Positions 1-64,000 of a DNA stretch of 64,000 nt are shown here, piece by piece. The DNA lies in IMG/VR virus record IMGVR_UViG_3300029319_000020, positions 14,437 to 78,436 of that record. The stretch is one strand, 5' to 3'. Position 1 is the stretch's first letter. Every line of letters begins with the position of its first letter. Source of the stretch: a virus. Its lineage: Duplodnaviria; Caudoviricetes. A model generated the notes under the pieces. The model ran no database searches and had not been told where the DNA came from. It saw only the letters and a program-made list of their open reading frames with translations. Position numbers and translations under genes: made by a program.

Positions 1-2
1 CA

Positions 3-1298
3 GCAGAAGGTGCTTTTCGTTCTATATTTAAGCTTGATGGTACTGTTTCTGAAACAAGAGCTAAATATATTCAATATGACCCTGATCTTCTAGCTTCTGT
101 TAATGATGGTTTAGGTGTTGTTATCTTGGATGTTGCTGATGATCTTTTTGATAGTATTGATTACAACTTATTATCTTCTATTTCTTTTTCAGGATCTGCT
201 TGTCCTACAAATCTTTTGGAAGCTCTTGGTAACAATGGTAATATTACACAACCTGGTGCAGAATCTGAAGTTAAGCTTATTCGTCGTTTAACAACACGCG
301 TTAAAGCTGCTGATGCTGCAACTTCAGTAGATGCTGTTCGATTTGTATTTACAATCGCTGATAGTTCAGATATTTCAGCTGAATCTGATGCTGCAACTGC
401 TATCGCTTCGGCTGATATCGCAGCTGGTGCTTTCCAGTATCCTAAAAAAGATGCAATCACATCTTCATCAGGAAAACTTGGTGCAATTGACAGTTTTACA
501 TTCCCATTTGAAGGAAGTGAAGCGATGCCAGAAATCGATATCAAGGTAGATTCAATCGCAATTACAGCAACAACCAAAAAGTTAAAAGCTAAGTGGACTC
601 CAGAATTGGGTCAAGATCTTAATGCTTATCACAACTTGGATGCTGAAGTTGAATTGACATCTATTCTTTCAGAACAAATTGCTTTGGAAATCGATCGTGA
701 ATTACTTGGCGAACTTGTTAATGGCGCAACTGCTGCAACATACTACTGGTCTCGTTCACCTGGTCTTTTTGTAAATAAAGTGACTGGTCAAGAACTTGGT
801 GCTTCTTCTGCTGCTCCTGACTTTACAGGAACTGTTTCAGAATGGTATGAAACTCTTATTGAAACCATCAATGACGTTTCTGCACAGATCCACTTGAAGA
901 CACTTCGTGGTGGTGCTAACTACATTGTTTGTGGTCCTGAAGTTGCTAACATTCTTGAGTTCACCTCTGGATTCCGTGCTAACGTTACAGCTGATGCTGA
1001 CAAAGGTCAAATCGGAGCCGTTAAGGTTGGTGCACTTTCTCGTAAGTTTGATGTAATCGTTGATCCTTACTTCCCAAGAAATGCTATTCTTGTTGGACGT
1101 AAAGGTGGTTCTTTCTTAGAATCAGGATACGTTTATGCTCCTTACGTTCCACTACAAACAACACCTACAATCTTCGGTGTCGAAGACTTTGTGCCACGTA
1201 AAGGCGTAATGACTCGATACGGTAAGAAGATGGTTCGTCCTGATATGTACGGTCTTGTAATTTGTCGTGGTCTTTTAGGTGAAGAAGGTTCTTCCTAA
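3..1298 (+). CDS. gp23: Major capsid protein, T4 gp23-like (5' end outside window)
   Basis: Frame is open from base 3. Motifs PEIDIK, KLKAKWTPELGQDL, LSEQIALEIDRE, GYVYAPYVPL and GVMTRYG are typical of gp23-like capsid proteins. Confidence 0.95.
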   Translation, partial: AEGAFRSIFKLDGTVSETRAKYIQYDPDLLASVNDGLGVVILDVADDLFDSIDYNLLSSISFSGSACPTNLLEALGNNGNITQPGAESEVKLIRRLTTRVKAADAATSVDAVRFVFTIADSSDISAESDAATAIASADIAAGAFQYPKKDAITSSSGKLGAIDSFTFPFEGSEAMPEIDIKVDSIAITATTKKLKAKWTPELGQDLNAYHNLDAEVELTSILSEQIALEIDRELLGELVNGATAATYYWSRSPGLFVNKVTGQELGASSAAPDFTGTVSEWYETLIETINDVSAQIHLKTLRGGANYIVCGPEVANILEFTSGFRANVTADADKGQIGAVKVGALSRKFDVIVDPYFPRNAILVGRKGGSFLESGYVYAPYVPLQTTPTIFGVEDFVPRKGVMTRYGKKMVRPDMYGLVICRGLLGEEGSS

Positions 1299-1329
1299 TT
1301 TTTGATTAGTTGAATTTATTCATCATGAG

Positions 1330-1365
1330 AGCCCCTTGGATTTTCCTTGGGGCTTTTCTTTTTTT
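1330..1365 (+). terminator. Intrinsic terminator after capsid gene
   Basis: AGCCCC-TT-GGA-ttt-TCC-TT-GGGGCT hairpin followed by a T-tract. Confidence 0.85.
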
Positions 1366-1369
1366 AAAA

Positions 1370-1378
1370 ACTATTTAC
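1370..1378 (+). promoter_or_regulatory. Putative late-promoter motif ACTATTTAC
   Basis: Same 9-mer recurs upstream of most structural genes. Confidence 0.6.
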
Positions 1379-1389
1379 TACGACTTGAA

Positions 1390-1461
1390 TTCTGGTCTCC
1401 TTTGGGCGAGGCCCCTGCTCACTGTCTCTACCGGAATGGGGCTGGTAGAAACTGACCAGAA
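1390..1461 (+). ncRNA. Candidate structured leader / cis-RNA
   Basis: GC-rich island. TTCTGGTC(1390-97)/GACCAGAA(1454-61) closes two hairpins, GGGC-GAG-GCCC and TCTACC..GGTAGA. Confidence 0.4.
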
Positions 1462-1493
1462 AACAGGTCCATAATTTAAAAAGGAGAAATATT

Positions 1494-2069
1494 ATGGGAA
1501 ATAGAAGATTAGGAGCAAGACGTTTAGATTCTTTGCTTAGAAGAGGAACAACTGGTAAAGATACTTCTTACCAAGCTGGACCGGGAATTTCAGGAGCAAT
1601 TGTAAGCCATAGAATGTTTAATGAAGGTGTCTTCATTGTAACAGAGATAGTAGTAGACTTAGGTGCATCAGGAGTAAATATTGTTTCTAGTGATGGTGCT
1701 GATGAAGCATTTGGAGTTGCTGCTAGTGGTGGTTGTCAATTAATGCAGTGGGAAAATGATATTCACGGTCAATTTTTATTTTCAGAAGCTTTTGTTGTAG
1801 AAACTTTTACAACAGTTACAGCAGTTAGTTTGTCTAGTGGTACAGCTGTAAATGCTGTTTCTGATACAATTACAGGTAGAGCTGATGTTCAAGCTGGTAT
1901 TGCTACAAATGCACTTGGAAGCGCTTCAGCTCACGGAGGCTCAACTGCATTAGCTGATGGGGAATACTTGTATCTCACAGCAGATAACGGTACAGAAACT
2001 ACAATGAATGCTGGTCAAATAATAATTCGTTTGGTCGGTGCTAAACCTACTGACATATCAAAAGATTAA
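1494..2069 (+). CDS. Hypothetical virion protein (possible head decoration)
   Basis: Good RBS (AAGGAG). Lies directly after MCP behind the late motif; Gly/Ala/Thr-rich and beta-like. Confidence 0.55.
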   Translation: MGNRRLGARRLDSLLRRGTTGKDTSYQAGPGISGAIVSHRMFNEGVFIVTEIVVDLGASGVNIVSSDGADEAFGVAASGGCQLMQWENDIHGQFLFSEAFVVETFTTVTAVSLSSGTAVNAVSDTITGRADVQAGIATNALGSASAHGGSTALADGEYLYLTADNGTETTMNAGQIIIRLVGAKPTDISKD

Positions 2070-2089
2070 TTTAACCAAAGGAGTATAAA

Positions 2090-2266
2090 ATGATCAGATC
2101 ATCTAGAATAAGCGAAGAGCAAAAAGCTAAAAAGGTCGAAGAAGCTAAACGTAAAGCAGAGGCGGAAGCCGAAGCAAAGCGTAAAGCTGATGAGGCTAAG
2201 AAAAAAGCTGCTGCAAAGAAAAAAGCGGAGGCTGCAAAGAAAAAAGCTGCTTCTACAGAGGAGTAG
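2090..2266 (+). CDS. 58-aa Lys/Ala/Glu-rich peptide (histone H1/TolA-like composition)
   Basis: Not in ORF track. AAGGAG RBS; MIRSSRISEEQKAKKVEEAKRKAEAEAEAKRKADEAKKKAAAKKKAEAAKKKAASTEE. Confidence 0.7.
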   Translation: MIRSSRISEEQKAKKVEEAKRKAEAEAEAKRKADEAKKKAAAKKKAEAAKKKAASTEE

Positions 2267-2275
2267 ACTAATTAC
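2267..2275 (+). promoter_or_regulatory. Putative late-promoter motif ACTAATTAC
   Basis: Motif match immediately after the stop codon at 2266. Confidence 0.4.
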
Positions 2276-2314
2276 TCTGTATACTTAACGCATATGTGTT
2301 AGTCCTCCGCTCTT

Positions 2315-2350
2315 GCCCCTTGCTCTCCAATTGCTTGGGGCTTTTCTTTT
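2315..2350 (+). terminator. Intrinsic terminator
   Basis: GCCCC-TT-GC...GC-TT-GGGGC followed by TTTTCTTTTT. Confidence 0.8.
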
Positions 2351-2356
2351 TAAAAA

Positions 2357-2365
2357 ACTAATTAC
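2357..2365 (+). promoter_or_regulatory. Putative late-promoter motif ACTAATTAC
   Basis: Sits between the terminator and the neck gene RBS. Confidence 0.6.
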
Positions 2366-2385
2366 TTGGAATGGAGGCTCCATGT

Positions 2386-3630
2386 ATGTCATTACCAACT
2401 TTAACACCAACATCAACTCAATCAGCGATCGCTTTACCTGTAACAGGAAACTTTTCTAACGTTGCTGCTGCATGCCCAATGGGTATCTATACAGGATCTG
2501 CTGAGTTTATAACAGGAGCAGTAAAACAAGTCAAGTTTACATTTAAAAGACTTGGTGGAGACGTTCTTGATATTGAACTAACAGAGCAAAATGTTTATGC
2601 TAACTACGAAGAAGCAGTTCTTGAATATTCTTATATTGTAAATAAACACCAAGCAAAAAACGTTATTGGATCAGCTCTTGGAAGCCCCACAGGATCTTTT
2701 GATCATAAAGGTCAAGTTACAGAAGGACCTCAAGGATACGCACTTAAGTACCCAAAATTTTCTTTTGAAGCCGCTTTTAGAATTGGAGATGCTTTTGCCA
2801 CAGAAGCTGGTATTGGTGGAACAACGCCTATATATAGCGCTTCTGTGACCGTAAACCCAGGACAGCAGGATTATGATCTACAAGCAATTGTAAGCTCTTC
2901 AGCAGCTGCTGGTAACGTTGAGTATGCAAATCTAGTTGGAGATAACAGAATAAAAATAAGAAAAATGTATTATATCTCTCCTCAACAAATGTGGAGATTT
3001 TATGGATACTATGGTGGTCTTAATGTTGTTGGAGATTACAATAACTATGGACAGTATGCCGATGATTCAACTTTTCAAGTTATTCCGGCTTATCACAATA
3101 AATTACAGGCCATAGCTTATGAAGATCATCTTTATACAAGAACTTCTCATTATTCTTATGAAATAATTAACAATAAGCTAAGGTTATATCCAATACCAAC
3201 ATCAGTGTCTCCAGAAGAATTTTGGTTTCGATTTACAATTGAAGATGGAGACATTTGGACCAACACTGGAGCTGGGCAAGACGGTGTCAACAACATGAAC
3301 ACTCTTCCATTTGAAAATTTACCTTATGAAAATATAAATTCTATAGGTAAGCAATGGATAAGAAGGTATTCTTTGGCTCTTTCAAAAGAGACTCTTGGTC
3401 AAATAAGAGGCAAGTTTGGAGGACAAATACCAATACCCGGAGATAACATAACCCTTAATGCTTCAGATCTGCTTGGACAAGCTAAAGAAGAACAAACAGC
3501 TCTCAAAGAGGAACTAAATAAGATCTTAGATGAGATAACTTACTCTAAACTAATGGAAGCTGATAAAACAATGACTGAGAACGCAAAAGAAATTGTAGCA
3601 GATAGTCCGATGGGAATTTTTGTAGGATAA
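2386..3630 (+). CDS. Neck protein, gp13-like
   Basis: GGAGG RBS before ATG 2386. RLGGDVLDIELTE and WIRRYSLALSKETLGQIRGKF motifs; position after the head genes. Confidence 0.75.
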   Translation: MSLPTLTPTSTQSAIALPVTGNFSNVAAACPMGIYTGSAEFITGAVKQVKFTFKRLGGDVLDIELTEQNVYANYEEAVLEYSYIVNKHQAKNVIGSALGSPTGSFDHKGQVTEGPQGYALKYPKFSFEAAFRIGDAFATEAGIGGTTPIYSASVTVNPGQQDYDLQAIVSSSAAAGNVEYANLVGDNRIKIRKMYYISPQQMWRFYGYYGGLNVVGDYNNYGQYADDSTFQVIPAYHNKLQAIAYEDHLYTRTSHYSYEIINNKLRLYPIPTSVSPEEFWFRFTIEDGDIWTNTGAGQDGVNNMNTLPFENLPYENINSIGKQWIRRYSLALSKETLGQIRGKFGGQIPIPGDNITLNASDLLGQAKEEQTALKEELNKILDEITYSKLMEADKTMTENAKEIVADSPMGIFVG

Positions 3631-3634
3631 ATAA

Positions 3635-4129
3635 ATGTCAGATGATAATAAATGGTCAAAACTAGATGCTCCACCACCACCAATGTTTCTTGGAGAGAAA
3701 GAAAAGAATCTTGTAAAGCAAGTTAATGATGAAGTCATTGAAAGGGTTGTTGGGCAACAGGTCTTGTATTTTCCTATAGACATAGATCATACTAACTTTC
3801 ACCCTTTATACGGAGAAGCCATAGAAAAAACGTTTTTACCTCCTGTTAGAGTGTTTGCAAGGGTTGAGTACCAAGGCGTTGAAACAAATGTCATAGACAA
3901 TATAGGTTTAGATAAAAAAACTGCTTTAAAAGTCATGTTTCATAAAAGAAGACTAACAGAAGATCAAAACCTTTTTGTTCGAGAAGGCGATTTTGTAAAA
4001 TATGGTTCAATATTTTATGAAATTGTAAAAACAAATGAACCAAAACACCTTTTTGGTCAAGCTGATACACAATTTGAAGTAACAGCTGACTGTATAAGAG
4101 CAAGAGATGGAGTATTTAATGCAAACTGA
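3635..4129 (+). CDS. Head closure/neck protein, gp14-like
   Basis: Synteny; VLYFPID, LYGE, REGDFV..G..FYEI pattern. Confidence 0.65.
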   Translation: MSDDNKWSKLDAPPPPMFLGEKEKNLVKQVNDEVIERVVGQQVLYFPIDIDHTNFHPLYGEAIEKTFLPPVRVFARVEYQGVETNVIDNIGLDKKTALKVMFHKRRLTEDQNLFVREGDFVKYGSIFYEIVKTNEPKHLFGQADTQFEVTADCIRARDGVFNAN

Positions 4130-4955
4130 TATAATAAGATATGAAGCCTCTACTTTAGAGACAATAGACACTGGTTTATATGAGTGGGTAAATGAATTTT
4201 TAGATATTCATACACAAACTAATAAAGGTATGTTTAAAGTGCCTGTGTTGTGGCTTGGAACAGAGCGTGTTTATCAAATAAAAAATGATCAAAGAATAAG
4301 AGATAAAGTAGGAAAGTTAATTTTACCTCTTATGACAATCAACAGAGATTCAGTAGATAAAGATCCTTCTTTTAGAGGTTCGTTTCAAGCAAACATAAAA
4401 GAAGCAAATGATTATCGTGGTGGTGCAACTAAAAGATCAAGAAAAATAAACCAAGAAAAGACAAGAAATTTTCAAAATTCAATTGCTAATATTGCAACAA
4501 ACCAAGAACAAACAACAGGAAAGATAAAAGATAATAATCAAATAGTTTATGATAATTATAATGCGCCAATACCTGTTTATGTTTCTATAATGTACACTGT
4601 TACGTTAAGAACTGAGTATCAACAACAAATGAATGATCTTTTACAACCTTTTGTAACCACAACAGGGCAGATTAATTCTTTTATATTTGACAAAGACGGT
4701 CATCGTTATGAAGCTTTTATACAATCTGGTTTTGGCATGAACAATAACACAACTAACATAGGTGAAGAAGAAAGAATGTTTGAAACAAAAGTTCAAATAA
4801 AAGTTCTTGGTTATTTAATGGGAGAAGGATACACAAGATCAAGATCCGTTAATGCACGGAGAGAAAACCGAGCAAAAATTGTTATTACTGGTGAAAGAAC
4901 GATGGTTGGGGATAAAATACCTTGGAAAACAAAAGATAATGATTATAAAGACTAG
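4119..4955 (+). CDS. Tail completion/sheath stabilizer, gp15-like
   Basis: VPVLW..ER, LILPLMTINR and PIPVYVSIMYTVTL..EYQQQMN..L motifs; sits before the sheath gene. Confidence 0.7.
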   Translation: MQTDIIRYEASTLETIDTGLYEWVNEFLDIHTQTNKGMFKVPVLWLGTERVYQIKNDQRIRDKVGKLILPLMTINRDSVDKDPSFRGSFQANIKEANDYRGGATKRSRKINQEKTRNFQNSIANIATNQEQTTGKIKDNNQIVYDNYNAPIPVYVSIMYTVTLRTEYQQQMNDLLQPFVTTTGQINSFIFDKDGHRYEAFIQSGFGMNNNTTNIGEEERMFETKVQIKVLGYLMGEGYTRSRSVNARRENRAKIVITGERTMVGDKIPWKTKDNDYKD

Positions 4956-4975
4956 TGCTTTTACCTTTTCGTGTT

Positions 4976-4984
4976 ACTATTTAT
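4976..4984 (+). promoter_or_regulatory. Putative late-promoter motif ACTATTTAT
   Basis: About 30 bp upstream of the sheath start. Confidence 0.6.
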
Positions 4985-5014
4985 TGTTGAGTATTTTTTT
5001 TAAGGAGATTATAA

Positions 5015-7783
5015 ATGCCTAGAAAGTTTAGTTTTTTATCGCCTGGTGTGCAGTTGAACGAGATTGATGAATCTTTTTTACCAGCTGAGGCGCAAGATCC
5101 TGGAGTTATGATTATCGGAACCGCACCAAAAGGACCAGGACTAGAACCAGTTCTTATACCTGATTTGCAAACATTTACCGAAGTTTTTGGAGCACCTGTT
5201 ATTGAGGGCTCATCTGGTGAAGATGTTTGGAGAAATGGAAGTACGTCTGCAACATCATATGGTATGGTTGCTGCTGAAATTCATTTTAATACTGGTGTTG
5301 GAACACCTGTTAAATACGTTAGACTTACAGGAGAAAAAGATTCTTCTGTTTCTAGTGATGATTATTCTGCTGGTTGGAACCTTGGAGAAGCTGGTAATGC
5401 TAATACAGCTTTTAGTGACAATATAACAGCTTATGGACTTTGGGTTATTAATGAACAAACGTTCGTTGATACTGGAAATGCAGATGACAGTAGTGCATCT
5501 GGATCTTTGGCTGCTATTTTTTATGTTAGTGGAGCTGCTTTACACTTAAGTGGTACAGTATCAGGAATGAGTAATCAACAAGCTGCAAACAGTACTGCCG
5601 ATAAAGGTGTTGGAGTTGCTAGAAAATGTGGAGCAGGAAACATATATAAAATTTCAATCGTTAGTGATGATGCTACTGTAGCTGATGTACAAAATGTAGA
5701 TTTTAAAAGTCGTGAATCTGTTCAAGTTTACAACACAAACCCTGAACAATTAAGAGCTTCATCTAATTTTGGAAAAACAAATAAAAAATATTTCTTAGGT
5801 GAAACTTTTGAACTTGAAACAAGCAAGTACACAACAAGTACAGATGCTGGTTCACAATCTGCTATTCTGTTCCCACTACAAACTGCTGGTGGACTTAACT
5901 GGTCAGATCATAAAAGAGATTGTACGTTTGCTAAATCTGGTTGGTTTATTGACAGAAAACCAAATCAAACAAAATTATTTAAACTAACTTCTTTGCACAA
6001 AGGAGAGTCTTTTCAAAATGAATATTATCCCACAATTGAATCATTAAGATTAGGTACAGACAACCTTGATCCTTCAACATTCAAAGTCTGTATTTACAAG
6101 TTTTCTGACAATGTAAGTCCTGTTTTTTCTGCTGTTTGTTCTTTATTACCAGAAAGAGAAGATTTTATTGGAAAAATGATCGGAGATCAATTTCAAACTT
6201 GGGATTCATCACAAAAGAAATATAACTTAAGAGGAAAGTACCCTGTAACTAATAATTATGTTAGAGTTGAGTTAGCTGATGACGTTGCTAATGGAACTCT
6301 TAATGATCCTTTAGCCTTACCAGTTGGTTTTTATGGACCAGCAAAGCCTAAGAAAATTTCAATAACATCAGTCGCAAATGGTACCGGTACTATTTCTTCA
6401 AATGCATTTATAGTAAATCCAAACTCAGTTCCTCTTGGTCACAACATTGCTGCTTCTGGTGGTATGGTTGGTACATCAAGATTAACTTTAGAATGGCCAA
6501 CATTAAGACTTTCAACTACACAAGCTACTTATGGAGCTGGTTCTTTTATGGGTGTTGATCACAGTTCTCAACCTGGTGGTGATGTGTCACCTTGTTATGC
6601 TGATATTGTTAGAGCTTTACCTGGAAACAATGCTAATGCAATTGATGAACATGCAGACTCTCTTAATTCTATACTAGCATACAGTTTTATCTTTACCATG
6701 GAAGATGTAAAGAAAGCAAACGGATATTTTTATTATGAATCTGGATCTTTCAATGCAGGAACCTCAGTTGCTGCTGGTGGATCTGTTCAAACTCTTTTTG
6801 ACGACAATATCAAAAAGTTTAGAGGAAACTTCCACGGTGGATTTGATGGACTAGATATTAAGAATTCTTATCCTTTTGCAAATACAATTTTATCAGGAAA
6901 ATCTGAAGTGACTTCTTATGCTTATAATTCTATTAAGAAAGCACTTTCAACTATTGAAGATCCGGAGATTACACAATTTGATTTGTTAGCTGTCCCTGGT
7001 CTTACTAATACAACTTTAACAGATGATATTTCAAACCTTGCGAAGAAAAGACAAGATTGTCTTTATATTATGGATATACCTAGTATTTATCTTCCAAAGT
7101 ATGAAAATTCAGGAACTGAATCTTTTGGGACTTTGAACACAATTGTTTCAACCTTTAAGAATAGAAAAGTAGACTCTTCTTATGCTGCTACTTACTATCC
7201 TTGGGTAAGATACAATGGGTATGGCCTTGTTCCTCCATCAGTTGCTGCTATTGAAGCTATTTCTAAATCAGAAGCTCTTTCACAACCTTGGTTTGCTCCT
7301 GCTGGATTTAACAGAGGAACAATTAATGCAGCTTCAACAAGTGAACATTTAACAAAAGCTAACAGAGATGCTCTTTATGAAGCAAGAATTAATCCAATTG
7401 CAAAATTTCCTGCTTCTAACCAGATTGTTGCTTTTGGACAAAAAACACTTCAAAGAAGACCTTCGGCTCTTGACAGAATCAACGTCAGAAGATTGTTGAT
7501 TTATCTTAAAAGAGAGATTGGTGTCATTGCAGATCAGTTGTTGTTTGATCAAAATGTTGAATCAACTTGGGCTAGATTTACTTCACAAGCTTCTGCTGTT
7601 TTAGATCAAGTTCAATCTAACTTGGGTATTACAGAATATAAGTTGGTTCTTGACGAAACAACAACAACAGCTGATTTGGTCGACAGAAACATAATGTACG
7701 CAAAAATTCTTATTAAACCTGCAAGAGCAATAGAGTTTATCGTTGTTGACTTTGTTATAACAAGAAGTGGCGTTGAATTTTAA
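5015..7783 (+). CDS. gp18: Contractile tail sheath protein
   Basis: N-terminal SPGV..NEID; C-terminal YAATYYPWV, PWFAPAGFNRG, LDRINVRRLL and IEFIVVDFVITRSG. Confidence 0.95.
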   Translation: MPRKFSFLSPGVQLNEIDESFLPAEAQDPGVMIIGTAPKGPGLEPVLIPDLQTFTEVFGAPVIEGSSGEDVWRNGSTSATSYGMVAAEIHFNTGVGTPVKYVRLTGEKDSSVSSDDYSAGWNLGEAGNANTAFSDNITAYGLWVINEQTFVDTGNADDSSASGSLAAIFYVSGAALHLSGTVSGMSNQQAANSTADKGVGVARKCGAGNIYKISIVSDDATVADVQNVDFKSRESVQVYNTNPEQLRASSNFGKTNKKYFLGETFELETSKYTTSTDAGSQSAILFPLQTAGGLNWSDHKRDCTFAKSGWFIDRKPNQTKLFKLTSLHKGESFQNEYYPTIESLRLGTDNLDPSTFKVCIYKFSDNVSPVFSAVCSLLPEREDFIGKMIGDQFQTWDSSQKKYNLRGKYPVTNNYVRVELADDVANGTLNDPLALPVGFYGPAKPKKISITSVANGTGTISSNAFIVNPNSVPLGHNIAASGGMVGTSRLTLEWPTLRLSTTQATYGAGSFMGVDHSSQPGGDVSPCYADIVRALPGNNANAIDEHADSLNSILAYSFIFTMEDVKKANGYFYYESGSFNAGTSVAAGGSVQTLFDDNIKKFRGNFHGGFDGLDIKNSYPFANTILSGKSEVTSYAYNSIKKALSTIEDPEITQFDLLAVPGLTNTTLTDDISNLAKKRQDCLYIMDIPSIYLPKYENSGTESFGTLNTIVSTFKNRKVDSSYAATYYPWVRYNGYGLVPPSVAAIEAISKSEALSQPWFAPAGFNRGTINAASTSEHLTKANRDALYEARINPIAKFPASNQIVAFGQKTLQRRPSALDRINVRRLLIYLKREIGVIADQLLFDQNVESTWARFTSQASAVLDQVQSNLGITEYKLVLDETTTTADLVDRNIMYAKILIKPARAIEFIVVDFVITRSGVEF

Positions 7784-7790
7784 ATAAAAA

Positions 7791-7799
7791 ACTAATTAA
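7791..7799 (+). promoter_or_regulatory. Putative late-promoter motif ACTAATTAA
   Basis: Upstream of the tube gene. Confidence 0.5.
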
Positions 7800-7826
7800 G
7801 ATTATAATATATAGGAGAATAATAAT

Positions 7827-8435
7827 ATGAGTTTTTGGACAGATGGTTCGGTTGAACCAAAAAGAAATTACAGATACCTTGTTACATTTACAGGAGTTCA
7901 AGGTGCAACTGAAAATAAAACAGTTTTGGATGAAACTAATGTTATCTGGTTTGCTAAAAATGTAACAGTTCCTTCGTTTAATGTTACTTCGGTAACTCAT
8001 GATTTCTTGGATAACAAATACTACTATCCTGGTCGCGTTGAGTGGCAAACAATAAGTTTAACTCTTGTTGATCCAGTTTCTCCTGATGCTGTAGAATTTG
8101 TAAACGAAATACTAACAAATACCGGTTATAAAATCAAAGGACAAGGTGCAGCTAAAATAAGCACCGGAGCTGGCCTTGGAGCTACAACAATATCAAAATC
8201 TGGTGCTATAAAGGCTGGGTTGGGTAACTTAACTATTGATATTATTAATGAAAATGGAGAATCTTTGGAACAATGGAAGTTGCAAAATCCTTTTATTGAA
8301 TCAGCAAAGTTTGGAGATCTAGATTATACAAACGATGAGTTAAGAACTGTTGAACTAACCATCAAGTATGATTGGGCAACCTGTGATGTTGGCGTTAGCA
8401 AAGGTGATCCATTCTATCAAATAAAAGACACCTAA
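7827..8435 (+). CDS. gp19: Tail tube protein
   Basis: EPKRNYRY, YYPGRVEWQTISLTLVDP, FGDLDY and LTIKYDWA; follows the sheath gene. Confidence 0.9.
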   Translation: MSFWTDGSVEPKRNYRYLVTFTGVQGATENKTVLDETNVIWFAKNVTVPSFNVTSVTHDFLDNKYYYPGRVEWQTISLTLVDPVSPDAVEFVNEILTNTGYKIKGQGAAKISTGAGLGATTISKSGAIKAGLGNLTIDIINENGESLEQWKLQNPFIESAKFGDLDYTNDELRTVELTIKYDWATCDVGVSKGDPFYQIKDT

Positions 8436-8454
8436 TAAAACAGGCAATTAATTT

Positions 8455-8997
8455 ATGTTTTGGACTAATCCAACCACAATTGAACCCTTACGACAACACC
8501 GTTGGTTATTATCAAACGGTGTTGTTTGGGTTTGGGCAAAATCTGTCAAACCTCCTTCTCATACTATTGAAACACAAAAGTATCAAATTGGCAATCACAG
8601 GATTAACTATCCCGGTTTGTTGGAGTGGCAAGATGTTACTGTAACCATAGTAGATCTAACCACTCCTTTAGATGTCCAAGGAACAGAAACACCAAATTCA
8701 CAAGCATTGTATGATAGCTTGAGAGACAGTGGTTATGATCCTAATGGTGTTGGAGACGGAATATCAAAACAAAGGTTAGCTGCTGGTGTAAAACACATTT
8801 TTCATGCTACTGCTGGTGCTGAGTTAAAGATTTCACAAATAGACCATACCGGAAAACAAATACAACAATGGAAACTATTTAACGCTTTAATTAAAGATGT
8901 TACTGTTGGACAACTAGATTATTCTAGTGATGAACTAATTACTATAGATTTAACTATAGCATATGACCATGCTGAGTTAACATATCAAGATGAATAA
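8455..8997 (+). CDS. Second tail tube-like paralog
   Basis: EP.RQHRW, YPG..EWQDVT.T..D, GQLDYSSDEL and LTIAYDHA parallel the preceding tube gene. Confidence 0.8.
   Translation: MFWTNPTTIEPLRQHRWLLSNGVVWVWAKSVKPPSHTIETQKYQIGNHRINYPGLLEWQDVTVTIVDLTTPLDVQGTETPNSQALYDSLRDSGYDPNGVGDGISKQRLAAGVKHIFHATAGAELKISQIDHTGKQIQQWKLFNALIKDVTVGQLDYSSDELITIDLTIAYDHAELTYQDE
8934..8942 (+). promoter_or_regulatory. Putative late-promoter motif ACTAATTAC (intragenic)
   Basis: About 70 bp upstream of the gene at 9010. Confidence 0.35.
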
Positions 8998-9009
8998 CAA
9001 GAGGTGTAA

Positions 9010-9828
9010 ATGAAAAACGATTTAATTGATGACAAAAAACAAAACAGCGATGAAACAGCAGCTTTAAATGTACTTGATTTTATAACACCAACAGAAATAG
9101 TAGACTTACCTTCAAAAGGATTAGGATATCCCAAAGATCATGCTCTTTGTGGAAAAGATTCTATTGAGATAAAGTTTATGACAGCAAAGGAAGAAGACAT
9201 TCTATCCTCTGCCTCTCTGTTGAAAAAAGGAATTGCTTTGGAAAGGTTTTTAAAAGCAATAGTTAAAGATCAATCAATAGACACAGAGAAAATGCTTTCT
9301 GGTGATAGAAATGCTGTTATAATTGCGGCTAGGAGGTCTGGCTATGGTGCAGATTATGAAACAAAAGTTAACTGTCCTGCATGCGGTGAAGTAAACAAAA
9401 TGACATTTGATTTATCTCAACCAAAAATTAAAGAACCATCAAGCGAAGTTGAAATAGATGATCAAGGCATAATGACAGTTATGACCCCAATGACAAAAAT
9501 TGAAATAAAAATGAAGTTAATGAACGGTAAAGACGAAACTTATCTAGCAAAACAAGCCAAAATGAAGAAAGATAAAAACCTTCCAGATTCTCAAATAACA
9601 GATCAGTTCAAAAGAATGATTGTTTCTGTTGCTGGACATACTGATCGTCAAGTTATTAACATATATGTTGATAAAATGCCAACAAGAGACTCAAGATATC
9701 TTCGAAAAATATTTAAAGAAGCGTCTCCAAATGTTGAAATAAAAGAAATGTTTACTTGCAGGTCTTGCAACTTTACGCAAGAATTGGAGGTGCCTTTCGG
9801 GGCGGACTTTTTTTGGCCTGACACCTAA
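9010..9828 (+). CDS. Baseplate hub/tail assembly protein, gp26-like
   Basis: VDLPSKG..YP, MTAKEEDIL, GDRNAV...AR..GYG, two CxxC pairs, C-terminal FFWP. Confidence 0.75.
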   Translation: MKNDLIDDKKQNSDETAALNVLDFITPTEIVDLPSKGLGYPKDHALCGKDSIEIKFMTAKEEDILSSASLLKKGIALERFLKAIVKDQSIDTEKMLSGDRNAVIIAARRSGYGADYETKVNCPACGEVNKMTFDLSQPKIKEPSSEVEIDDQGIMTVMTPMTKIEIKMKLMNGKDETYLAKQAKMKKDKNLPDSQITDQFKRMIVSVAGHTDRQVINIYVDKMPTRDSRYLRKIFKEASPNVEIKEMFTCRSCNFTQELEVPFGADFFWPDT

Positions 9829-9832
9829 ATAT

Positions 9833-9997
9833 ATGGAAACTGTTTATGAACAGTTCTTTTTATTAAAATATCATAGCGGTTGGTCTTTGATTGAAATGTA
9901 CAACTTGCCTATTGGATTGCGTAACTGGTTTGTTCAAAGGTTAGAAAAACAATTTAAAGATGAAAAAGAAGCTATGGACAAAGCTAGAAGAAAATAA
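9833..9997 (+). CDS. gp51-like small baseplate/tail assembly factor (possible frameshift extension of the upstream gene)
   Basis: Not in ORF track. METVYEQFFLLKYHSGWSLIEMYNLPIGLRNWFVQRLEKQFKDEKEAMDKARRK; no Shine-Dalgarno before the ATG. Confidence 0.7.
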   Translation: METVYEQFFLLKYHSGWSLIEMYNLPIGLRNWFVQRLEKQFKDEKEAMDKARRK

Positions 9998-10022
9998 CAG
10001 CTTCTAGCTTTTTGTTTTTAAA

Positions 10023-10031
10023 ACTATTTAT
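10023..10031 (+). promoter_or_regulatory. Putative late-promoter motif ACTATTTAT
   Basis: Upstream of 10049 and the tape measure gene. Confidence 0.6.
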
Positions 10032-10048
10032 TTCACGAGGACTACGCT

Positions 10049-10429
10049 ATGGTTATTGATCTAACAAAGAAAAAACTATTAACCGAATCTTGGTTAAAAA
10101 TGTTTGGAGAATGGAACAAAGAGTTTCTTAAGTATGTTTATGGCAAAGATGTTAAAATGCAAGCACAACTTGGTGCTCACAACATACTTGGTAAACTAAT
10201 GGAAGAGGAAGATGATGGACAAAAATTAAAGTTTGTTATTCGTGGAGAACAACAAGATGTTGAAGCTTATGCAAAAGCTATATTTGCTGAAAAAGAATAT
10301 TTGGATCATTTTATTCGATACGGAAAAGATCATCCCCAATCACACAAATCAAAAGAAAAGTTAGATCATGCGGTAGATCACTTTGAACAAACAACTGGCA
10401 TTACTTGGCCATTTAAAGACGAGGCATAA
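10049..10429 (+). CDS. Hypothetical late protein
   Basis: GAGG RBS; N-terminal DLTKKKLLTE resembles the shared tag. Confidence 0.65.
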   Translation: MVIDLTKKKLLTESWLKMFGEWNKEFLKYVYGKDVKMQAQLGAHNILGKLMEEEDDGQKLKFVIRGEQQDVEAYAKAIFAEKEYLDHFIRYGKDHPQSHKSKEKLDHAVDHFEQTTGITWPFKDEA

Positions 10430-10433
10430 ATGA

Positions 10434-13187
10434 ATGGCAGACGGAAAGATATCAGTTGAAGAACTAGTCAAGCTTGTAGAAGAGAACAGTGACAACAAAA
10501 AGCTAAAAGACGCTATGAAAAAACTTGGTGTTATGAAAGGTGCTAAGTTGGATCTTGGAATCGATACAGGTGATCTTGAAAAAATGAGACAATCAACTGA
10601 ATATTTGCGACTTCAGGCTGATTATTTAGCACAGATTGGAGACAGAGAGGCTCTTCGTGAACAAGTTGCTGAGAATTTAAAAAATCTACAAGAAGAATAC
10701 GACAAACTCGCTCTTGTAGATGAAACTAGTCCTGTTCTTGAAGAGCTTAAAGCTTTGCAAGAAGAAGCTATAGAACAAGCAAAAGATCTTGGTTTTGCTA
10801 TTGACGAGACTGGTAAAAAAATAATGGAATTATCTCCTGCTGCAAAACAAGCTGCAAAAGAAGTTACACCTGCTTTTCAAAGGTTGGCAAGAAATATGGG
10901 TATGGCTTCAAACAAACAAGAAACAATGACAGCTAGTATGATCAGAGGATTTACTATGCTAAGATCAAAAGACGGTTTAAAAGGAGTTTTTGAATCGTTT
11001 ACTTCTGTATTTGGTGCTATAAGCATAGCAGAATCTATAGTCCTTAAGTTTGTTGAGTCAACCATAGCTATGGTTAAGCAGTTTGATAAAGCAAGAACCA
11101 GTTTTGCTGCTGCTACAGGAGCTGCTGATAAATATACCGGTGCTCTTTTGCAAGCCCAACAGCAAGGAAATATGCTTGGAGTAACTTTTGACAACGCGGG
11201 TAACGCTATAAAAGGAATGTTTGAAAACTTTGTTGGTTTTGTTGATATGTCAGAATCAGCCCAAGCAGCTTTAGTACAAGATGCTGCTCTTTTTGAAAGA
11301 ATCGGTGTTAACGCTCAAACATCAGGAAAGATGCTTACAACTTTCACAAGAAACTTGGATATGTCAGCATCAGGTGCTATGCACATGACCAAAGCTTTAT
11401 CTCAAATGGGAGATGAAATAGGTGTTTCTGCACAAAAAATGATGTCTGACTTTGAAACAGCATTTAAATCTTTAGCAGTATACGGAGATCAGTCCATAGA
11501 GGTCTTTCAAGGGCTTGCTGCGGCCGCTAAAGCTGCTGGTGTAGAGGTTGCTACCCTAACATCAATAGCGGGCAAATTTGATACATTTGCGGGCGCTGCT
11601 GAGTCTGTTGGAAAACTAAATGCTTTACTTGGATCTCAAATATCTTCAACAGAAATGTTAATGATGACAGAGGATCAAAGAATTGAAACTCTTATACAAC
11701 AAGTCCAACTAAGTGGAACTAATTTTAAAGATATGAACAAGTTCCAACAAATGGCTATAGCAAACGCTGCTGGTATTCAAGACATGGCTGAGGCTCAAAG
11801 AATTTTTGGTATGTCTTTTAACGAATACGGAAAGTACAAAGACAGAATGCAAGCTCAAAGTAGCGTTCAAGAAAATTATGCTAAAGCTATAGAAGCTACT
11901 TTAGGTTTTCAAGAAAAGTTTTCTATTTTTATGAGAGAGATGGCTGTTTTTGTAGAGCCTTTATCAGAAGCATTTGGTATGCTTTTAGATGGATTTTTAG
12001 CTTTTGCTAAACTCGGTGATGGTGTTGTTCTGGCGACACTTGGAATAGTTTCAGTTTTAACTTTAGCTTATTTTGCTGTGTCAGCTCTTACTGGTGGTTA
12101 TAAAACAATGATGGCAGTTAAAGAAGTAGCACAAGTTTTACAAAAGGAAGAAATCCTTCAAAAACAACTAGCAAATCAACAAGATATTGTTAAAAACACA
12201 CAACTTATAGCAAACAATTCGCAAAAAGCCATACAAAACGGTTTAGACGCAACAAACAATGCACAAAAAACCGTAGAAAATGGACTTACTGCTACAGGTA
12301 ATGCACAAAAAGAAATAGAAATTGGCGTAAGAACAGGAACAAACAGAATCAAACAACAAGAAATAGTAACAAATCAAGGTCTTGCAGGAACACAAACAGA
12401 AGTTGGAGTAACTTCTCGTTTTGCAGCCAAAGGTTTGGTGCAAATGGGAGCCGCTGTGGCACTTATTGGTGCTGGTATTGCGGCGGCTGCCTTTGGTCTT
12501 TCTTACTTTGTTGAAGCTTTTAATGGCTTAAGCGTGGCACAACTAGTAGCAGTGACAGTGGCTTTAGCAGGTTTTGCAGCAACAGTGTTTGGTATAGTAG
12601 GGATCATGGCTATTTTAGTCGCAACAGGTGTAGCAGAAGCAGCCGCACTAGGATTGATAGGAATAGGAGCTGGTATTGCATTAATAGGCCTAGGTGTTGG
12701 TTTAGCAGGAGCTGGTATTGGCTATATGGCTAAAGGCATTGCTGAGTTAGCTGATAAAGGAGCAATAGCTATTGGTGTTTTGGCTGGATTGGCTGCTGCA
12801 ATGGCAGTACTTGCAGCTAGTACTTTATTGTCTGGTTTTGGTTTTATAGGTGGAGGTAGTTTGCTACAAAGCTTAAAAGATGATTTAGAAGAAATAGGTA
12901 CTCTATTAAAGGGAGATGATATACTACAAGACGGTTTAGAAAACATGGCTCTTGTTGTAACAGGAAGATCAGCTAAAGTAACCACAGAAGGTGCAACAGA
13001 GGCAATAACTCAATTAAAAACAGCTTTCTCTGGGCTTATGGAACAAAAAGTTACAATATCACTAGATATTAAAGACAACGCCTTAGCTGATATGGTTGAA
13101 AACGTAGTTATAAATGGTATGGATTCAACCAAAAATGGTGCAATTTACAAAGCAACTGTTAAAGCAGTTGGTGGTGTAGGAGGATAA
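10434..13187 (+). CDS. Tail tape measure protein
   Basis: 917 aa, Ala/Gly-rich helical sequence with hydrophobic C-terminal repeats; lies between the chaperone pair and the baseplate genes. Confidence 0.85.
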   Translation: MADGKISVEELVKLVEENSDNKKLKDAMKKLGVMKGAKLDLGIDTGDLEKMRQSTEYLRLQADYLAQIGDREALREQVAENLKNLQEEYDKLALVDETSPVLEELKALQEEAIEQAKDLGFAIDETGKKIMELSPAAKQAAKEVTPAFQRLARNMGMASNKQETMTASMIRGFTMLRSKDGLKGVFESFTSVFGAISIAESIVLKFVESTIAMVKQFDKARTSFAAATGAADKYTGALLQAQQQGNMLGVTFDNAGNAIKGMFENFVGFVDMSESAQAALVQDAALFERIGVNAQTSGKMLTTFTRNLDMSASGAMHMTKALSQMGDEIGVSAQKMMSDFETAFKSLAVYGDQSIEVFQGLAAAAKAAGVEVATLTSIAGKFDTFAGAAESVGKLNALLGSQISSTEMLMMTEDQRIETLIQQVQLSGTNFKDMNKFQQMAIANAAGIQDMAEAQRIFGMSFNEYGKYKDRMQAQSSVQENYAKAIEATLGFQEKFSIFMREMAVFVEPLSEAFGMLLDGFLAFAKLGDGVVLATLGIVSVLTLAYFAVSALTGGYKTMMAVKEVAQVLQKEEILQKQLANQQDIVKNTQLIANNSQKAIQNGLDATNNAQKTVENGLTATGNAQKEIEIGVRTGTNRIKQQEIVTNQGLAGTQTEVGVTSRFAAKGLVQMGAAVALIGAGIAAAAFGLSYFVEAFNGLSVAQLVAVTVALAGFAATVFGIVGIMAILVATGVAEAAALGLIGIGAGIALIGLGVGLAGAGIGYMAKGIAELADKGAIAIGVLAGLAAAMAVLAASTLLSGFGFIGGGSLLQSLKDDLEEIGTLLKGDDILQDGLENMALVVTGRSAKVTTEGATEAITQLKTAFSGLMEQKVTISLDIKDNALADMVENVVINGMDSTKNGAIYKATVKAVGGVGG

Positions 13188-13190
13188 TAA

Positions 13191-14048
13191 ATGGCTTTTC
13201 CAAGTGTTAATATATCAAGTACCAGTGACTTATCAACAACAATAACTAATATACAAACAGGTCCTTTGCAGTTCAAAAGCATGATTACAGGACACAAAGT
13301 ACAATTCAAAGCATTTATAGAGTCTTTATCCAACTCTTTTAAATCAACATGGAACACAGAAAACGTTTACGGAAGGATGGATCCGGTAGCAACGTTTCAG
13401 AATACCCAAAGAACTATAGCTATCTCTTGGGTTATTCCTGCTGCTAATATATCAGAAGCTCAGCATAACTTAAACGCTATTGCATCCTTAAGTTCTATGT
13501 TATATCCTGGTTACAGTTCTAATCCTGTTACTGTTGATAATAACACCTTCACAACAGCTAATTCTATTTCAAGATCTCCTTTGATAAAAATGAAGTTTGC
13601 TAACTTAATAAACGCAGCAGGTGAATCTGGTGAAGGATCAGATGGTCTATTGGGGTACGTTGATGGTTTTGATCATCAAATAGAGGTTAGTATGGGATTT
13701 TTTATTAATAACAAAAAGATGTATCCAAAAGTCATAAAATTAAGTTGCAACTTTACTGTTCTTCACCAACATGATCTTGGGTTTGATAACGACAACGATT
13801 GGATTTCTGGTAATGATAGTAGCTGGATTTATGATAATGATCAAAAACTAGAAGGACCAACACCTGAAGTTGCTGGAGACACACCAGATTCTCAAGATCA
13901 AGATACAACAAACGCTGCTAACCAAAAAAATCAAGAAAAAATACAAGAAGCAGAGAGAAAACTTGACGAATGTATTGCGCAAAATGGAAGTACATCTGAA
14001 AAATGCATAGACTTATTCCTCGAACTTGAGGCCTTAAAAAGTGAGTAA
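13191..14048 (+). CDS. Baseplate/tail tube initiator-like protein
   Basis: FKAFIESLSNSF...W....YGRMDP...F..T.R pattern; follows the tape measure gene. Confidence 0.6.
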   Translation: MAFPSVNISSTSDLSTTITNIQTGPLQFKSMITGHKVQFKAFIESLSNSFKSTWNTENVYGRMDPVATFQNTQRTIAISWVIPAANISEAQHNLNAIASLSSMLYPGYSSNPVTVDNNTFTTANSISRSPLIKMKFANLINAAGESGEGSDGLLGYVDGFDHQIEVSMGFFINNKKMYPKVIKLSCNFTVLHQHDLGFDNDNDWISGNDSSWIYDNDQKLEGPTPEVAGDTPDSQDQDTTNAANQKNQEKIQEAERKLDECIAQNGSTSEKCIDLFLELEALKSE

Positions 14049-14053
14049 CAACA

Positions 14054-14386
14054 ATGAGTAGATATAAAAGAAGAAAAATAGTTTTTAACGATGTATACAA
14101 AGAAGAAGAGATCTTTGATAAGAGAGGTGTGGAAAAAATAGACCAGTTTACAACTCCAAAGTTTAAGAACCCTCCAGAAAAGTTGGTTGATAGTATTGAT
14201 TATTTTCTGTACAACTTCAAACAAGGGGATCGTTTTTTTAAATTGGCACAAAGGTTTTTTAATGATCCAAACTTGTGGTACTTAATAGCTTTACTTAACA
14301 GAAAACCAACGGAGGCACACGTAAAGCCGGGCGAAAAATTAAAAATTCCAACAAACATCGCCCAAGCAATTGAGGTACTAGGATGA
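14054..14386 (+). CDS. LysM-like baseplate wedge protein (gp53/gpX-like)
   Basis: Y.FKQGDRFFKLAQRFFNDPNLWYLIALLN...G..LKIP. Confidence 0.75.
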   Translation: MSRYKRRKIVFNDVYKEEEIFDKRGVEKIDQFTTPKFKNPPEKLVDSIDYFLYNFKQGDRFFKLAQRFFNDPNLWYLIALLNRKPTEAHVKPGEKLKIPTNIAQAIEVLG

Positions 14387-17300
14387 GCGAAGAATACTAT
14401 AAAGAATTAGTTGCACATAATAATACAAAAAATAAGTCATCTAGCAGTAAATTAATTTTCGAGAACGATTCACAAGCTGTCTATTTAGAACTTGATCGAG
14501 GTCACACATTCTCGACTTATGATACAAAGTTTTACGTTCTTGATGGAAATGATGGTATACCTGGTGGTAATCAAGATGGTATAGATGTACCAATTGCTCC
14601 TCAATTGAGAAGAATTTTAACTTCAAGACAAGTATTTGCAGCAAGAGGTTTCAAAACATTTAATGCTTTACCACCTCTTGTGCAGTGGATAGTTATAACT
14701 TCAACTTCTTTTAAAGGTGACTTAGACGGAAGTTTAGGGGCTAAAATAGTTGAACTATACAATTCTGTTAGATTTGCTACTGGAATCGATGGAGAAAGAA
14801 TAAATAATGCTGAAAAAGATATTGTTGTTTATAGAATAAAAAGATTGTTCAACATGATGAACAATCAATTTAAACTAGGTACAACTGAAGAAGTACCTTT
14901 AAGTGATGGAGCATTAGAAATCTTTGCTTTATATGACAACATACTGATTGCTTGTGGAGAAGAAGATTCTGGTAAAGCAAATGATTCTTTTAATTCTACA
15001 AAAGAAAACAGACAAAGAATAATACAAAATTCAGTACAATCCAAGGGAAATAATTTCTTACTTAAAAGATTTGGTTCAGCACTTGCTGATACTTTTAGTT
15101 TGGGCTCATTTAGAATAGCTATAAATAAAAATATAAGAGACTATATTGATTGGGGCCTTGCTTTGACTGATGTAGGCCTTGATAATGGCTCTTTTTTAGC
15201 TGATAATATTCTTTTACCGGAAACAGATGGAGACATGGTATATTATATAGATCTTGATGGTGACGAACCAGAGATTTTAGAAGTTGAAAAGAGTAAAGTA
15301 GACGCTGCTTCTGATGAACTTAAAGAAGTTTTAAAAGTTGACAAAGGGCAGAAAAAAGATCCTCAAGGTTTTGGTGGTAGATTTTTAAAATCAACTGATT
15401 TTTACCCAGTTAAATGGCAAGATATTAAAGATGCTGGAGACATATACAACAACGCACTAAGATTTAATGAATTTAAAACTGGTAAGAGTGTTCTATATGA
15501 TATAAATCATAGATACACTGAACCGGCACTTTTTAATCTTGAAAGAATAAATTCAGAAGAGGGCGAAATGCTGAAGTTTGCCAATGAAAATTTACCAAAC
15601 GTAACAATTTACGATAAGCCAGGAAACACACTTCCTTCAGCAGCGACAAGATCATTGGGCGGGGTATATGACCCAACAAAAAGCAAACCAAATATGTTTT
15701 GGGATTTTAACTTTTTTCAATTCAATGATTTTAGTCCTAAAAGTGAAGACTTGGTTGTAGGACATTATTTAAGATTTATGCAAGCAGTAAAAGTTGATAT
15801 TGAAAAAGATAAGGATCTTGACAGTACTTTAGGTTATTATTTTTATTGGGAAGCTCAAGACGCTGCTTTGACTCTTTTACCTTTCTTAGCTAAAGCACGT
15901 CAAGAAATGATTATTTCTAATATCTTGAAACAGTTAAAAGATAAAACTGAAGATGAAATAACAAACATGGACTCTGAACAAGCTCTAGAACAGGCTGAGG
16001 CAGATGCGCAAAAAAACTTAAACGATCTTCCTACTTCTGAAGATGAAGATAAAAAACTATCTCCTGAGGATATAGAAAAAAGACAAAAACTTTATAAGCA
16101 ATGTGCTTTACTTTTAAATGCTCACACTTTAAAAAATGAATATAATGCAATATTAATAGATAGAAAAGACAACGATCCTGTTCATAATAAAAATTTTTTT
16201 AATGGAAGATTTTGGATGGTTGAGGACAAGCCAAACCATAATACAGTACTAAACAAATTAGTAACTCCAACAGGCGAAGCAGCAAAACCTTTTATGGAAA
16301 TCACACCAGACATAATAGCGGCTCTTCAACCTAGATTACGACTACACAAAATTTACAAAACAAAAAACAATAAAATACAAACTCATGAAATTCCTTTTGA
16401 ATCATTTTATCCAAAATCAAGATCCGAGGGTTTATCAAATGGTGCGACTTTTGATAAAGGAGCAGGATATGGCATAAAAGAATTTTCTTTTTCTTTTGAT
16501 GGAGAAACACCAGCCACAGCTCAAAAGTTTATAAAAGCAAAACTGTCTCTTTATTTTCAAACTTTTAATGATTTTATAAAAGAAAGAACTTTAGAACTTC
16601 AAAACGAAAAATATACTTTTCGTTATTTAGATTTATTTGTTAATACTAAATTTTGTCCCAGATCAGGTTTAAACTCCTTTTCTCCTCTTTATTATGATCC
16701 TTCGTTTTATAGGCTTAGAGTTGATGTTGGCTGGGAACCAAGATTTGATAAACAGTTTGCTGAATTATTATCAAAGAGGTATGGAGGTACTGTTGATATT
16801 GCAAAGTTTGCAGATGCTCTTAATAGTACAAATAAAACTTTTTATTTAAACCTATTAGATCACTCTATCAATATAAATGAAGATGGAACAGTAACAATAG
16901 ATGCTGAATATATAGCTTATATGCAAGGAATATTACAATCTAATTCTTTTAACGCCTTAACAACAAAGTATGCCAAACAACAACAAAGAACATATGCTAG
17001 AAAATATGAAGAACTGTTAGGTAGCGAATCATGCACTCCTCGGGAATTAGATGAATTAGCTGCTACTATAAATTCTATAAATGATAAAATTACGCAATCT
17101 TTACACCAAGGAATTATAAAAAGATTAATATTGAACAAAGCTATATATAACGTAAAAATAGACGAGTCAGCTATTAATGATTTTAGAAATACAAGTTTTT
17201 TTAGCAGTATTCCAAAATTAAAAAAATCAAGCACTGTGGCTCAGAACAAAAGTCAAGCAGTTGCTAATACAAAAGATGCAGAAGAGTTAACCAACGTTAT

Positions 17301-18558
17301 ACAATCTACGTTTATACAAGATGAACAATATAGGGAAAATAGAAAAATATATTTTTTCTTTATGGCTGATCTTATTTATATAATTCTAGATTCTCTTTAT
17401 AATGAGGACGGAACACAAGAAGAATCAGCAGAAAATTTAAAACTAATACTAAGCTCTTTTTCTTTTAAAAACCCTTATAAAACAGAGGATATTCACTTAA
17501 ATATTGGTCAAATTCCTATTGATATAGATACTTTTCTTTCTTGGTATGAAAAAGAAATTATAAAAAAAGATATTACAAACATGCCAATCTTAACTTTTAT
17601 AAAAAGGTTGTTGCACTATTTGGTTCAAGATGTTTTTTTAGAAACTTGTATAAACAGACAAGAACATAAAAGGTTAGTTTTCCAAAGTACAAGTTTTCTT
17701 GCAAATGATGATGGAGCTTTTGAGATGGGTGCAGATGAAGAAGAAACAGACATAAATATAACCAACGATCCTATGAACACTGTTGTGGATAATATTCCAG
17801 TTGCAAACCTTTCTACAATCTATGGTGATGGGTATTTACCTTTATCGACTGGTTTTCGATTTAATGGTCCTAAGCCAACTTCAGAGTTTTATAATTATCT
17901 TTTTATATATCCTCATTATAGATCAGCACAACATGTAGGTAGAGGAAATCCTTCTGAAGATGAAAGTAGAGGAGTCCAACATCTTTATATAGGGGCGGAT
18001 AAGGGCTTAACAAAAAAGATTTCTTTTTCAAAATCAGATATTCAGTACATAAGAGAATCTAGAATGATGCAACAAGGATCAAATGGTCTTTTACAGTTGT
18101 CTTCTGTTTATAGGGCTTCTATCTCTATGATAGGTAACACTCTATTTTATCCTGGTATGGAGGTGTATATAAACCCATTTGGGTTTGGAGGTCTTGAGTT
18201 TGGATTACCAAATCAAGGACCGGGAACCGTTCAGGCACCTAATCTTTCTAATATTATGGGTATTGGTGGTTACTATCAAATTTTGAAAGTTAGTTCAAAA
18301 ATATCTCCCGGATCTTTTACAACAGATGTAGACGCACATTTTATATACTCTGGTGATGGTCAACCAGTCAACAGAGATGGTTTAAAAAAAGTTGATTTAT
18401 GTAAAGATATAAAGTCTATAGCTAAAGGTGAAGAAAGCGATGAAGATTGTCGAACTGTTATACTGGAAGCACAAAATGTTGTTTTAAACTCTGATGGAGC
18501 CAGTACTACACCAGCTACTAGTGAAGCAGTAAATGAACAGGAGCCTCAAAGTGAGTGA
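14383..18558 (+). CDS. Large baseplate hub protein (gp27/gpD-like C-terminal region)
   Basis: C-terminal YRASISMIGNTLFYPGMEVYI..GGYYQILKV; position after the LysM-like gene. The N-terminal ~500 aa are unassigned. Confidence 0.55.
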   Translation: MSEEYYKELVAHNNTKNKSSSSKLIFENDSQAVYLELDRGHTFSTYDTKFYVLDGNDGIPGGNQDGIDVPIAPQLRRILTSRQVFAARGFKTFNALPPLVQWIVITSTSFKGDLDGSLGAKIVELYNSVRFATGIDGERINNAEKDIVVYRIKRLFNMMNNQFKLGTTEEVPLSDGALEIFALYDNILIACGEEDSGKANDSFNSTKENRQRIIQNSVQSKGNNFLLKRFGSALADTFSLGSFRIAINKNIRDYIDWGLALTDVGLDNGSFLADNILLPETDGDMVYYIDLDGDEPEILEVEKSKVDAASDELKEVLKVDKGQKKDPQGFGGRFLKSTDFYPVKWQDIKDAGDIYNNALRFNEFKTGKSVLYDINHRYTEPALFNLERINSEEGEMLKFANENLPNVTIYDKPGNTLPSAATRSLGGVYDPTKSKPNMFWDFNFFQFNDFSPKSEDLVVGHYLRFMQAVKVDIEKDKDLDSTLGYYFYWEAQDAALTLLPFLAKARQEMIISNILKQLKDKTEDEITNMDSEQALEQAEADAQKNLNDLPTSEDEDKKLSPEDIEKRQKLYKQCALLLNAHTLKNEYNAILIDRKDNDPVHNKNFFNGRFWMVEDKPNHNTVLNKLVTPTGEAAKPFMEITPDIIAALQPRLRLHKIYKTKNNKIQTHEIPFESFYPKSRSEGLSNGATFDKGAGYGIKEFSFSFDGETPATAQKFIKAKLSLYFQTFNDFIKERTLELQNEKYTFRYLDLFVNTKFCPRSGLNSFSPLYYDPSFYRLRVDVGWEPRFDKQFAELLSKRYGGTVDIAKFADALNSTNKTFYLNLLDHSININEDGTVTIDAEYIAYMQGILQSNSFNALTTKYAKQQQRTYARKYEELLGSESCTPRELDELAATINSINDKITQSLHQGIIKRLILNKAIYNVKIDESAINDFRNTSFFSSIPKLKKSSTVAQNKSQAVANTKDAEELTNVIQSTFIQDEQYRENRKIYFFFMADLIYIILDSLYNEDGTQEESAENLKLILSSFSFKNPYKTEDIHLNIGQIPIDIDTFLSWYEKEIIKKDITNMPILTFIKRLLHYLVQDVFLETCINRQEHKRLVFQSTSFLANDDGAFEMGADEEETDINITNDPMNTVVDNIPVANLSTIYGDGYLPLSTGFRFNGPKPTSEFYNYLFIYPHYRSAQHVGRGNPSEDESRGVQHLYIGADKGLTKKISFSKSDIQYIRESRMMQQGSNGLLQLSSVYRASISMIGNTLFYPGMEVYINPFGFGGLEFGLPNQGPGTVQAPNLSNIMGIGGYYQILKVSSKISPGSFTTDVDAHFIYSGDGQPVNRDGLKKVDLCKDIKSIAKGEESDEDCRTVILEAQNVVLNSDGASTTPATSEAVNEQEPQSE

Positions 18559-19753
18559 TTACAAAGGAAAAAATAAAACTAAATCTACAAGAATTCTTGC
18601 TACTCAAAGAGTTATTTATAAAACAAAATCTTTTAGAGAAGAGTTATCAGATAAACCAAAAAATATAAAAGATTTCAATTTTGTTGAAAGGACTCAGTAT
18701 GGTAGAGTAAATCAAGTGTTTGATACAGTATACCCTAACAAGACAACTCTCAAGACTATTAAGAATCCTGATAAACCTGCAAACTATTATGTTATACAAG
18801 ATTTTGTTGCTGATGCTTTTGAAAGATTTGTAGCAAAAATGAAGCAAGCTGTTACTTTTGGTAACTGTCCCTCTGATCATCCTTATTTATCTGAGATAAA
18901 AGTTTATCATGCTTTTAAAGATCCATATGCTTTATACAACGAATATATGGAAAATTATTTAGATGAGTTTGTCAATTCCATAGATGAAAGATCAATCTTA
19001 TCATTTGATGATTGGGTAAATTCTTTTTTATTTTTCTGTAGAAGAAACGGAGCTAAGTTTCCTACAACTTTTTCAGGATTTCAAAGAACAGATAAGTCAA
19101 ACATATTTACCTCCGGATTAGCAATTTCAATATCAGATTTAAAAGCTGATGACGATACAAAAAAACAAGAATTTTTTCTGGATTATCCTGCTCTTGACTT
19201 TTATATAAACGCAGCAAAGCAGTATGGTTTTTACATAAGCCAAACAACTCCGTGGGTTCTTGTAGCAGATCTAGACTCTCCAGCTTTATCATTATACCTT
19301 CAAAAATACAACTTGTCAACAGTTAATCAAATATTTTCTGAAAATTATTTAAAGTGCTATAAAGAAGATCTAAGATTATTACGATCATTACTAGAAACTT
19401 CTTATGATGAATTTATTATAGCTAATCCTTACAATACAGAATTAGATATATCTTGTAAAAAAACTAAAATTAATATTAATAATAAAAAAATAATAAATAA
19501 TAAATATAATAATAAATATTATATAAATATTATAATAGAATTATATAATATAGAACAATACAATATACTAACTCCAGCTGATATACAAAGAATAAAAGAA
19601 AAAGCAATTTTTTTTGAAAAAAAACTTGACATTTCCAAGTCAATAGATTATATTAATAGTCAGTTCAATCAACTAGTTCTAGCAAGACCTGGTGGAATGA
19701 ATGATCTAATATCTAGACAACGACGGAGGAACAGTGATATTTCAAATAATTGA
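18533..19753 (+). CDS. Hypothetical protein at the late/early boundary
   Basis: 406-aa intact ORF; no family recognised. Confidence 0.6.
   Translation: MNRSLKVSDYKGKNKTKSTRILATQRVIYKTKSFREELSDKPKNIKDFNFVERTQYGRVNQVFDTVYPNKTTLKTIKNPDKPANYYVIQDFVADAFERFVAKMKQAVTFGNCPSDHPYLSEIKVYHAFKDPYALYNEYMENYLDEFVNSIDERSILSFDDWVNSFLFFCRRNGAKFPTTFSGFQRTDKSNIFTSGLAISISDLKADDDTKKQEFFLDYPALDFYINAAKQYGFYISQTTPWVLVADLDSPALSLYLQKYNLSTVNQIFSENYLKCYKEDLRLLRSLLETSYDEFIIANPYNTELDISCKKTKININNKKIINNKYNNKYYINIIIELYNIEQYNILTPADIQRIKEKAIFFEKKLDISKSIDYINSQFNQLVLARPGGMNDLISRQRRRNSDISNN
19626..19654 (+). promoter_or_regulatory. sigma70-like promoter (intragenic), upstream of the polA-like gene
   Basis: TTGACA-N17-TATATT. Confidence 0.65.
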
Positions 19754-20909
19754 TGATAAAAAAGAATGTAGAGGCTATTTTGCTGATGGTAAATTAAGAA
19801 TAAGAGACTTACCACAGTCTCTTTCTGCTACTTGGGATTGGTCAGAGTTAATTGGAGATCGTGATATTGTTTTGGCTAAAATACTTACTAAAGGCAAATC
19901 AGTTAATGATGCTTGTCCTGATCATTTAAAAGAAAGATTAGAGGCAAGAGAACGAAAAATTAAAGCTCACTTAAAATCTTTTATTAAATCTAAAGTAAAA
20001 CTTGAAGACATTTGTTTTTATGATCTTGTTCCAACAAAAGACCTTCAGCATTACTATAATTTACTTAATGAAATAACCAAATGGACAATTGACAATTATC
20101 CTAAACCTAAAAACTATCGTTTAATGCATAATGTTAATCAGATGTGTAAAGAAATTTCTAAACAAACTTTAAAAGTCAACAAAGAAAGATGGAAATGGCA
20201 TGCAGAACGAGATCAGAAAGCTATGTATTTAGCAAATAGCTTTTGGGATAAACCTCTAAGGGTAGATTACAACCCTTGGGGTACGGTTACAGGACGTTTA
20301 GGGCTTAACGAAGGGTCTTTTCCTATCCTTAACCTTAAAAACTCTATAAAGGACATTGTCGTTCCAAAGTGGGACTGTTTTGTAGAGCTTGACTTTAATG
20401 GTGCCGAGTTAAGAACCCTGCTACACCTCTCCGGGCACCCACAACCGCACGAGGACATACATGATTTCAATCAAACTAGCATTTTTAACAATAATATTTC
20501 TAGAGATGATGCAAAAAAGCAGATTTTTGCATGGCTCTATAACCCGACTTCAACAGCAGTTACAACTGATCTGTATGATAAGCAAAAAGTCTTGGACAAA
20601 CACTATACAGAGGGAATTGTATCTACTCCGTTTGGAAGAACAATACCTTCAGATGATTTCCACGCACTTAACTACCTTATACAATCGACCTCCTCAGATA
20701 ATTTCCTTGACAGAGCATCCGCGATACACAAATACTGTAAGGGATTCAAAACTAACGTAGTATTTCTTGTTCACGATTCAATTGTCTTGGATGTTCCATT
20801 CTCGGAGAAGAATAGAATAAAAGAAATTGTTGAGATCTTTCAAAACACAAAACTTGGAAAGTTCAAAGTTAATATCAATGTCGCAAAGAACCTAGGGGAA
20901 TTAAAATGA
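19734..20909 (+). CDS. polA: Miniature family A DNA polymerase (polymerase domain only)
   Basis: GTVTGRL, motif A ELDFNGAELR, motif B RDDAKKQIFAWLY, ALNYLIQS and motif C VHDSIV. Confidence 0.85.
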   Translation: MIFQIIDDKKECRGYFADGKLRIRDLPQSLSATWDWSELIGDRDIVLAKILTKGKSVNDACPDHLKERLEARERKIKAHLKSFIKSKVKLEDICFYDLVPTKDLQHYYNLLNEITKWTIDNYPKPKNYRLMHNVNQMCKEISKQTLKVNKERWKWHAERDQKAMYLANSFWDKPLRVDYNPWGTVTGRLGLNEGSFPILNLKNSIKDIVVPKWDCFVELDFNGAELRTLLHLSGHPQPHEDIHDFNQTSIFNNNISRDDAKKQIFAWLYNPTSTAVTTDLYDKQKVLDKHYTEGIVSTPFGRTIPSDDFHALNYLIQSTSSDNFLDRASAIHKYCKGFKTNVVFLVHDSIVLDVPFSEKNRIKEIVEIFQNTKLGKFKVNINVAKNLGELK

Positions 20910-21364
20910 AGAAATGTCCTACATGTAAAATAAAGAAAGAATCTAAATTCTTTACAAAAGATAAAACAAAAAAAGATGGTCTTTATGCAATTTGCAAGGC
21001 TTGTCGAATGAGAAGAAGAAAAGAACGATACGAAAAAGATTATGAAACCATGAAAGAAAAAATGAAAAACATGACCGGTGGAATTTACATAATCAAAAAT
21101 GAAAAAGAAAACAAGATTTATGTAGGGCAATCTATTATGATTGAACAAAGAAAAAAACAACACTTCACAGATCTTAGAGGAAAGAGGCATCCAAACAAAC
21201 AATTGCAAGAAGATTTTAATAGACTCGGAGAAGATGCGTTTGATCATCAAGTTTATCAAGAAGTAGTTAAAGATGATGTCTTATTGATAAAATTAAAAGA
21301 ACTTGAGACTATGTTCAAATTTAGAAACGAAGGTTGGAAACTATATAATTCGGAGGAAAAATGA
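20906..21364 (+). CDS. GIY-YIG endonuclease with N-terminal Zn ribbon
   Basis: CxxC..CxxC, then GIYIIKN...KIYVGQS..IEQRKKQH. Confidence 0.85.
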   Translation: MKKCPTCKIKKESKFFTKDKTKKDGLYAICKACRMRRRKERYEKDYETMKEKMKNMTGGIYIIKNEKENKIYVGQSIMIEQRKKQHFTDLRGKRHPNKQLQEDFNRLGEDAFDHQVYQEVVKDDVLLIKLKELETMFKFRNEGWKLYNSEEK

Positions 21365-22038
21365 AAAAATGTACAAAATGTGGAATTGAAAAAAATCTTG
21401 ATGAATATCATAAAAACAAAATGGGAGCTTTTGGAAGACAAGCAGAATGTAAAGAGTGTAAAAAAAAATATTTCTTACGCAATAGAGACAAGATTAGAAA
21501 AAAACAAAAAGAATACGAGAACAATAACAAAGAAAAAATAAAATTAAAAGATCAAAAAAAGTATCTCAAAAATAAAGAATACATACTTGAACGAAATGCT
21601 AAATATCGTAAAAAAAACAAAGAAAAAATAGAAGAATATAGAAAAAACAATAGAGATTTTATAAACAAAAATCAAAGGGCAAGTTATAAAAAACAAGTAA
21701 CTATACAGCCTGCCTGTATCTATTTAATAAGGTGTGTAAAAAACAATAAAGTCTATATTGGAGAAACAATTCGAGGAAAAATGAGATGGTCTAGTCATCT
21801 TACTAAGCTTAGAGGCGATTATCATCCAAACAGTAAACTACAAGAAGATTATAATAAACACGGAGAAGATTCTTTTGAATGGTTAATAATAAAAGAAACA
21901 TCAAAGGATAAGAACACACTCCTGCTCGAAGAAGCAAGAGAAATTCAAAGAAGAATAAACAACGGAGAAGAACTTTATAATCTGATACTAACAGTAGAGC
22001 AACTGAAACTACTAAACGAAAATCAGGAGTTAAAATGA
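21361..22038 (+). CDS. GIY-YIG endonuclease with N-terminal Zn ribbon
   Basis: CxxC..CxxC, basic linker, CIYLIRC...KVYIGET...RW..H. Confidence 0.85.
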   Translation: MKKCTKCGIEKNLDEYHKNKMGAFGRQAECKECKKKYFLRNRDKIRKKQKEYENNNKEKIKLKDQKKYLKNKEYILERNAKYRKKNKEKIEEYRKNNRDFINKNQRASYKKQVTIQPACIYLIRCVKNNKVYIGETIRGKMRWSSHLTKLRGDYHPNSKLQEDYNKHGEDSFEWLIIKETSKDKNTLLLEEAREIQRRINNGEELYNLILTVEQLKLLNENQELK

Positions 22039-22844
22039 TAACAATTGGACTTGGCAACGCTGGAAAAAACATATGCCGTAAGCTCTCAAATTTGGGCAAA
22101 TACAAGACGATAGAGTTGGACGAGGGTAAAGGGTTACCTAAGTGTGAAACACACGAAGAATACGAATCTAGCGTCCCTAAACTAGGAAATAAGTTACGAC
22201 TTGGAAAAGAACAAGATATTTGGTTTATTGTTTGTGGAGCTTCAAAAGTATCTGGAGCAACTCTTAGCATTTTAGAACAAATTAAAGATCGTCAGATCAA
22301 AGTAATGTATATTGTTCCTGATCCTTTCTTTCTTTCAAAAACACAAAAATTACAACATAAAGTTGTGTTTAATGTTCTTCAAGAATATGCAAGATCTGGA
22401 TTGATAAATTCTGTGTGGCTTTTTGATAATAAAATTATTTCTTCAATTGTTGGAGAAGGAGCTCTTGGATCTTATTATGATAATGCAAATTCTGCTATTG
22501 CAAACTTTCTTGCAAATTATAAATGGTTTAAAAATACACAACCAATTATGGGCAACTTACACGAACCAAAAAGTATATCAAGAATCAGAACCGTGTCAAT
22601 CGGAGAACTAGAAAAAAATGAAGAAAATTTATATTTTTTACTTGACAACATAACAGAATCATGTTATTATTATAGTATAAGTTCTTACAAAAAAGAAAAT
22701 GATAAACATCTTTTAAATAATATAAGGACTTATCTACAAACGAAAGATAATACAACCTTTGGAATATGGGAAAACGGATCTGATCATTCGTTTTTCTATT
22801 CCATTAAGTTTACTCACTACATACAAGGAGGTTTAAATGAGTGA
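22035..22844 (+). CDS. Divergent tubulin/FtsZ-family GTPase (PhuZ-like)
   Basis: N-terminal IGLGNAGKNI (T1 loop), degenerate GASKVSGAT loop, FDN motif. Confidence 0.65.
   Translation: MITIGLGNAGKNICRKLSNLGKYKTIELDEGKGLPKCETHEEYESSVPKLGNKLRLGKEQDIWFIVCGASKVSGATLSILEQIKDRQIKVMYIVPDPFFLSKTQKLQHKVVFNVLQEYARSGLINSVWLFDNKIISSIVGEGALGSYYDNANSAIANFLANYKWFKNTQPIMGNLHEPKSISRIRTVSIGELEKNEENLYFLLDNITESCYYYSISSYKKENDKHLLNNIRTYLQTKDNTTFGIWENGSDHSFFYSIKFTHYIQGGLNE
22642..22670 (+). promoter_or_regulatory. sigma70-like promoter (intragenic)
   Basis: TTGACA-N17-TATTAT with extended TG. Confidence 0.6.
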
Positions 22845-23025
22845 TTTAGAATACACTATTCAAAAAAATGAGCGTGATTTGCGTTTAACTGCTTTTCATA
22901 TGGCAAGAGAAATTCTCAATGAGCAGCGTCATTTTGGTGCTCAACTAGGACAAACTGTCAAAGCTCCCACCACTGAGGAGATAAAATCAGAAGCAGAAAA
23001 AATATTAACTTTTTTAAAAAAATAA
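22837..23025 (+). CDS. Hypothetical protein
   Basis: GGAGG RBS, 62 aa. Confidence 0.65.
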   Translation: MSDLEYTIQKNERDLRLTAFHMAREILNEQRHFGAQLGQTVKAPTTEEIKSEAEKILTFLKK

Positions 23026-23026
23026 C

Positions 23027-23055
23027 TTGACAAATCTCTAATATCATGTTATAAT
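23027..23055 (+). promoter_or_regulatory. sigma70 promoter
   Basis: Perfect TTGACA-N17-TATAAT with extended TG. Confidence 0.9.
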
Positions 23056-23128
23056 ATATATACAAAAAAACAAAACTTTATTAAGTTTGCTCTTACATCG
23101 CTGAAACAAAAAAAATAAAAAAAATTAC

Positions 23129-23157
23129 TTGACAAAATGTTAAGAACATGTTATAAT
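23129..23157 (+). promoter_or_regulatory. sigma70 promoter (tandem copy)
   Basis: Perfect TTGACA-N17-TATAAT with extended TG and an A-tract upstream. Confidence 0.9.
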
Positions 23158-23239
23158 AATAACACGATGGTTGTTGAGAGATCAACCGAAATAAAAATCC
23201 TCAAACTATTAAGACATTTCATTATATAAAGGAGGATCT

Positions 23240-23503
23240 ATGTCTAACAATACATTCACATTCAACGCTAACGTTTATACCGGAAGCTTTACAAAAAAAG
23301 ATGGTACAACTCGTACAATGCGCTTCTTAAAGCAAAATGCTGTACCACAATCCCTTCAAGGTTCTGGAGTAAAACCACGTTACTTAGATACAAAACATGA
23401 AGTAGTATTTGATCTTGACCAAAATGGTTGGAGAGTTTTCAATCACAATAGAATTGTAGAATCACCAACATTTACAAGACAAGAAGTAACTATAAACGGA
23501 TAG
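23240..23503 (+). CDS. Small SH3/WYL-like fold protein
   Basis: F.KKDGT.R.M and VVFDLD..GWR.F pattern. Confidence 0.6.
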   Translation: MSNNTFTFNANVYTGSFTKKDGTTRTMRFLKQNAVPQSLQGSGVKPRYLDTKHEVVFDLDQNGWRVFNHNRIVESPTFTRQEVTING

Positions 23504-23532
23504 TTTTACAATAAAAATATAAAAAAATAATA

Positions 23533-23690
23533 AATAGGAATTACCTTCCTCCGAGTTGTTTGTCAAGATAACCAACGCATCATAAAAAACTTGACCCTCA
23601 TTATCTTCCTATTACAAGGACTGTAAATGGAAGTTTTTATCTGGTTGAGATACAAAGTATCTTTGCCTTAGACAGTTAAGTCAATAATAA
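23533..23690 (+). promoter_or_regulatory. Structured 5' leader of the SSB gene
   Basis: Pairings AATAGGAA/TTCCTATT, GTCAAG/CTTGAC, GACTGT/ACAGTT and AGATAC/GTATCT. Confidence 0.45.
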
Positions 23691-23708
23691 CAACAAAGGA
23701 GTAAAATT

Positions 23709-24461
23709 ATGGCACTAAATCTAGACGCGATGCGTAAAAAACTTGAAGCATCAAAAAATGGTAACAAAAAATCCAATGATACTAAGTGGAAACCTGAACA
23801 AGGTGATCAAACTATTAGGATTCTTCCTACAAAAGATGGTGATCCGTTCAAAGAATATCACTTTCATTATAATGTTGGAAAAAATCCTGGGATAATGTGT
23901 CCCAAAAAGAACTTTAATGAAGAATGTCCTATTTGTGACTTCGCATCAAAGTTATGGAAAGAAGGTGTTGAGAATAATGATGACGTTGCAAAACGTGAAG
24001 CTAAGAAACTTTTTGTTCGAAAGCGATATTATTCTCCCATCTTGGTTCGTGGAAGAGAATCAGAAGGTGTTAAAATCTGGGCTTATGGTAAACAAGCTTA
24101 TGAAACACTTTTAGGTTATGTGTTAGATCCTGACTACGGAGATATCACTGACGTTGAGGCTGGAACTGATATTGTATTAAATTATGATGTCCCTGGCACT
24201 CCTGGTTCTTTTCCTAAGACCACTCTCAAACCACGTCGTCGTCCCTCTATTCTCTGTGATGATGATGTTGCGGACTGTGAAGCTTTACTAGACTCAATTC
24301 CTGATATCGGCTCACAGTTTGACCGCAAAACAACAGCAGATGTTCAAGCTATTTTGAACGAAGCCCTTTCCTCCGATGGCTCTGAAGGTCGAACTTCTGA
24401 GACCAGAAAGTATGGTGATCAAGATGCTGTTGATGCTGCCTTCGATAAGTTGGGAGCATAA
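23709..24461 (+). CDS. gp32: Single-stranded DNA-binding protein, gp32-like
   Basis: IRILP..DGDPF, CP....EECPIC, DYGDITD, acidic tail ending AFDKL. Confidence 0.9.
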   Translation: MALNLDAMRKKLEASKNGNKKSNDTKWKPEQGDQTIRILPTKDGDPFKEYHFHYNVGKNPGIMCPKKNFNEECPICDFASKLWKEGVENNDDVAKREAKKLFVRKRYYSPILVRGRESEGVKIWAYGKQAYETLLGYVLDPDYGDITDVEAGTDIVLNYDVPGTPGSFPKTTLKPRRRPSILCDDDVADCEALLDSIPDIGSQFDRKTTADVQAILNEALSSDGSEGRTSETRKYGDQDAVDAAFDKLGA

Positions 24462-24471
24462 GAGAATCGGT

Positions 24472-24501
24472 TGCCCTCTCCGTTATGAGGGCACTTTTTT
24501 T
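24472..24501 (+). terminator. Intrinsic terminator
   Basis: TGCCCTC/GAGGGCA stem followed by a T-tract. Confidence 0.85.
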
Positions 24502-24518
24502 AATAACGAGGAATAATA

Positions 24519-25643
24519 ATGGGAAAAGTAATACAAATGGCAACACGAAAGAAAGCAGGAAAAATTAATATAAAAGACTTGAAAAAGTCAATGAATAAGT
24601 CGATGGGTATTGAAGCAGCGTATGATCTGAGAGAAGATAATCCGACTGAAGTTAAAGATTGGATTCCAATAGGTTCTCGATGGCTTGATTCAATTATCTG
24701 TAAAGGAAAGATGGGAGGTATTCCTGTTGGTAAGATAACAGAAATCGCAGGTCAATCAGGTGTAGGTAAATCCTACCTTGCTGTACAAATTGCTGTGGAA
24801 GCACAAAAACAAGGAAAGTTTGTGGTTTATTATGATGCAGAATCAGCAATTGATCCTGTGTTTCTCACAGATGCTGGTATTGACATGAATGAGAACTTTC
24901 TATACATACAAGCAGTTTCAGTTGAAAAAGTTTTAAAATCAATTGAAGATATGATGATTCAATTTGGTGATCAACAAAACATTCTTTTTATTTGGGATTC
25001 CATAGCTGCAACATCCGCAGAGAAAGACTTAGAAGGAGATTTTGATCCTCAGTCATCAATGGCAGTTAAACCAAGAATCTTTTCAAAAGCATTTCCAAAA
25101 TTAACAATTCCATTAGCAAACGGACAACACACACTTTTGTTGATCAATCAGTTGAAAACAAATATTACAACCAATATAGCTGAACAAATGACTAGACCTT
25201 TTAAGGCACCCGGTGGTATGGCTATTGAATACTTTTGTTCGCTTCGCATTTGGCTTACAAGCCGTAGAGCAAAAGCATCTTATGTGCTTGATGATACAGG
25301 AAGAAGAGTGGGCTCTGAAGTTAAAGCAAAGATAGAGAAGTCTCGTTTTGGAACACAAGGTCGCATAGCAACATTTCAAATTAGATGGGGTGATGGTGTT
25401 GGAGTCATGGATGAAGAATCTTGGCTCGAGGTTATAAAGAAGTCTTCCTATTATAAAAATGCTGGTGGCTGGTGTGTTTTAAGTTATGGTGGGAAAGAAC
25501 ACAAGTTCAGATCAGCTGAATGGGTAGCGAAGCTACAAGATGAAAAATTCAAAAAAATGATTATAGAGATTATGGATGAAGAACTAATACACAAGTTTGA
25601 ATCATCAGGATCAAATATAGTCCCTGATGATATAGACGATTAA
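24519..25643 (+). CDS. recA: RecA/UvsX recombinase
   Basis: Walker A GQSGVGKS, YDAESA, WDSIAA, LINQL, PGG.A..Y. Confidence 0.95.
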   Translation: MGKVIQMATRKKAGKINIKDLKKSMNKSMGIEAAYDLREDNPTEVKDWIPIGSRWLDSIICKGKMGGIPVGKITEIAGQSGVGKSYLAVQIAVEAQKQGKFVVYYDAESAIDPVFLTDAGIDMNENFLYIQAVSVEKVLKSIEDMMIQFGDQQNILFIWDSIAATSAEKDLEGDFDPQSSMAVKPRIFSKAFPKLTIPLANGQHTLLLINQLKTNITTNIAEQMTRPFKAPGGMAIEYFCSLRIWLTSRRAKASYVLDDTGRRVGSEVKAKIEKSRFGTQGRIATFQIRWGDGVGVMDEESWLEVIKKSSYYKNAGGWCVLSYGGKEHKFRSAEWVAKLQDEKFKKMIIEIMDEELIHKFESSGSNIVPDDIDD

Positions 25644-25667
25644 CATAAAACTCCTGTTGTTGATGGT

Positions 25668-25700
25668 AGCCCCCTTGCGATTGCTTGGGGGTTTTTTATT
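25668..25700 (+). terminator. Intrinsic terminator
   Basis: AGCCCCC-TT-GC-gatt-GC-TT-GGGGGTT followed by a T-tract. Confidence 0.85.
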
Positions 25701-25716
25701 TTTTTATACTTTTTAC

Positions 25717-25745
25717 TTGACAAAAACAGGATAACATGTTATACT
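25717..25745 (+). promoter_or_regulatory. sigma70 promoter
   Basis: TTGACA-N17-TATACT with extended TG. Confidence 0.85.
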
Positions 25746-25775
25746 ACTAGTATCTATAAAACAACGGAGGAAATT

Positions 25776-25868
25776 ATGGATTATACTTATTTATGGTTAG
25801 CGTTTGCAGTGGTATTCATTGGGATACCTTGTATAGGTTCTTGGGCTATTCATCAGGATTGGAGATGA
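25776..25868 (+). CDS. 30-aa single-TM peptide
   Basis: Not in track. GGAGG RBS; MDYTYLWLAFAVVFIGIPCIGSWAIHQDWR; the stop overlaps the next ATG. Confidence 0.65.
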   Translation: MDYTYLWLAFAVVFIGIPCIGSWAIHQDWR

Positions 25869-26341
25869 AAAAGCCATCCTATGTTGACTTTGATCAAAAG
25901 TCTTATCAATGGAAAGCTAACATAGATTACAGACAAAATCCACACCTTTATAAGGTTGGAAGAGGACAACAAGGTGTTTTAACCTGTGAGCCTTACAAGT
26001 CTGAGATCTGTCAACACTGGAGATTTAAAACTCCTGAGTTAGCAAAACAGTCTTCAACAAAGATACTAAAAATGTTTTATGATTACTTGAAACAGGGTGA
26101 CTTTGTTGGAGCTGACATGGCAAAGAAGTTTCTTCACATGGGCTTTACAAGATCTCGAAGATATGCAAACCACAGAGACGGCAAAAAGTGGACAAAAGAG
26201 AACAACCAATGGAAAATTTTACCACAAGAATCAGATGCTATGGACTGTGATAAAGCAAAATCAGCAGAGATTTTCAAACAAGCTTGGATAGAGGCAAGAA
26301 CAAACAAACAATATCTTAAAATGAAAAAGGAGTGGAAGTGA
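25865..26341 (+). CDS. DUF4385-like protein
   Basis: YRQNPHLYKVGRGQQGVL.CEPYKSEI..HWRFKTP and GFTRSRRYANH. Confidence 0.75.
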   Translation: MKKPSYVDFDQKSYQWKANIDYRQNPHLYKVGRGQQGVLTCEPYKSEICQHWRFKTPELAKQSSTKILKMFYDYLKQGDFVGADMAKKFLHMGFTRSRRYANHRDGKKWTKENNQWKILPQESDAMDCDKAKSAEIFKQAWIEARTNKQYLKMKKEWK

Positions 26342-27288
26342 AAAAGTTATTAATAATCGATGGATTAAATATGTTTCTTAGGAACTATATTGTTAATCCA
26401 GCTCTTGCTCCTGACGGGCATCCAATAGGGGGCTGTATTGGCTTTTTAAAGAGCCTTCAAAAGGTTTGTGGTATGTTCACACCTGACGAGATTATAGTAG
26501 CGTGGGATGGGCATTCTGGGTCTTCTAAACGTAAAGAAATGAATAAAGGATACAAGGATGGTCGTAAGCCTGTCCGGTTTAACAGAAGAATGGTCGAGTT
26601 GAACGAAAAGGAACAAAAAATTAATAAAGCAGAACAATATATTAAACTCGTGGAGTATTTAAATGAAACACCAATTATACAAGCAGTTGTGGACTATGTG
26701 GAAGCCGATGATATTATCGCTTATGCTGTTAGACATAACAAGTATCGAGACTATCACAAGTACATTGTGTCAAGTGATCGAGACTTCTTTCAACTCGTTG
26801 GAGCAGATTGCACCCTCTGGAGACCAATCCAGAAGAAACTGGTGGATCTCGAAACTCTCATGGATGAACACGGTATTCATCCCAATAACTTTGCCCTTTG
26901 TCGTGCCATTGCTGGAGATAAGTCAGATAACTTGCCAGGGATACCTAGAGCTGGGCTTAAAACAATCAAAAACCGTTTTCCTTTTATGGCTGACCCACAG
27001 GTTCAAACTGTTGAGTCGCTTGCAGAGTTTTGCAGACAAGTGGATAAACCGGTTAAGCTTCATGAAAACATACTTGGAGATCTTGATTTGATAGAAAACA
27101 ATTATGATGTTATGCAGTTGTATAAACCAGTAATGGGAACAGTAGCTAAACAACAAGTAGAGTTTTCGATAAATCAGTTTGAGCCTGAGTGGAATAAAAT
27201 AAAGTTCCAAAAGTATTTGATGCGAGATGGACAGATTACTTTAAAGTTTGATACACTGTTTGCAAATTTTAATAAAATAATTTCTTGA
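26338..27288 (+). CDS. 5'-3' exonuclease / T4 RNase H-like flap nuclease
   Basis: LIIDG.N.F.R, VEADDII, SSDRDF.QL, AGDKSDNLPGI. Confidence 0.92.
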   Translation: MKKLLIIDGLNMFLRNYIVNPALAPDGHPIGGCIGFLKSLQKVCGMFTPDEIIVAWDGHSGSSKRKEMNKGYKDGRKPVRFNRRMVELNEKEQKINKAEQYIKLVEYLNETPIIQAVVDYVEADDIIAYAVRHNKYRDYHKYIVSSDRDFFQLVGADCTLWRPIQKKLVDLETLMDEHGIHPNNFALCRAIAGDKSDNLPGIPRAGLKTIKNRFPFMADPQVQTVESLAEFCRQVDKPVKLHENILGDLDLIENNYDVMQLYKPVMGTVAKQQVEFSINQFEPEWNKIKFQKYLMRDGQITLKFDTLFANFNKIIS

Positions 27289-27312
27289 CATTTAGAAATT
27301 ATAGGTTATACT
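27285..27312 (+). promoter_or_regulatory. sigma70-like promoter
   Basis: TTGACA-N16-TATACT. Confidence 0.7.
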
Positions 27313-27333
27313 TAATGAACATTCGGAGGAAAT

Positions 27334-28683
27334 ATGAGTAAAGGAAAAGAAACATTTGTTGCCTATGGGAAGAAATTCCAAGAGAAGGTAGCTCAATTAA
27401 TGCTAGAGGATCGCCCGTTTTGTGATCAACTGGAAGAGGTTTTAGAGTTGGAGTTTTTTGACTCCACTTATCTAAGAGCTTTTGTAGAGATTATTTTAGA
27501 TCATAGAGAAAAGTATGGAAGACATCCACACTTTGCAACTCTTCACACAGAAATAAAAAAAGGAAATAAAAATTATGATAGAGCTGTTAATCAGCAACTA
27601 AGAGCATTTCTTGTTAGAATACAATCAGAAGACTTACCAGATAAGCAATACATTAAAGATCAAGCTGTTGACTTCTGTAAAAAACAATGTCTTAAAAAAG
27701 CTATTCTTCAATCTGCCGATCTTGTTAAAAAAGGTAATTATGATTCCATAACTAAGATTATAAACGAAGCTTTATCAAAAGGAAACGATCAGAATTTTGG
27801 TCATGACTGGTATAAGGATCTTGATCATCGTTATATCAAAAAATCAAGAAAGCAAATCACAACTGGTTGGCCAAGGATTGATGATATAACCAAAGGTGGT
27901 ATTGGATCAAAAGAATTGGCTGTTGTTATTGCTCCAACTGGTGCTGGTAAATCAATGGTCTTAGTTCATCTTGGTGCTCAAGCTCTTAAACTTGGTAAGA
28001 AAGTTGTTCATTATACTTTGGAACTTGCAGATACAGTTGTTGGGATTAGATACGACTCTTGTTTGTCTCAAATAGATTTAAGAGAAATAATGGATTCAAA
28101 AGATTTAGTAAAAGAAAAGATTCAAGACATACCTGGTAAACTAATTATCAAAGAATATCCTACTAAGTCTGCTTCGACTAAGTCTCTGAAGAACCATTTG
28201 GAAAAGTTGAGAAAGCAAAATATCATGCCCGATGTTGTGATTGTTGATTATGCTGATCTACTTCGCCCTGTGTCTCACGGAGCAGAAAAGAGACATGATT
28301 TAGAAGGTATCTATGAAGAACTTAGAGGCATGGCAACAGAGTTTGATTGTGCTTTTATTACAGCGTCCCAAACAAACCGTGGAGGTCTTAATGCTGAAGT
28401 TATCACAATGGAGTCCATATCAGAGGCTTTTAACAAATGCTTTGTTGCTGACTTTATTTTTTCATTATCGAGAACTCCGCAAGATAAGCAAGCTAATTCG
28501 GGGCGTATATTTATTGCTAAAAACAGAAATGGACCGGATGGATTGGTATTCCATGCTGCTGTTAATTGGGCAACTGTTTCAATAGAAGTGTTAAAAAGAA
28601 ACAATGAAGAAGAAAACACTCTTCTTACTATGAAAGATCAAAAAGAAAGCTTAAAAAACTATCAACATCTAAATGATAAATAA
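27334..28683 (+). CDS. dnaB: Replicative helicase DnaB/gp41-like
   Basis: Walker A APTGAGKS, IVDYADL, TASQTNR, KNRNG. Confidence 0.95.
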   Translation: MSKGKETFVAYGKKFQEKVAQLMLEDRPFCDQLEEVLELEFFDSTYLRAFVEIILDHREKYGRHPHFATLHTEIKKGNKNYDRAVNQQLRAFLVRIQSEDLPDKQYIKDQAVDFCKKQCLKKAILQSADLVKKGNYDSITKIINEALSKGNDQNFGHDWYKDLDHRYIKKSRKQITTGWPRIDDITKGGIGSKELAVVIAPTGAGKSMVLVHLGAQALKLGKKVVHYTLELADTVVGIRYDSCLSQIDLREIMDSKDLVKEKIQDIPGKLIIKEYPTKSASTKSLKNHLEKLRKQNIMPDVVIVDYADLLRPVSHGAEKRHDLEGIYEELRGMATEFDCAFITASQTNRGGLNAEVITMESISEAFNKCFVADFIFSLSRTPQDKQANSGRIFIAKNRNGPDGLVFHAAVNWATVSIEVLKRNNEEENTLLTMKDQKESLKNYQHLNDK

Positions 28684-28699
28684 CAAAAAGGAGAACAAG

Positions 28700-30556
28700 A
28701 TGGCTATAGAAAATAAAATACTATCGGACATAACTGTCCATATGAAATATGCTCGTTACCTTCCTGATGAGCAGAGAAGAGAAAACTGGGAAGAATTGGT
28801 TACTAGAAATAAGAATATGCATTTAAAAAAGTTCCCTCATTTACAACAAACAATTGAGTGGGCTTACGGGTATGTTTATGATAAAAAAATACTACCATCT
28901 ATGAGAAGTATGCAGTTTGGTGGCAAACCTATTGATGTATCACCAAATCGTATATTTAATTGTGCTTATGCTCCAATTGATCATATGAAGGTCTTTGGAG
29001 AAATAATGTTTCTTCTTCTCGGAGGAACAGGGGTTGGTTATTCAGTTCAAAATCATCACGTTGAGAAACTTCCTGCGATACACAAACCATCGGGAAAAAG
29101 AACAAGACGTTATCTTATTGGTGACTCTATTGAAGGATGGTCTGATTCTGTAAATGCTTTAATGAAAGTTTATTTTACAGGTGGATCAAAACTACGATTT
29201 GATTTTTCAGATATACGCCCCAAGGGCGCAAGACTAGTTACTAGTGGAGGCAAAGCTCCTGGTCCACAACCGTTAAAAGAGTGTCTCATTAAGATACAAG
29301 GAATATTAGATGAAAAAGAAAACGGTGATCAACTCACCACACTTGAAGTTCACGATATTATCTGCCACATCGCAGACGCTGTATTGGCCGGCGGTATTCG
29401 TAGGGCTGCTCTCATTAGCTTATTTAGCGCTACTGATCAATATATGCTTGGTGCTAAGTCAGGTAGATGGTACGAGACAAACCCACAACGTGGAAGAGCA
29501 AACAACTCAGTAGTTATTATGAGACATAGGATAGACAAGGACACGTTTCTTGATTTATGGGATCGTGTTAAAGCTTCTGGTGCTGGAGAACCTGGGTTCT
29601 ATTTTACAAATGATAAGGACTATGGTTGTAATCCTTGTTGCGAAATTTCTCTTAGACCATTTCAGTTCTGTAACTTAACTGAGATCAATGTTTCAGATAT
29701 TGAAACACAAGAAGATTTAAATGATAGAGCTAAAGCTGCTTCGGTTATAGGAACTCTTCAAGCAGCTTACACAGATTTTCACTATCTTCGTCCTGTTTGG
29801 AAAAGAAACACAGAAAAAGATTATCTTATTGGCGTATCTATGACAGGCATAGCATCAGGTAAGGTGTTAGAACTAGATATGAAATTAGCTGCTAACAATG
29901 TTAAAATGGCTAATTCTGAAATTGCTTTAAGAATAGGTATTGGACCTGCTTCACGCTGTACAACAGTAAAACCAGCAGGAACAACATCACTTACACTAGG
30001 AACAAGCTCAGGAATTCATGCGTGGCATAATGACTATTATCTACGCAGAATCCGCGTAGGTAAAGGTGAATCAATTTATACTTATCTTCAAGTAAATCAT
30101 CCTGAATTGATTGAAGACGAATATTTTAGACCACATGATACTGCTGTGATCTCCGTACCACAGAAGGCACCTGAAGGATCGATTACTCGTCATGAATCAG
30201 CTCTTGATTTATTGGAGAGAGTAAAGAAAGTCCATCTCGAATGGGTAAAGACAGGACATAGAAAAGGACAGAACACTAATAATGTTTCTGCTACTATTAC
30301 TATCAAACCTGACGAGTGGCAAGAGGTTGGAGAATGGATGTGGGAGAACAAGCATAACTATAATGGTTTGTCTGTGCTTCCTTATTCAGACCACTCTTAC
30401 AAGCAAGCTCCTTTTGAGGACTGTACCAAAGAAGAATATGAAGCTTTGCTACCTTCTTTGAAAGTAGTTGACTTGGACAAAGTCGTTGAAATCGACGACA
30501 ACACAAACCTTACAGGCGAACTGGCGTGTGCCGGCGGTGCTTGTGAAATTAACTAA
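28700..30556 (+). CDS. nrdJ: Class II (adenosylcobalamin) ribonucleotide reductase, monomeric type
   Basis: IFNC, GTGVG.S, NPCCEI, FCNLTE, VKPAGT, C-terminal CAGGACE; no beta-subunit gene adjacent. Confidence 0.9.
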   Translation: MAIENKILSDITVHMKYARYLPDEQRRENWEELVTRNKNMHLKKFPHLQQTIEWAYGYVYDKKILPSMRSMQFGGKPIDVSPNRIFNCAYAPIDHMKVFGEIMFLLLGGTGVGYSVQNHHVEKLPAIHKPSGKRTRRYLIGDSIEGWSDSVNALMKVYFTGGSKLRFDFSDIRPKGARLVTSGGKAPGPQPLKECLIKIQGILDEKENGDQLTTLEVHDIICHIADAVLAGGIRRAALISLFSATDQYMLGAKSGRWYETNPQRGRANNSVVIMRHRIDKDTFLDLWDRVKASGAGEPGFYFTNDKDYGCNPCCEISLRPFQFCNLTEINVSDIETQEDLNDRAKAASVIGTLQAAYTDFHYLRPVWKRNTEKDYLIGVSMTGIASGKVLELDMKLAANNVKMANSEIALRIGIGPASRCTTVKPAGTTSLTLGTSSGIHAWHNDYYLRRIRVGKGESIYTYLQVNHPELIEDEYFRPHDTAVISVPQKAPEGSITRHESALDLLERVKKVHLEWVKTGHRKGQNTNNVSATITIKPDEWQEVGEWMWENKHNYNGLSVLPYSDHSYKQAPFEDCTKEEYEALLPSLKVVDLDKVVEIDDNTNLTGELACAGGACEIN

Positions 30557-30567
30557 ATGGAGAAAAT

Positions 30568-30753
30568 ATGAAACAAAAACTAGAACAACTAATTGAAGGG
30601 CTACAAGCCATTCTTGAGGATATAGAAAAAGTGGATGAAAAGTCCTATGGTTACAAAGCAGCTGCTGTCCGTGCCAGAAAGACTCTTCATGAAGCAAGAG
30701 GTCAGTTCCAAGAACTTCGTAAAGAAATTCAAGCAAAGAAAAACGAAAAGTAA
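30568..30753 (+). CDS. Histone H1-like Hc1-family nucleoid protein
   Basis: KAAAVRARK.L.E.R...QELRK motif. Confidence 0.65.
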   Translation: MKQKLEQLIEGLQAILEDIEKVDEKSYGYKAAAVRARKTLHEARGQFQELRKEIQAKKNEK

Positions 30754-30772
30754 AATCTAAATTTTGTTATTT

Positions 30773-30807
30773 AAAAACCCTGTGACTAATTATCATAGGG
30801 TTTTTTT
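30773..30807 (+). terminator. Terminator hairpin whose loop is the late motif CTAATTA
   Basis: AAAAACCCTGTGA-CTAATTA-TCATAGGGTTTTT. Confidence 0.75.
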
Positions 30808-30822
30808 ATTAGGAGAAATAAC

Positions 30823-31365
30823 ATGAAGATCACAAACCAAGAATTAAAACAAATTATAAAAGAAGAATTAGATAAAGTTCTTGAAGAATATTATTCTTTA
30901 CCACAATCATATGATAAAGTAAGTAATCAAGCTTTTTATGATAGAAGAGACAATGTTAGAGATGCAAAAGGTCCTCAAACTTATAAAGGACTAGAAGGTG
31001 GATCTATAGGCAGTATTGAACAAGATCCAAACATTCCACCTGAGCATAAAGAAAAATTAATCAGATTATTTAAACAAGGCCCAGAAGGTAGAAGACAAGC
31101 TTTAGAATTAATGGACGCGATGGGCTATGGTGTTGAACCAATTCTTGACACCGAAGAAGGACCTTTTGAAAAAATAAGAAATCCTTTTTCTGGAGATGAT
31201 CATCCAACCACACACCATCCCGAAATGATGGGTTATGGATATAATAAGTATAAAAAAGCACCACACTATATGAGAGGTGGTGGTACTTTTACTTACGATG
31301 AGAATGACCCTAATCAATATGGAAACATAGATAAACTAATGAAACATTATGAGAAGAAAAAGTGA
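30823..31365 (+). CDS. Hypothetical protein with MKIT..LKQIIKEE tag
   Basis: AGGAG RBS; late motif at 30785. Confidence 0.7.
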   Translation: MKITNQELKQIIKEELDKVLEEYYSLPQSYDKVSNQAFYDRRDNVRDAKGPQTYKGLEGGSIGSIEQDPNIPPEHKEKLIRLFKQGPEGRRQALELMDAMGYGVEPILDTEEGPFEKIRNPFSGDDHPTTHHPEMMGYGYNKYKKAPHYMRGGGTFTYDENDPNQYGNIDKLMKHYEKKK

Positions 31366-31841
31366 AACTTACAAAGAAAAAATTAGAAAAATTGATAACT
31401 GAAGAATATGTGAGAAGGATTGGTGATGAATATAAACCAACTAACTATCCTGAATACGCTGATAAACTAACTACACTAGCAAAAGATGATTATAATCAAG
31501 CCAGAGAGTTAGCAGATGCTATAGATGAACCTTTGAATATTGAACTAGATTCAGGTGATTTTATGGAATTTTTACCATTTGGAATCGAACAATTTAAACA
31601 AACCAGCCCTGTCACTGTTGCCGCAAAAAACTTGGGGACACTATTAGATCAAGGTAAAGTTGAGATTTATTTTAGTACACACCATTCTAAATGGATAGTG
31701 GCTTATTATAAACAAAGACCCGATGGTCGTTATAGATACGTTGGAAGACATTCAAAAGACTATCCTAAATATGAATTTGAAAAAGCAGTCCAACATTACA
31801 ATGCCCTTGCAGATAACAAATATATTCATAAATCTACTTGA
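31362..31841 (+). CDS. Hypothetical protein with MKLT..LEKLITEE tag (paralog of 40406)
   Basis: GTG start overlaps the upstream stop; 47/61 N-terminal identity to the 40406 protein. Confidence 0.7.
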   Translation: MKLTKKKLEKLITEEYVRRIGDEYKPTNYPEYADKLTTLAKDDYNQARELADAIDEPLNIELDSGDFMEFLPFGIEQFKQTSPVTVAAKNLGTLLDQGKVEIYFSTHHSKWIVAYYKQRPDGRYRYVGRHSKDYPKYEFEKAVQHYNALADNKYIHKST

Positions 31842-31866
31842 CAAACAATAGATAATGTGTTATACT
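31838..31866 (+). promoter_or_regulatory. sigma70 promoter
   Basis: TTGACA-N17-TATACT with extended TG. Confidence 0.85.
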
Positions 31867-31953
31867 ATATATATGCTGTTCGACTTATGGTGTTGAATAG
31901 AACTTGTGGCAACTTCTTCTTTGCGCGACAAGTTTAATTTTATTGGAGGTTGA

Positions 31954-32241
31954 ATGTTTACACACGTTTACAATAGACACGTTCTTGTTGAGCTTGTCGA
32001 TGAAGAAGAAGAAAAGCAAGAGTCGCTTATTGCCTTACCACAAGATTACAAGAGACAAGAGTCACCATACTTAGTGGTTAAAGTTCTCGATAAAGCAGAG
32101 GACTGTAAAACCTTTGTAGAAGTATGTGATAAAGTTGTTATCGAACGTAGAATGCTAATTGAAATAGAAATTAAAGGTGAAAAGAACTATTTAGTTTTAG
32201 AAAATTACATCTACGGGAGATTAGAAGATGAAACTGACTAA
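31954..32241 (+). CDS. groES: GroES-like co-chaperonin
   Basis: 95 aa: N.HVLVE, mobile-loop-like ESLIALP, V..V.....V.V.DKV, C-terminal LV.E..I.G. Confidence 0.6.
   Translation: MFTHVYNRHVLVELVDEEEEKQESLIALPQDYKRQESPYLVVKVLDKAEDCKTFVEVCDKVVIERRMLIEIEIKGEKNYLVLENYIYGRLEDETD
32186..32194 (+). promoter_or_regulatory. Putative late motif ACTATTTAG (intragenic)
   Basis: About 35 bp upstream of tagged gene 32228. Confidence 0.45.
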
Positions 32242-32899
32242 AGAACTATTAAAAGAAATGATTCTTAAAGAAATGAAGAATCTTACACCTGCTCAAATAG
32301 AGCAAGAAGTTAGAAAACACATAATGCAAATAGGAGATCCAGATGGAGTTAAGAATATAGCTTTTGTAACAGCTCATGAACCACCTGAAGGTGGTAAAAA
32401 CTTTGAATGGGATAACGATGAGATGCAATTTCATTTAAAATCAATGTTAAAAAGAAGAGGTTATAAAGAGTTCTATCCAATAATTGGAAATTATGGTGGA
32501 CAACTTGAAGGATCTTTAATGGTAGTTGAAAGAGATCAATCACAGTCTGAATTTCTTGATCAAATGGTTTCAATTGGAAAACAATTTAATCAAGATGCTG
32601 TAATTGTTGGTACGAAACAAGAATCAATGCAAACAGACCCTAGTCAATCTGGGCCGGCTTACCACATGGATTTTGAAATGATAAACTTACACCCAACAAA
32701 AACAGGTGTTCCAAATATGGATTTTAGACAACAAAGTACATATGATGAGAGAGACCAAGTTCAGTATGGACCAGCTGTGCAAAGCAGAGCAACTGATTTT
32801 TCTCAAGCAGGAAACTTTAAATTTGTTATTCCTTTCTTTTCATCAGCACCAGCAGATCAAAACAAATTTAGAGCAAATGTTAGAAACGTTGGAGAATAA
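32228..32899 (+). CDS. Tagged protein with a DUF3293-like domain
   Basis: MKLTKELLKEMILKE tag; FVTAHEP..L..RG...G.YG..E.SL....G..FNQDAV. Confidence 0.55.
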   Translation: MKLTKELLKEMILKEMKNLTPAQIEQEVRKHIMQIGDPDGVKNIAFVTAHEPPEGGKNFEWDNDEMQFHLKSMLKRRGYKEFYPIIGNYGGQLEGSLMVVERDQSQSEFLDQMVSIGKQFNQDAVIVGTKQESMQTDPSQSGPAYHMDFEMINLHPTKTGVPNMDFRQQSTYDERDQVQYGPAVQSRATDFSQAGNFKFVIPFFSSAPADQNKFRANVRNVGE

Positions 32900-33601
32900 A
32901 TGTCATACAATAAAACAATACCCCTTTACGATGATAATATCGGGTGTGTCTCTTATGTGGAGCATATGGGGAGCGATCTTACTGTGGTTAATTCAGCAAG
33001 AGTCTCCTTTGGTGTGGAGAAAACTGATTTGGACGATAGAGACAGAAAGCTTATTAATTACCTTATTAAACACAGACATACATCAACTCTCGAGCACAAT
33101 GTTATTACTTTCAAGTTTGTCGTGCCTTTATTTATTCGTTCACAACATCATCGTCATAGGACTTGGTCTTATAACGAGATCAGCAGAAGATATACAGATA
33201 AAGATTTACAGTTCTATCTTCCAAACAGCTTTAGGACACAACACAAGTCAAACAGACAAGCATCAAACGCCAATGAGCTAATAAATCCAAAAGTCTATCC
33301 AAACATGTCTTCTATGAAGGCAGCAGAACTTTTAGAAGCAAAAACCTATGAGTGCTTAAACACATTTGAAACATTACTTGATGCTGGAGTTTGCAGAGAG
33401 CAAGCAAGAATGGTTCTTCCACAAAATCTATACACAGAGTACTATGGAACAGTAAACTTAAACAATCTCTTAAAATTCATAGACCTTAGGACACATGAAG
33501 GCGCGCAATGGGAAATACAGAAAGTTGCGGAAGCCTGTTTAGAGATCGCATCTGACTTATGGCCAGTGTCTGTAGAGTCTTATAGTAAAATTAGAAACTA
33601 A
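32900..33601 (+). CDS. thyX: Flavin-dependent thymidylate synthase
   Basis: RHRTWSYNEISRRY motif; REQAR.VLP. Confidence 0.97.
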   Translation: MSYNKTIPLYDDNIGCVSYVEHMGSDLTVVNSARVSFGVEKTDLDDRDRKLINYLIKHRHTSTLEHNVITFKFVVPLFIRSQHHRHRTWSYNEISRRYTDKDLQFYLPNSFRTQHKSNRQASNANELINPKVYPNMSSMKAAELLEAKTYECLNTFETLLDAGVCREQARMVLPQNLYTEYYGTVNLNNLLKFIDLRTHEGAQWEIQKVAEACLEIASDLWPVSVESYSKIRN

Positions 33602-33608
33602 TTATTTC

Positions 33609-33881
33609 ATGATTCAAAGCCAACCAGTAACTAAACCTCTTTTTTCTATCGGTGATCTTGTAAAGGTAAGAGGTTTTGGTATTGTTCTGTCACCTGAAGA
33701 AGTTCAAATTGGTATAATTAGTAATGGACCATATTCATTTAAATCATTAGAATCATATCATGAATTAGTTTATTTTGAATGGTGGTGTTATGATATAATC
33801 ATCGGCAGCTCACTAATTACAATGATGCCAGAAAACTTTTTATTAAGGGTAAGTGTAGATGAAAGTGAAAAAGATATTTGA
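33609..33881 (+). CDS. SH3/KOW-like small protein
   Basis: FSIGDLVKV N-terminus like the 61-64 kb family; ACTAATTAT at 33597. Confidence 0.55.
   Translation: MIQSQPVTKPLFSIGDLVKVRGFGIVLSPEEVQIGIISNGPYSFKSLESYHELVYFEWWCYDIIIGSSLITMMPENFLLRVSVDESEKDI
33812..33820 (+). promoter_or_regulatory. Putative late motif ACTAATTAC (intragenic)
   Basis: About 40 bp upstream of gene 33859. Confidence 0.45.
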
Positions 33882-35214
33882 ATCTTATGAAAGATTTTTA
33901 GAAGAGTTAAAAGAACTACCAGGTGATGAAGTAGACTATGTCAGGATTGGTATAGCAAAAGAAATAGATGCAACACTTCAAAGACCTTCAAACGATCAAG
34001 AATTAAATAAGCTACTCAGAGCTAAAACTCCTGGCATAACAAAAAGGAACGCCAACTTATTACTGTATCTTTATAGAGGTGTTGATGAAAAAGGTAACTT
34101 ACTTAAGAATGAAAATGTTAAAGCTGTTATCGATGAGCTTGATAAAAGGGCTGAAAGGTTTCTTGATTCTTTTGAAACTCAAGTTCATTTTTTAGTTTTT
34201 TTGAATGATGCTCCAATGCTTATGAATGAGTATATGCCACGCATGAGAGAAGTTAGTAAAACAGATAGTCATGAATCTAAGTTCATGTTAAAAACTGCAC
34301 CTGGTCATTTTGACGCATTTCAGTTTGCCAAGAAGAAACCGTTTGCCATCTTTTCAGACACAACAGCTAACTCAGGTATGAAAGATTTTATGCACAAGCA
34401 AACACCAGAGCTTCATAATATAAACCCTCAACATCATTATTTGTTTAAGCTAGAGTTCTTGATAGAAATTGCATACGATATAGTAAAAGACAATATAGAT
34501 TTTTTAGTTCCTGATAGAAATAAAATTGATATTGATATAAAGCCTCTAGTACCTCAAAGGTTTATTGCAAATTATTTGAAAGGAATAACTGTAACTACAG
34601 ATGATTACAGAAAAGAGTTACGTAAAAAACCACATCCAACTTTTGATCCAATGGTAAAAGCTCAAAGATACGCAATGAATAAATTGTTTAGATACTATTA
34701 TTACGGTGATTACCTAAGAGATAGCGAAGAAAAACAAATGAAACTAATCGATGACTACATGCCACAAATATTAGACTTAGATACAGAAAATGTACAAGCT
34801 GGTATGGTACCAAACAAAAGCTTATTACTGTCTTTGGTGTGGGAAAACTTTCCTAAAGAAAGTAAAGAAAAATACAAATTACCTTTTCTAAAGATTTTAT
34901 ATACAGTAAAAAACACAAAATGGATGGATTATTCTCTTAGAGATATTATAAATAAACCTGGTGTTTTAGATAGAGAGAGGGGCGACACCGAATTTCTTCC
35001 TTTAGGAAGCCCAGGAGAAACTGAGGATCATAGAAAAGAATATGCAGAAAATGAATTAAACGTTATGATACGTATGCTAAATAATAAAGAAAACATATCT
35101 GAACGTTGGGATGAATTCAAAATTCTTTGGTCTAAACTAGCATCTGACACAAAAGAAGAATTGACTCCAAAAATAAATGAACTCATAAAAATAATTGAAG
35201 GTGATAATGAGTGA
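33859..35214 (+). CDS. Hypothetical helical protein, likely late/virion
   Basis: 451-aa ORF; N-terminal MKVKKIFESYERFLEE. Confidence 0.65.
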   Translation: MKVKKIFESYERFLEELKELPGDEVDYVRIGIAKEIDATLQRPSNDQELNKLLRAKTPGITKRNANLLLYLYRGVDEKGNLLKNENVKAVIDELDKRAERFLDSFETQVHFLVFLNDAPMLMNEYMPRMREVSKTDSHESKFMLKTAPGHFDAFQFAKKKPFAIFSDTTANSGMKDFMHKQTPELHNINPQHHYLFKLEFLIEIAYDIVKDNIDFLVPDRNKIDIDIKPLVPQRFIANYLKGITVTTDDYRKELRKKPHPTFDPMVKAQRYAMNKLFRYYYYGDYLRDSEEKQMKLIDDYMPQILDLDTENVQAGMVPNKSLLLSLVWENFPKESKEKYKLPFLKILYTVKNTKWMDYSLRDIINKPGVLDRERGDTEFLPLGSPGETEDHRKEYAENELNVMIRMLNNKENISERWDEFKILWSKLASDTKEELTPKINELIKIIEGDNE

Positions 35215-36022
35215 TTTTTATTTTGATGAATTAGTGCTTGGTGGATCTCTAACTGCTTTACTGTATGCTTACAAAAAAAACCTTCCAATACTTATTGACA
35301 TAGCTCATGTTCCGTTTGTTCTTGAAGAGGTTCCGCATCATTGGAATTTATCTTTTTTAGGATTCAAGAGAGGTGGGGATCATAGAAAATCACAAGTATG
35401 GGATCGAGTATCTTTTTTATTAGCAATGTCTGGATTAGTTCTGTTCCCAAACAATATTCAATCTTTTAGAATGGAAGATGATCATATCAACATAATTGGT
35501 CTTGATAATAAACGTATGAAAGTGCACTACAAAAAACTAACAGAGTTCGATAGAGACACTAAAGAGCATCTGATGGTTTACGATTGGTTTGCAGTGTCAT
35601 CAGGTTCCCGACACGATTGGGAAGTTATACCAAACCCAAAAGAAGATCTATGTCATTTACTATTATTTCACAGATCAACAAGACCTCGTACAAGATCGGA
35701 TGTAAAAGATGTTTGCGCGGTCTCTAAGGTACCTAGAAACGAGTTAAATAATCTAGAGTGGTCAGAGACCTATACACGAATTAAAACGCTTCAAATGATG
35801 AAAGAGATAGGAATAAAAGGACGTGCGAATGGTTACAATAGAAAAGGAAATACACTTCATTATGCTATAGCAATTGAGCATATGTATCGTGAAGTTTTTG
35901 AACAAGTAACTAACACAATAAATATTGAAGAGATCTTATCTTGGGAAGATAAGAAAGGAACAAACTTATGGAATTTGACACAAAAAATGTTAATGGCTCA
36001 TCTTACCACCTCGCCGGAATAG
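35207..36022 (+). CDS. Hypothetical protein with N-terminal Rossmann-like motif
   Basis: DELVLGGSLTALLYA resembles the dinucleotide-binding beta-alpha start. Confidence 0.5.
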   Translation: MSDFYFDELVLGGSLTALLYAYKKNLPILIDIAHVPFVLEEVPHHWNLSFLGFKRGGDHRKSQVWDRVSFLLAMSGLVLFPNNIQSFRMEDDHINIIGLDNKRMKVHYKKLTEFDRDTKEHLMVYDWFAVSSGSRHDWEVIPNPKEDLCHLLLFHRSTRPRTRSDVKDVCAVSKVPRNELNNLEWSETYTRIKTLQMMKEIGIKGRANGYNRKGNTLHYAIAIEHMYREVFEQVTNTINIEEILSWEDKKGTNLWNLTQKMLMAHLTTSPE

Positions 36023-36876
36023 TTCCGTGCGGAGGCCAACCTCTTGATTTTGGAATGGAGTGGCCTGATTTTATGATGCCGATAGCTCCTAATTATACAA
36101 TGATTGAGGCGGCAATAATGGAATGTGCATGGGCTGGATGTGAAACGATATGGGTTTGCCTTTATGAAGATACCGCACCCTTAGTAAGACATCGTATTGG
36201 TGACTTTGTTCAAGACCCTGTATGGGCTTGGAGAGGAATGGATCCACAACCAACAGCGAAGCAAAGAAGGATACCAATTTTTTATGTACCAGTTCACCCA
36301 AAAAACAGATTCAGAAGAGATTGTCTGGCATGGTCAGTTATTGAGGGAGCCCTGTCGGCATTTAAAGTGTCAGCAACAGTATCAAAGTGGATCTATCCAA
36401 ATAAATATTGGGTTTCCTTTCCTTATGGGTATTTTAATCCAGAGTTGTTGAGAGAACACCGCCAAAAAATTTCCTCTCCAAAAAATTTCTACGTTACACA
36501 CAAAGGCAAAACACCGGAACAAGGTATACACACCTCATTTTCGTTTGGTAAAGATGAGTTTGTAAGATTTCGAAGACAAATACGGAAAGGAACAGGAGCA
36601 TTTACAAACGAGATTAATGAAAAAGGAATTCCAACAAAGAAGTTACCACTTGAAAAAAGATATTCAGCTCGTTGGTTTAACCTAGAGGACGTTTTTATAG
36701 ATTTGGATAACACAACTGATAATTCTATGGAAGTAGATCAATTTTTCGATCTTTCTAGTTGGGAAAATTATAGAAACTATTTATCATCAGAACTTTCGTC
36801 AACAACAACAAGGCCTCCAGACTGGTTAATAAAATATAAAGAATTTGGATCAATTTCACTTGACAGAACAGATTAG
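35968..36876 (+). CDS. Nucleotide-diphospho-sugar transferase / NTP-transferase-like protein
   Basis: AGIVP.GG...FGM..P..MMPI....MIE.AI.EC..AGC..IWV pattern. Confidence 0.6.
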   Translation: MEFDTKNVNGSSYHLAGIVPCGGQPLDFGMEWPDFMMPIAPNYTMIEAAIMECAWAGCETIWVCLYEDTAPLVRHRIGDFVQDPVWAWRGMDPQPTAKQRRIPIFYVPVHPKNRFRRDCLAWSVIEGALSAFKVSATVSKWIYPNKYWVSFPYGYFNPELLREHRQKISSPKNFYVTHKGKTPEQGIHTSFSFGKDEFVRFRRQIRKGTGAFTNEINEKGIPTKKLPLEKRYSARWFNLEDVFIDLDNTTDNSMEVDQFFDLSSWENYRNYLSSELSSTTTRPPDWLIKYKEFGSISLDRTD

Positions 36877-36888
36877 GTGTGTTATAAT
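36860..36888 (+). promoter_or_regulatory. sigma70 promoter
   Basis: TTGACA-N17-TATAAT with extended TG. Confidence 0.8.
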
Positions 36889-37498
36889 GAATACAGAAAT
36901 AAAAAGAAAAAGGTATAAGAAACATATTATGGAACTAAAGTTTTTAAGATCAGAATTGGCATATCAAGAAGAAGTTTTAGCTACGGCACATTATGACTTT
37001 GAAGCATGGCATAAGCAATGGTGTAAGGATAACAATATAGATTTGACAGAACTAAACAAAAAACATAAAACTCAAGTTTCAAAAATTTTATCGCAGCCAA
37101 ATTTTTCAGATTTGAAAAATGATGAGCAAGGTTTAGTGCCTTTAAGTGTAGAAAAAAAAGAAGAAAAAAAGAAGTTTCATAATCTTTTTAAACAAGTTGC
37201 AAAAGCCACTCATCCAGACAAGAATGAAGGTACTACACTAGATTTTAAAGCAGCTTCAGCAGCTTATGAGTCAAGTGATTGGGCTATGTTGTTACAAGTT
37301 GCAGAACAGTATGATATATTACCTGAAGATTTATCAGAAATCATTCCAGTGATGAAAGAAGAGGCAAAAAGACTAAGATCAATGATCAAACACAACAAAA
37401 CAATGTATTCTTGGAAATTTCAAGAATGTGAAACACAAGAGTGTAAAGAAAAGTTAGTAAAAGACTTTTTAAAACAATTATTTAATTTGGAGTTATAA
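36887..37498 (+). CDS. J-domain (DnaJ-like) protein; start 36887 or 36929
   Basis: FKQVAKATHPDK...FK.AS.AYE with the HPD motif. Confidence 0.75.
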   Translation: MNTEIKRKRYKKHIMELKFLRSELAYQEEVLATAHYDFEAWHKQWCKDNNIDLTELNKKHKTQVSKILSQPNFSDLKNDEQGLVPLSVEKKEEKKKFHNLFKQVAKATHPDKNEGTTLDFKAASAAYESSDWAMLLQVAEQYDILPEDLSEIIPVMKEEAKRLRSMIKHNKTMYSWKFQECETQECKEKLVKDFLKQLFNLEL

Positions 37499-38424
37499 TG
37501 TTATTATTATTGTTATTATGGGCATGCGATTCGGACGTGTCAATTATAAAAAGAATAGAAGAGGAAGAAACAGGACAAGCGCTTGGTATAGGTGAACCTG
37601 GTGAGCCTGCGGCTATTGTTGGACAACCTGCTTCTGAGGTCGGATCACAGCCATCAAGTGAAGTTGGATCTGAACCAGCATATGAGCAGCAACGAACCGG
37701 AGTTACAGGTCTATCGACCATGTATCTTAGACAGATCGCTTGCCCTGCTTGTATGGGTGAGACACAAGAGCTAACTGTAGAGTATGAACTACAAGTTCAC
37801 CAACCTATATCTGATTCATGGAACTCATGGATGCTACCTGATGGAACTTGCACACAGTATTTGTATCAAGGTGTACCATCTACACAACCAATCCAAGTTG
37901 GTCAATCTGTACAAGTTATGAACCAAAGTCATCAATTTGATGCTTATCAAAGCGGAGCAGGAACTTATACATCACAAAACATATGGGAGTCTCACTTACA
38001 ACGTAATGCAAACTATATGGTGCAAACAAGTGAGGGTTCGTTTAACTTTACAACTGTCGAGGGCTTTGACTATATAGAACCATACACAATGCTTTGGGTT
38101 GATCCGTCTTATGCTTTCGAAGCTGCCGTTCGTAGATCTGGCTTTACTGTAACATGGGCACCAGCTCGTCAAACCAGTAGAATGATGATAACTCTTGGTG
38201 TTTACTCTAGTGATGGTGCTTATTTATTAGGACAAGTCTCTTGTTTTGGAGCAGATAATGGATCTATGTTTATACCTGCTCAATATCTTAATTATCCTAC
38301 ATGGTCGTTGGTTGCAATTCATATAGAAAGGTTTGAAACTGATGTCGTTGAGACCAGTATTAATAACTCTTATATGGAAACTTTACAAATTTGGGAAGTT
38401 GTGGGCACTGGACACATCGAGTAA
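37498..38424 (+). CDS. Putative lipoprotein
   Basis: MLLLLLLWAC signal/lipobox, Pro/Ser/Glu linker, CPAC motif. Confidence 0.65.
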   Translation: MLLLLLLWACDSDVSIIKRIEEEETGQALGIGEPGEPAAIVGQPASEVGSQPSSEVGSEPAYEQQRTGVTGLSTMYLRQIACPACMGETQELTVEYELQVHQPISDSWNSWMLPDGTCTQYLYQGVPSTQPIQVGQSVQVMNQSHQFDAYQSGAGTYTSQNIWESHLQRNANYMVQTSEGSFNFTTVEGFDYIEPYTMLWVDPSYAFEAAVRRSGFTVTWAPARQTSRMMITLGVYSSDGAYLLGQVSCFGADNGSMFIPAQYLNYPTWSLVAIHIERFETDVVETSINNSYMETLQIWEVVGTGHIE

Positions 38425-38432
38425 CTATTTAT
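38424..38432 (+). promoter_or_regulatory. Putative late motif ACTATTTAT
   Basis: Intergenic, upstream of 38459. Confidence 0.55.
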
Positions 38433-38458
38433 TATCCAGACTAGGGAGGAAATATGTC

Positions 38459-38782
38459 ATGGAAAAATCTAAAATTGCGGATTATGCGTGGAAAGGCTTT
38501 ACTATATGTTTATCTATCATTATTGTGCCTTGTTTTGTATGGATATGGGATTCAGAAATGAGACTTGGAGCCTTAGAGTATAAAATGGATGATGCTAATA
38601 AAAATCTTGAAAAGATTATTGCACACATGGATAGTCAAAATGGAACAGATGCGATAGATCGCCAAGTTCAATTTAAACTAATGGAAGAGAGACTTGAACA
38701 ACTTGAGAAAAATCAAGAAAGATTAGAAGAAGAAGTTCTTCATTATGCCAAAAAATTTGTTGAAAAAGGAGACAGAAGATGA
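38459..38782 (+). CDS. Single-TM coiled-coil protein (holin/spanin-like candidate)
   Basis: GGAGG RBS; TM segment at residues ~10-30 followed by heptad repeats. Confidence 0.55.
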   Translation: MEKSKIADYAWKGFTICLSIIIVPCFVWIWDSEMRLGALEYKMDDANKNLEKIIAHMDSQNGTDAIDRQVQFKLMEERLEQLEKNQERLEEEVLHYAKKFVEKGDRR

Positions 38783-38832
38783 AAAATTGTAATTGTTGTA
38801 AAGATTGTTGCTCATGTGAATGTTGTGACTAG
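38779..38832 (+). CDS. 17-aa Cys-rich metallothionein-like peptide
   Basis: AGGAG RBS 7 nt upstream; MKNCNCCKDCCSCECCD contains 8 Cys. Confidence 0.5.
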   Translation: MKNCNCCKDCCSCECCD

Positions 38833-39265
38833 TGATAGATGTCCATTTTGTAACTGTGATCCGTGTGATTGCGATTGGGGGTTAAATGAATTGTTTAAAA
38901 AAGGGAACGTTATTGCTAGTAAATCCTTGGTTAAAGGATCACTTAGCGGTAGTTATTACCCCACCATCGAAGATCTCAGACTACCAACTTTTGACAGTAT
39001 TTATAATACGTTGGGGACAGGTGGAGCAAGTGCACATAAGCAACGTTATAAGAGTGTTATCATAGATAAATCAATATATAAAGTTGGAGATTTGGTCAAT
39101 TGGCACCCTTTTTGGGGAATAGCTGATTGGAATAAGCCTTGGATTATTAAAGAGGTTTATTCGCACGATCCTTTAGACTGTGCGTTTTATGATTATGAAA
39201 TTACCGATGGACTATCAGTCCATAAGGTAACTTTTAGTGAAATAAAAAAATTGGGGGATAAATGA
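38816..39265 (+). CDS. Cys-rich N-terminus plus C-terminal SH3/KOW-like domain
   Basis: CPFCNCDPCDCDWG, then YKVGDLVNWH; start uncertain. Confidence 0.45.
   Translation: MNVVTSDRCPFCNCDPCDCDWGLNELFKKGNVIASKSLVKGSLSGSYYPTIEDLRLPTFDSIYNTLGTGGASAHKQRYKSVIIDKSIYKVGDLVNWHPFWGIADWNKPWIIKEVYSHDPLDCAFYDYEITDGLSVHKVTFSEIKKLGDK
38886..39065 (+). CDS. Overlapping 59-aa SH3-like ORF in an alternative frame
   Basis: MNCLKKGTLLLVNPWLKDHLAVVI...VFIIRWGQVEQVHISNVIRVLS. Confidence 0.4.
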   Translation: MNCLKKGTLLLVNPWLKDHLAVVITPPSKISDYQLLTVFIIRWGQVEQVHISNVIRVLS

Positions 39266-39648
39266 AAAAGTACAAAAATGATTGGGTGTGGAACGAAAAG
39301 ATGTGCCACCATCTTGATAAAAGTTATGAATTAGAGTGTATAAGCTTATATAGGAACTGTTACGACTATTCACCAGAACACTTTTATGATGATATTATGG
39401 TGTTTGTGACCAAAGCATTTATTGACAGAAATAGACAGTTGGGCATGGATAACAGAAGATGCATCGTTCAAGTTAAAATGAAATTCGGTTTTCTAACTAT
39501 TTACTATGATGGGGGAAACGACCCTTATCTTGATGAAATAATCAACACTGCTACCAAAATGGCTCAACAAGTCAAAAAGAAAATTGACGAGCAATATGGT
39601 AGAGGAGGGTGGAGACATCGAAAAATACTTTACTCAAATAAGAATTGA
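39262..39648 (+). CDS. Hypothetical protein
   Basis: QVKMKFGFL.IYYDGG motif resembles a common phage small domain. Confidence 0.6.
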   Translation: MKKYKNDWVWNEKMCHHLDKSYELECISLYRNCYDYSPEHFYDDIMVFVTKAFIDRNRQLGMDNRRCIVQVKMKFGFLTIYYDGGNDPYLDEIINTATKMAQQVKKKIDEQYGRGGWRHRKILYSNKN

Positions 39649-39922
39649 TGAATTACCAAAAGGAAGAAAACCAAAATTTCAAATTGGTAATTTAGTAAGA
39701 ATTGTCTTTCGATCAGATGATGGACCAGCTTCATATCAAATAAAAGACAATCTTGGACTTGTTTGTGAAGTTCTCTACTATGAATGTACTAACTACGATT
39801 GGCAACAAATGGATGAAAGAGATCCTTTTTATATTATAGAATACAAACTGTTACCACCAGGTAGAGATAAAGAGTATCGATATGTTTCCGAACAAAATTT
39901 AAGGAAGGTCGAAGATGTTTAG
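39584..39922 (+). CDS. SH3/KOW-like protein
   Basis: PKFQIGNLV..LGLVCEV..Y....V.E.NLRKV; start uncertain. Confidence 0.55.
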   Translation: MTSNMVEEGGDIEKYFTQIRIDELPKGRKPKFQIGNLVRIVFRSDDGPASYQIKDNLGLVCEVLYYECTNYDWQQMDERDPFYIIEYKLLPPGRDKEYRYVSEQNLRKVEDV

Positions 39923-40409
39923 TTTACTGCTATCTCTTGCATTTGCAGGTACTACTGTTTATGCTCCAATGGAAACACAACTGGAGACAACTGTGGTTCA
40001 TTATTTTATTGATAAAGACTTTCATGCTAGAAAAAAAGATATGCTTGTTATTAACTGGGCTGACTGTGAGAATATGGGGCACCGAGAGTGTGCTATGATG
40101 AAAGAGTTTTGGTATTTAGATACAGTTGTGTTTGAAGGTGAGGAATCATACCAAATCAATATTTTTCTTTATGACGAAAAATCAAGAATTGTATCTCAGT
40201 CGATTATACACAAAAGATATAAGATTGAAAAGATCCCTCAAAAAACCACAGTTAAAGGAACTAAGGTTGAGCGAGGTACAATCGCACCATTCAAGACAGA
40301 AATAGAAAAACCTCCAATTTTAATAAAAAAGAAGCCTGAAATTACAGCAAGAGAAATAGAACAAGCTGTTATTAAACTACTTATTAACATTAAGGAGTAT
40401 GAAGAATGA
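39915..40409 (+). CDS. Secreted protein
   Basis: Short signal peptide MFSLLLSLAFA. Confidence 0.6.
   Translation: MFSLLLSLAFAGTTVYAPMETQLETTVVHYFIDKDFHARKKDMLVINWADCENMGHRECAMMKEFWYLDTVVFEGEESYQINIFLYDEKSRIVSQSIIHKRYKIEKIPQKTTVKGTKVERGTIAPFKTEIEKPPILIKKKPEITAREIEQAVIKLLINIKEYEE
40376..40384 (+). promoter_or_regulatory. Putative late motif ACTACTTAT (intragenic)
   Basis: About 20 bp upstream of tagged gene 40406. Confidence 0.45.
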
Positions 40410-40912
40410 AACTAACAAAACAAAAACTAGAACAATTAATAGCGGAAGAATATGTAAGAAGGGTTGCCGATGATGGAAAGCCAACTAACTATCCTGAATA
40501 CGCAGATAAGCTTACTGCTTTGGCAAAATCAGACCCTTTACAAGCTAGAGAACTAGCTGATGCTTTGGGTGAGCCTTTAGATATTGAATTTGACAAAATC
40601 AGCAGCCATGTGCCAATTCCACGTTCTGATAGTGAAAAGAATGACTTCGATCTTCATATTGATTTTCTTATGGAAGATCACGTTTCATCGTTAGCAGAAG
40701 AACCAGACATGCAAGAAGCGTATGAATTCGCACAAAGAAAAGGGCTTGATCCTCAAGAAACATACAATTCATTAATGAGAAATTATAAAAGAATAATGTT
40801 ACGACATGTAAACCAACCAAAAACCGAACATGATCGAAATAAAGAATTAGAAGATCTTTATGGTCTTGATCTCCGCCCAGATTGGATGAAAAAAAGCAAA
40901 CCAAAAAGATAA
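40406..40912 (+). CDS. Tagged hypothetical protein (paralog of 31362)
   Basis: MKLTKQKLEQLIAEEYVRR..KPTNYPEYADKL. Confidence 0.7.
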   Translation: MKLTKQKLEQLIAEEYVRRVADDGKPTNYPEYADKLTALAKSDPLQARELADALGEPLDIEFDKISSHVPIPRSDSEKNDFDLHIDFLMEDHVSSLAEEPDMQEAYEFAQRKGLDPQETYNSLMRNYKRIMLRHVNQPKTEHDRNKELEDLYGLDLRPDWMKKSKPKR

Positions 40913-40922
40913 ACAAAAATAC

Positions 40923-40951
40923 TTGACAAATCTTTCGAAGTGTGTTATACT
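40923..40951 (+). promoter_or_regulatory. sigma70 promoter
   Basis: TTGACA-N17-TATACT with extended TG. Confidence 0.85.
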
Positions 40952-40979
40952 ATATGTATCAATAAATAACGGAGGATTT

Positions 40980-41918
40980 ATGACCAATTACAACTTGGGT
41001 TATGCTTGTATTAACAAAGGTTTCTCGGAGAGGCCAAAGAAACAACGCATAACTACAAACCGAAGCATGATCAAACGAACATTCAAAGAAAAAGGTTTGC
41101 CTTACGCTTCCGAACTTGCACTTCTTAACTCAAAAGATTTGCTTACAATCATGAAGTGGAACAAAGAAAACAACATTCACTTCTACAGAATGTCCTCAGA
41201 CCTTATACCTTGGGCTTCTGAATATGAACTAAACAAACTACCAGACTATGATGCGATTGCTGAAGCACTGTATGAAGTTGGTTTGTATGCTGCGGAGAAC
41301 AATATCCGTATCACAACTCACCCTGGTCCGTTTAACAAATTGACCAGTCCAAAAGAATCTGTAATACTAAATACTATTAGGGACTTGGAGATTCATGGTG
41401 AGATCTTTGACTTAATGTGTTTGCCTAGAACACCTTATGCCAAAATTAACATCCACGTAGGAGCTGCTTATGATGATAAACCTATGGCCCTTGATAACTT
41501 TTGCAAGAATTTTCAAAGACTCTCAGAAGCTGTCAAGACAAGATTAACAGTCGAAAACGATGATAAACCATCGTTATACACCACAGAGGAATTATACAAT
41601 GATATCTATAAACGTATTAATATCCCTGTGGTGTTTGACTACCATCATCACGATCTGCACTCTGGAGGACTCTCCGAGAAAGAAGCATTGGACATGGCTC
41701 TTGCTACTTGGCCTGTGGATGTGCGTCCTGTGGTGCACTACTCTGAATCAAGATCTGATGAATATGGTGATCCTAAGATAAAACCACAAGCACATTCAGA
41801 CTCTTATGTAAGACCTGTGAACACTTATGGGTTACCAATGGATATTATGCTTGAAGCAAAACACAAAGAGCTCGCACTCTTTAAAATGCGTGAACTAATG
41901 GAGGACAATAATGTTTGA
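40980..41918 (+). CDS. uvsE: UV damage endonuclease UvsE/UVDE
   Basis: LGYACIN, FYRMSSD..PW, HPG.F, NIHVG, ENDD, FD.HHH, AHSD. Confidence 0.93.
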   Translation: MTNYNLGYACINKGFSERPKKQRITTNRSMIKRTFKEKGLPYASELALLNSKDLLTIMKWNKENNIHFYRMSSDLIPWASEYELNKLPDYDAIAEALYEVGLYAAENNIRITTHPGPFNKLTSPKESVILNTIRDLEIHGEIFDLMCLPRTPYAKINIHVGAAYDDKPMALDNFCKNFQRLSEAVKTRLTVENDDKPSLYTTEELYNDIYKRINIPVVFDYHHHDLHSGGLSEKEALDMALATWPVDVRPVVHYSESRSDEYGDPKIKPQAHSDSYVRPVNTYGLPMDIMLEAKHKELALFKMRELMEDNNV

Positions 41919-42174
41919 TAAATTTTTTAAAAAAGTTTTTAAATCAAGAAAACTTTATTCTGAAGAAGAGGCTGAAGAAATGCAAAAGCAAATTCAAAGG
42001 CTTCAAGAGGATAACAAGCTTCGTGAAGCCCAAGTGGTTAAATTAGGAAGACTTTTGCATGATGATCCTGTACACAAAGATAGGTATGCAAAAAGAATTA
42101 ATATTCACAGTAGAATAATAAACGATAACAAAAAAATAATTCAAGAACTTGAAATGAAACTATTAGACAGTTAG
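41911..42174 (+). CDS. Hypothetical coiled-coil protein
   Basis: GGAGG RBS, 87 aa. Confidence 0.6.
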   Translation: MFDKFFKKVFKSRKLYSEEEAEEMQKQIQRLQEDNKLREAQVVKLGRLLHDDPVHKDRYAKRINIHSRIINDNKKIIQELEMKLLDS

Positions 42175-42182
42175 GAGGATAA

Positions 42183-42506
42183 ATGTCAACAGAAAAAAAA
42201 CGTAAAGAAGGTACTGGGCACGGTGTTGATCTACAAGACCGTCAAAAAGTAGAGCCACCAAAGAAGTACAAAGTTATCTTACACAACGATGACTATACAC
42301 CAATGGACTTTGTTATCATAGTTCTAATGGATGCTTTTAACTTTAGCTTTCAAAAAGCATCAGCAATTATGATGCAGGTGCATGAACAAGGTAAAGGCAT
42401 AGCAGGAGCTTATTCTAAAGAAATTGCTCTAATGAAAGTAAAAAAGTGTAATCAAATAGCCCGTCATGAAGGGCATCCTTTGATGGTCACTATGGAACAA
42501 GAATAA
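42183..42506 (+). CDS. clpS: ClpS N-end-rule adaptor
   Basis: PKKYKVILHNDDYTPMDFV, VHEQGKG.AG.Y, HPL...E. Confidence 0.95.
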   Translation: MSTEKKRKEGTGHGVDLQDRQKVEPPKKYKVILHNDDYTPMDFVIIVLMDAFNFSFQKASAIMMQVHEQGKGIAGAYSKEIALMKVKKCNQIARHEGHPLMVTMEQE

Positions 42507-42534
42507 AAAAAATAATTTTTTTTATAAAAAATAC

Positions 42535-42563
42535 TTGACAAGTGTTCAAAAATATGTTATATT
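42535..42563 (+). promoter_or_regulatory. sigma70 promoter
   Basis: TTGACA-N17-TATATT with extended TG. Confidence 0.8.
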
Positions 42564-42638
42564 ATATATGGTTTGAAAAAGAACCGTCCGGGGTTTGATT
42601 TACCCCTTCACCGTACGCAAAAGTACAAGGGAGGTTTT

Positions 42639-43685
42639 ATGCCTTTAACAAATCAAAACACACAAATTTTTCAATTATCCCCTACGGGTTTTAAATCAGA
42701 ACCAATTGAGAATTACGCATATGATCAAGATTTACTTGATGAGTTTAAAGTAACCATAGTTGGTACTTTTATGGTAAGCTACTCTGATATCGACATGGAT
42801 ACAAGATCTGGACAAATCAGAGCTAAAGACATTGACCCAGCTCATGTTGATAGGATGAAAATGTCCATTCAGCATAGCGGTATTACAGACTGGATAATAG
42901 GTTCTATTGATCCTAAAACAAAAAAGATCAACTTGTTATCTGGACACCATAGGGTTACGGCTCTTTTAGATCTGCATTTAGATACAGAATCGCCTATATT
43001 CCCAGTTATGTTGGTTAAGCATCATTCTAAACTGTCTAAAAGACAATGGATGCGAAAGGAAAACTTACACACAGATGTTGCTAGACCATCTTCTAAAGAT
43101 GATGCTGTGCTTTTCATCAAAGAGATGAAAGACGAGTTTAATCTTTTTAAAAATTTAGACGAAGAACAAACAAAAAAGAAAGTATATGATTTATTAAACG
43201 AATACTTTCCTTTTGTTAAATCTAGTGCAAAGAAGTATGTTTACGAGCATGGTGTACTTGGTAAACCTGTAAGCTCAGTTAAAACTATTACAAAGCAAGA
43301 TCAAATCAAATTGCAAAATTCTGAATGGGGCAATGTATATGGTGCTAGTAAAACTATTGGTAACATTAGCTATATTACATCAGAGTATAATCCTTCTAGA
43401 AAAGGTATTATGATGCAGTGCTTGGAAAGATCAATCGCACATGAAAATGATCCTAATACTTCAGCTATGGAAATTAAGTTAATAACATGGTTTACTCCAA
43501 AGGCTTCTAATCCTACAGTAGAGCGTAAAAAAGCTTTGGAATCATACAAAAGAATGAATTTGTATGTACTTAATGAAGATATGGGATTCATAGGTGAAGT
43601 TATCTTTCCTGAACAAGATAAAACTAAAAATCTGAATAACATTCACACCTACACATGGGATCCTGTGAAAAAAGATTTTGTGTAA
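42639..43685 (+). CDS. ParB/Srx-like domain protein
   Basis: RA..ID..HV..M..SI...G and LLSGHHRV.AL; GGAGG RBS. Confidence 0.65.
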   Translation: MPLTNQNTQIFQLSPTGFKSEPIENYAYDQDLLDEFKVTIVGTFMVSYSDIDMDTRSGQIRAKDIDPAHVDRMKMSIQHSGITDWIIGSIDPKTKKINLLSGHHRVTALLDLHLDTESPIFPVMLVKHHSKLSKRQWMRKENLHTDVARPSSKDDAVLFIKEMKDEFNLFKNLDEEQTKKKVYDLLNEYFPFVKSSAKKYVYEHGVLGKPVSSVKTITKQDQIKLQNSEWGNVYGASKTIGNISYITSEYNPSRKGIMMQCLERSIAHENDPNTSAMEIKLITWFTPKASNPTVERKKALESYKRMNLYVLNEDMGFIGEVIFPEQDKTKNLNNIHTYTWDPVKKDFV

Positions 43686-43702
43686 AAGCAAAAAAAAATC
43701 CC

Positions 43703-43731
43703 TTGACAAACTGTCAAGGGTATGTTATATT
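43703..43731 (+). promoter_or_regulatory. sigma70 promoter with -35 inside a perfect inverted repeat
   Basis: CCCTTGACA-aac-TGTCAAGGG; TTGACA-N17-TATATT. Confidence 0.8.
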
Positions 43732-43792
43732 CATATTGTTCGATATAGAACAATAATAATTAATCGTGCGCAATAGCACAAAGGAGTTAAAC

Positions 43793-44332
43793 ATGAAAGT
43801 AACATTAAGAGAACATTTAGATGTTCTAGATCAAAACAGTAAAGCAAGTAATGAGAACTATAGATCTCTTGCTAGAAGACTTAAACAAAAGTTTGTTGAT
43901 TGTGGTTATCCTAGATCATCACAAAACTTAGGCTTAATTCTTGAGTACATGCACATGATCTTTGAAACACAAGGTTATAGGTGTACACATTGGCTTGAAG
44001 TAAAAGGTGACGAACTAAATGGTGTCTGGAACCGACCAGGAAAAGATTATAATTCTTGGAAAACACCATTAGTTAAGTATGAAATTGATCATGTTCACCC
44101 TAGAAACGCTGGTGGAACTGATAGGCTTGATAATTTTCAATTTTTATCAGCAAACGCAAATCAGTTTACGAAGTGCTCTTTAACTTATGATGACTTATTT
44201 AAAAGATTAGATCTTTCTGATAAGTTAAAAGTAAGAATCGCCAAAGTGCTTTCAAAAAGAGAACAACTGTTTAGATCAGAAAAATGGGAAAACTTTATTT
44301 TAAAGCTACAAAAATTTGAAGACAAAAAATAA
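43793..44332 (+). CDS. HNH endonuclease-like protein
   Basis: YEIDHVHP..AGG.D..DN.QFLS..AN..K. Confidence 0.75.
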   Translation: MKVTLREHLDVLDQNSKASNENYRSLARRLKQKFVDCGYPRSSQNLGLILEYMHMIFETQGYRCTHWLEVKGDELNGVWNRPGKDYNSWKTPLVKYEIDHVHPRNAGGTDRLDNFQFLSANANQFTKCSLTYDDLFKRLDLSDKLKVRIAKVLSKREQLFRSEKWENFILKLQKFEDKK

Positions 44333-44351
44333 ATCAAAAAAACCTTACCTT

Positions 44352-44386
44352 AAGCCCTTGACAAACAAGGGCTTTTGTGTTATAAT
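44352..44386 (+). promoter_or_regulatory. sigma70 promoter for dnaE overlapping a terminator-like hairpin
   Basis: AAGCCCTTG-acaaa-CAAGGGCTT-TT; TTGACA-N17-TATAAT. Confidence 0.85.
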
Positions 44387-44409
44387 ACATAAACAACAAC
44401 GGAGGATAT

Positions 44410-47400
44410 ATGAATTCAATAACATTGGGAATTCAAACATCAAATCAATATGATGGGTGGATTAACAAAGATGGTGAAAGCTTAAACTTTCCCACAGAAG
44501 ATTTAAAACAAATTGGTATTTCTGAGATTAATATTTCAAAAATAACTGAACTGATCTCAAATGAAACCAGAGAGAAACATGGGTGTTTCACATTTACTAT
44601 TAAAGGAAACGGTGGGCATAAAATGTCCAAAGCAGAAATAGCATATGCTAAAAAAATTCTTAAAGAAATTATTAGGTGCAATGAAAGTATAACTAGAGCT
44701 ATTAGTAAAATAAAGTTTATTAATTTACATGCACATAGTGGTGTAGGTTCACCCTTTGACGGTTTTGGCTATCCACAGGAACACATGGATTTTGCATACA
44801 ACAATGGTTGTGAAGGGCTTGCCTTGACTGATCATGGTAACATGAATGGCTTTGCTTATCAAGTTCTTCACGCAAAGAAGATGAAGAAACAAGGTAAAAA
44901 CTTCAAGCCTATCTTTGGTGTTGAGGCTTATTTTATTCCATCAGTTTCTGAATGGAAAATTAAACTTGAAGAACACAAAAAAGATAAAAAGAAAGCTAAG
45001 TCTATCGACGCTGATAGATCTGGTACTAATATTGAAGCAGATGGAGAGTCCAAAGGTCTTTCCAAGTCTGATATAAATAGAACAAGACATTTGGTTCTTA
45101 TTGCTATGAATCAAACAGGTCTTAACAATATATTTAAAATGGTTTCTGAGTCATATCATGGAGACTATTATTATCGTAAACCTAGAGTAGACTTTGAACT
45201 ATTACGCAAGTATCATGAGGGTGTCATAGCTCTTTCTGCTTGTCTTGGTGGTGTTTATGCTGGTTGTTACTGGCAAAACCGTGAAGAAGGATCAGAAGCT
45301 GTTCTCAAGTGTATGAGAGAGATGACTGAAGAAATGCTTTTCACGTTTGGTGATCGTTGGTATCCTGAAGTTCAATGGAACGCTGTTCCTGAACAACATG
45401 AGCTAAACCAATATATCATACAGATTGCCAAAGAATACAATATGAAAATAGTCTCCACTGGTGACTCTCACTATCCAACACCTGATGCTTGGAAAGACAG
45501 AGAACTTTACAAACGTCTTGGCTGGATTGGTAAGGGTAAACCAGAGTGGCTCGATATGAATCTTCCAACCTCAGTTCAAGAGATGGAATACGAATTGTAT
45601 CCAAAGAACGGACAACAGATGTGGGAGTCTTACAAACAATATTCTGAAGAATGTGAGCAAGAATATGATGACGATCTTATTCGTCAGTCAATCGAAGAGT
45701 CTTACCACATTGCTATGGAACGTTGTGAGGACTTTTTGCCTGACACAACGGTAAGACTCCCCGACTTTGTTGTTCCTGCTGGATACAATGAAGACGAGTA
45801 TCTTGAAAGACTTGCTAGTAAGGGTTTGTTCTCTATTCTTCAAGAAAGAGGTCTAACGCAAAAGCAAGGAAGAGCATCGTCACCTATTTATTTATATGAG
45901 AAACGTTTGAAGCATGAGTTACAAGTAATTGCAGATCGTGGTTTTTCAAAATACTTTCTCACTATGAAAGCAATCACGGATAAAACAAATGAAGTACAAT
46001 TATCGGGACCTGGTCGTGGGTCTGCGGCTGGTTCTCTTGTTGCTTATTGTTTGGGCATTACTCAAGTTGATCCAATTAAATACGGCCTTTTATTCTCGCG
46101 TTTCCTCAGATCAGATGCGACTGATTATCCTGACATTGATTATGATGTATCCGATCCTATGGTTCTTAAGGACATTATGATTGAGGAGTGGGGTAACTCA
46201 ACTGTTGTGCCTATCTCAAACTGGAACACACTACAGCTCCGTTCTCTTATCAAAGACATATCAAAGTTCTATGAGATCCCTTTTATGGAAGTTAATGCTG
46301 TTACTGGTAAGATGATGCACGAAGCCACACCGTTGGCGAAGAAGAAGCACGGTATCAAAGCAGGTGTTTACACTCCTACGTTTGATGAGGTTATTGAGTT
46401 CTCTGAATCCCTTCAGAAGTTCTTCAAGAAATATCCTCATGTCAAAGAACACGTTCAGGCTCTTCATGGGTCTTATCGTTCGTGTTCTAGGCATGCTGGC
46501 GGCGTTGTAGTTGGTGAAGACTTAGACAAGTATATGCCTCTGATATCATCCAAAGGTGTCCGACAAACTCCTTGGTCTGAAGGACAAAACGTTCGCCAGT
46601 TAGAGCCAATGGGTTTCATTAAGTTTGATATTCTTGGACTCTCTACTCTTCGTATGATTGAAGATTGTATCACCAAGATACTTCGTAGACATCATGGTAT
46701 TGAAAGCCCAACATTTGCTGATATCAAAGAGTTTTACGATAATCATATCCATCCAGACCAGATAGATCTTAATGATCAAAATGTATATGAAAATGTATTT
46801 CACAACGGACAGTGGGTTGGAGTATTTCAGTTTACTGAGGAAGGCGTACAGAAGCTCGCAGAGAGAACTAAGCCTACATCTATTGTAGATCTCTCTGCTA
46901 TCACTTCTATTTATCGTCCTGGTCCTTTATCGGCAGGTGTTGACAAAGCCTATATAAAAGCAGTACAAGATCCAGACGAGGTTGATTATTTAAATGAAAC
47001 TGTAAGAGGTATCACTGAAGAAACTTACGGCTTTCTTATTTTCCAAGAACAGATTGCTAGATTGGCTCATGAACTTGGTGATGATATAACAATGGACGAA
47101 GCAAACCTTCTCCGTAAAATCTTAACAAAGAAAGGAACAGGTAAAGGTCATGAGGTTAAAGACGCGATTCACGAAAAATTCATCAGAGGCTGTGTACAAA
47201 AGAATATTAACAAACACGCTGCCCAAGACTTGTGGCAGACCTTTGAGTACTTTTCCGGTTATGGGTTTAATAAGTCTCACGCTGTATCCTACTCTATTAT
47301 TTCTTATCAATGTGCTTGGTTGTGTACCTACTACAAAGCCGAGTGGGTTGCATCATTCTTGGACAAAGAACCTGAGTCTCGTAAGGAGAAGGCGATCAAC

Positions 47401-48156
47401 CTTGCTAAACAGCATGGCTACAAAATCAAGCCTTTGAACATTAATTACTCTGAATCTACTTGGAAGATTGAAGGTGAAGATACCTTGATTGCTCCGCTTA
47501 CAGGAATCAAAGGTTTTGGTGATGCTGCTTTTGAACAAGTAATACAACACAGACCTTTTGACACTATCGATGAGTTATTGTTTCACGATGATGTAAAGTA
47601 TTCTAAGTTAAACAAAAAAGCTCTTGATGTTCTTTGCAGAGCAGGTGCTTTAAATGATTTGATCGATGAACGCTTTACAGGTGATAAACACTTTTGGTCA
47701 GCAGCGATTGTGGAACGTCCAAAGAATCGTAAAAGGTTTGAGGATAATATAGAACTGTATAGACCTGAAGGATCATTTACAGAAGATGAGAAGATTGGTT
47801 TCTTAGCAAATCTAACAGGTATCTTCCCTGTGTCTATGGTTATGTCTGATCATATAATGAATAAGTTAGATCAAAAAGGTGTTCCACCTATATCTGAATA
47901 TGATCCCGACTTGATGTTTTGTTGGGGGATTGTTCGAGAAGTAACAAAGAAGAAGTCAAAGAATGGTAAATATTTTTATACTGTCAAGCTGATTGATTCT
48001 AACTCTGTAGAAACAAAGATTAGATGTTGGGGTGTTGACCCTAATAAAGATACATTGGTTATCAACAGACCTTATATGTTGAAACCAAAGCATTCATTAG
48101 ACTGGGGCTTCTCAACCTATGGAGCACTAAACAATACTTGGGCAATCTTAATATAG
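44410..48156 (+). CDS. dnaE: DNA polymerase III alpha subunit (family C)
   Basis: PHP motifs LHAHS, LTDHG, GDSHY; GRGSAAGSL, PDIDYD, KFDILGL, YGFNKSH; C-terminal OB fold. Confidence 0.97.
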   Translation: MNSITLGIQTSNQYDGWINKDGESLNFPTEDLKQIGISEINISKITELISNETREKHGCFTFTIKGNGGHKMSKAEIAYAKKILKEIIRCNESITRAISKIKFINLHAHSGVGSPFDGFGYPQEHMDFAYNNGCEGLALTDHGNMNGFAYQVLHAKKMKKQGKNFKPIFGVEAYFIPSVSEWKIKLEEHKKDKKKAKSIDADRSGTNIEADGESKGLSKSDINRTRHLVLIAMNQTGLNNIFKMVSESYHGDYYYRKPRVDFELLRKYHEGVIALSACLGGVYAGCYWQNREEGSEAVLKCMREMTEEMLFTFGDRWYPEVQWNAVPEQHELNQYIIQIAKEYNMKIVSTGDSHYPTPDAWKDRELYKRLGWIGKGKPEWLDMNLPTSVQEMEYELYPKNGQQMWESYKQYSEECEQEYDDDLIRQSIEESYHIAMERCEDFLPDTTVRLPDFVVPAGYNEDEYLERLASKGLFSILQERGLTQKQGRASSPIYLYEKRLKHELQVIADRGFSKYFLTMKAITDKTNEVQLSGPGRGSAAGSLVAYCLGITQVDPIKYGLLFSRFLRSDATDYPDIDYDVSDPMVLKDIMIEEWGNSTVVPISNWNTLQLRSLIKDISKFYEIPFMEVNAVTGKMMHEATPLAKKKHGIKAGVYTPTFDEVIEFSESLQKFFKKYPHVKEHVQALHGSYRSCSRHAGGVVVGEDLDKYMPLISSKGVRQTPWSEGQNVRQLEPMGFIKFDILGLSTLRMIEDCITKILRRHHGIESPTFADIKEFYDNHIHPDQIDLNDQNVYENVFHNGQWVGVFQFTEEGVQKLAERTKPTSIVDLSAITSIYRPGPLSAGVDKAYIKAVQDPDEVDYLNETVRGITEETYGFLIFQEQIARLAHELGDDITMDEANLLRKILTKKGTGKGHEVKDAIHEKFIRGCVQKNINKHAAQDLWQTFEYFSGYGFNKSHAVSYSIISYQCAWLCTYYKAEWVASFLDKEPESRKEKAINLAKQHGYKIKPLNINYSESTWKIEGEDTLIAPLTGIKGFGDAAFEQVIQHRPFDTIDELLFHDDVKYSKLNKKALDVLCRAGALNDLIDERFTGDKHFWSAAIVERPKNRKRFEDNIELYRPEGSFTEDEKIGFLANLTGIFPVSMVMSDHIMNKLDQKGVPPISEYDPDLMFCWGIVREVTKKKSKNGKYFYTVKLIDSNSVETKIRCWGVDPNKDTLVINRPYMLKPKHSLDWGFSTYGALNNTWAILI

Positions 48157-48164
48157 GAGGATAA

Positions 48165-49037
48165 ATGATTGATTTACATGTACATCTCGACGGTTCAATA
48201 AGACATAAAACTCTTGAAGAATTGTATGAGGGAGATCTTCCCGATGTTAAGTTTTATACAAATATGGGAATACAAAAGGCTCTTGCTTCGTTTAGGACTA
48301 CCCTATCTGTTATGCAAGAGTTAGACAGAATTACAAGGATAACCACAGAACTGTGCATAGATTTATCCGAACTTGGAACAAAGAGAGCAGAGATAAGATT
48401 TGCACCTCAGTTACATTGTAATGGAGACATAGGGTCTGTTATTGATGCTGCAGTTGCTGGTCTTAAGCCAAGGTTTAATCTGATCCTTTGCGGTTTATAT
48501 GGTGAACCACCTGAAATGTTAGATGAGTTGGTTAAAGCCGCTAGAAAGCGTCCTAGAGTCGTTGGAATTGATCTGGCTGGTTCGCCATTGGAAGAGCACA
48601 AATGGAGCCTTATGGACTATTCTCGTCCCTTTACGGAGGCTATGAGAGTTGGTCTTGGCAGAACAGTTCATGCTGGAGAAGGAAGACCGTCCGAGGAGAT
48701 CAAAATGGCTATTGAAAACCTTCATGCTCAAAGAATTGGACACGGCTTATCTGTTCTTGGAGATCCTGAGTTGGTTGACTTGGTGAGAGAAAAAAAGATA
48801 CACATAGAAGCTTGCCCAACCTCAAACGTCCACACAGGTTGTATTGAAAAATTTGAGTACCATCCAATGATGGATTGGTTTAAAAAAGAAATTCGTTTTT
48901 CTTTGTGTTGTGATAACGTTTTATTATCTCAAACATGGGGAAGAAAAGAATATTTCAAAGCAAGATTAATGTGTAATATGACGTTTGAACAACAAAACCA
49001 AACACAAATTTGGGCAAAAGAAGCACTTTTTTCTTGA
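48165..49037 (+). CDS. add: Adenosine/AMP deaminase family
   Basis: DLHVHLDGS, EIRFAP, GIDLAG, HAGE, RIGHG, CPTSN, DN. Confidence 0.9.
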   Translation: MIDLHVHLDGSIRHKTLEELYEGDLPDVKFYTNMGIQKALASFRTTLSVMQELDRITRITTELCIDLSELGTKRAEIRFAPQLHCNGDIGSVIDAAVAGLKPRFNLILCGLYGEPPEMLDELVKAARKRPRVVGIDLAGSPLEEHKWSLMDYSRPFTEAMRVGLGRTVHAGEGRPSEEIKMAIENLHAQRIGHGLSVLGDPELVDLVREKKIHIEACPTSNVHTGCIEKFEYHPMMDWFKKEIRFSLCCDNVLLSQTWGRKEYFKARLMCNMTFEQQNQTQIWAKEALFS

Positions 49038-49061
49038 CATTTTTTTAAATGTGGTTATATT
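49034..49061 (+). promoter_or_regulatory. sigma70-like promoter
   Basis: TTGACA-N16-TATATT. Confidence 0.7.
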
Positions 49062-49067
49062 ATATAT

Positions 49068-49127
49068 GTGTCGCCTTATGGGACACAACAAAAAGTCAAC
49101 TTGCTTATAAAAGGAGAAAACAAAATG
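49068..49127 (+). promoter_or_regulatory. ROSE-like RNA thermometer
   Basis: 5' hairpin GTGTC..GACAC, then CTT-G(bulge)-CTT-ataa-AAG-GAG pairing the Shine-Dalgarno. Confidence 0.6.
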
Positions 49128-49544
49128 ACTAATATTACACTAAGAGCCCCTGCGGTATTGGGCAGAACCGCATTTGATCAACTGTTTGAACAGTTCTTTC
49201 AAGACCCCCGACCTTTGGTCAAGCGAACAACGGACGGTTATCCGTTGACTGATGTTTATCGTGATGAAAACGACAACCAAGTAATTGAAATGGCTTTGGC
49301 TGGATTTTCGAAGAAGGATCTAGAAATCAAAGTAAAAGATAATACTATTACTATTGGACACCAATCATCAGCATCAGGTAATAGTGGTCGTCGTATTGCA
49401 CGAAGATCTTTTACTAAGACCTTTGTGGATTACAACAACACACTTGACCTTGCCAAATCCAAAGCAAATTTTGAGAACGGTCTTCTTGTAATTACAATCC
49501 CACAACTTGAGGATAAAAAAGCATTGTCAATCGAAATTAAATAA
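49125..49544 (+). CDS. Small heat shock protein Hsp20 (IbpA-like)
   Basis: GYP..DV, IEMALAGF, IARRSF.K.F, A.F.NGLL.I.IP. Confidence 0.92.
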   Translation: MTNITLRAPAVLGRTAFDQLFEQFFQDPRPLVKRTTDGYPLTDVYRDENDNQVIEMALAGFSKKDLEIKVKDNTITIGHQSSASGNSGRRIARRSFTKTFVDYNNTLDLAKSKANFENGLLVITIPQLEDKKALSIEIK

Positions 49545-49567
49545 AATAAATTATTTATTTTTTTAAT

Positions 49568-49604
49568 CATGTCCCTTGACAAATGTCTTGGGACATGTTA
49601 TATT
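49568..49604 (+). promoter_or_regulatory. sigma70 promoter embedded in an inverted repeat
   Basis: CATGTCCC-TT-GAC-aaat-GTC-TT-GGGACATG; TTGACA-N17-TATATT. Confidence 0.8.
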
Positions 49605-49633
49605 ATAAATACATTTCAACAAAGGAGGATTAT

Positions 49634-49939
49634 ATGTGGAATGATGTAAAAGATAAAATCGTTATGGTTGCCGAATGGGATGATGACGATGTAGATAAGG
49701 ATGAAGCTGGTCACATGATTGACTTTATTAAATCTATCAAAGAACTAAATGATGCAATGCAACCTTATAAAGATCAATTAAAAGATCTTAAAGCTAATTA
49801 TAAAGAACAAGAATGGCTTGATGCAAAACAACAAAAAATGGCAATGAAGATCTATCGTATGATTGACGATGAGGTGGATTTAGCTGAATTTGTTGATCTA
49901 TATCAAACAGTTAACAAAATAATCAAAAAGGAGGAGTAA
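49634..49939 (+). CDS. Hypothetical protein (possible small helical dsDNA-binding protein)
   Basis: GGAGG RBS; helical, with a loose resemblance to GapR/DsbA-like proteins. Confidence 0.5.
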   Translation: MWNDVKDKIVMVAEWDDDDVDKDEAGHMIDFIKSIKELNDAMQPYKDQLKDLKANYKEQEWLDAKQQKMAMKIYRMIDDEVDLAEFVDLYQTVNKIIKKEE

Positions 49940-50364
49940 TGAAAATAAAAGTGATGAAGCTAGATGCTGGTGCAAAAATACCTAAATATGCAAAACCTGG
50001 TGATGCTGGTATGGATCTTTATGCTGTAACTGAATCATTTGATGATCATGGCAACTATGTTTATGGAACAGGTTTAGCTATGGAGATACCTGAAGGTTAC
50101 GTGGGTTTAATATTCCCACGTTCTTCTATCTCAAAAACAGCACATTCTCTTAGAAATGCTGTTGGGGTCATTGACTCTGGCTATCGTGGAGAACTAATAT
50201 TTAAATTTGATATTAACACTTTAAACTCACCAGTGTACAAAGTTGGAGACAGGATAGGTCAAATAATAATCCTACCTTATCCTCAAATAGAATTTGAAGA
50301 AGCTTGGGAACTTTCAAAAACTGAAAGAGGAACAGGTGGATATGGTTCAACTGGTACTAATTAA
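49939..50364 (+). CDS. dut: Trimeric dUTPase
   Basis: AGMDL, PRSS, GVIDSGYRG, RIGQ, RGTGGYGSTG. Confidence 0.97.
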   Translation: MKIKVMKLDAGAKIPKYAKPGDAGMDLYAVTESFDDHGNYVYGTGLAMEIPEGYVGLIFPRSSISKTAHSLRNAVGVIDSGYRGELIFKFDINTLNSPVYKVGDRIGQIIILPYPQIEFEEAWELSKTERGTGGYGSTGTN

Positions 50365-50367
50365 TAT

Positions 50368-50691
50368 ATGTCTGAACATAAAAAGAAGAAAATTCAATTT
50401 ACTGATACCGACATAAGACATGCGCAACTTAAAATTAGGCTTGAGAGAGAAAATATCACTCAAGCCGACTTTTTTAGAGCATGTGTTTCTGGTATGTCTG
50501 ATGGTGATCACGATCTTATGAAATTTATTCGTCGATACAAAGAAGAAAAAAACATTGGTCGAAAGCGTGACATTAAAGTTACTCAACAAGAGGATGAACA
50601 AGCAAACGATTTAATGGCAAAATTTGGAATAAAAGATGATGAATTGGAAAGTATTTTTGATTTAATAGCAGAAGAACACCCAGAATTGTGA
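50368..50691 (+). CDS. Hypothetical protein
   Basis: Intact 107-aa ORF. Confidence 0.6.
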   Translation: MSEHKKKKIQFTDTDIRHAQLKIRLERENITQADFFRACVSGMSDGDHDLMKFIRRYKEEKNIGRKRDIKVTQQEDEQANDLMAKFGIKDDELESIFDLIAEEHPEL

Positions 50692-50708
50692 TTTTTATGT
50701 TTTTATGA

Positions 50709-50717
50709 TCTATTTAT
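50709..50717 (+). promoter_or_regulatory. Putative late motif TCTATTTAT
   Basis: Intergenic, upstream of 50753. Confidence 0.5.
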
Positions 50718-50752
50718 AGAGAAAATAATTTAACAAAAGGAGATTTTAAGTT

Positions 50753-51364
50753 ATGCGCAAAAAATTATTATCTGAAGCCCAAGTTCGTCGTTTCCAGAGC
50801 TTGGCTAGTATTAAACCACTAAACGAAATGGATTCTTCATACAAAAAACACGATGATAAAGATAAAATGGAGGAAATGGCTTACAAAAAAGATGATCTAG
50901 AAGAAAATCTTTACGAAGAGGAAGCACTTTACGAAGAAGAAGAGATGGGTGATGAAGACATGGGAGATGAAGACATGGATGAAGCTGATGTCGAGATGGA
51001 CGAAGAACTAGTTCAAAAGTTCATGGATGCTGTTGACACAATGAAAGAAGTTGCTGATGTTCTTGGTGGAGTAGCCGGTGGAGACATGGATCTAGGTGAT
51101 GATATGGACATGGGTGACGACAAACCTGCTGATGATATGGACATGGGTGGTGATGAAGAACCAATGGAACTTGATGCTGGTGGTGAAGAACCTGCTGGTG
51201 AAGAAGACGAAGAAGAAATGCTTCAAGAAGCTCTTCGTGGGATCTCTTATGTTCCATCTAAAAAAGAGGTTGTTAAGGTTGTTGCTAAAAGGGTTGCAAA
51301 GCGTTTGCAAGAAGCAAAACGTGCTCAAGCTAAATTAAACAAAGCTCTTGGAAAAAAACATTAA
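50753..51364 (+). CDS. Highly acidic prohead core/scaffold-like protein
   Basis: D/E/M-rich low-complexity repeats (DEDMG), many L.E sites, basic C-terminal helix. Confidence 0.5.
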   Translation: MRKKLLSEAQVRRFQSLASIKPLNEMDSSYKKHDDKDKMEEMAYKKDDLEENLYEEEALYEEEEMGDEDMGDEDMDEADVEMDEELVQKFMDAVDTMKEVADVLGGVAGGDMDLGDDMDMGDDKPADDMDMGGDEEPMELDAGGEEPAGEEDEEEMLQEALRGISYVPSKKEVVKVVAKRVAKRLQEAKRAQAKLNKALGKKH

Positions 51365-51366
51365 TT

Positions 51367-51690
51367 ATGAAATTAACCAACAAACAATTACAGCAAATAA
51401 TTAAAGAAGAGTTGGCAAGTGTCATGAGAGAAATGGAAGCTCCATCAGGACAAAGTAGAATGGATTATGTTGGAGACATGAAAGCGTTAGAACAAGATCT
51501 ACAAGCCGCTATCTACGACAATAACCTCTCACAAGATGTAGCGGATACTATCCTAGGTGCATTTAGCTTTCGAGAAGTGACACGACAAACAATAGCGAAC
51601 CAAATCAAAATAGCTATGATAGACGATCCAGAAAATGCCGAGATTTATCAAGGTATGATCATAGACAATGACCTTCCAGAACCACAATAA
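51367..51690 (+). CDS. Tagged hypothetical protein
   Basis: MKLTNKQLQQIIKEEL N-terminus. Confidence 0.7.
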   Translation: MKLTNKQLQQIIKEELASVMREMEAPSGQSRMDYVGDMKALEQDLQAAIYDNNLSQDVADTILGAFSFREVTRQTIANQIKIAMIDDPENAEIYQGMIIDNDLPEPQ

Positions 51691-51701
51691 AAATTATTTA
51701 C

Positions 51702-51729
51702 TTGACAAATTTTACAAATGTGTTATACT
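51702..51729 (+). promoter_or_regulatory. sigma70-like promoter
   Basis: TTGACA-N16-TATACT. Confidence 0.75.
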
Positions 51730-51793
51730 ATAAGGACAAGCTAATCACTTGTCCTTTATTTTTAAAGAATTCATTTACAACAAAGGAGGCAAA

Positions 51794-52486
51794 ATGAAAT
51801 TCACAAAGAAAAAAACCAAAACTATTATAGATGAGGGTAACAAAGAAAAAGAAGGCGAAGATCTTCCAACCCAAGAAGACGTAGAAGCAGCAAAAGATAT
51901 GCTCGCAGCTATGATGGGTCCTCCACCTGAAGAGGAAATGCCTTCAACATTTATGATGTACGGTGATGTAAATGAGGAACGTGCTGCTGATATCGTTTCT
52001 GCCCTGTTGTTACTTGGAGACAAGAAAAGGGTTAAAAAGGCACAAGACAAGTTGCCTGAAGGTGAAGAGCTTGATGATATCACTTTTTATCTGTCAACTT
52101 ATGGTGGATCTGCTGATGACATGATGGCAATTTATGACATGATGCGTTTAACAAAAGAAAATAGAGATATTGAAACCATTGGTATGGGCAAGATTATGTC
52201 TGCTGGAACTTTGATTCTTGCTGCTGGGACAAGAGGTAAGCGAAAGATTATGAAGAACTGTCGTGTTATGATTCATGCTGTTTCTGCTGGATCAATGGGC
52301 ACTATACACAACCTTGTAAATGAGATGGAAGAAATTCAAAACATTCAAGATGCTTATATAGCTGCTTTATGTGCTGAAACACTACTTACTAAGAGACAGT
52401 TGAAAAAGATGTTGGATCAAAAAGTAAATGTGTATCTTACCGCCGAGGAAGCTGTCGAATATGGATTAGCAGACGAGGTTATTTAA
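51794..52486 (+). CDS. clpP: ClpP-family protease
   Basis: STYGG, MSAG (Ser), MIH (His), YLTAEEAVEYGLAD. Confidence 0.9.
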   Translation: MKFTKKKTKTIIDEGNKEKEGEDLPTQEDVEAAKDMLAAMMGPPPEEEMPSTFMMYGDVNEERAADIVSALLLLGDKKRVKKAQDKLPEGEELDDITFYLSTYGGSADDMMAIYDMMRLTKENRDIETIGMGKIMSAGTLILAAGTRGKRKIMKNCRVMIHAVSAGSMGTIHNLVNEMEEIQNIQDAYIAALCAETLLTKRQLKKMLDQKVNVYLTAEEAVEYGLADEVI

Positions 52487-53371
52487 ATGGACGCAGAATT
52501 TTACAACGAATCATCATCGTTGAAATTAGGATGGACACCCGACTGGTTCGGGTGTTCTGAATTTGATGAGGAACTTACCGAAGCGATACGCAAGTATCAA
52601 AAATCAATAGGACTTAAAGCCGATGGACTTTGTGGACCTGGAACCTATCGAAGGATCTGGACCGACAGAGAGTCGGCTCTTCCTTTTTTACAGGATGAGG
52701 TGCCTGAACATAAGAACACCAGCATTATATATAATAATGATTACTATGATATTGATTGGCCGAAGGTAGTTCTTCCTTTTATGAAAGGTGGTATGAAACT
52801 AACAAAAGGCTACAAGAAAATTGTGGAGAAAAGAACACCAACCAATTTCGTATGTCATTGGGATGTATGTCTGAGTTCAAAGTCATGTTTTAAAGTACTT
52901 CAGAACAGAGGATTGTCAGTTCATTTTCTCATAGATAACGATGGAACCATTTATCAGATTCTTGATATGAACCATATAGCTTACCATGCAGGCGGATCAA
53001 AGTGGAACGCTAACTCCATTGGTGTTGAGATTGCCAACGCTTATTACCCTAAACACCAGAAATGGTATATTAAGAACGGTTTTGGAGAGAGACCTATATG
53101 GAAAGAGAAGAAGGTTCACGGAAGATATCTAGAACCATTCTTAGGCTTCTATGACGTACAACTACAAGCTCTCAAAGCTTTAATGAAAGCTGTGAATAAA
53201 GCAACAGATATTCCCCTAGAAACACCAAACTCCTCAACAACATCAGCTCCAGCGGTTAGAGGAACTTATAAGGGTTTTATCTCGCACTTCCATTTGAAAA
53301 AAAACAAGATAGATTGTGCCGGATTAGACCTTAAACAACTAATTATTGACATAAATGAAGGAGATTATTAA
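52487..53371 (+). CDS. Endolysin: PG-binding domain plus N-acetylmuramoyl-L-alanine amidase
   Basis: AIRKYQ..GL.ADGLCGPGT; CHWD, SVHFLID, YHAG, SIGVEI, SHF. Confidence 0.88.
   Translation: MDAEFYNESSSLKLGWTPDWFGCSEFDEELTEAIRKYQKSIGLKADGLCGPGTYRRIWTDRESALPFLQDEVPEHKNTSIIYNNDYYDIDWPKVVLPFMKGGMKLTKGYKKIVEKRTPTNFVCHWDVCLSSKSCFKVLQNRGLSVHFLIDNDGTIYQILDMNHIAYHAGGSKWNANSIGVEIANAYYPKHQKWYIKNGFGERPIWKEKKVHGRYLEPFLGFYDVQLQALKALMKAVNKATDIPLETPNSSTTSAPAVRGTYKGFISHFHLKKNKIDCAGLDLKQLIIDINEGDY
53338..53346 (+). promoter_or_regulatory. Putative late motif ACTAATTAT (intragenic)
   Basis: About 25 bp upstream of tagged gene 53371. Confidence 0.45.
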
Positions 53372-55533
53372 TGAAACTAACAAATAACAAACTTGAGCAA
53401 TTGATTATGGAGGTTTTGTCTGAGGCAACAGTAAAGCCTGAAAATATTAACAATATTACTATGTACAAAAAGTCAAATGGAGAACCGATCTTTTTCGAAA
53501 AAAATAGCAAAGGTCAATGGGAGGATGACGGTGATCCTCCAAAAGTTGTAGATATGGCCAAAGAATTTAATAGTGGTAAATATGATACAGACCCGGGAAA
53601 TATATCTTTTACAGAAAGTTCAAACAGCGAAGAGCTTAATGGCGATTCGAACCCTAATTTAATGAGTATTTTTCAATCTGGACCACCACCAGTAAACAAT
53701 CCACCACCAGTAAACAATCCACCACCAGCAAATAAACCACCAGGATCTGTGCCCAATTGGTCAACTTATAAAAAATATGATAACTACACTGATGGTGGTA
53801 ATAAAGGGATAAAATATTCTGTAATTGACTGGCTAAATGCTCTGAAGGATAACAATCAACTAAATTTACACTGGATTGTTTATCAATCCATGTTAGACAC
53901 GGCTAACGTTGACAAAAGAACAATAGACTGGTTATACGGAACATTAAAAATTAATAACATAAAAGATCAATGGAAACAGGTTCTATTAGATGCTGGGGTA
54001 ACAAATTATCCGTCGGACCAAGCTGCTCGAAAACAAACCGCTACACAAATACTAGATTATCTAAAAACAAATAAAGGAACTAATTTAGAAGCTGGAGAAT
54101 TTGCAACAAAACAAGGAATTGATCCATATGAAGATCTATTAAAAATAGTTAAAGGTATTGATAGTTCTTTAGAAAAAGAACTCATAACATTACTTGGTAA
54201 TAATTTAAATTCACTAAAAAAGATGTCTGAATCAGTATTAAAAGAGAATCAAAACATTCTTGAACCAGAGGACTTTAGAGTATATTATAAAAAAGCTGTA
54301 GATACAAATGACAATACAGTAACCAAAGCAGACTCTGATAAAGTTGATTCCGCACTGAAAACGTTTTACATGAATGTAAAGAACTCAACAACTTTGGACT
54401 CAACAAAAAAATCTCAAATCTTAAATAAAATTTCGAAAGTTATAGAGTATGAAAAAACAGCCTCAGGAAAAGTAAGAGCGACAAAGGGTGTTACTTCTGG
54501 TTATCAACTCGGTTCCAGAGCGGCAACCGAAACAGGAAAAACAGATTTTCAAATTCTAAAAGCGTTCGAAAAAGCATTTCCCGGTCCAGAGTTTCGTGAT
54601 CGTTTAAGTCAATTCACCACTTATACAACAGAAATAAGCAATTTTTTACAAGACCCAACATCCGGAATTAGTGGAGATGCAAGACAGAAGTTTTCTAAAT
54701 TTATAACATTAGATCTAATGCAACAAATTCTTTATGATTTTGAAGCTTCAAGTGCTGGTTGGGTATTTGAGTCTTTTTTAGCTTTTATGGCATTTGGAAA
54801 TGCTATTGGTGCATCTTACGGAGCAGGAGATTTTACAATAGGTAATGATGTTCAAGGTAGTGCAAAGTTGCTACAAGGCAAGACCTCTTCCCAAAGTGTA
54901 GCAGATTGGCCAAAGGCAAGCGATATAAATAGCATAGGATCTGACAATATTATAAGATATGTTTTTGGTGTAAAGACTTCTTTTAAAGACGGCGAAATGG
55001 CACCCACAACACAAAAAGACAGAGCAGGAAGAGTGGATGTGTATATTTTTGACCTTGCGCATGTAGAAGTCAATGGAAAAGCAAAAGTATTACACAGAGC
55101 ACCTGAGTCTGGGACATGGGATGAAAATGATTTCTTTAAAGTAAAAACAGATGGCAACACCACAAGAGTATCTTTTAGTGTTAGTGGCTACAAGCCGATA
55201 GGTTCTATGAATTTATTATTCCTTCAAGAAAGAGAATTTGAAGATTATTCGGCATTAATAGTTAATAATATTAGCGAAGACCTAGAAAAGGCAATGCAAC
55301 AGATATCAAATATAAAAGCAAATTTGGATGATTATTTGCAAACAGACAATGCAGACGACAGAACCTATGCTTCATCAGAAGCAATGAGAAATTATGCTCT
55401 TCTCGGTACTTCACTAGAGGGAGATGGAACTAAGACTGGCGTGTTCAACGCTTTGGAAGAATCCAAATTACAAACCCTAGATCAACTCATTGCTGAAACA
55501 ATGAGAGAAATTAAAAGAAAAAGAAAAAAATAA
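53371..55533 (+). CDS. Large tagged protein, possible PD-(D/E)xK-like C-terminal region
   Basis: MKLTNNKLEQLIME tag; PPPVNN linker; GWVFESFLA..GDF..SAKLL. Confidence 0.55.
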   Translation: MKLTNNKLEQLIMEVLSEATVKPENINNITMYKKSNGEPIFFEKNSKGQWEDDGDPPKVVDMAKEFNSGKYDTDPGNISFTESSNSEELNGDSNPNLMSIFQSGPPPVNNPPPVNNPPPANKPPGSVPNWSTYKKYDNYTDGGNKGIKYSVIDWLNALKDNNQLNLHWIVYQSMLDTANVDKRTIDWLYGTLKINNIKDQWKQVLLDAGVTNYPSDQAARKQTATQILDYLKTNKGTNLEAGEFATKQGIDPYEDLLKIVKGIDSSLEKELITLLGNNLNSLKKMSESVLKENQNILEPEDFRVYYKKAVDTNDNTVTKADSDKVDSALKTFYMNVKNSTTLDSTKKSQILNKISKVIEYEKTASGKVRATKGVTSGYQLGSRAATETGKTDFQILKAFEKAFPGPEFRDRLSQFTTYTTEISNFLQDPTSGISGDARQKFSKFITLDLMQQILYDFEASSAGWVFESFLAFMAFGNAIGASYGAGDFTIGNDVQGSAKLLQGKTSSQSVADWPKASDINSIGSDNIIRYVFGVKTSFKDGEMAPTTQKDRAGRVDVYIFDLAHVEVNGKAKVLHRAPESGTWDENDFFKVKTDGNTTRVSFSVSGYKPIGSMNLLFLQEREFEDYSALIVNNISEDLEKAMQQISNIKANLDDYLQTDNADDRTYASSEAMRNYALLGTSLEGDGTKTGVFNALEESKLQTLDQLIAETMREIKRKRKK
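53683..53742 (+). repeat. 18-bp coding tandem repeat (PPPVNN x3)
   Basis: ccaccaccagtaaacaat twice plus a degenerate third copy. Confidence 0.9.
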
Positions 55534-55534
55534 C

Positions 55535-55563
55535 TTGACAAATAATACAAAAGCGGTTATAAT
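55535..55563 (+). promoter_or_regulatory. sigma70 promoter
   Basis: TTGACA-N17-TATAAT. Confidence 0.85.
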
Positions 55564-55592
55564 ATAGATATAAGTTTAAACATGGAGGCCAA

Positions 55593-57164
55593 ATGAAAAA
55601 AACTTATTCAAACGGTAGTGCTTTGTCCGAAGCTCTATTAAAAGGAATTGATACGTTAGCAGATAATGTCGCTAGCACACTCGGACCAAAAGGAAGGAAT
55701 GTAATTCTTTACCACAAAGAAGAAGACATGCCTGTCGTAACAAAAGATGGAGTTACCATTGCAAAGTTTATTGAGCTAGATGATCCACTTGAGCACGTTG
55801 GAGCTACAATCGTTAAGCAAGCAGCCGAACAATCTGCTAATCAAGCAGGAGACGGAACCACAACCACGACTGTTCTTGCAAGAGAGATGATCAGAGGTGC
55901 TCAACGATACATAGCCACAGGTGTTTCTCCTACAGAATTGAAGCGAGGTATGGATCAAGCCTGTGAACAAATTGTTGATACCTTGAAAGAACAAGCAAGA
56001 CAGATTCGTTCTCAAGAAGATATCAAAGACATCGCAACTATTTCAGCCAATAACGATTCATCAATAGGAACGCTTATAGCAACAGCAGTTGATTCCGCAG
56101 GCAAGGATGGCTCTGTGTTGATTGAAGAAGCGAAGAGCCTTAAGACCACCTTGGACTTGATAGAAGGCTTTAGATTTGATTCTGGCTACCTTGCTTCGGC
56201 TTTTATAACTAATGAAAGAAGTGGAACAGTAGAATACGATAATCCTCTCATCTTGGTCACGGATGAGAAAATAGAACACGTTGAGCAGATATTGCCAACA
56301 CTCGAACTTGCAGCAAGGGAGTCCCGACCCTTACTTATTGTGGCCTCCGAGGTCGAAGGACAAGCCCTTGCTGCTCTCATTATGAACACAGTCAGAGGAA
56401 CCTTAAAGATTGCTGCTGTTAAAGCTCCAAGATATGGAGAGGAAAGAAGAAACATTCTTCGTGATCTTTGTACATCCATAGGTGCTACGTTTGTAACAAG
56501 AGAAGATGCTAAGCAAATCAAAGAAATAGAACTAGGTTGGTTTGGCCAAGCTAAGTCTATATCAGTTTCAAAGTTGTGGACAACCATAGTTGGAGGTAAA
56601 GGAGATTATGAAGCCATTGATAAACAAATTGATGTTCTCAAAGTTGAGATTCAAAACACAGAAAACCTCAAGGAATGTGAACGTATTCAAGAGAGAATTA
56701 CACGTCTCGCTTCTGGTGTGGCTGTTATTCGTGTCGGTGCGTCTACCGAAATCGAAATGATAGAGAAGAAACATCGCATTGAAGATGCTCTTGAAGCTGT
56801 AAGATCAGCACAACAGATGGGTGTTATTGCTGGTGGTGGTTCTGCCCTAGCTAAGATAGCAGACCAAGTTCAGGTCATGGATGTAACATCAGAGCAGAAG
56901 CTTGGGTTCAAGATTGTTATTGATGCTTGTACAGCACCCCTAAAGCAAATGGCTTTAAATGCCGGAGAGTCTCCTGATCTTATAATCCAAAAAGTTCAAG
57001 GATCAACCAAGACTCAAGGTTATAATTTTATGACAAATCAAATAGAAGACTTTTTCGAGACAGGGATCATTGATCCTGTTAAAGTTACAATCTCTGCAAT
57101 TCAAAACTCAGTTTCTGTTGCTTCAACACTAATTACAACAAACCACGCTGTGGTTAAAATGTAA
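55593..57164 (+). CDS. groEL: Group I chaperonin GroEL-like
   Basis: TLGPKGRNV, TKDGVT, GDGTTT, GIIDP.KV; lacks the GGM tail. Confidence 0.97.
   Translation: MKKTYSNGSALSEALLKGIDTLADNVASTLGPKGRNVILYHKEEDMPVVTKDGVTIAKFIELDDPLEHVGATIVKQAAEQSANQAGDGTTTTTVLAREMIRGAQRYIATGVSPTELKRGMDQACEQIVDTLKEQARQIRSQEDIKDIATISANNDSSIGTLIATAVDSAGKDGSVLIEEAKSLKTTLDLIEGFRFDSGYLASAFITNERSGTVEYDNPLILVTDEKIEHVEQILPTLELAARESRPLLIVASEVEGQALAALIMNTVRGTLKIAAVKAPRYGEERRNILRDLCTSIGATFVTREDAKQIKEIELGWFGQAKSISVSKLWTTIVGGKGDYEAIDKQIDVLKVEIQNTENLKECERIQERITRLASGVAVIRVGASTEIEMIEKKHRIEDALEAVRSAQQMGVIAGGGSALAKIADQVQVMDVTSEQKLGFKIVIDACTAPLKQMALNAGESPDLIIQKVQGSTKTQGYNFMTNQIEDFFETGIIDPVKVTISAIQNSVSVASTLITTNHAVVKM
57128..57136 (+). 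promoter_or_regulatory. Putative late motif ACTAATTAC (intragenic)
   Basis: About 40 bp upstream of 57176. Confidence 0.35.
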
Positions 57165-57175
57165 AGGAACAACAC

Positions 57176-57439
57176 ATGACTGATGAACAAATGCAAAACC
57201 TGTTAACTTCTATAGTTGAAATGAAGAACAACTTAGAACGCATGGCAGAGAAACAAGAAGAGATGCACGATGATGTAAAAAAAATCAACGAAGCTATTTA
57301 TAATCCCGACCAAGGGATTTATGCAAGACTTAGAGCAATCGAAAACTGGAAAGATTCAATATCTAAAGTTATTTGGACAATCGGTACAGGATTTATTGCT
57401 CTGGTTTTAAACACACTATATCAAAACTTAGGAGGATAA
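57176..57439 (+). CDS. Coiled-coil protein with C-terminal TM (holin/XhlA-like candidate)
   Basis: Heptads followed by VIWTIGTGFIALVL. Confidence 0.55.
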   Translation: MTDEQMQNLLTSIVEMKNNLERMAEKQEEMHDDVKKINEAIYNPDQGIYARLRAIENWKDSISKVIWTIGTGFIALVLNTLYQNLGG

Positions 57440-57736
57440 ATGAGAGTTAAAATTGCATACACTGTAGAATTAGAAGAAGTAGAGTCAGAAGTGTCCGAAA
57501 TTATGTCTAGAGCAGCTTTGGATTTAGACTTTGCCTACCAAGAAGTAGTAAGGATTCAAATGGATCTAGATACTAATGTTGGAGATCTAAAAGGTAAAGA
57601 TGAACAAATCAATATCATAAGAAGAAAAATGGCTAAAGCCGATCAGATTCTATTAGACTGTCAATTAATCCTTGAGGGTTTAGAGTTAGCAAAACAACAA
57701 ATTGAGGAGCAACAAAATGAAATTCAGGATGGGTGA
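57440..57736 (+). CDS. Hypothetical coiled-coil protein
   Basis: GGAGG RBS; 98 aa. Confidence 0.6.
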   Translation: MRVKIAYTVELEEVESEVSEIMSRAALDLDFAYQEVVRIQMDLDTNVGDLKGKDEQINIIRRKMAKADQILLDCQLILEGLELAKQQIEEQQNEIQDG

Positions 57737-58001
57737 TCTTGTTCATGTGCCAACAGGATCTTATAGAATATTATATACAAGAGAGGATGATGATGGACAA
57801 ATGCACATTCCATTTTCTTTTTCTATAACACAAGAACCAAAGGTAGGGGTGTTTAAAAGTTATTTTGGTTCAAGCGAATGTGTAATACTTTTCAATGATG
57901 GAGAGTACTGCTTAGACACCCGTTGGGTATTTAAAAAACAAGGAGTAAAAAATGATAGAACTTATTACGATCTTTCATGCGAATCAAACTTGGTATCTTA
58001 A
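57717..58001 (+). CDS. SH3/KOW-like protein
   Basis: MKFRMGDLVHVP N-terminus. Confidence 0.55.
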   Translation: MKFRMGDLVHVPTGSYRILYTREDDDGQMHIPFSFSITQEPKVGVFKSYFGSSECVILFNDGEYCLDTRWVFKKQGVKNDRTYYDLSCESNLVS

Positions 58002-58227
58002 CAAAGTTATAGTTAATCCAAGTCATATTGTTACGATAACAGAAGCTACTGATCATATTAAAATGCTAAGAGAAGGGAAGATTAATTTATCTTTAAACGA
58101 AGGAGTAATTTTTTCTAAAGTTAAAATGAATCCTGTGACTGGATATGATGAGTTTATTGTCGTAGGATCACCTTCTATGATAATGGAAAAAGCAAATAAG
58201 AACACAAAACAGTTACTAAAGGGGTAG
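57952..58227 (+). CDS. Hypothetical small beta protein
   Basis: AAGGAG RBS; VNPSHIV.I.E resembles FlbD-like small domains (weak). Confidence 0.5.
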   Translation: MIELITIFHANQTWYLNKVIVNPSHIVTITEATDHIKMLREGKINLSLNEGVIFSKVKMNPVTGYDEFIVVGSPSMIMEKANKNTKQLLKG

Positions 58228-58229
58228 TT

Positions 58230-58484
58230 ATGTATAATATTTATGGTCTAAAATGGTGTATATTTTGCTTAAGAGCAATAAACTTTATGCAAGAGAAAGG
58301 TTTAGAATTTCATTATTATCCAATGGATAATCAAGAACAAATCTTAAATTCTGTTAAAGAAGAATATAAACACAAAACTGTACCAATAATAACTGAAAAT
58401 GTCAATGGTAGTGAGGTCTTAGTAGGAGGGTATGATGACTTTGTCAAGCACATCAGACAGCAGGAAAATAAAGAAAGCAATTAA
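58230..58484 (+). CDS. Glutaredoxin
   Basis: CIFC redox motif, TVP, VGGYDD. Confidence 0.9.
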   Translation: MYNIYGLKWCIFCLRAINFMQEKGLEFHYYPMDNQEQILNSVKEEYKHKTVPIITENVNGSEVLVGGYDDFVKHIRQQENKESN

Positions 58485-58860
58485 TTTGATACTAAAAGAG
58501 CTGGAGTTCCACCTTTGTTGTGAGATCGTTAAAACAAAAGATCATAAACAATCCTTTGTTGTTTTAAACTGGGTTATAGATGAAGAAGATTTTTATATAG
58601 CTCACGTTATGTATAGAAAGAAAAAGAAAAACTGGGACACACTTTTAGATCTTCTTCCTGTTTTAGGAATAACGTGGGAACACTATGATTTATTTGGAAA
58701 TGGACAGACAAGACCAAGTGATCATATGTCGAGAATGCAAGCAACACTTTATCATTGGCAGATAGGTATTGATTATCTAAAGAGAGAAGGAATAGAATTA
58801 AATACAGCAGAATGTTTTAAACACATGCTACAAGAAACTACAAAATGGAGTACAAAATGA
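58432..58860 (+). CDS. Hypothetical protein
   Basis: GGAGG RBS; 142 aa. Confidence 0.55.
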   Translation: MMTLSSTSDSRKIKKAINLILKELEFHLCCEIVKTKDHKQSFVVLNWVIDEEDFYIAHVMYRKKKKNWDTLLDLLPVLGITWEHYDLFGNGQTRPSDHMSRMQATLYHWQIGIDYLKREGIELNTAECFKHMLQETTKWSTK

Positions 58861-59183
58861 AAGTAGAAAAACCGTGGGGACACGAAATACGTTGGGCAAT
58901 AACCGAGAAGTATCTTGGTAAGATCCTGCACATAGATGCTGGGCATCAACTATCCCTTCAGTATCATGAAGTAAAAGATGAATCAATCTATGTTCTTGAA
59001 GGAACTCTGTTAGTAAAAGATAAAGAAAGAGTAACAATCCTTGAAGAAGGAGAGTCTATGAGAATACAACCCGGAACAATTCACAGATTCTGTGCTCCGC
59101 ACACTACCCATGTTAAATTGATAGAAGTATCTACACCTGAGATCGATGATGTAGTACGTTTAGAGGACGACTACGGTAGATAA
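58857..59183 (+). CDS. Cupin (mannose-6-phosphate isomerase type II C-terminal-like)
   Basis: VEKPWG.E, LSLQYH..K.E, G.IHR, EVSTPE.DDVVR..D.YGR. Confidence 0.85.
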   Translation: MKVEKPWGHEIRWAITEKYLGKILHIDAGHQLSLQYHEVKDESIYVLEGTLLVKDKERVTILEEGESMRIQPGTIHRFCAPHTTHVKLIEVSTPEIDDVVRLEDDYGR

Positions 59184-59246
59184 TTTGACAGCATGAAGAG
59201 ATAAAGCCACATTGTATCCTACTTACTAATAGAGGGAGAGGGATAT

Positions 59247-59966
59247 ATGTGGCTTTTTTTATTGTTAAGTTGTCGGTTATTCTACTATGGTGATGACGAA
59301 GTTTCACAAGTAGAAGTTACAAAAGTTGTTAATGGATGGAATGTGGGTCTAAATAGATCCTACTACTCTTCATTAAAAGTAATGGTCATGACTGAAGATG
59401 GTCCTATTGGACACGGATCAGGTAATTTGTTTCATTATTATGGTGAGTTTTTTGTAATCACAGCTGCTCATGTTGTAAGTGAAAATCTAGACTATCTTTT
59501 ACAAGAAAAAAATGGAAACGTAGTTTCATGCAGAGTCATATACAGAGATATTGGAAACGATATAGCCATAATAAAACCTTATGGCAAGTTTGTAAAAACA
59601 ATTTCTTCCCCATACCTTGTAAACATGCAGAAAGATTTAATCGCACAAGAGTTGTACTACGCCGGTAACCCTGGGGAATTGAATCATGTAGCTATACGTG
59701 GGTGGGTAGCCGAATCAGGACATGAAAGAATAATAATGCAATCTTTTGCTTGGCCGGGGTCTAGCGGATCTGTGGTCTTTGATGCAGCTGGAAGGGTTAT
59801 TGGAGTTGTAAATGCAATACCGCTTGTTCCTAATTTTTATGAGGGGACTATGATGCCAATGTCACAGATAGTTATGGTTCAAAGATTAGAGGTACTCCCA
59901 AGAAAAACAATTAGAGAGGCTCTCTTAAATGAAAAAAGACGCGTTGAAGATTGGAACTCTGATTAA
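59247..59966 (+). CDS. Trypsin-like serine protease with lipoprotein-like signal
   Basis: MWLFLLLSC; triad TAAH, NDIA, PGSSG. Confidence 0.85.
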   Translation: MWLFLLLSCRLFYYGDDEVSQVEVTKVVNGWNVGLNRSYYSSLKVMVMTEDGPIGHGSGNLFHYYGEFFVITAAHVVSENLDYLLQEKNGNVVSCRVIYRDIGNDIAIIKPYGKFVKTISSPYLVNMQKDLIAQELYYAGNPGELNHVAIRGWVAESGHERIIMQSFAWPGSSGSVVFDAAGRVIGVVNAIPLVPNFYEGTMMPMSQIVMVQRLEVLPRKTIREALLNEKRRVEDWNSD

Positions 59967-60207
59967 AGACCATGATAGGATTGGAATCATAACAAAGGTC
60001 ATTGAAGTTGGTCAACTTAATGCCAAAGTCCCAATTATCTCTTGGAGGGCAAATTATGAAATTACTTATACTGATGGTACTACCCTACTACTGTCGTGCA
60101 AAGCTTTAGATGCAATGATCGTTAATGGAGTAGTGGAAGTCTACTACCCTACTCCTTCTATTACTACACCTCCTACCCTTGTACATGAGGAGAAAGAAGA
60201 TAAATGA
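59929..60207 (+). CDS. SH3/KOW-like protein
   Basis: LKIGTLI....RIGIITKV...YEITY.DG. Confidence 0.55.
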   Translation: MKKDALKIGTLIKDHDRIGIITKVIEVGQLNAKVPIISWRANYEITYTDGTTLLLSCKALDAMIVNGVVEVYYPTPSITTPPTLVHEEKEDK

Positions 60208-60509
60208 ATATACCAAAAACAGAAATTAACAAGCAAATGACTAAAGAACAAGCCATACTATATTATTTATTTGTTGATGATCAGTTAACTTGTGCATGGT
60301 GGGATTACTTAGAAGAATGGGAGGAACATAGGCAACTATCCCCAGAAAACAACAGTGGTTTTCAAAAGGTACAATTAGAGACTATAAAAGCTGTTGAATA
60401 CTGGGAAGATATTTTGGATCAATTAAAAAAAATAATTTCATATGAAGATATCGAAGATTATATCAAAGCACACCCAGAGATAAAAAAGTCTTATTTATTT
60501 GTTAGATAA
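60204..60509 (+). CDS. Hypothetical protein
   Basis: Intact 101-aa ORF coupled to the previous stop. Confidence 0.55.
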   Translation: MNIPKTEINKQMTKEQAILYYLFVDDQLTCAWWDYLEEWEEHRQLSPENNSGFQKVQLETIKAVEYWEDILDQLKKIISYEDIEDYIKAHPEIKKSYLFVR

Positions 60510-60512
60510 TAC

Positions 60513-60541
60513 TTGACAAACAAAATAAAATGTGTTATGAT
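60513..60541 (+). promoter_or_regulatory. sigma70-like promoter
   Basis: TTGACA-N17-TATGAT with extended TG. Confidence 0.75.
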
Positions 60542-60560
60542 ATATAAATGGAGGATCAAG

Positions 60561-60935
60561 ATGACAGAAGAAATAGATAATATTTTAGATTACCTTAAAA
60601 AAGCAGGACTAAATACAATTGACACCAACTCACCTGCTTGGAAGGTTTTACATAGTTCAAAACAAACACAAAGACTTGACAAGTTAATAGAGGATCCGAA
60701 TTCGATAGAACTTAAAGATAAAAAACAGGGTCTGAATTCGATAGGACTAGAAAACGGACAAAAAATGACCGTTGGAAAATTAGTGACACACAGGACAGTT
60801 CCACAACTTGGTCTTGGACTTGTTGTCGCTGAGAGCAAGAAACACAAAGGTTATTGGATAGTCCAATGGTGTGACAAACGGTTCTCTGACGTTGGTGAAC
60901 TAGGTATTGATCGAGATTATTTGGTAATTGTTTGA
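60561..60935 (+). CDS. Protein with C-terminal SH3/KOW-like domain
   Basis: GGAGG RBS; MTVGKLV...LGLVV...WIVQW...YLVIV. Confidence 0.6.
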   Translation: MTEEIDNILDYLKKAGLNTIDTNSPAWKVLHSSKQTQRLDKLIEDPNSIELKDKKQGLNSIGLENGQKMTVGKLVTHRTVPQLGLGLVVAESKKHKGYWIVQWCDKRFSDVGELGIDRDYLVIV

Positions 60936-61008
60936 AAACGGACATTTTTTGACCTTGTTAGAAATGGTTTGCGTGTTATAATATAAGAGAACAAGCGAGG
61001 TGAATATG
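60935..61008 (+). repeat. Promoter cassette type 1, copy 1 (operator-like palindrome at 60940-60954)
   Basis: AAAAC-GGACA-ttttt-TGACC, TTGTTA-N16-TATAAT, AACAAGCGAGGTGAATATG. Confidence 0.8.
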
Positions 61009-61176
61009 ATCATGTCTAAATACAAAGTCGGTGACTTAGTGTTACTTGAAATGACAGATGGTGAAACTAGATTGTATGTTGTCATAAGCGAATTATTAGG
61101 CTGTACAATAAAAGTAAAAAACATAGCAACAGGAAGAATTGATCGTATGCCACCACGTTGGTTTACAAAGTTATAA
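61006..61176 (+). CDS. SH3-like mini-protein 1
   Basis: Not in track. MIMSKYKVGDLVLLEMTDGETRLYVVISELLGCTIKVKNIATGRIDRMPPRWFTKL. Confidence 0.7.
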   Translation: MIMSKYKVGDLVLLEMTDGETRLYVVISELLGCTIKVKNIATGRIDRMPPRWFTKL

Positions 61177-61249
61177 AAACGGACATTTTCTGTCCTTGAT
61201 TTATTTTTGGTCTGTGTTATATTATAAATGAACAAGCGAGGTGAATATG
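61176..61249 (+). repeat. Promoter cassette type 1, copy 2 (palindrome at 61181-61195)
   Basis: AAAAC-GGACA-ttttc-TGTCC, TTGATT-N16-TATATT, AACAAGCGAGGTGAATATG. Confidence 0.8.
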
Positions 61250-61423
61250 AAAGTAGGCGATTTAGTATGGTCATTATCTGGAAATCACAGAGGTGAGATA
61301 CAAAAACGATTGGCAATAATTGTCGCCTTAGATTATGACGATTACAATCCGTATTTTATACAGTTGGTTGTCTGTGGTAGACAAGGTAAAACATCAAGAA
61401 AATACCTTGAACCAATAGACTAA
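61247..61423 (+). CDS. SH3-like mini-protein 2
   Basis: MKVGDLVWSL...LEPID. Confidence 0.75.
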   Translation: MKVGDLVWSLSGNHRGEIQKRLAIIVALDYDDYNPYFIQLVVCGRQGKTSRKYLEPID

Positions 61424-61427
61424 AATT

Positions 61428-61481
61428 AAAACGGACATTTTTTGACCTTTACAGATTAACATAACCTGTTATATTATAAAT
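61428..61481 (+). repeat. Promoter cassette type 1, copy 3 (palindrome at 61433-61447)
   Basis: AAAAC-GGACA-ttttt-TGACC, TTTACA-N16-TATATT. Confidence 0.75.
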
Positions 61482-61514
61482 GTCAAGATTTTTTTTCTTT
61501 TTTTTGGAGGTATT

Positions 61515-61694
61515 ATGAAAATAGGAACATTAGTGCAAGTAATAAATGTATATCATCCTAGCAAAAAAGGTGCTATGGGTATTATAGTAGACAGAGGTGT
61601 TCACCATGATGGTGAATGGAAGTATGAAATTTTATTCCCTAGTGGACACAAAAGTTGGTGGACAAAACATCGTTTGGAGGTGCTATGCAAGTAG
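61515..61694 (+). CDS. SH3-like mini-protein 3
   Basis: Not in track. MKIGTLVQV...HRLEVLCK. Confidence 0.75.
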   Translation: MKIGTLVQVINVYHPSKKGAMGIIVDRGVHHDGEWKYEILFPSGHKSWWTKHRLEVLCK

Positions 61695-61849
61695 GAGATT
61701 TAGTGAGATTTGATTGTGAGGAAATGTGGATTGGTGTTGTTATGAAAGTAGACTATGACTTCGAGTATGGAATGATGTATCGTGTTGCTTTTACTGATGG
61801 TAGTATGGAATGGTGCATAGAAGATGATTTGGAGGTAGTATGCGAGTAG
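61685..61849 (+). CDS. SH3-like mini-protein 4
   Basis: MQVGDLVRF...DLEVVCE. Confidence 0.75.
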   Translation: MQVGDLVRFDCEEMWIGVVMKVDYDFEYGMMYRVAFTDGSMEWCIEDDLEVVCE

Positions 61850-62025
61850 GTGATTTAGTGTGGGCGAGGTGGGCTGATAATTGTATGGGTGTTGTAATTG
61901 ATGTTATCTTTGATGAAATAGACATAGAGTATTCTTATCGTATAAAGTGGGTTTTTCAACAACCATACGAGTCGAGAGAATACATAGAAGATCTTATAAC
62001 AATGAGGGAAAAATGTTCAAAGTAG
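61840..62025 (+). CDS. SH3-like mini-protein 5
   Basis: MRVGDLVWARW...MREKCSK. Confidence 0.75.
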   Translation: MRVGDLVWARWADNCMGVVIDVIFDEIDIEYSYRIKWVFQQPYESREYIEDLITMREKCSK

Positions 62026-62171
62026 GCGATTTAGTAACTTGGCGTGGTCATTCAGCACCTATATGGGTAGTGATGTCACAGATAGATCATAACTCTTATA
62101 AAGTTGCCCTTTGTGGGGATTTGTGGGTTATAAGATACTGGCACGAAGATAATATGGAGATAATATGCTAA
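62013..62171 (+). CDS. SH3-like mini-protein 6
   Basis: MFKVGDLVTWRG...MEIIC. Confidence 0.75.
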   Translation: MFKVGDLVTWRGHSAPIWVVMSQIDHNSYKVALCGDLWVIRYWHEDNMEIIC

Positions 62172-62326
62172 AAACAGGAGACTTAGTGCGTTTGTACGGA
62201 TACAGAGAAAAAGTAGAGATAGGTATGATAATGCGTTATAACCTACGATACAACTCATACACTATCTACTGGATCACTACAGGGGAGATATATGCGAAGT
62301 GCATATATGATGTGACAAAAATATGA
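62165..62326 (+). CDS. SH3-like mini-protein 7
   Basis: Not in track. MLKTGDLVRLYG...DVTKI. Confidence 0.72.
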   Translation: MLKTGDLVRLYGYREKVEIGMIMRYNLRYNSYTIYWITTGEIYAKCIYDVTKI

Positions 62327-62466
62327 GAATAGGATCATTAGTAACAAACGGGTTGGGTGGAATAGGTGTCATAGTAGACGAACGATGGAGAGCATACAAA
62401 GTTCATTGGACTACAGGTGCGTGTAACTGGCACGATGAAATATATCTTATTTTGGAGGTAGAATGA
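62323..62466 (+). CDS. SH3-like mini-protein 8
   Basis: Not in track. MRIGSLVTNGLGGIGVIV...ILEVE. Confidence 0.7.
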   Translation: MRIGSLVTNGLGGIGVIVDERWRAYKVHWTTGACNWHDEIYLILEVE

Positions 62467-62624
62467 AAGTAGGTTCGTTAGTAAGGGAAAAGTATCCAAA
62501 CGGATACGATATTGGCTTTGGGGTCGTTGTAGCTAACTTCGGTAAAACTGTCCATGTTCGATGGACAAACATGATCTCTATAACAGTTGAACATAGAACA
62601 CATTTGGAGGTGTTATGCGAGTAG
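62463..62624 (+). CDS. SH3-like mini-protein 9
   Basis: Not in track. MKVGSLVREKY...HLEVLCE. Confidence 0.72.
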   Translation: MKVGSLVREKYPNGYDIGFGVVVANFGKTVHVRWTNMISITVEHRTHLEVLCE

Positions 62625-62779
62625 GTAGTTTAGTAAAGATAAGTCAATCAAACATTGGAGACAAAGGGAAGTTCGCTATTGTTGTGAAAATGTATCCAAA
62701 TGATGCAGTATTACACGTCGTAGATACTGGGGAAGTATGGAGATATGCTCTTTATAACTTGGAGGTATTATGCGAGTAG
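62615..62779 (+). CDS. SH3-like mini-protein 10
   Basis: Not in track. MRVGSLVKISQ...NLEVLCE. Confidence 0.72.
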   Translation: MRVGSLVKISQSNIGDKGKFAIVVKMYPNDAVLHVVDTGEVWRYALYNLEVLCE

Positions 62780-62982
62780 GCGACTTGGTGAGGATAAAAA
62801 GGGCTTGGAGAAGTATGTACAAGGACTACGAGGATACTGTAGGGCTAGTGGTGTATGCCGATAGTGGCTATGGGGGAGAAAGACCTGTGGGATTTCGTAG
62901 GATTAGGATACTTCATGGTGATATGAATGGGCAAATCTATTCCGTATTTGCCGAAGAAGTATTGGAAGTGGTCAAAAATTGA
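62770..62982 (+). CDS. SH3-like mini-protein 11
   Basis: MRVGDLVRIKR...VLEVVKN. Confidence 0.75.
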   Translation: MRVGDLVRIKRAWRSMYKDYEDTVGLVVYADSGYGGERPVGFRRIRILHGDMNGQIYSVFAEEVLEVVKN

Positions 62983-63044
62983 CCGTTTGGCATTTGACAG
63001 GATTGCTTGGAACAGTTATATTATAAATATCAAACAAACGGAGG
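62962..63044 (+). repeat. 83-bp promoter cassette type 2, copy 1 (palindrome 62970-62984; promoter 62994-63022)
   Basis: TTGGAAGT-GGTCA-aaaat-TGACC-GTTT..TTGACA-N17-TATATT..CAAACAAACGGAGG. Confidence 0.85.
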
Positions 63045-63048
63045 TAAT

Positions 63049-63255
63049 ATGTATAATGTGGAATTAAAGATAGGTGATTTGGTGCAATACACAGATGAAA
63101 TTGATTCAGTTCAATATCGAGGTATTGGCATAATAACCGAAAGACGAGATGATCATGGTGGTTGGTGGGCTTACTTCCCCAAAGTAGACGACTATGGGGC
63201 TATTGTAACCCAACCTTTTCATGGTTACATATGGGTGAAAGTATGTTCAAAGTAG
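63049..63255 (+). CDS. SH3-like mini-protein 12
   Basis: MYNVELKIGDLVQY...VKVCSK. Confidence 0.75.
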   Translation: MYNVELKIGDLVQYTDEIDSVQYRGIGIITERRDDHGGWWAYFPKVDDYGAIVTQPFHGYIWVKVCSK

Positions 63256-63398
63256 GCGATCTAGTGATAGATTATTGTGGTGATATAGGGATTGTTGTAA
63301 AAGAACTAAACTGTGATTGGTGGGAAGTACACTATATTGATGGTACTGGTGAGGGTAATTTGTGGACAACAGAAATGAGGTTATTATGTTCAAAGTAG
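63243..63398 (+). CDS. SH3-like mini-protein 13
   Basis: MFKVGDLVIDY...MRLLCSK. Confidence 0.75.
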   Translation: MFKVGDLVIDYCGDIGIVVKELNCDWWEVHYIDGTGEGNLWTTEMRLLCSK

Positions 63399-63556
63399 GT
63401 GACTTGGTAAGATATAAGAAAAGTGCTGTTGATGACGATACTATTGGCTTGATTGTAAAGCAAAACCCAATCTTTTATCACATGTGGTACATTAAATGGA
63501 TTAACGGATCAGAGTACCAAGAGAACGGAATGTTTTTGGAGGTAGTATGCAAATAG
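63386..63556 (+). CDS. SH3-like mini-protein 14
   Basis: MFKVGDLVRYKK...FLEVVCK. Confidence 0.75.
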   Translation: MFKVGDLVRYKKSAVDDDTIGLIVKQNPIFYHMWYIKWINGSEYQENGMFLEVVCK

Positions 63557-63717
63557 GTGATTTAGTAAAATACAAAAAGTCATTCACAACCGACCCTTAC
63601 TATATGGGCTTGGTTGTAAAACAGAACCCTAGATACAAAGACTTTTGGCTTATTCAGTGGATTGATGGATCAAAGTACCAAGAGAACGAAAAGAACTTGG
63701 AAGTGGTCAAAAATTGA
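63547..63717 (+). CDS. SH3-like mini-protein 15 (close paralog of 14)
   Basis: Not in track. MQIGDLVKYKK...KQNP...GSKYQENEKNLEVVKN. Confidence 0.75.
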   Translation: MQIGDLVKYKKSFTTDPYYMGLVVKQNPRYKDFWLIQWIDGSKYQENEKNLEVVKN

Positions 63718-63779
63718 CCGTTTTGGATTTGACAGGATTATTCCAAACAGTTATATTATAAATATCAAACAAACGGAGG
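63697..63779 (+). repeat. 83-bp promoter cassette type 2, copy 2 (palindrome 63705-63719; promoter 63729-63757)
   Basis: Near-identical direct repeat of 62962-63044. Confidence 0.85.
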
Positions 63780-63784
63780 ACGTT

Positions 63785-64000
63785 ATGAAACAAAAAGTAA
63801 TAGTACTACAAATCAGATTTAGTGGTGACGATAACACAATCTATGTCTGTAAGACCTTTGAAATAGCCCACAGGATTATCAAAGAGTGGTTCAAGGATAG
63901 TATTGAGGACATAAACACTTATGGTATAGGCGACCTAGAGGAAATTCTATGGGGAAATGTAGGTTACTGGGAGGTTACAGAGGAGGTAGTGATATGCGAG
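63785..64000 (+). CDS. Hypothetical small protein, runs off the window end
   Basis: GGAGG RBS; MKQKVIVLQ...EEVVICE; ends in the same GGAGGT..ATGCGAG junction. Confidence 0.65.
   Translation, partial: MKQKVIVLQIRFSGDDNTIYVCKTFEIAHRIIKEWFKDSIEDINTYGIGDLEEILWGNVGYWEVTEEVVICE

Follow-up and report, generated by a model that had tools for sequence, protein, structure and literature searches.

Six genes on the + strand of the window, the 64-kb stretch of DNA from an uncultured marine T4-like phage analysed here, encode proteins that begin with a common leader of 16 residues, which ends in the cut-site motif of T4-type head proteases. The pattern M-K-[IL]-T-[KN]-x-x-L-x-x-[ILM]-I-x-E-E has exactly six regular-expression matches in a six-frame translation of the 64-kb window, each of them at the start codon of an ORF on the + strand (30823, 31362, 32228, 40406, 51367 and 53371). 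These tagged genes, an acidic neighbour and the promoter-like motifs upstream of them are listed below; scores in bits are against a profile of the leader.

30785..30792, + strand: promoter-like motif ACTAATTA, 38 nt upstream of 30823
30823..31365, + strand: tagged gene, 180 aa; leader MKITNQELKQIIKEEL at 30823-30870, 40.8 bits
31362..31841, + strand: tagged gene, 159 aa, GTG start; leader (M)KLTKKKLEKLITEEY, 32.1 bits; paralog of 40406 over residues 19-63
32186..32193, + strand: promoter-like motif ACTATTTA, 42 nt upstream of 32228
32228..32899, + strand: tagged gene, 223 aa; leader MKLTKELLKEMILKEM; residues 37-213 with a predicted phage SAM-lyase fold, DUF3293-related
40376..40383, + strand: motif variant ACTACTTA, 30 nt upstream of 40406
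40406..40912, + strand: tagged gene, 168 aa; leader MKLTKQKLEQLIAEEY, 34.3 bits
50709..50716, + strand: motif variant TCTATTTA, upstream of 50753; would also serve 51367
50753..51364, + strand: acidic 203-aa protein without the leader; D+E 31%, pI 4.3; N-terminus KKLLSEAQVRRF
51367..51690, + strand: tagged gene, 107 aa, acidic, pI 4.2; leader MKLTNKQLQQIIKEEL, 41.4 bits
53338..53345, + strand: promoter-like motif ACTAATTA, 33 nt upstream of 53371
53371..55533, + strand: tagged gene, 720 aa; leader MKLTNNKLEQLIMEVLSE

When this profile, derived from 43 leaders, was run on every one of the window's 1100 candidate N-termini, the six tagged ones scored 29.7-41.4 bits and the runner-up 10.0 bits, and the six clear cases of the first-pass annotation are thereby borne out. 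Three looser cases had also been proposed as tag carriers, and these fall away, all scoring far below the six. The 33859 N-terminus reaches 3.2 bits; 10049 stays below 3 bits and belongs to a tail-module orthologous family with its own conserved N-terminus, LL.ESW; and 50753, also below 3 bits, has a different N-terminus, which is conserved in its ortholog in a related contig, G001. This N-terminus of 50753 contains L-S-E followed by A, and the protein is a candidate scaffold or core-like protease substrate that may be tied to the tag system.

Codons vary synonymously between the leader copies of the window, indicating that the leader is conserved at the protein level. Every copy, in the window as in relatives, opens at a start codon, and a stop lies 0-30 codons before it. 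The start of 31362 overlaps the stop codon of 30823, in the manner of an operon, and 51367, which has a second M-R-E at residues 20-22, begins 3 nt past the stop of 50753. The 30823 protein has no Pfam or PHROG match, and a protein atlas search with the 40406 protein returned no matches.

The + strand of the window has 19 copies of the motif ACTAWTTA and the - strand a single one, as against 11.2 occurrences expected from shuffles for both strands combined. It is strand-biased, common to the sheath, tube and neck genes, and a putative late promoter. Four of the six tagged genes have it in the form CTA[ATC]TTA at a distance of 29-41 nt upstream, at coordinates that had been given correctly, and the remaining two each directly follow a motif-bearing gene. 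The promoter-like motif is real and is enriched before tagged genes (4/6 tagged versus 8/55 other genes, Fisher p = 0.011), but its link to them is modest only. In G001, the motif is found near some tagged genes only. No tagged gene stands directly behind one of the 12 strong sigma70-like promoters in the window. The late regulon of the earlier description is a candidate one, drawn from this modest motif association.

Among 43 non-redundant tagged proteins, the bodies fall into 39 clusters and have no Pfam or PHROG family in common. They range from 65 to 720 aa, and the predicted mature proteins are mostly acidic. Information content drops sharply past position 16. Within the leader, I12 is found in 43/43 and E14 in 42/43 proteins, position 15 is less constrained, and conservation is strongest at residues 8, 11, 12, 14 and 16, i.e. 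20-48 nt into the ORF; many copies have a second [LM]-x-E site at residues 20-22. Phages with 60-70% identical gp23 carry completely different tagged bodies. Within the window, the earlier claim that the tagged bodies are otherwise unrelated holds for most pairs, among which no similarity was found, but not for all: 31362 and 40406 are paralogs (73% identity over residues 19-63, unrelated beyond that), and 30823 and 40406 have a weak 46-residue segment in common (E 0.003).

The leader is lineage-wide in a marine T4-like clade. Five contigs picked by gp23 similarity alone hold 5-11 copies each, and five large contigs picked by the leader pattern hold 26, 23, 6, 5 and 12, often in tandem arrays of up to about 17 tagged genes; about 18 copies are found in LR756508.1, an uncultured phage of 484 kb. 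A strict DNA pattern of the leader is matched by over 120 IMG/VR stretches, and at the positions left free by this pattern the matches still tend to have the same residues (K5 in 82/112, K/R9 in 96/112, K/R13 in 89/112). Relatives hold hundreds of further leader-bearing genes. Cyanophage S-RIM2 and RM378 have no copies. The nearest likeness in gp23 is to Flavobacterium phage immuto, Microcystis phage Mel-JY01 and the 484-kb uncultured phage; a literature search found no proteomics paper on immuto, the nearest isolate.

One tagged body is predicted to have a recognizable fold. Residues 37-213 of 32228 take on the phage SAM-lyase fold (DUF3293 superfamily) in structural models, making this protein a putative enzyme. 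The references were Pfam PF23780, PDB 6zm9 (Svi3-3) and the T3 SAM lyase 7ock/8bb1. SAM lyases are the best Foldseek matches of the model, which has a mean pLDDT of only 58 and aligns with 7ock_L at Z 11.2 (rmsd 3.2 Å, 137/152 residues) and with 6zm9_A at Z 8.0, unrelated background lying at Z about 6. The match of 32228 to PF23780 (21.8 bits) is under the cut-off of 28, and a profile search of PDB sequences gave no matches; distant relatives of the body pass the DUF3293 (PF11697) cut-off. The leader is kept in all 27 homologs of 32228. Among the top 149 profile matches to the body, only 19 carry the leader. The others are DUF3293 proteins that start with different peptides, and many of these peptides are T4-CTS-like, such as MSSFKEFLNE followed by SGF. 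As most members of this widespread superfamily are without the leader, the leader appears to have been fused onto a pre-existing fold.

The capsid-targeting sequence (CTS) of the phage T4 internal proteins IPI, IPII and IPIII was reportedly treated by Mullaney and Black in 1996. It is reviewed in PMC9026906 and PMC3012670. The T4 protease gp21 cuts after Glu in L/I-X-E, and in the CTS targeting depends on residues 4 and 7, and processing on residues 8 and 10 (PMC9026906). When the T4 signal MKTYQEFIAE (taken from NC_000866) is set in register with the leader, Y4, F7, I8 and E10 correspond to L8, [IL]11, I12 and E14, the most conserved positions of the leader; this likeness to a 10-residue signal is a pattern match to which no statistical value is assignable. 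Leader residues I12 and E14 match the L/I-x-E cleavage motif of gp21. Both signals are short, N-terminal and common to proteins that are unrelated beyond them, both finish with the cut motif of gp21 (hydrophobic-I-x-E), and the hydrophobic residues 3-4 positions upstream are critical in T4 and most conserved here. Both systems also have their genes scattered or clustered outside the head module, and an S77 protease is encoded by relatives of the window phage. The leader differs in being about one helical turn longer (16 versus 10 residues, MKxT + KxxLxxhIxE) and in the residue after the putative cut, usually Glu instead of the Ala of the T4 CTS. There are 5-26 tagged genes per genome as compared with three in T4, and the putative cargo is mostly acidic, whereas T4 IPII and IPIII are basic. 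The leader phages are distant from T4, and their targeting system is putative.

Peptidase_S77 is present once in each of the six related contigs tested (G001 and all five large leader-bearing contigs), and in G001, a syntenic relative, a tagged ORF comes directly after the S77 gene. At the site homologous to the T4 gp23 cut, the gp23 of G001 reads L-R-E and then A. To our knowledge S77 is found in all T4-like phages, leader-less ones included, and co-occurrence of S77 and leader is consequently necessary but not diagnostic. The protease gene of the window itself (51791-52486) is ClpP-like, not gp21-like. Because gp23 is truncated by the window start, the phage's own gp21 is expected upstream of the window.

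Other phages offer parallels. The internal-protein loci of T-even phages encode polymorphic injected anti-restriction proteins that have only the CTS in common, e.g. IPI* acting against GmrSD (PMC3012670). Those loci likewise place a hypervariable body behind a constant leader, and one cargo here has the predicted fold of an anti-restriction enzyme (SAM lyases), its anti-defence role being putative; the arrays here are much larger. In phiKZ, 201phi2-1 and SPN3US, propeptides of head and ejection proteins are cut after Glu by diverged gp21 homologs (PMC9026906, PMC5694885). These giant phages also have many head-internal proteins cut after Glu at short, often redundant motifs, but their propeptides are long and have no common short leader, and the motif is [S/A/G]-x-E in place of I-x-E.

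The leader is thus exclusively N-terminal, clade-wide and attached to unrelated bodies, its invariant residues fit the S77 motif, and S77 co-occurs with it. It is probably a propeptide for capsid targeting, like that of the T4 internal proteins, most likely representing a longer variant of the T4 capsid-targeting system. The leader would dock its proteins onto the scaffolding core during prohead assembly and would be removed after Glu14, in the motif I12-x-E14, by a prohead protease of the gp21 family (Peptidase_S77), with [LM]-x-E at residues 20-22 as a possible back-up cut site in many copies. The trimmed proteins would be retained in the mature head and ejected into the host. Such cargo would be a fast-turnover set of mostly small, mostly acidic proteins. 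It would also include 32228, with its SAM-lyase fold, and 53371, a conserved protein of 600-860 aa. The first-pass annotation had proposed a T4-CTS-like tag cut after Glu. This idea is strengthened by the near-invariant I-x-E, S77 in six relatives, the T4 register, at least 39 unrelated bodies and the occurrence of the 32228 body with other leaders. Other parts of the first-pass reading fall short: three of the nine members first named are untagged, 31362 and 40406 are paralogs, and the window protease is ClpP-like.

Tagged proteins might also enter the prohead as assembly or core components and be degraded and expelled before DNA packaging, leaving no ejected cargo; T4 gp67, gp68 and gp22 are degraded and expelled in this way. 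Most tagged bodies are small and acidic, as core proteins are, the second h-x-E site in many leaders is in keeping with this fate, and in G001 a 79-aa tagged ORF begins 5 nt past the S77 protease gene and is followed by a variant-tagged ORF. This alternative is nevertheless unlikely, in that core proteins are conserved whereas tagged bodies turn over fully, even between phages with such similar gp23, and that long tandem arrays and an enzyme-fold body suit cargo better than scaffold.

The leader could alternatively be a docking or oligomerisation helix for a non-capsid complex, candidates being the chaperonins and proteases that the phage itself encodes (GroEL, Cpn10, ClpP-like, Hsp20), or an N-terminal degron that times degradation. 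A ClpP-like protease gene does co-occur in 5/5 leader-bearing contigs tested, and the one in the window is flanked by two tagged genes and encodes a protein that starts with a degenerate leader, MKFTKKKTKTIIDE. However, this degenerate leader is absent from the G001 ClpP ortholog, Mel-JY01 has ClpP yet none of the N-terminal leaders, immuto has a short leader variant and no ClpP, and the invariant I12 and E14 are unexplained by a degron, making such a role quite improbable.

It is very improbable that the tagged genes are one expanded paralog family whose N-terminal helix just evolves more slowly than any other part and does not serve as an address. The similarities of 40406 to 31362 and 30823 would fit such a family, and tandem arrays suggest duplication, but the span of body lengths, the 39 clusters from 43 proteins and the widespread, mostly leader-less superfamily of the 32228 body argue against it. 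Conservation of the leader as a translation-initiation or other mRNA-level signal, suggested by A-rich first codons (ATG AAA NTN ACN AAR), is scarcely credible given the synonymous codon variation and the peak of conservation at residues 8, 11, 12, 14 and 16.

If the leader is a capsid address, as in the preferred reading, sequence alone would flag the packaged, and possibly injected, proteins of abundant uncultured ocean phages. Hundreds of function-unassigned proteins would be flagged, likely enriched in counter-defence factors. The T4 CTS principle would reach far beyond the T-even phages, and the signal would prove able to grow longer and change in sequence without losing the positions used for targeting and cleavage; the leader could also serve as a portable tag with which to fill the capsids of marine phages with chosen proteins. 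From the tagged protein with the SAM-lyase fold comes the testable hypothesis of an anti-restriction enzyme delivered as protein instead of being expressed early. More tentatively, and with considerable doubt, the marine T4-like clade, including phages of 240-480 kb, may pre-load and inject up to about 26 leader-tagged proteins per genome, a SAM-lyase-fold enzyme among them, as a first strike on host defences, both SAM-dependent ones and others. The DUF3293/SAM-lyase-like body would then be a recurrent cargo, given different, interchangeable leaders in different phage lineages.

The largest tagged protein of the window, 53371, gave an AF2 model (pLDDT 60) with no fold match. Its C-terminal ~60% is conserved across the clade, with invariant I707 and E709 close to the C-terminal end, and its homologs keep variant leaders; the syntenic gene in G001 (167911) starts with MKQSDLDKLIEQVIAEK.

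A regular-expression search for the 16-residue leader M-K-[IL]-T-[KN]-x-x-L-x-x-[ILM]-I-x-E-E finds exactly six matches in the six-frame translation of the window, all at start codons on the + strand, and these are the six genes (30823, 31362, 32228, 40406, 51367 and 53371, named by start coordinate) that the first-pass annotation had taken as clear carriers. Scored against a profile of 43 leaders, their N-termini reach 29.7-41.4 bits, versus 10.0 bits for the best other of ~1100 candidate N-termini. The annotation's three looser cases do not hold up, with 3.2 bits for 33859 and <3 bits for 50753 and 10049; all three were rejected as leader carriers, and the orthologs of 50753 and of 10049 each keep a different conserved N-terminus. 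The description of the tagged proteins as otherwise unrelated is broadly correct but fails for 31362 and 40406, which are paralogs over residues 19-63; 30823 and 40406 have a weak segment in common.

Every gene of the 64-kb window lies on the + strand, and the structural genes at its start are as follows:

3-1298, + strand: T4-type major capsid gene gp23 (Pfam Gp23); the window begins inside this gene
5015-7783, + strand: tail sheath gene, after a neck gene
7827-8435, + strand: tail tube gene

Downstream of the tail genes are found gp32, a DnaB-like helicase, DNA polymerase, ThyX, UvdE, dUTPase and adenosine deaminase, and the window also carries a chaperone/protease set of Cpn10, Hsp20, a ClpP-like protease and GroEL. 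As gp23 sits at 3-1298, 53371 was rejected as the major capsid protein. The INPHARED phage collection holds nothing close to the window, either by megablast or by tblastn with the 53371 protein. Among cultured phages, gp23 is closest in Flavobacterium phage immuto (~50% identity), Microcystis phage Mel-JY01 and Rhodothermus phage RM378; the gp23 of the 484-kb uncultured phage LR756508.1 is 53% identical, and many IMG/VR relatives reach 60-71%. One of these IMG/VR relatives, contig G001 (187 kb, rated complete), shows synteny with the window starting at gp23.

The N-terminal leader is genuine and lineage-wide. Five contigs picked solely by gp23 similarity each yielded 5-11 matches in a leader-profile search, nearly all from profile position 1. 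The window and seven related contigs together supply 43 non-redundant tagged proteins, whose logo is M K [IL] T K x x L K Q I I K E E L, in which I12 (43/43), E14 (42/43) and L8 (40/43) are conserved; after position 16 the information content drops away, leaving no more than a faint [LM]-x-E repeat of the motif at residues 20-22. In IMG/VR, at least 120 stretches match a stringent DNA pattern back-translated from the leader, and in the 112 ORFs read among these matches the logo residues recur at positions that the pattern leaves free, indicating that the matches are true leader copies. The five largest pattern-matched contigs (190-289 kb) contain 26, 23, 6, 5 and 12 copies, which often stand in tandem, in arrays of up to ~17 genes. 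LR756508.1 has ~18 ORFs beginning MKLTERKLRKIVKEEI, and phage immuto (vB_FspM_immuto), the nearest isolate, has a shorter leader variant on immuto35A_190 (MKKSQLRQIIKE) and on _198; the leader is absent from cyanophage S-RIM2 and from RM378. Literature searches with leader strings returned no relevant paper, and none was found linking a capsid targeting sequence to marine T4-like phages.

In T4, the prohead protease gp21 cleaves after the Glu of an L/I-x-E motif, and the 10-residue signal depends on residues 4 and 7 for its targeting role, whereas its processing requires residues 8 and 10 (PMC9026906). In the T4 record, ipII and ipIII begin MKTYQEFIAE followed by A, and ipI begins MKTFKEF...ITE followed by A. 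In the T4 signal, Asp at residue 10 blocks cutting. With the cut sites superimposed, T4 Y4, F7, I8 and E10 correspond to L8, [IL]11, I12 and E14, the most conserved positions of the leader; the leader therefore resembles the 10-residue T4 signal lengthened by about one helical turn. It is modeled as a low-confidence helix in two structure models (residues 5-17 and 5-16), with the hydrophobic residues on one face. A single protease of the gp21 family (Peptidase_S77) scores above the Pfam cut-off in all five large leader-bearing contigs, and G001 encodes one (L116:1418-2026) with a tagged 79-aa ORF beginning 5 nt past it. The gp23 of G001 has L-R-E followed by A immediately ahead of the conserved IVRRVF block, the position at which T4 gp23 is cut. 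With moderate confidence, the leader is most likely a capsid-targeting propeptide, a lengthened form of the T4 sequence. The kind of system is already known; what is new is this form of the leader, how widely it occurs in marine phages and a putative cargo with a SAM-lyase fold.

The tagged proteins may enter the prohead just to be degraded there, like core components; on sequence data alone, a degraded core component and true cargo look the same. A ClpP-related role for the leader is a further, less probable alternative. Co-occurrence taken alone does not speak against it, a ClpP-like gene being present in all five leader-bearing contigs tested, but in Mel-JY01 ClpP occurs and the leader does not, and immuto carries the leader variant yet lacks ClpP. 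The ClpP-like protein was rejected as the prohead protease because a separate S77 protease is present in relatives. Its own gene (51749-52486, likely start 51794; Pfam CLP_protease, E 3e-32) encodes the best-scoring non-member at 10.0 bits, with an N-terminus, MKFTKKKTKTIIDE, that reads as a degenerate leader keeping M1, K2, T4, K5, I11, I12 and E14; the G001 ortholog is without it. This degenerate leader may be due to chance, or the protease itself may be addressed.

It is unlikely that the tagged proteins form a single paralog family. They are mostly acidic and mainly 65-300 aa long (n = 43), a wide range of body lengths, and BLAST clustering of their sequences from residue 25 on gives 39 clusters. 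Furthermore, the body of 32228 has relatives without this leader. Pfam and PHROGs give no match for 41 of 42 tagged proteins. An mRNA-level signal would leave the conservation of residues 8-16 unexplained, and the leader codons differ synonymously from copy to copy, indicating that selection acts on the peptide.

For modularity, the 32228 body is the most informative. All 27 of its close homologs retain the leader, and a search for shorter, leaderless homologs found fragments only. Among the PDB sequences there is no match for the 32228-family profile. The structure model, of modest confidence (mean pLDDT 58), resembles phage SAM lyases in a first structure search (7ock_L, Z 11.2, rmsd 3.2 A over 137 residues; 6zm9_A, Z 8.0; background ~Z 6), and in a second, independent one by Foldseek the top matches are again SAM lyases (6zm9, 6znb and 8bb1_E), pointing to a SAM-lyase fold. 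In a library of 1.84 billion proteins, the family profile matches 368 representatives. Among the best 149 of these 368, 19 carry this leader, and the others belong to Pfam DUF3293, with bodies that open on a conserved E-[SA]-G-[FY] and stand behind other short peptides: 21 are F/Y-rich and similar to the T4 signal (e.g. MSSFKEFLNE, MKSFKQFVVE) and 30 are longer, many of the L..LI.E type. P0084, a DUF3293 relative whose N-terminus is T4-like, lies on a 51-kb viral fragment with a weak Gp23-family match and no S77; as the fragment covers only ~20% of the genome, this context carries no weight. A single body type thus occurs behind several leader classes, each ending in hydrophobic-x-Glu, the expected appearance of an exchangeable, cleavable address. 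Homologs of 53371 also retain the leader in diverged form (e.g. MSDKLTEQKIEEMIAELLSE, MSNKKVNSKMLKDLIVEVLQE); the AF2 model of this protein has no fold match, and a protein atlas search with 40406 found nothing. The C-terminal end of the 53371 protein (55459-55533) holds an L-I-x-E motif that is invariant among the homologs (I707, E709) and lies 11 residues from the end; it could be a C-terminal processing site, as reported for T4 Alt.

The window has 19 + strand copies of the promoter-like motif ACTAWTTA and a single - strand copy (11.2 expected in total), with the same bias in G001 (29 versus 2), and the motif is found upstream of the neck, sheath and tube genes. It also stands upstream of four of the six tagged genes, compared with 8/55 other genes in the window (p = 0.011); the remaining two lack a motif of their own and lie directly behind a motif-bearing gene. 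Strong promoters of the form TTGACA-N17-TGTTATAAT also occur in the window, twelve in number and never directly ahead of a tagged gene. This pattern would fit a transcription class of their own for the tagged genes, probably a late one. The twelve are near-perfect (TTGACA-N17-TGTTATA(A/T)T, extended -10), lie within 19626-63729 (e.g. 42535, 44358, 49034, 55535) and stand ahead of genes for replication and chaperones and of genes in the mini-gene array. By sequence, their form is proteobacterial or cyanobacterial, not Bacteroidota, which bears on the host.

The 451-aa protein at 33859-35214 has the N-terminus MKVKKIFESYERFLEE, which is not the 16-residue leader and resembles the shorter, T4-like MK..K.FE type. 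In G001, L116:286-996 begins MKKLLENFKSFLSE. A second leader class may coexist with the 16-residue leader. In the G001 head module, the tagged 79-aa gene is followed by an ORF (L116:2215-2688) whose leader is a variant, MNKNELKKILKPLIKECIKEVIFE; two large ORFs (1100 and 936 aa) separate gp21 from gp22; and a gp22-like acidic protein of 445 aa with ~20 [LI]-x-E sites is encoded directly upstream of gp23 (L116:10998-12335).

One further block of the window is conserved in G001:

50753-57164, in order: very acidic 203-aa protein, tagged 107-aa protein, ClpP-like protease, amidase, tagged 720-aa protein, GroEL

The amidase is an N-acetylmuramoyl-L-alanine amidase with a peptidoglycan-binding domain, and the block, at a distance from the head genes, resembles another "scaffold plus protease" module. 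Adjoining the tagged-gene cluster, and likewise conserved in G001, is a basic 61-aa protein (30568-30753; Pfam Hc1, chlamydial histone H1-like, E 1e-8, above cut-off), a putative histone-like DNA compactor; it was rejected as a leader carrier because its N-terminus belongs to the Hc1 domain itself. At the end of the window (61000-64000) lies an array of small genes, SH3-like mini-genes whose products start M.VGDLV.
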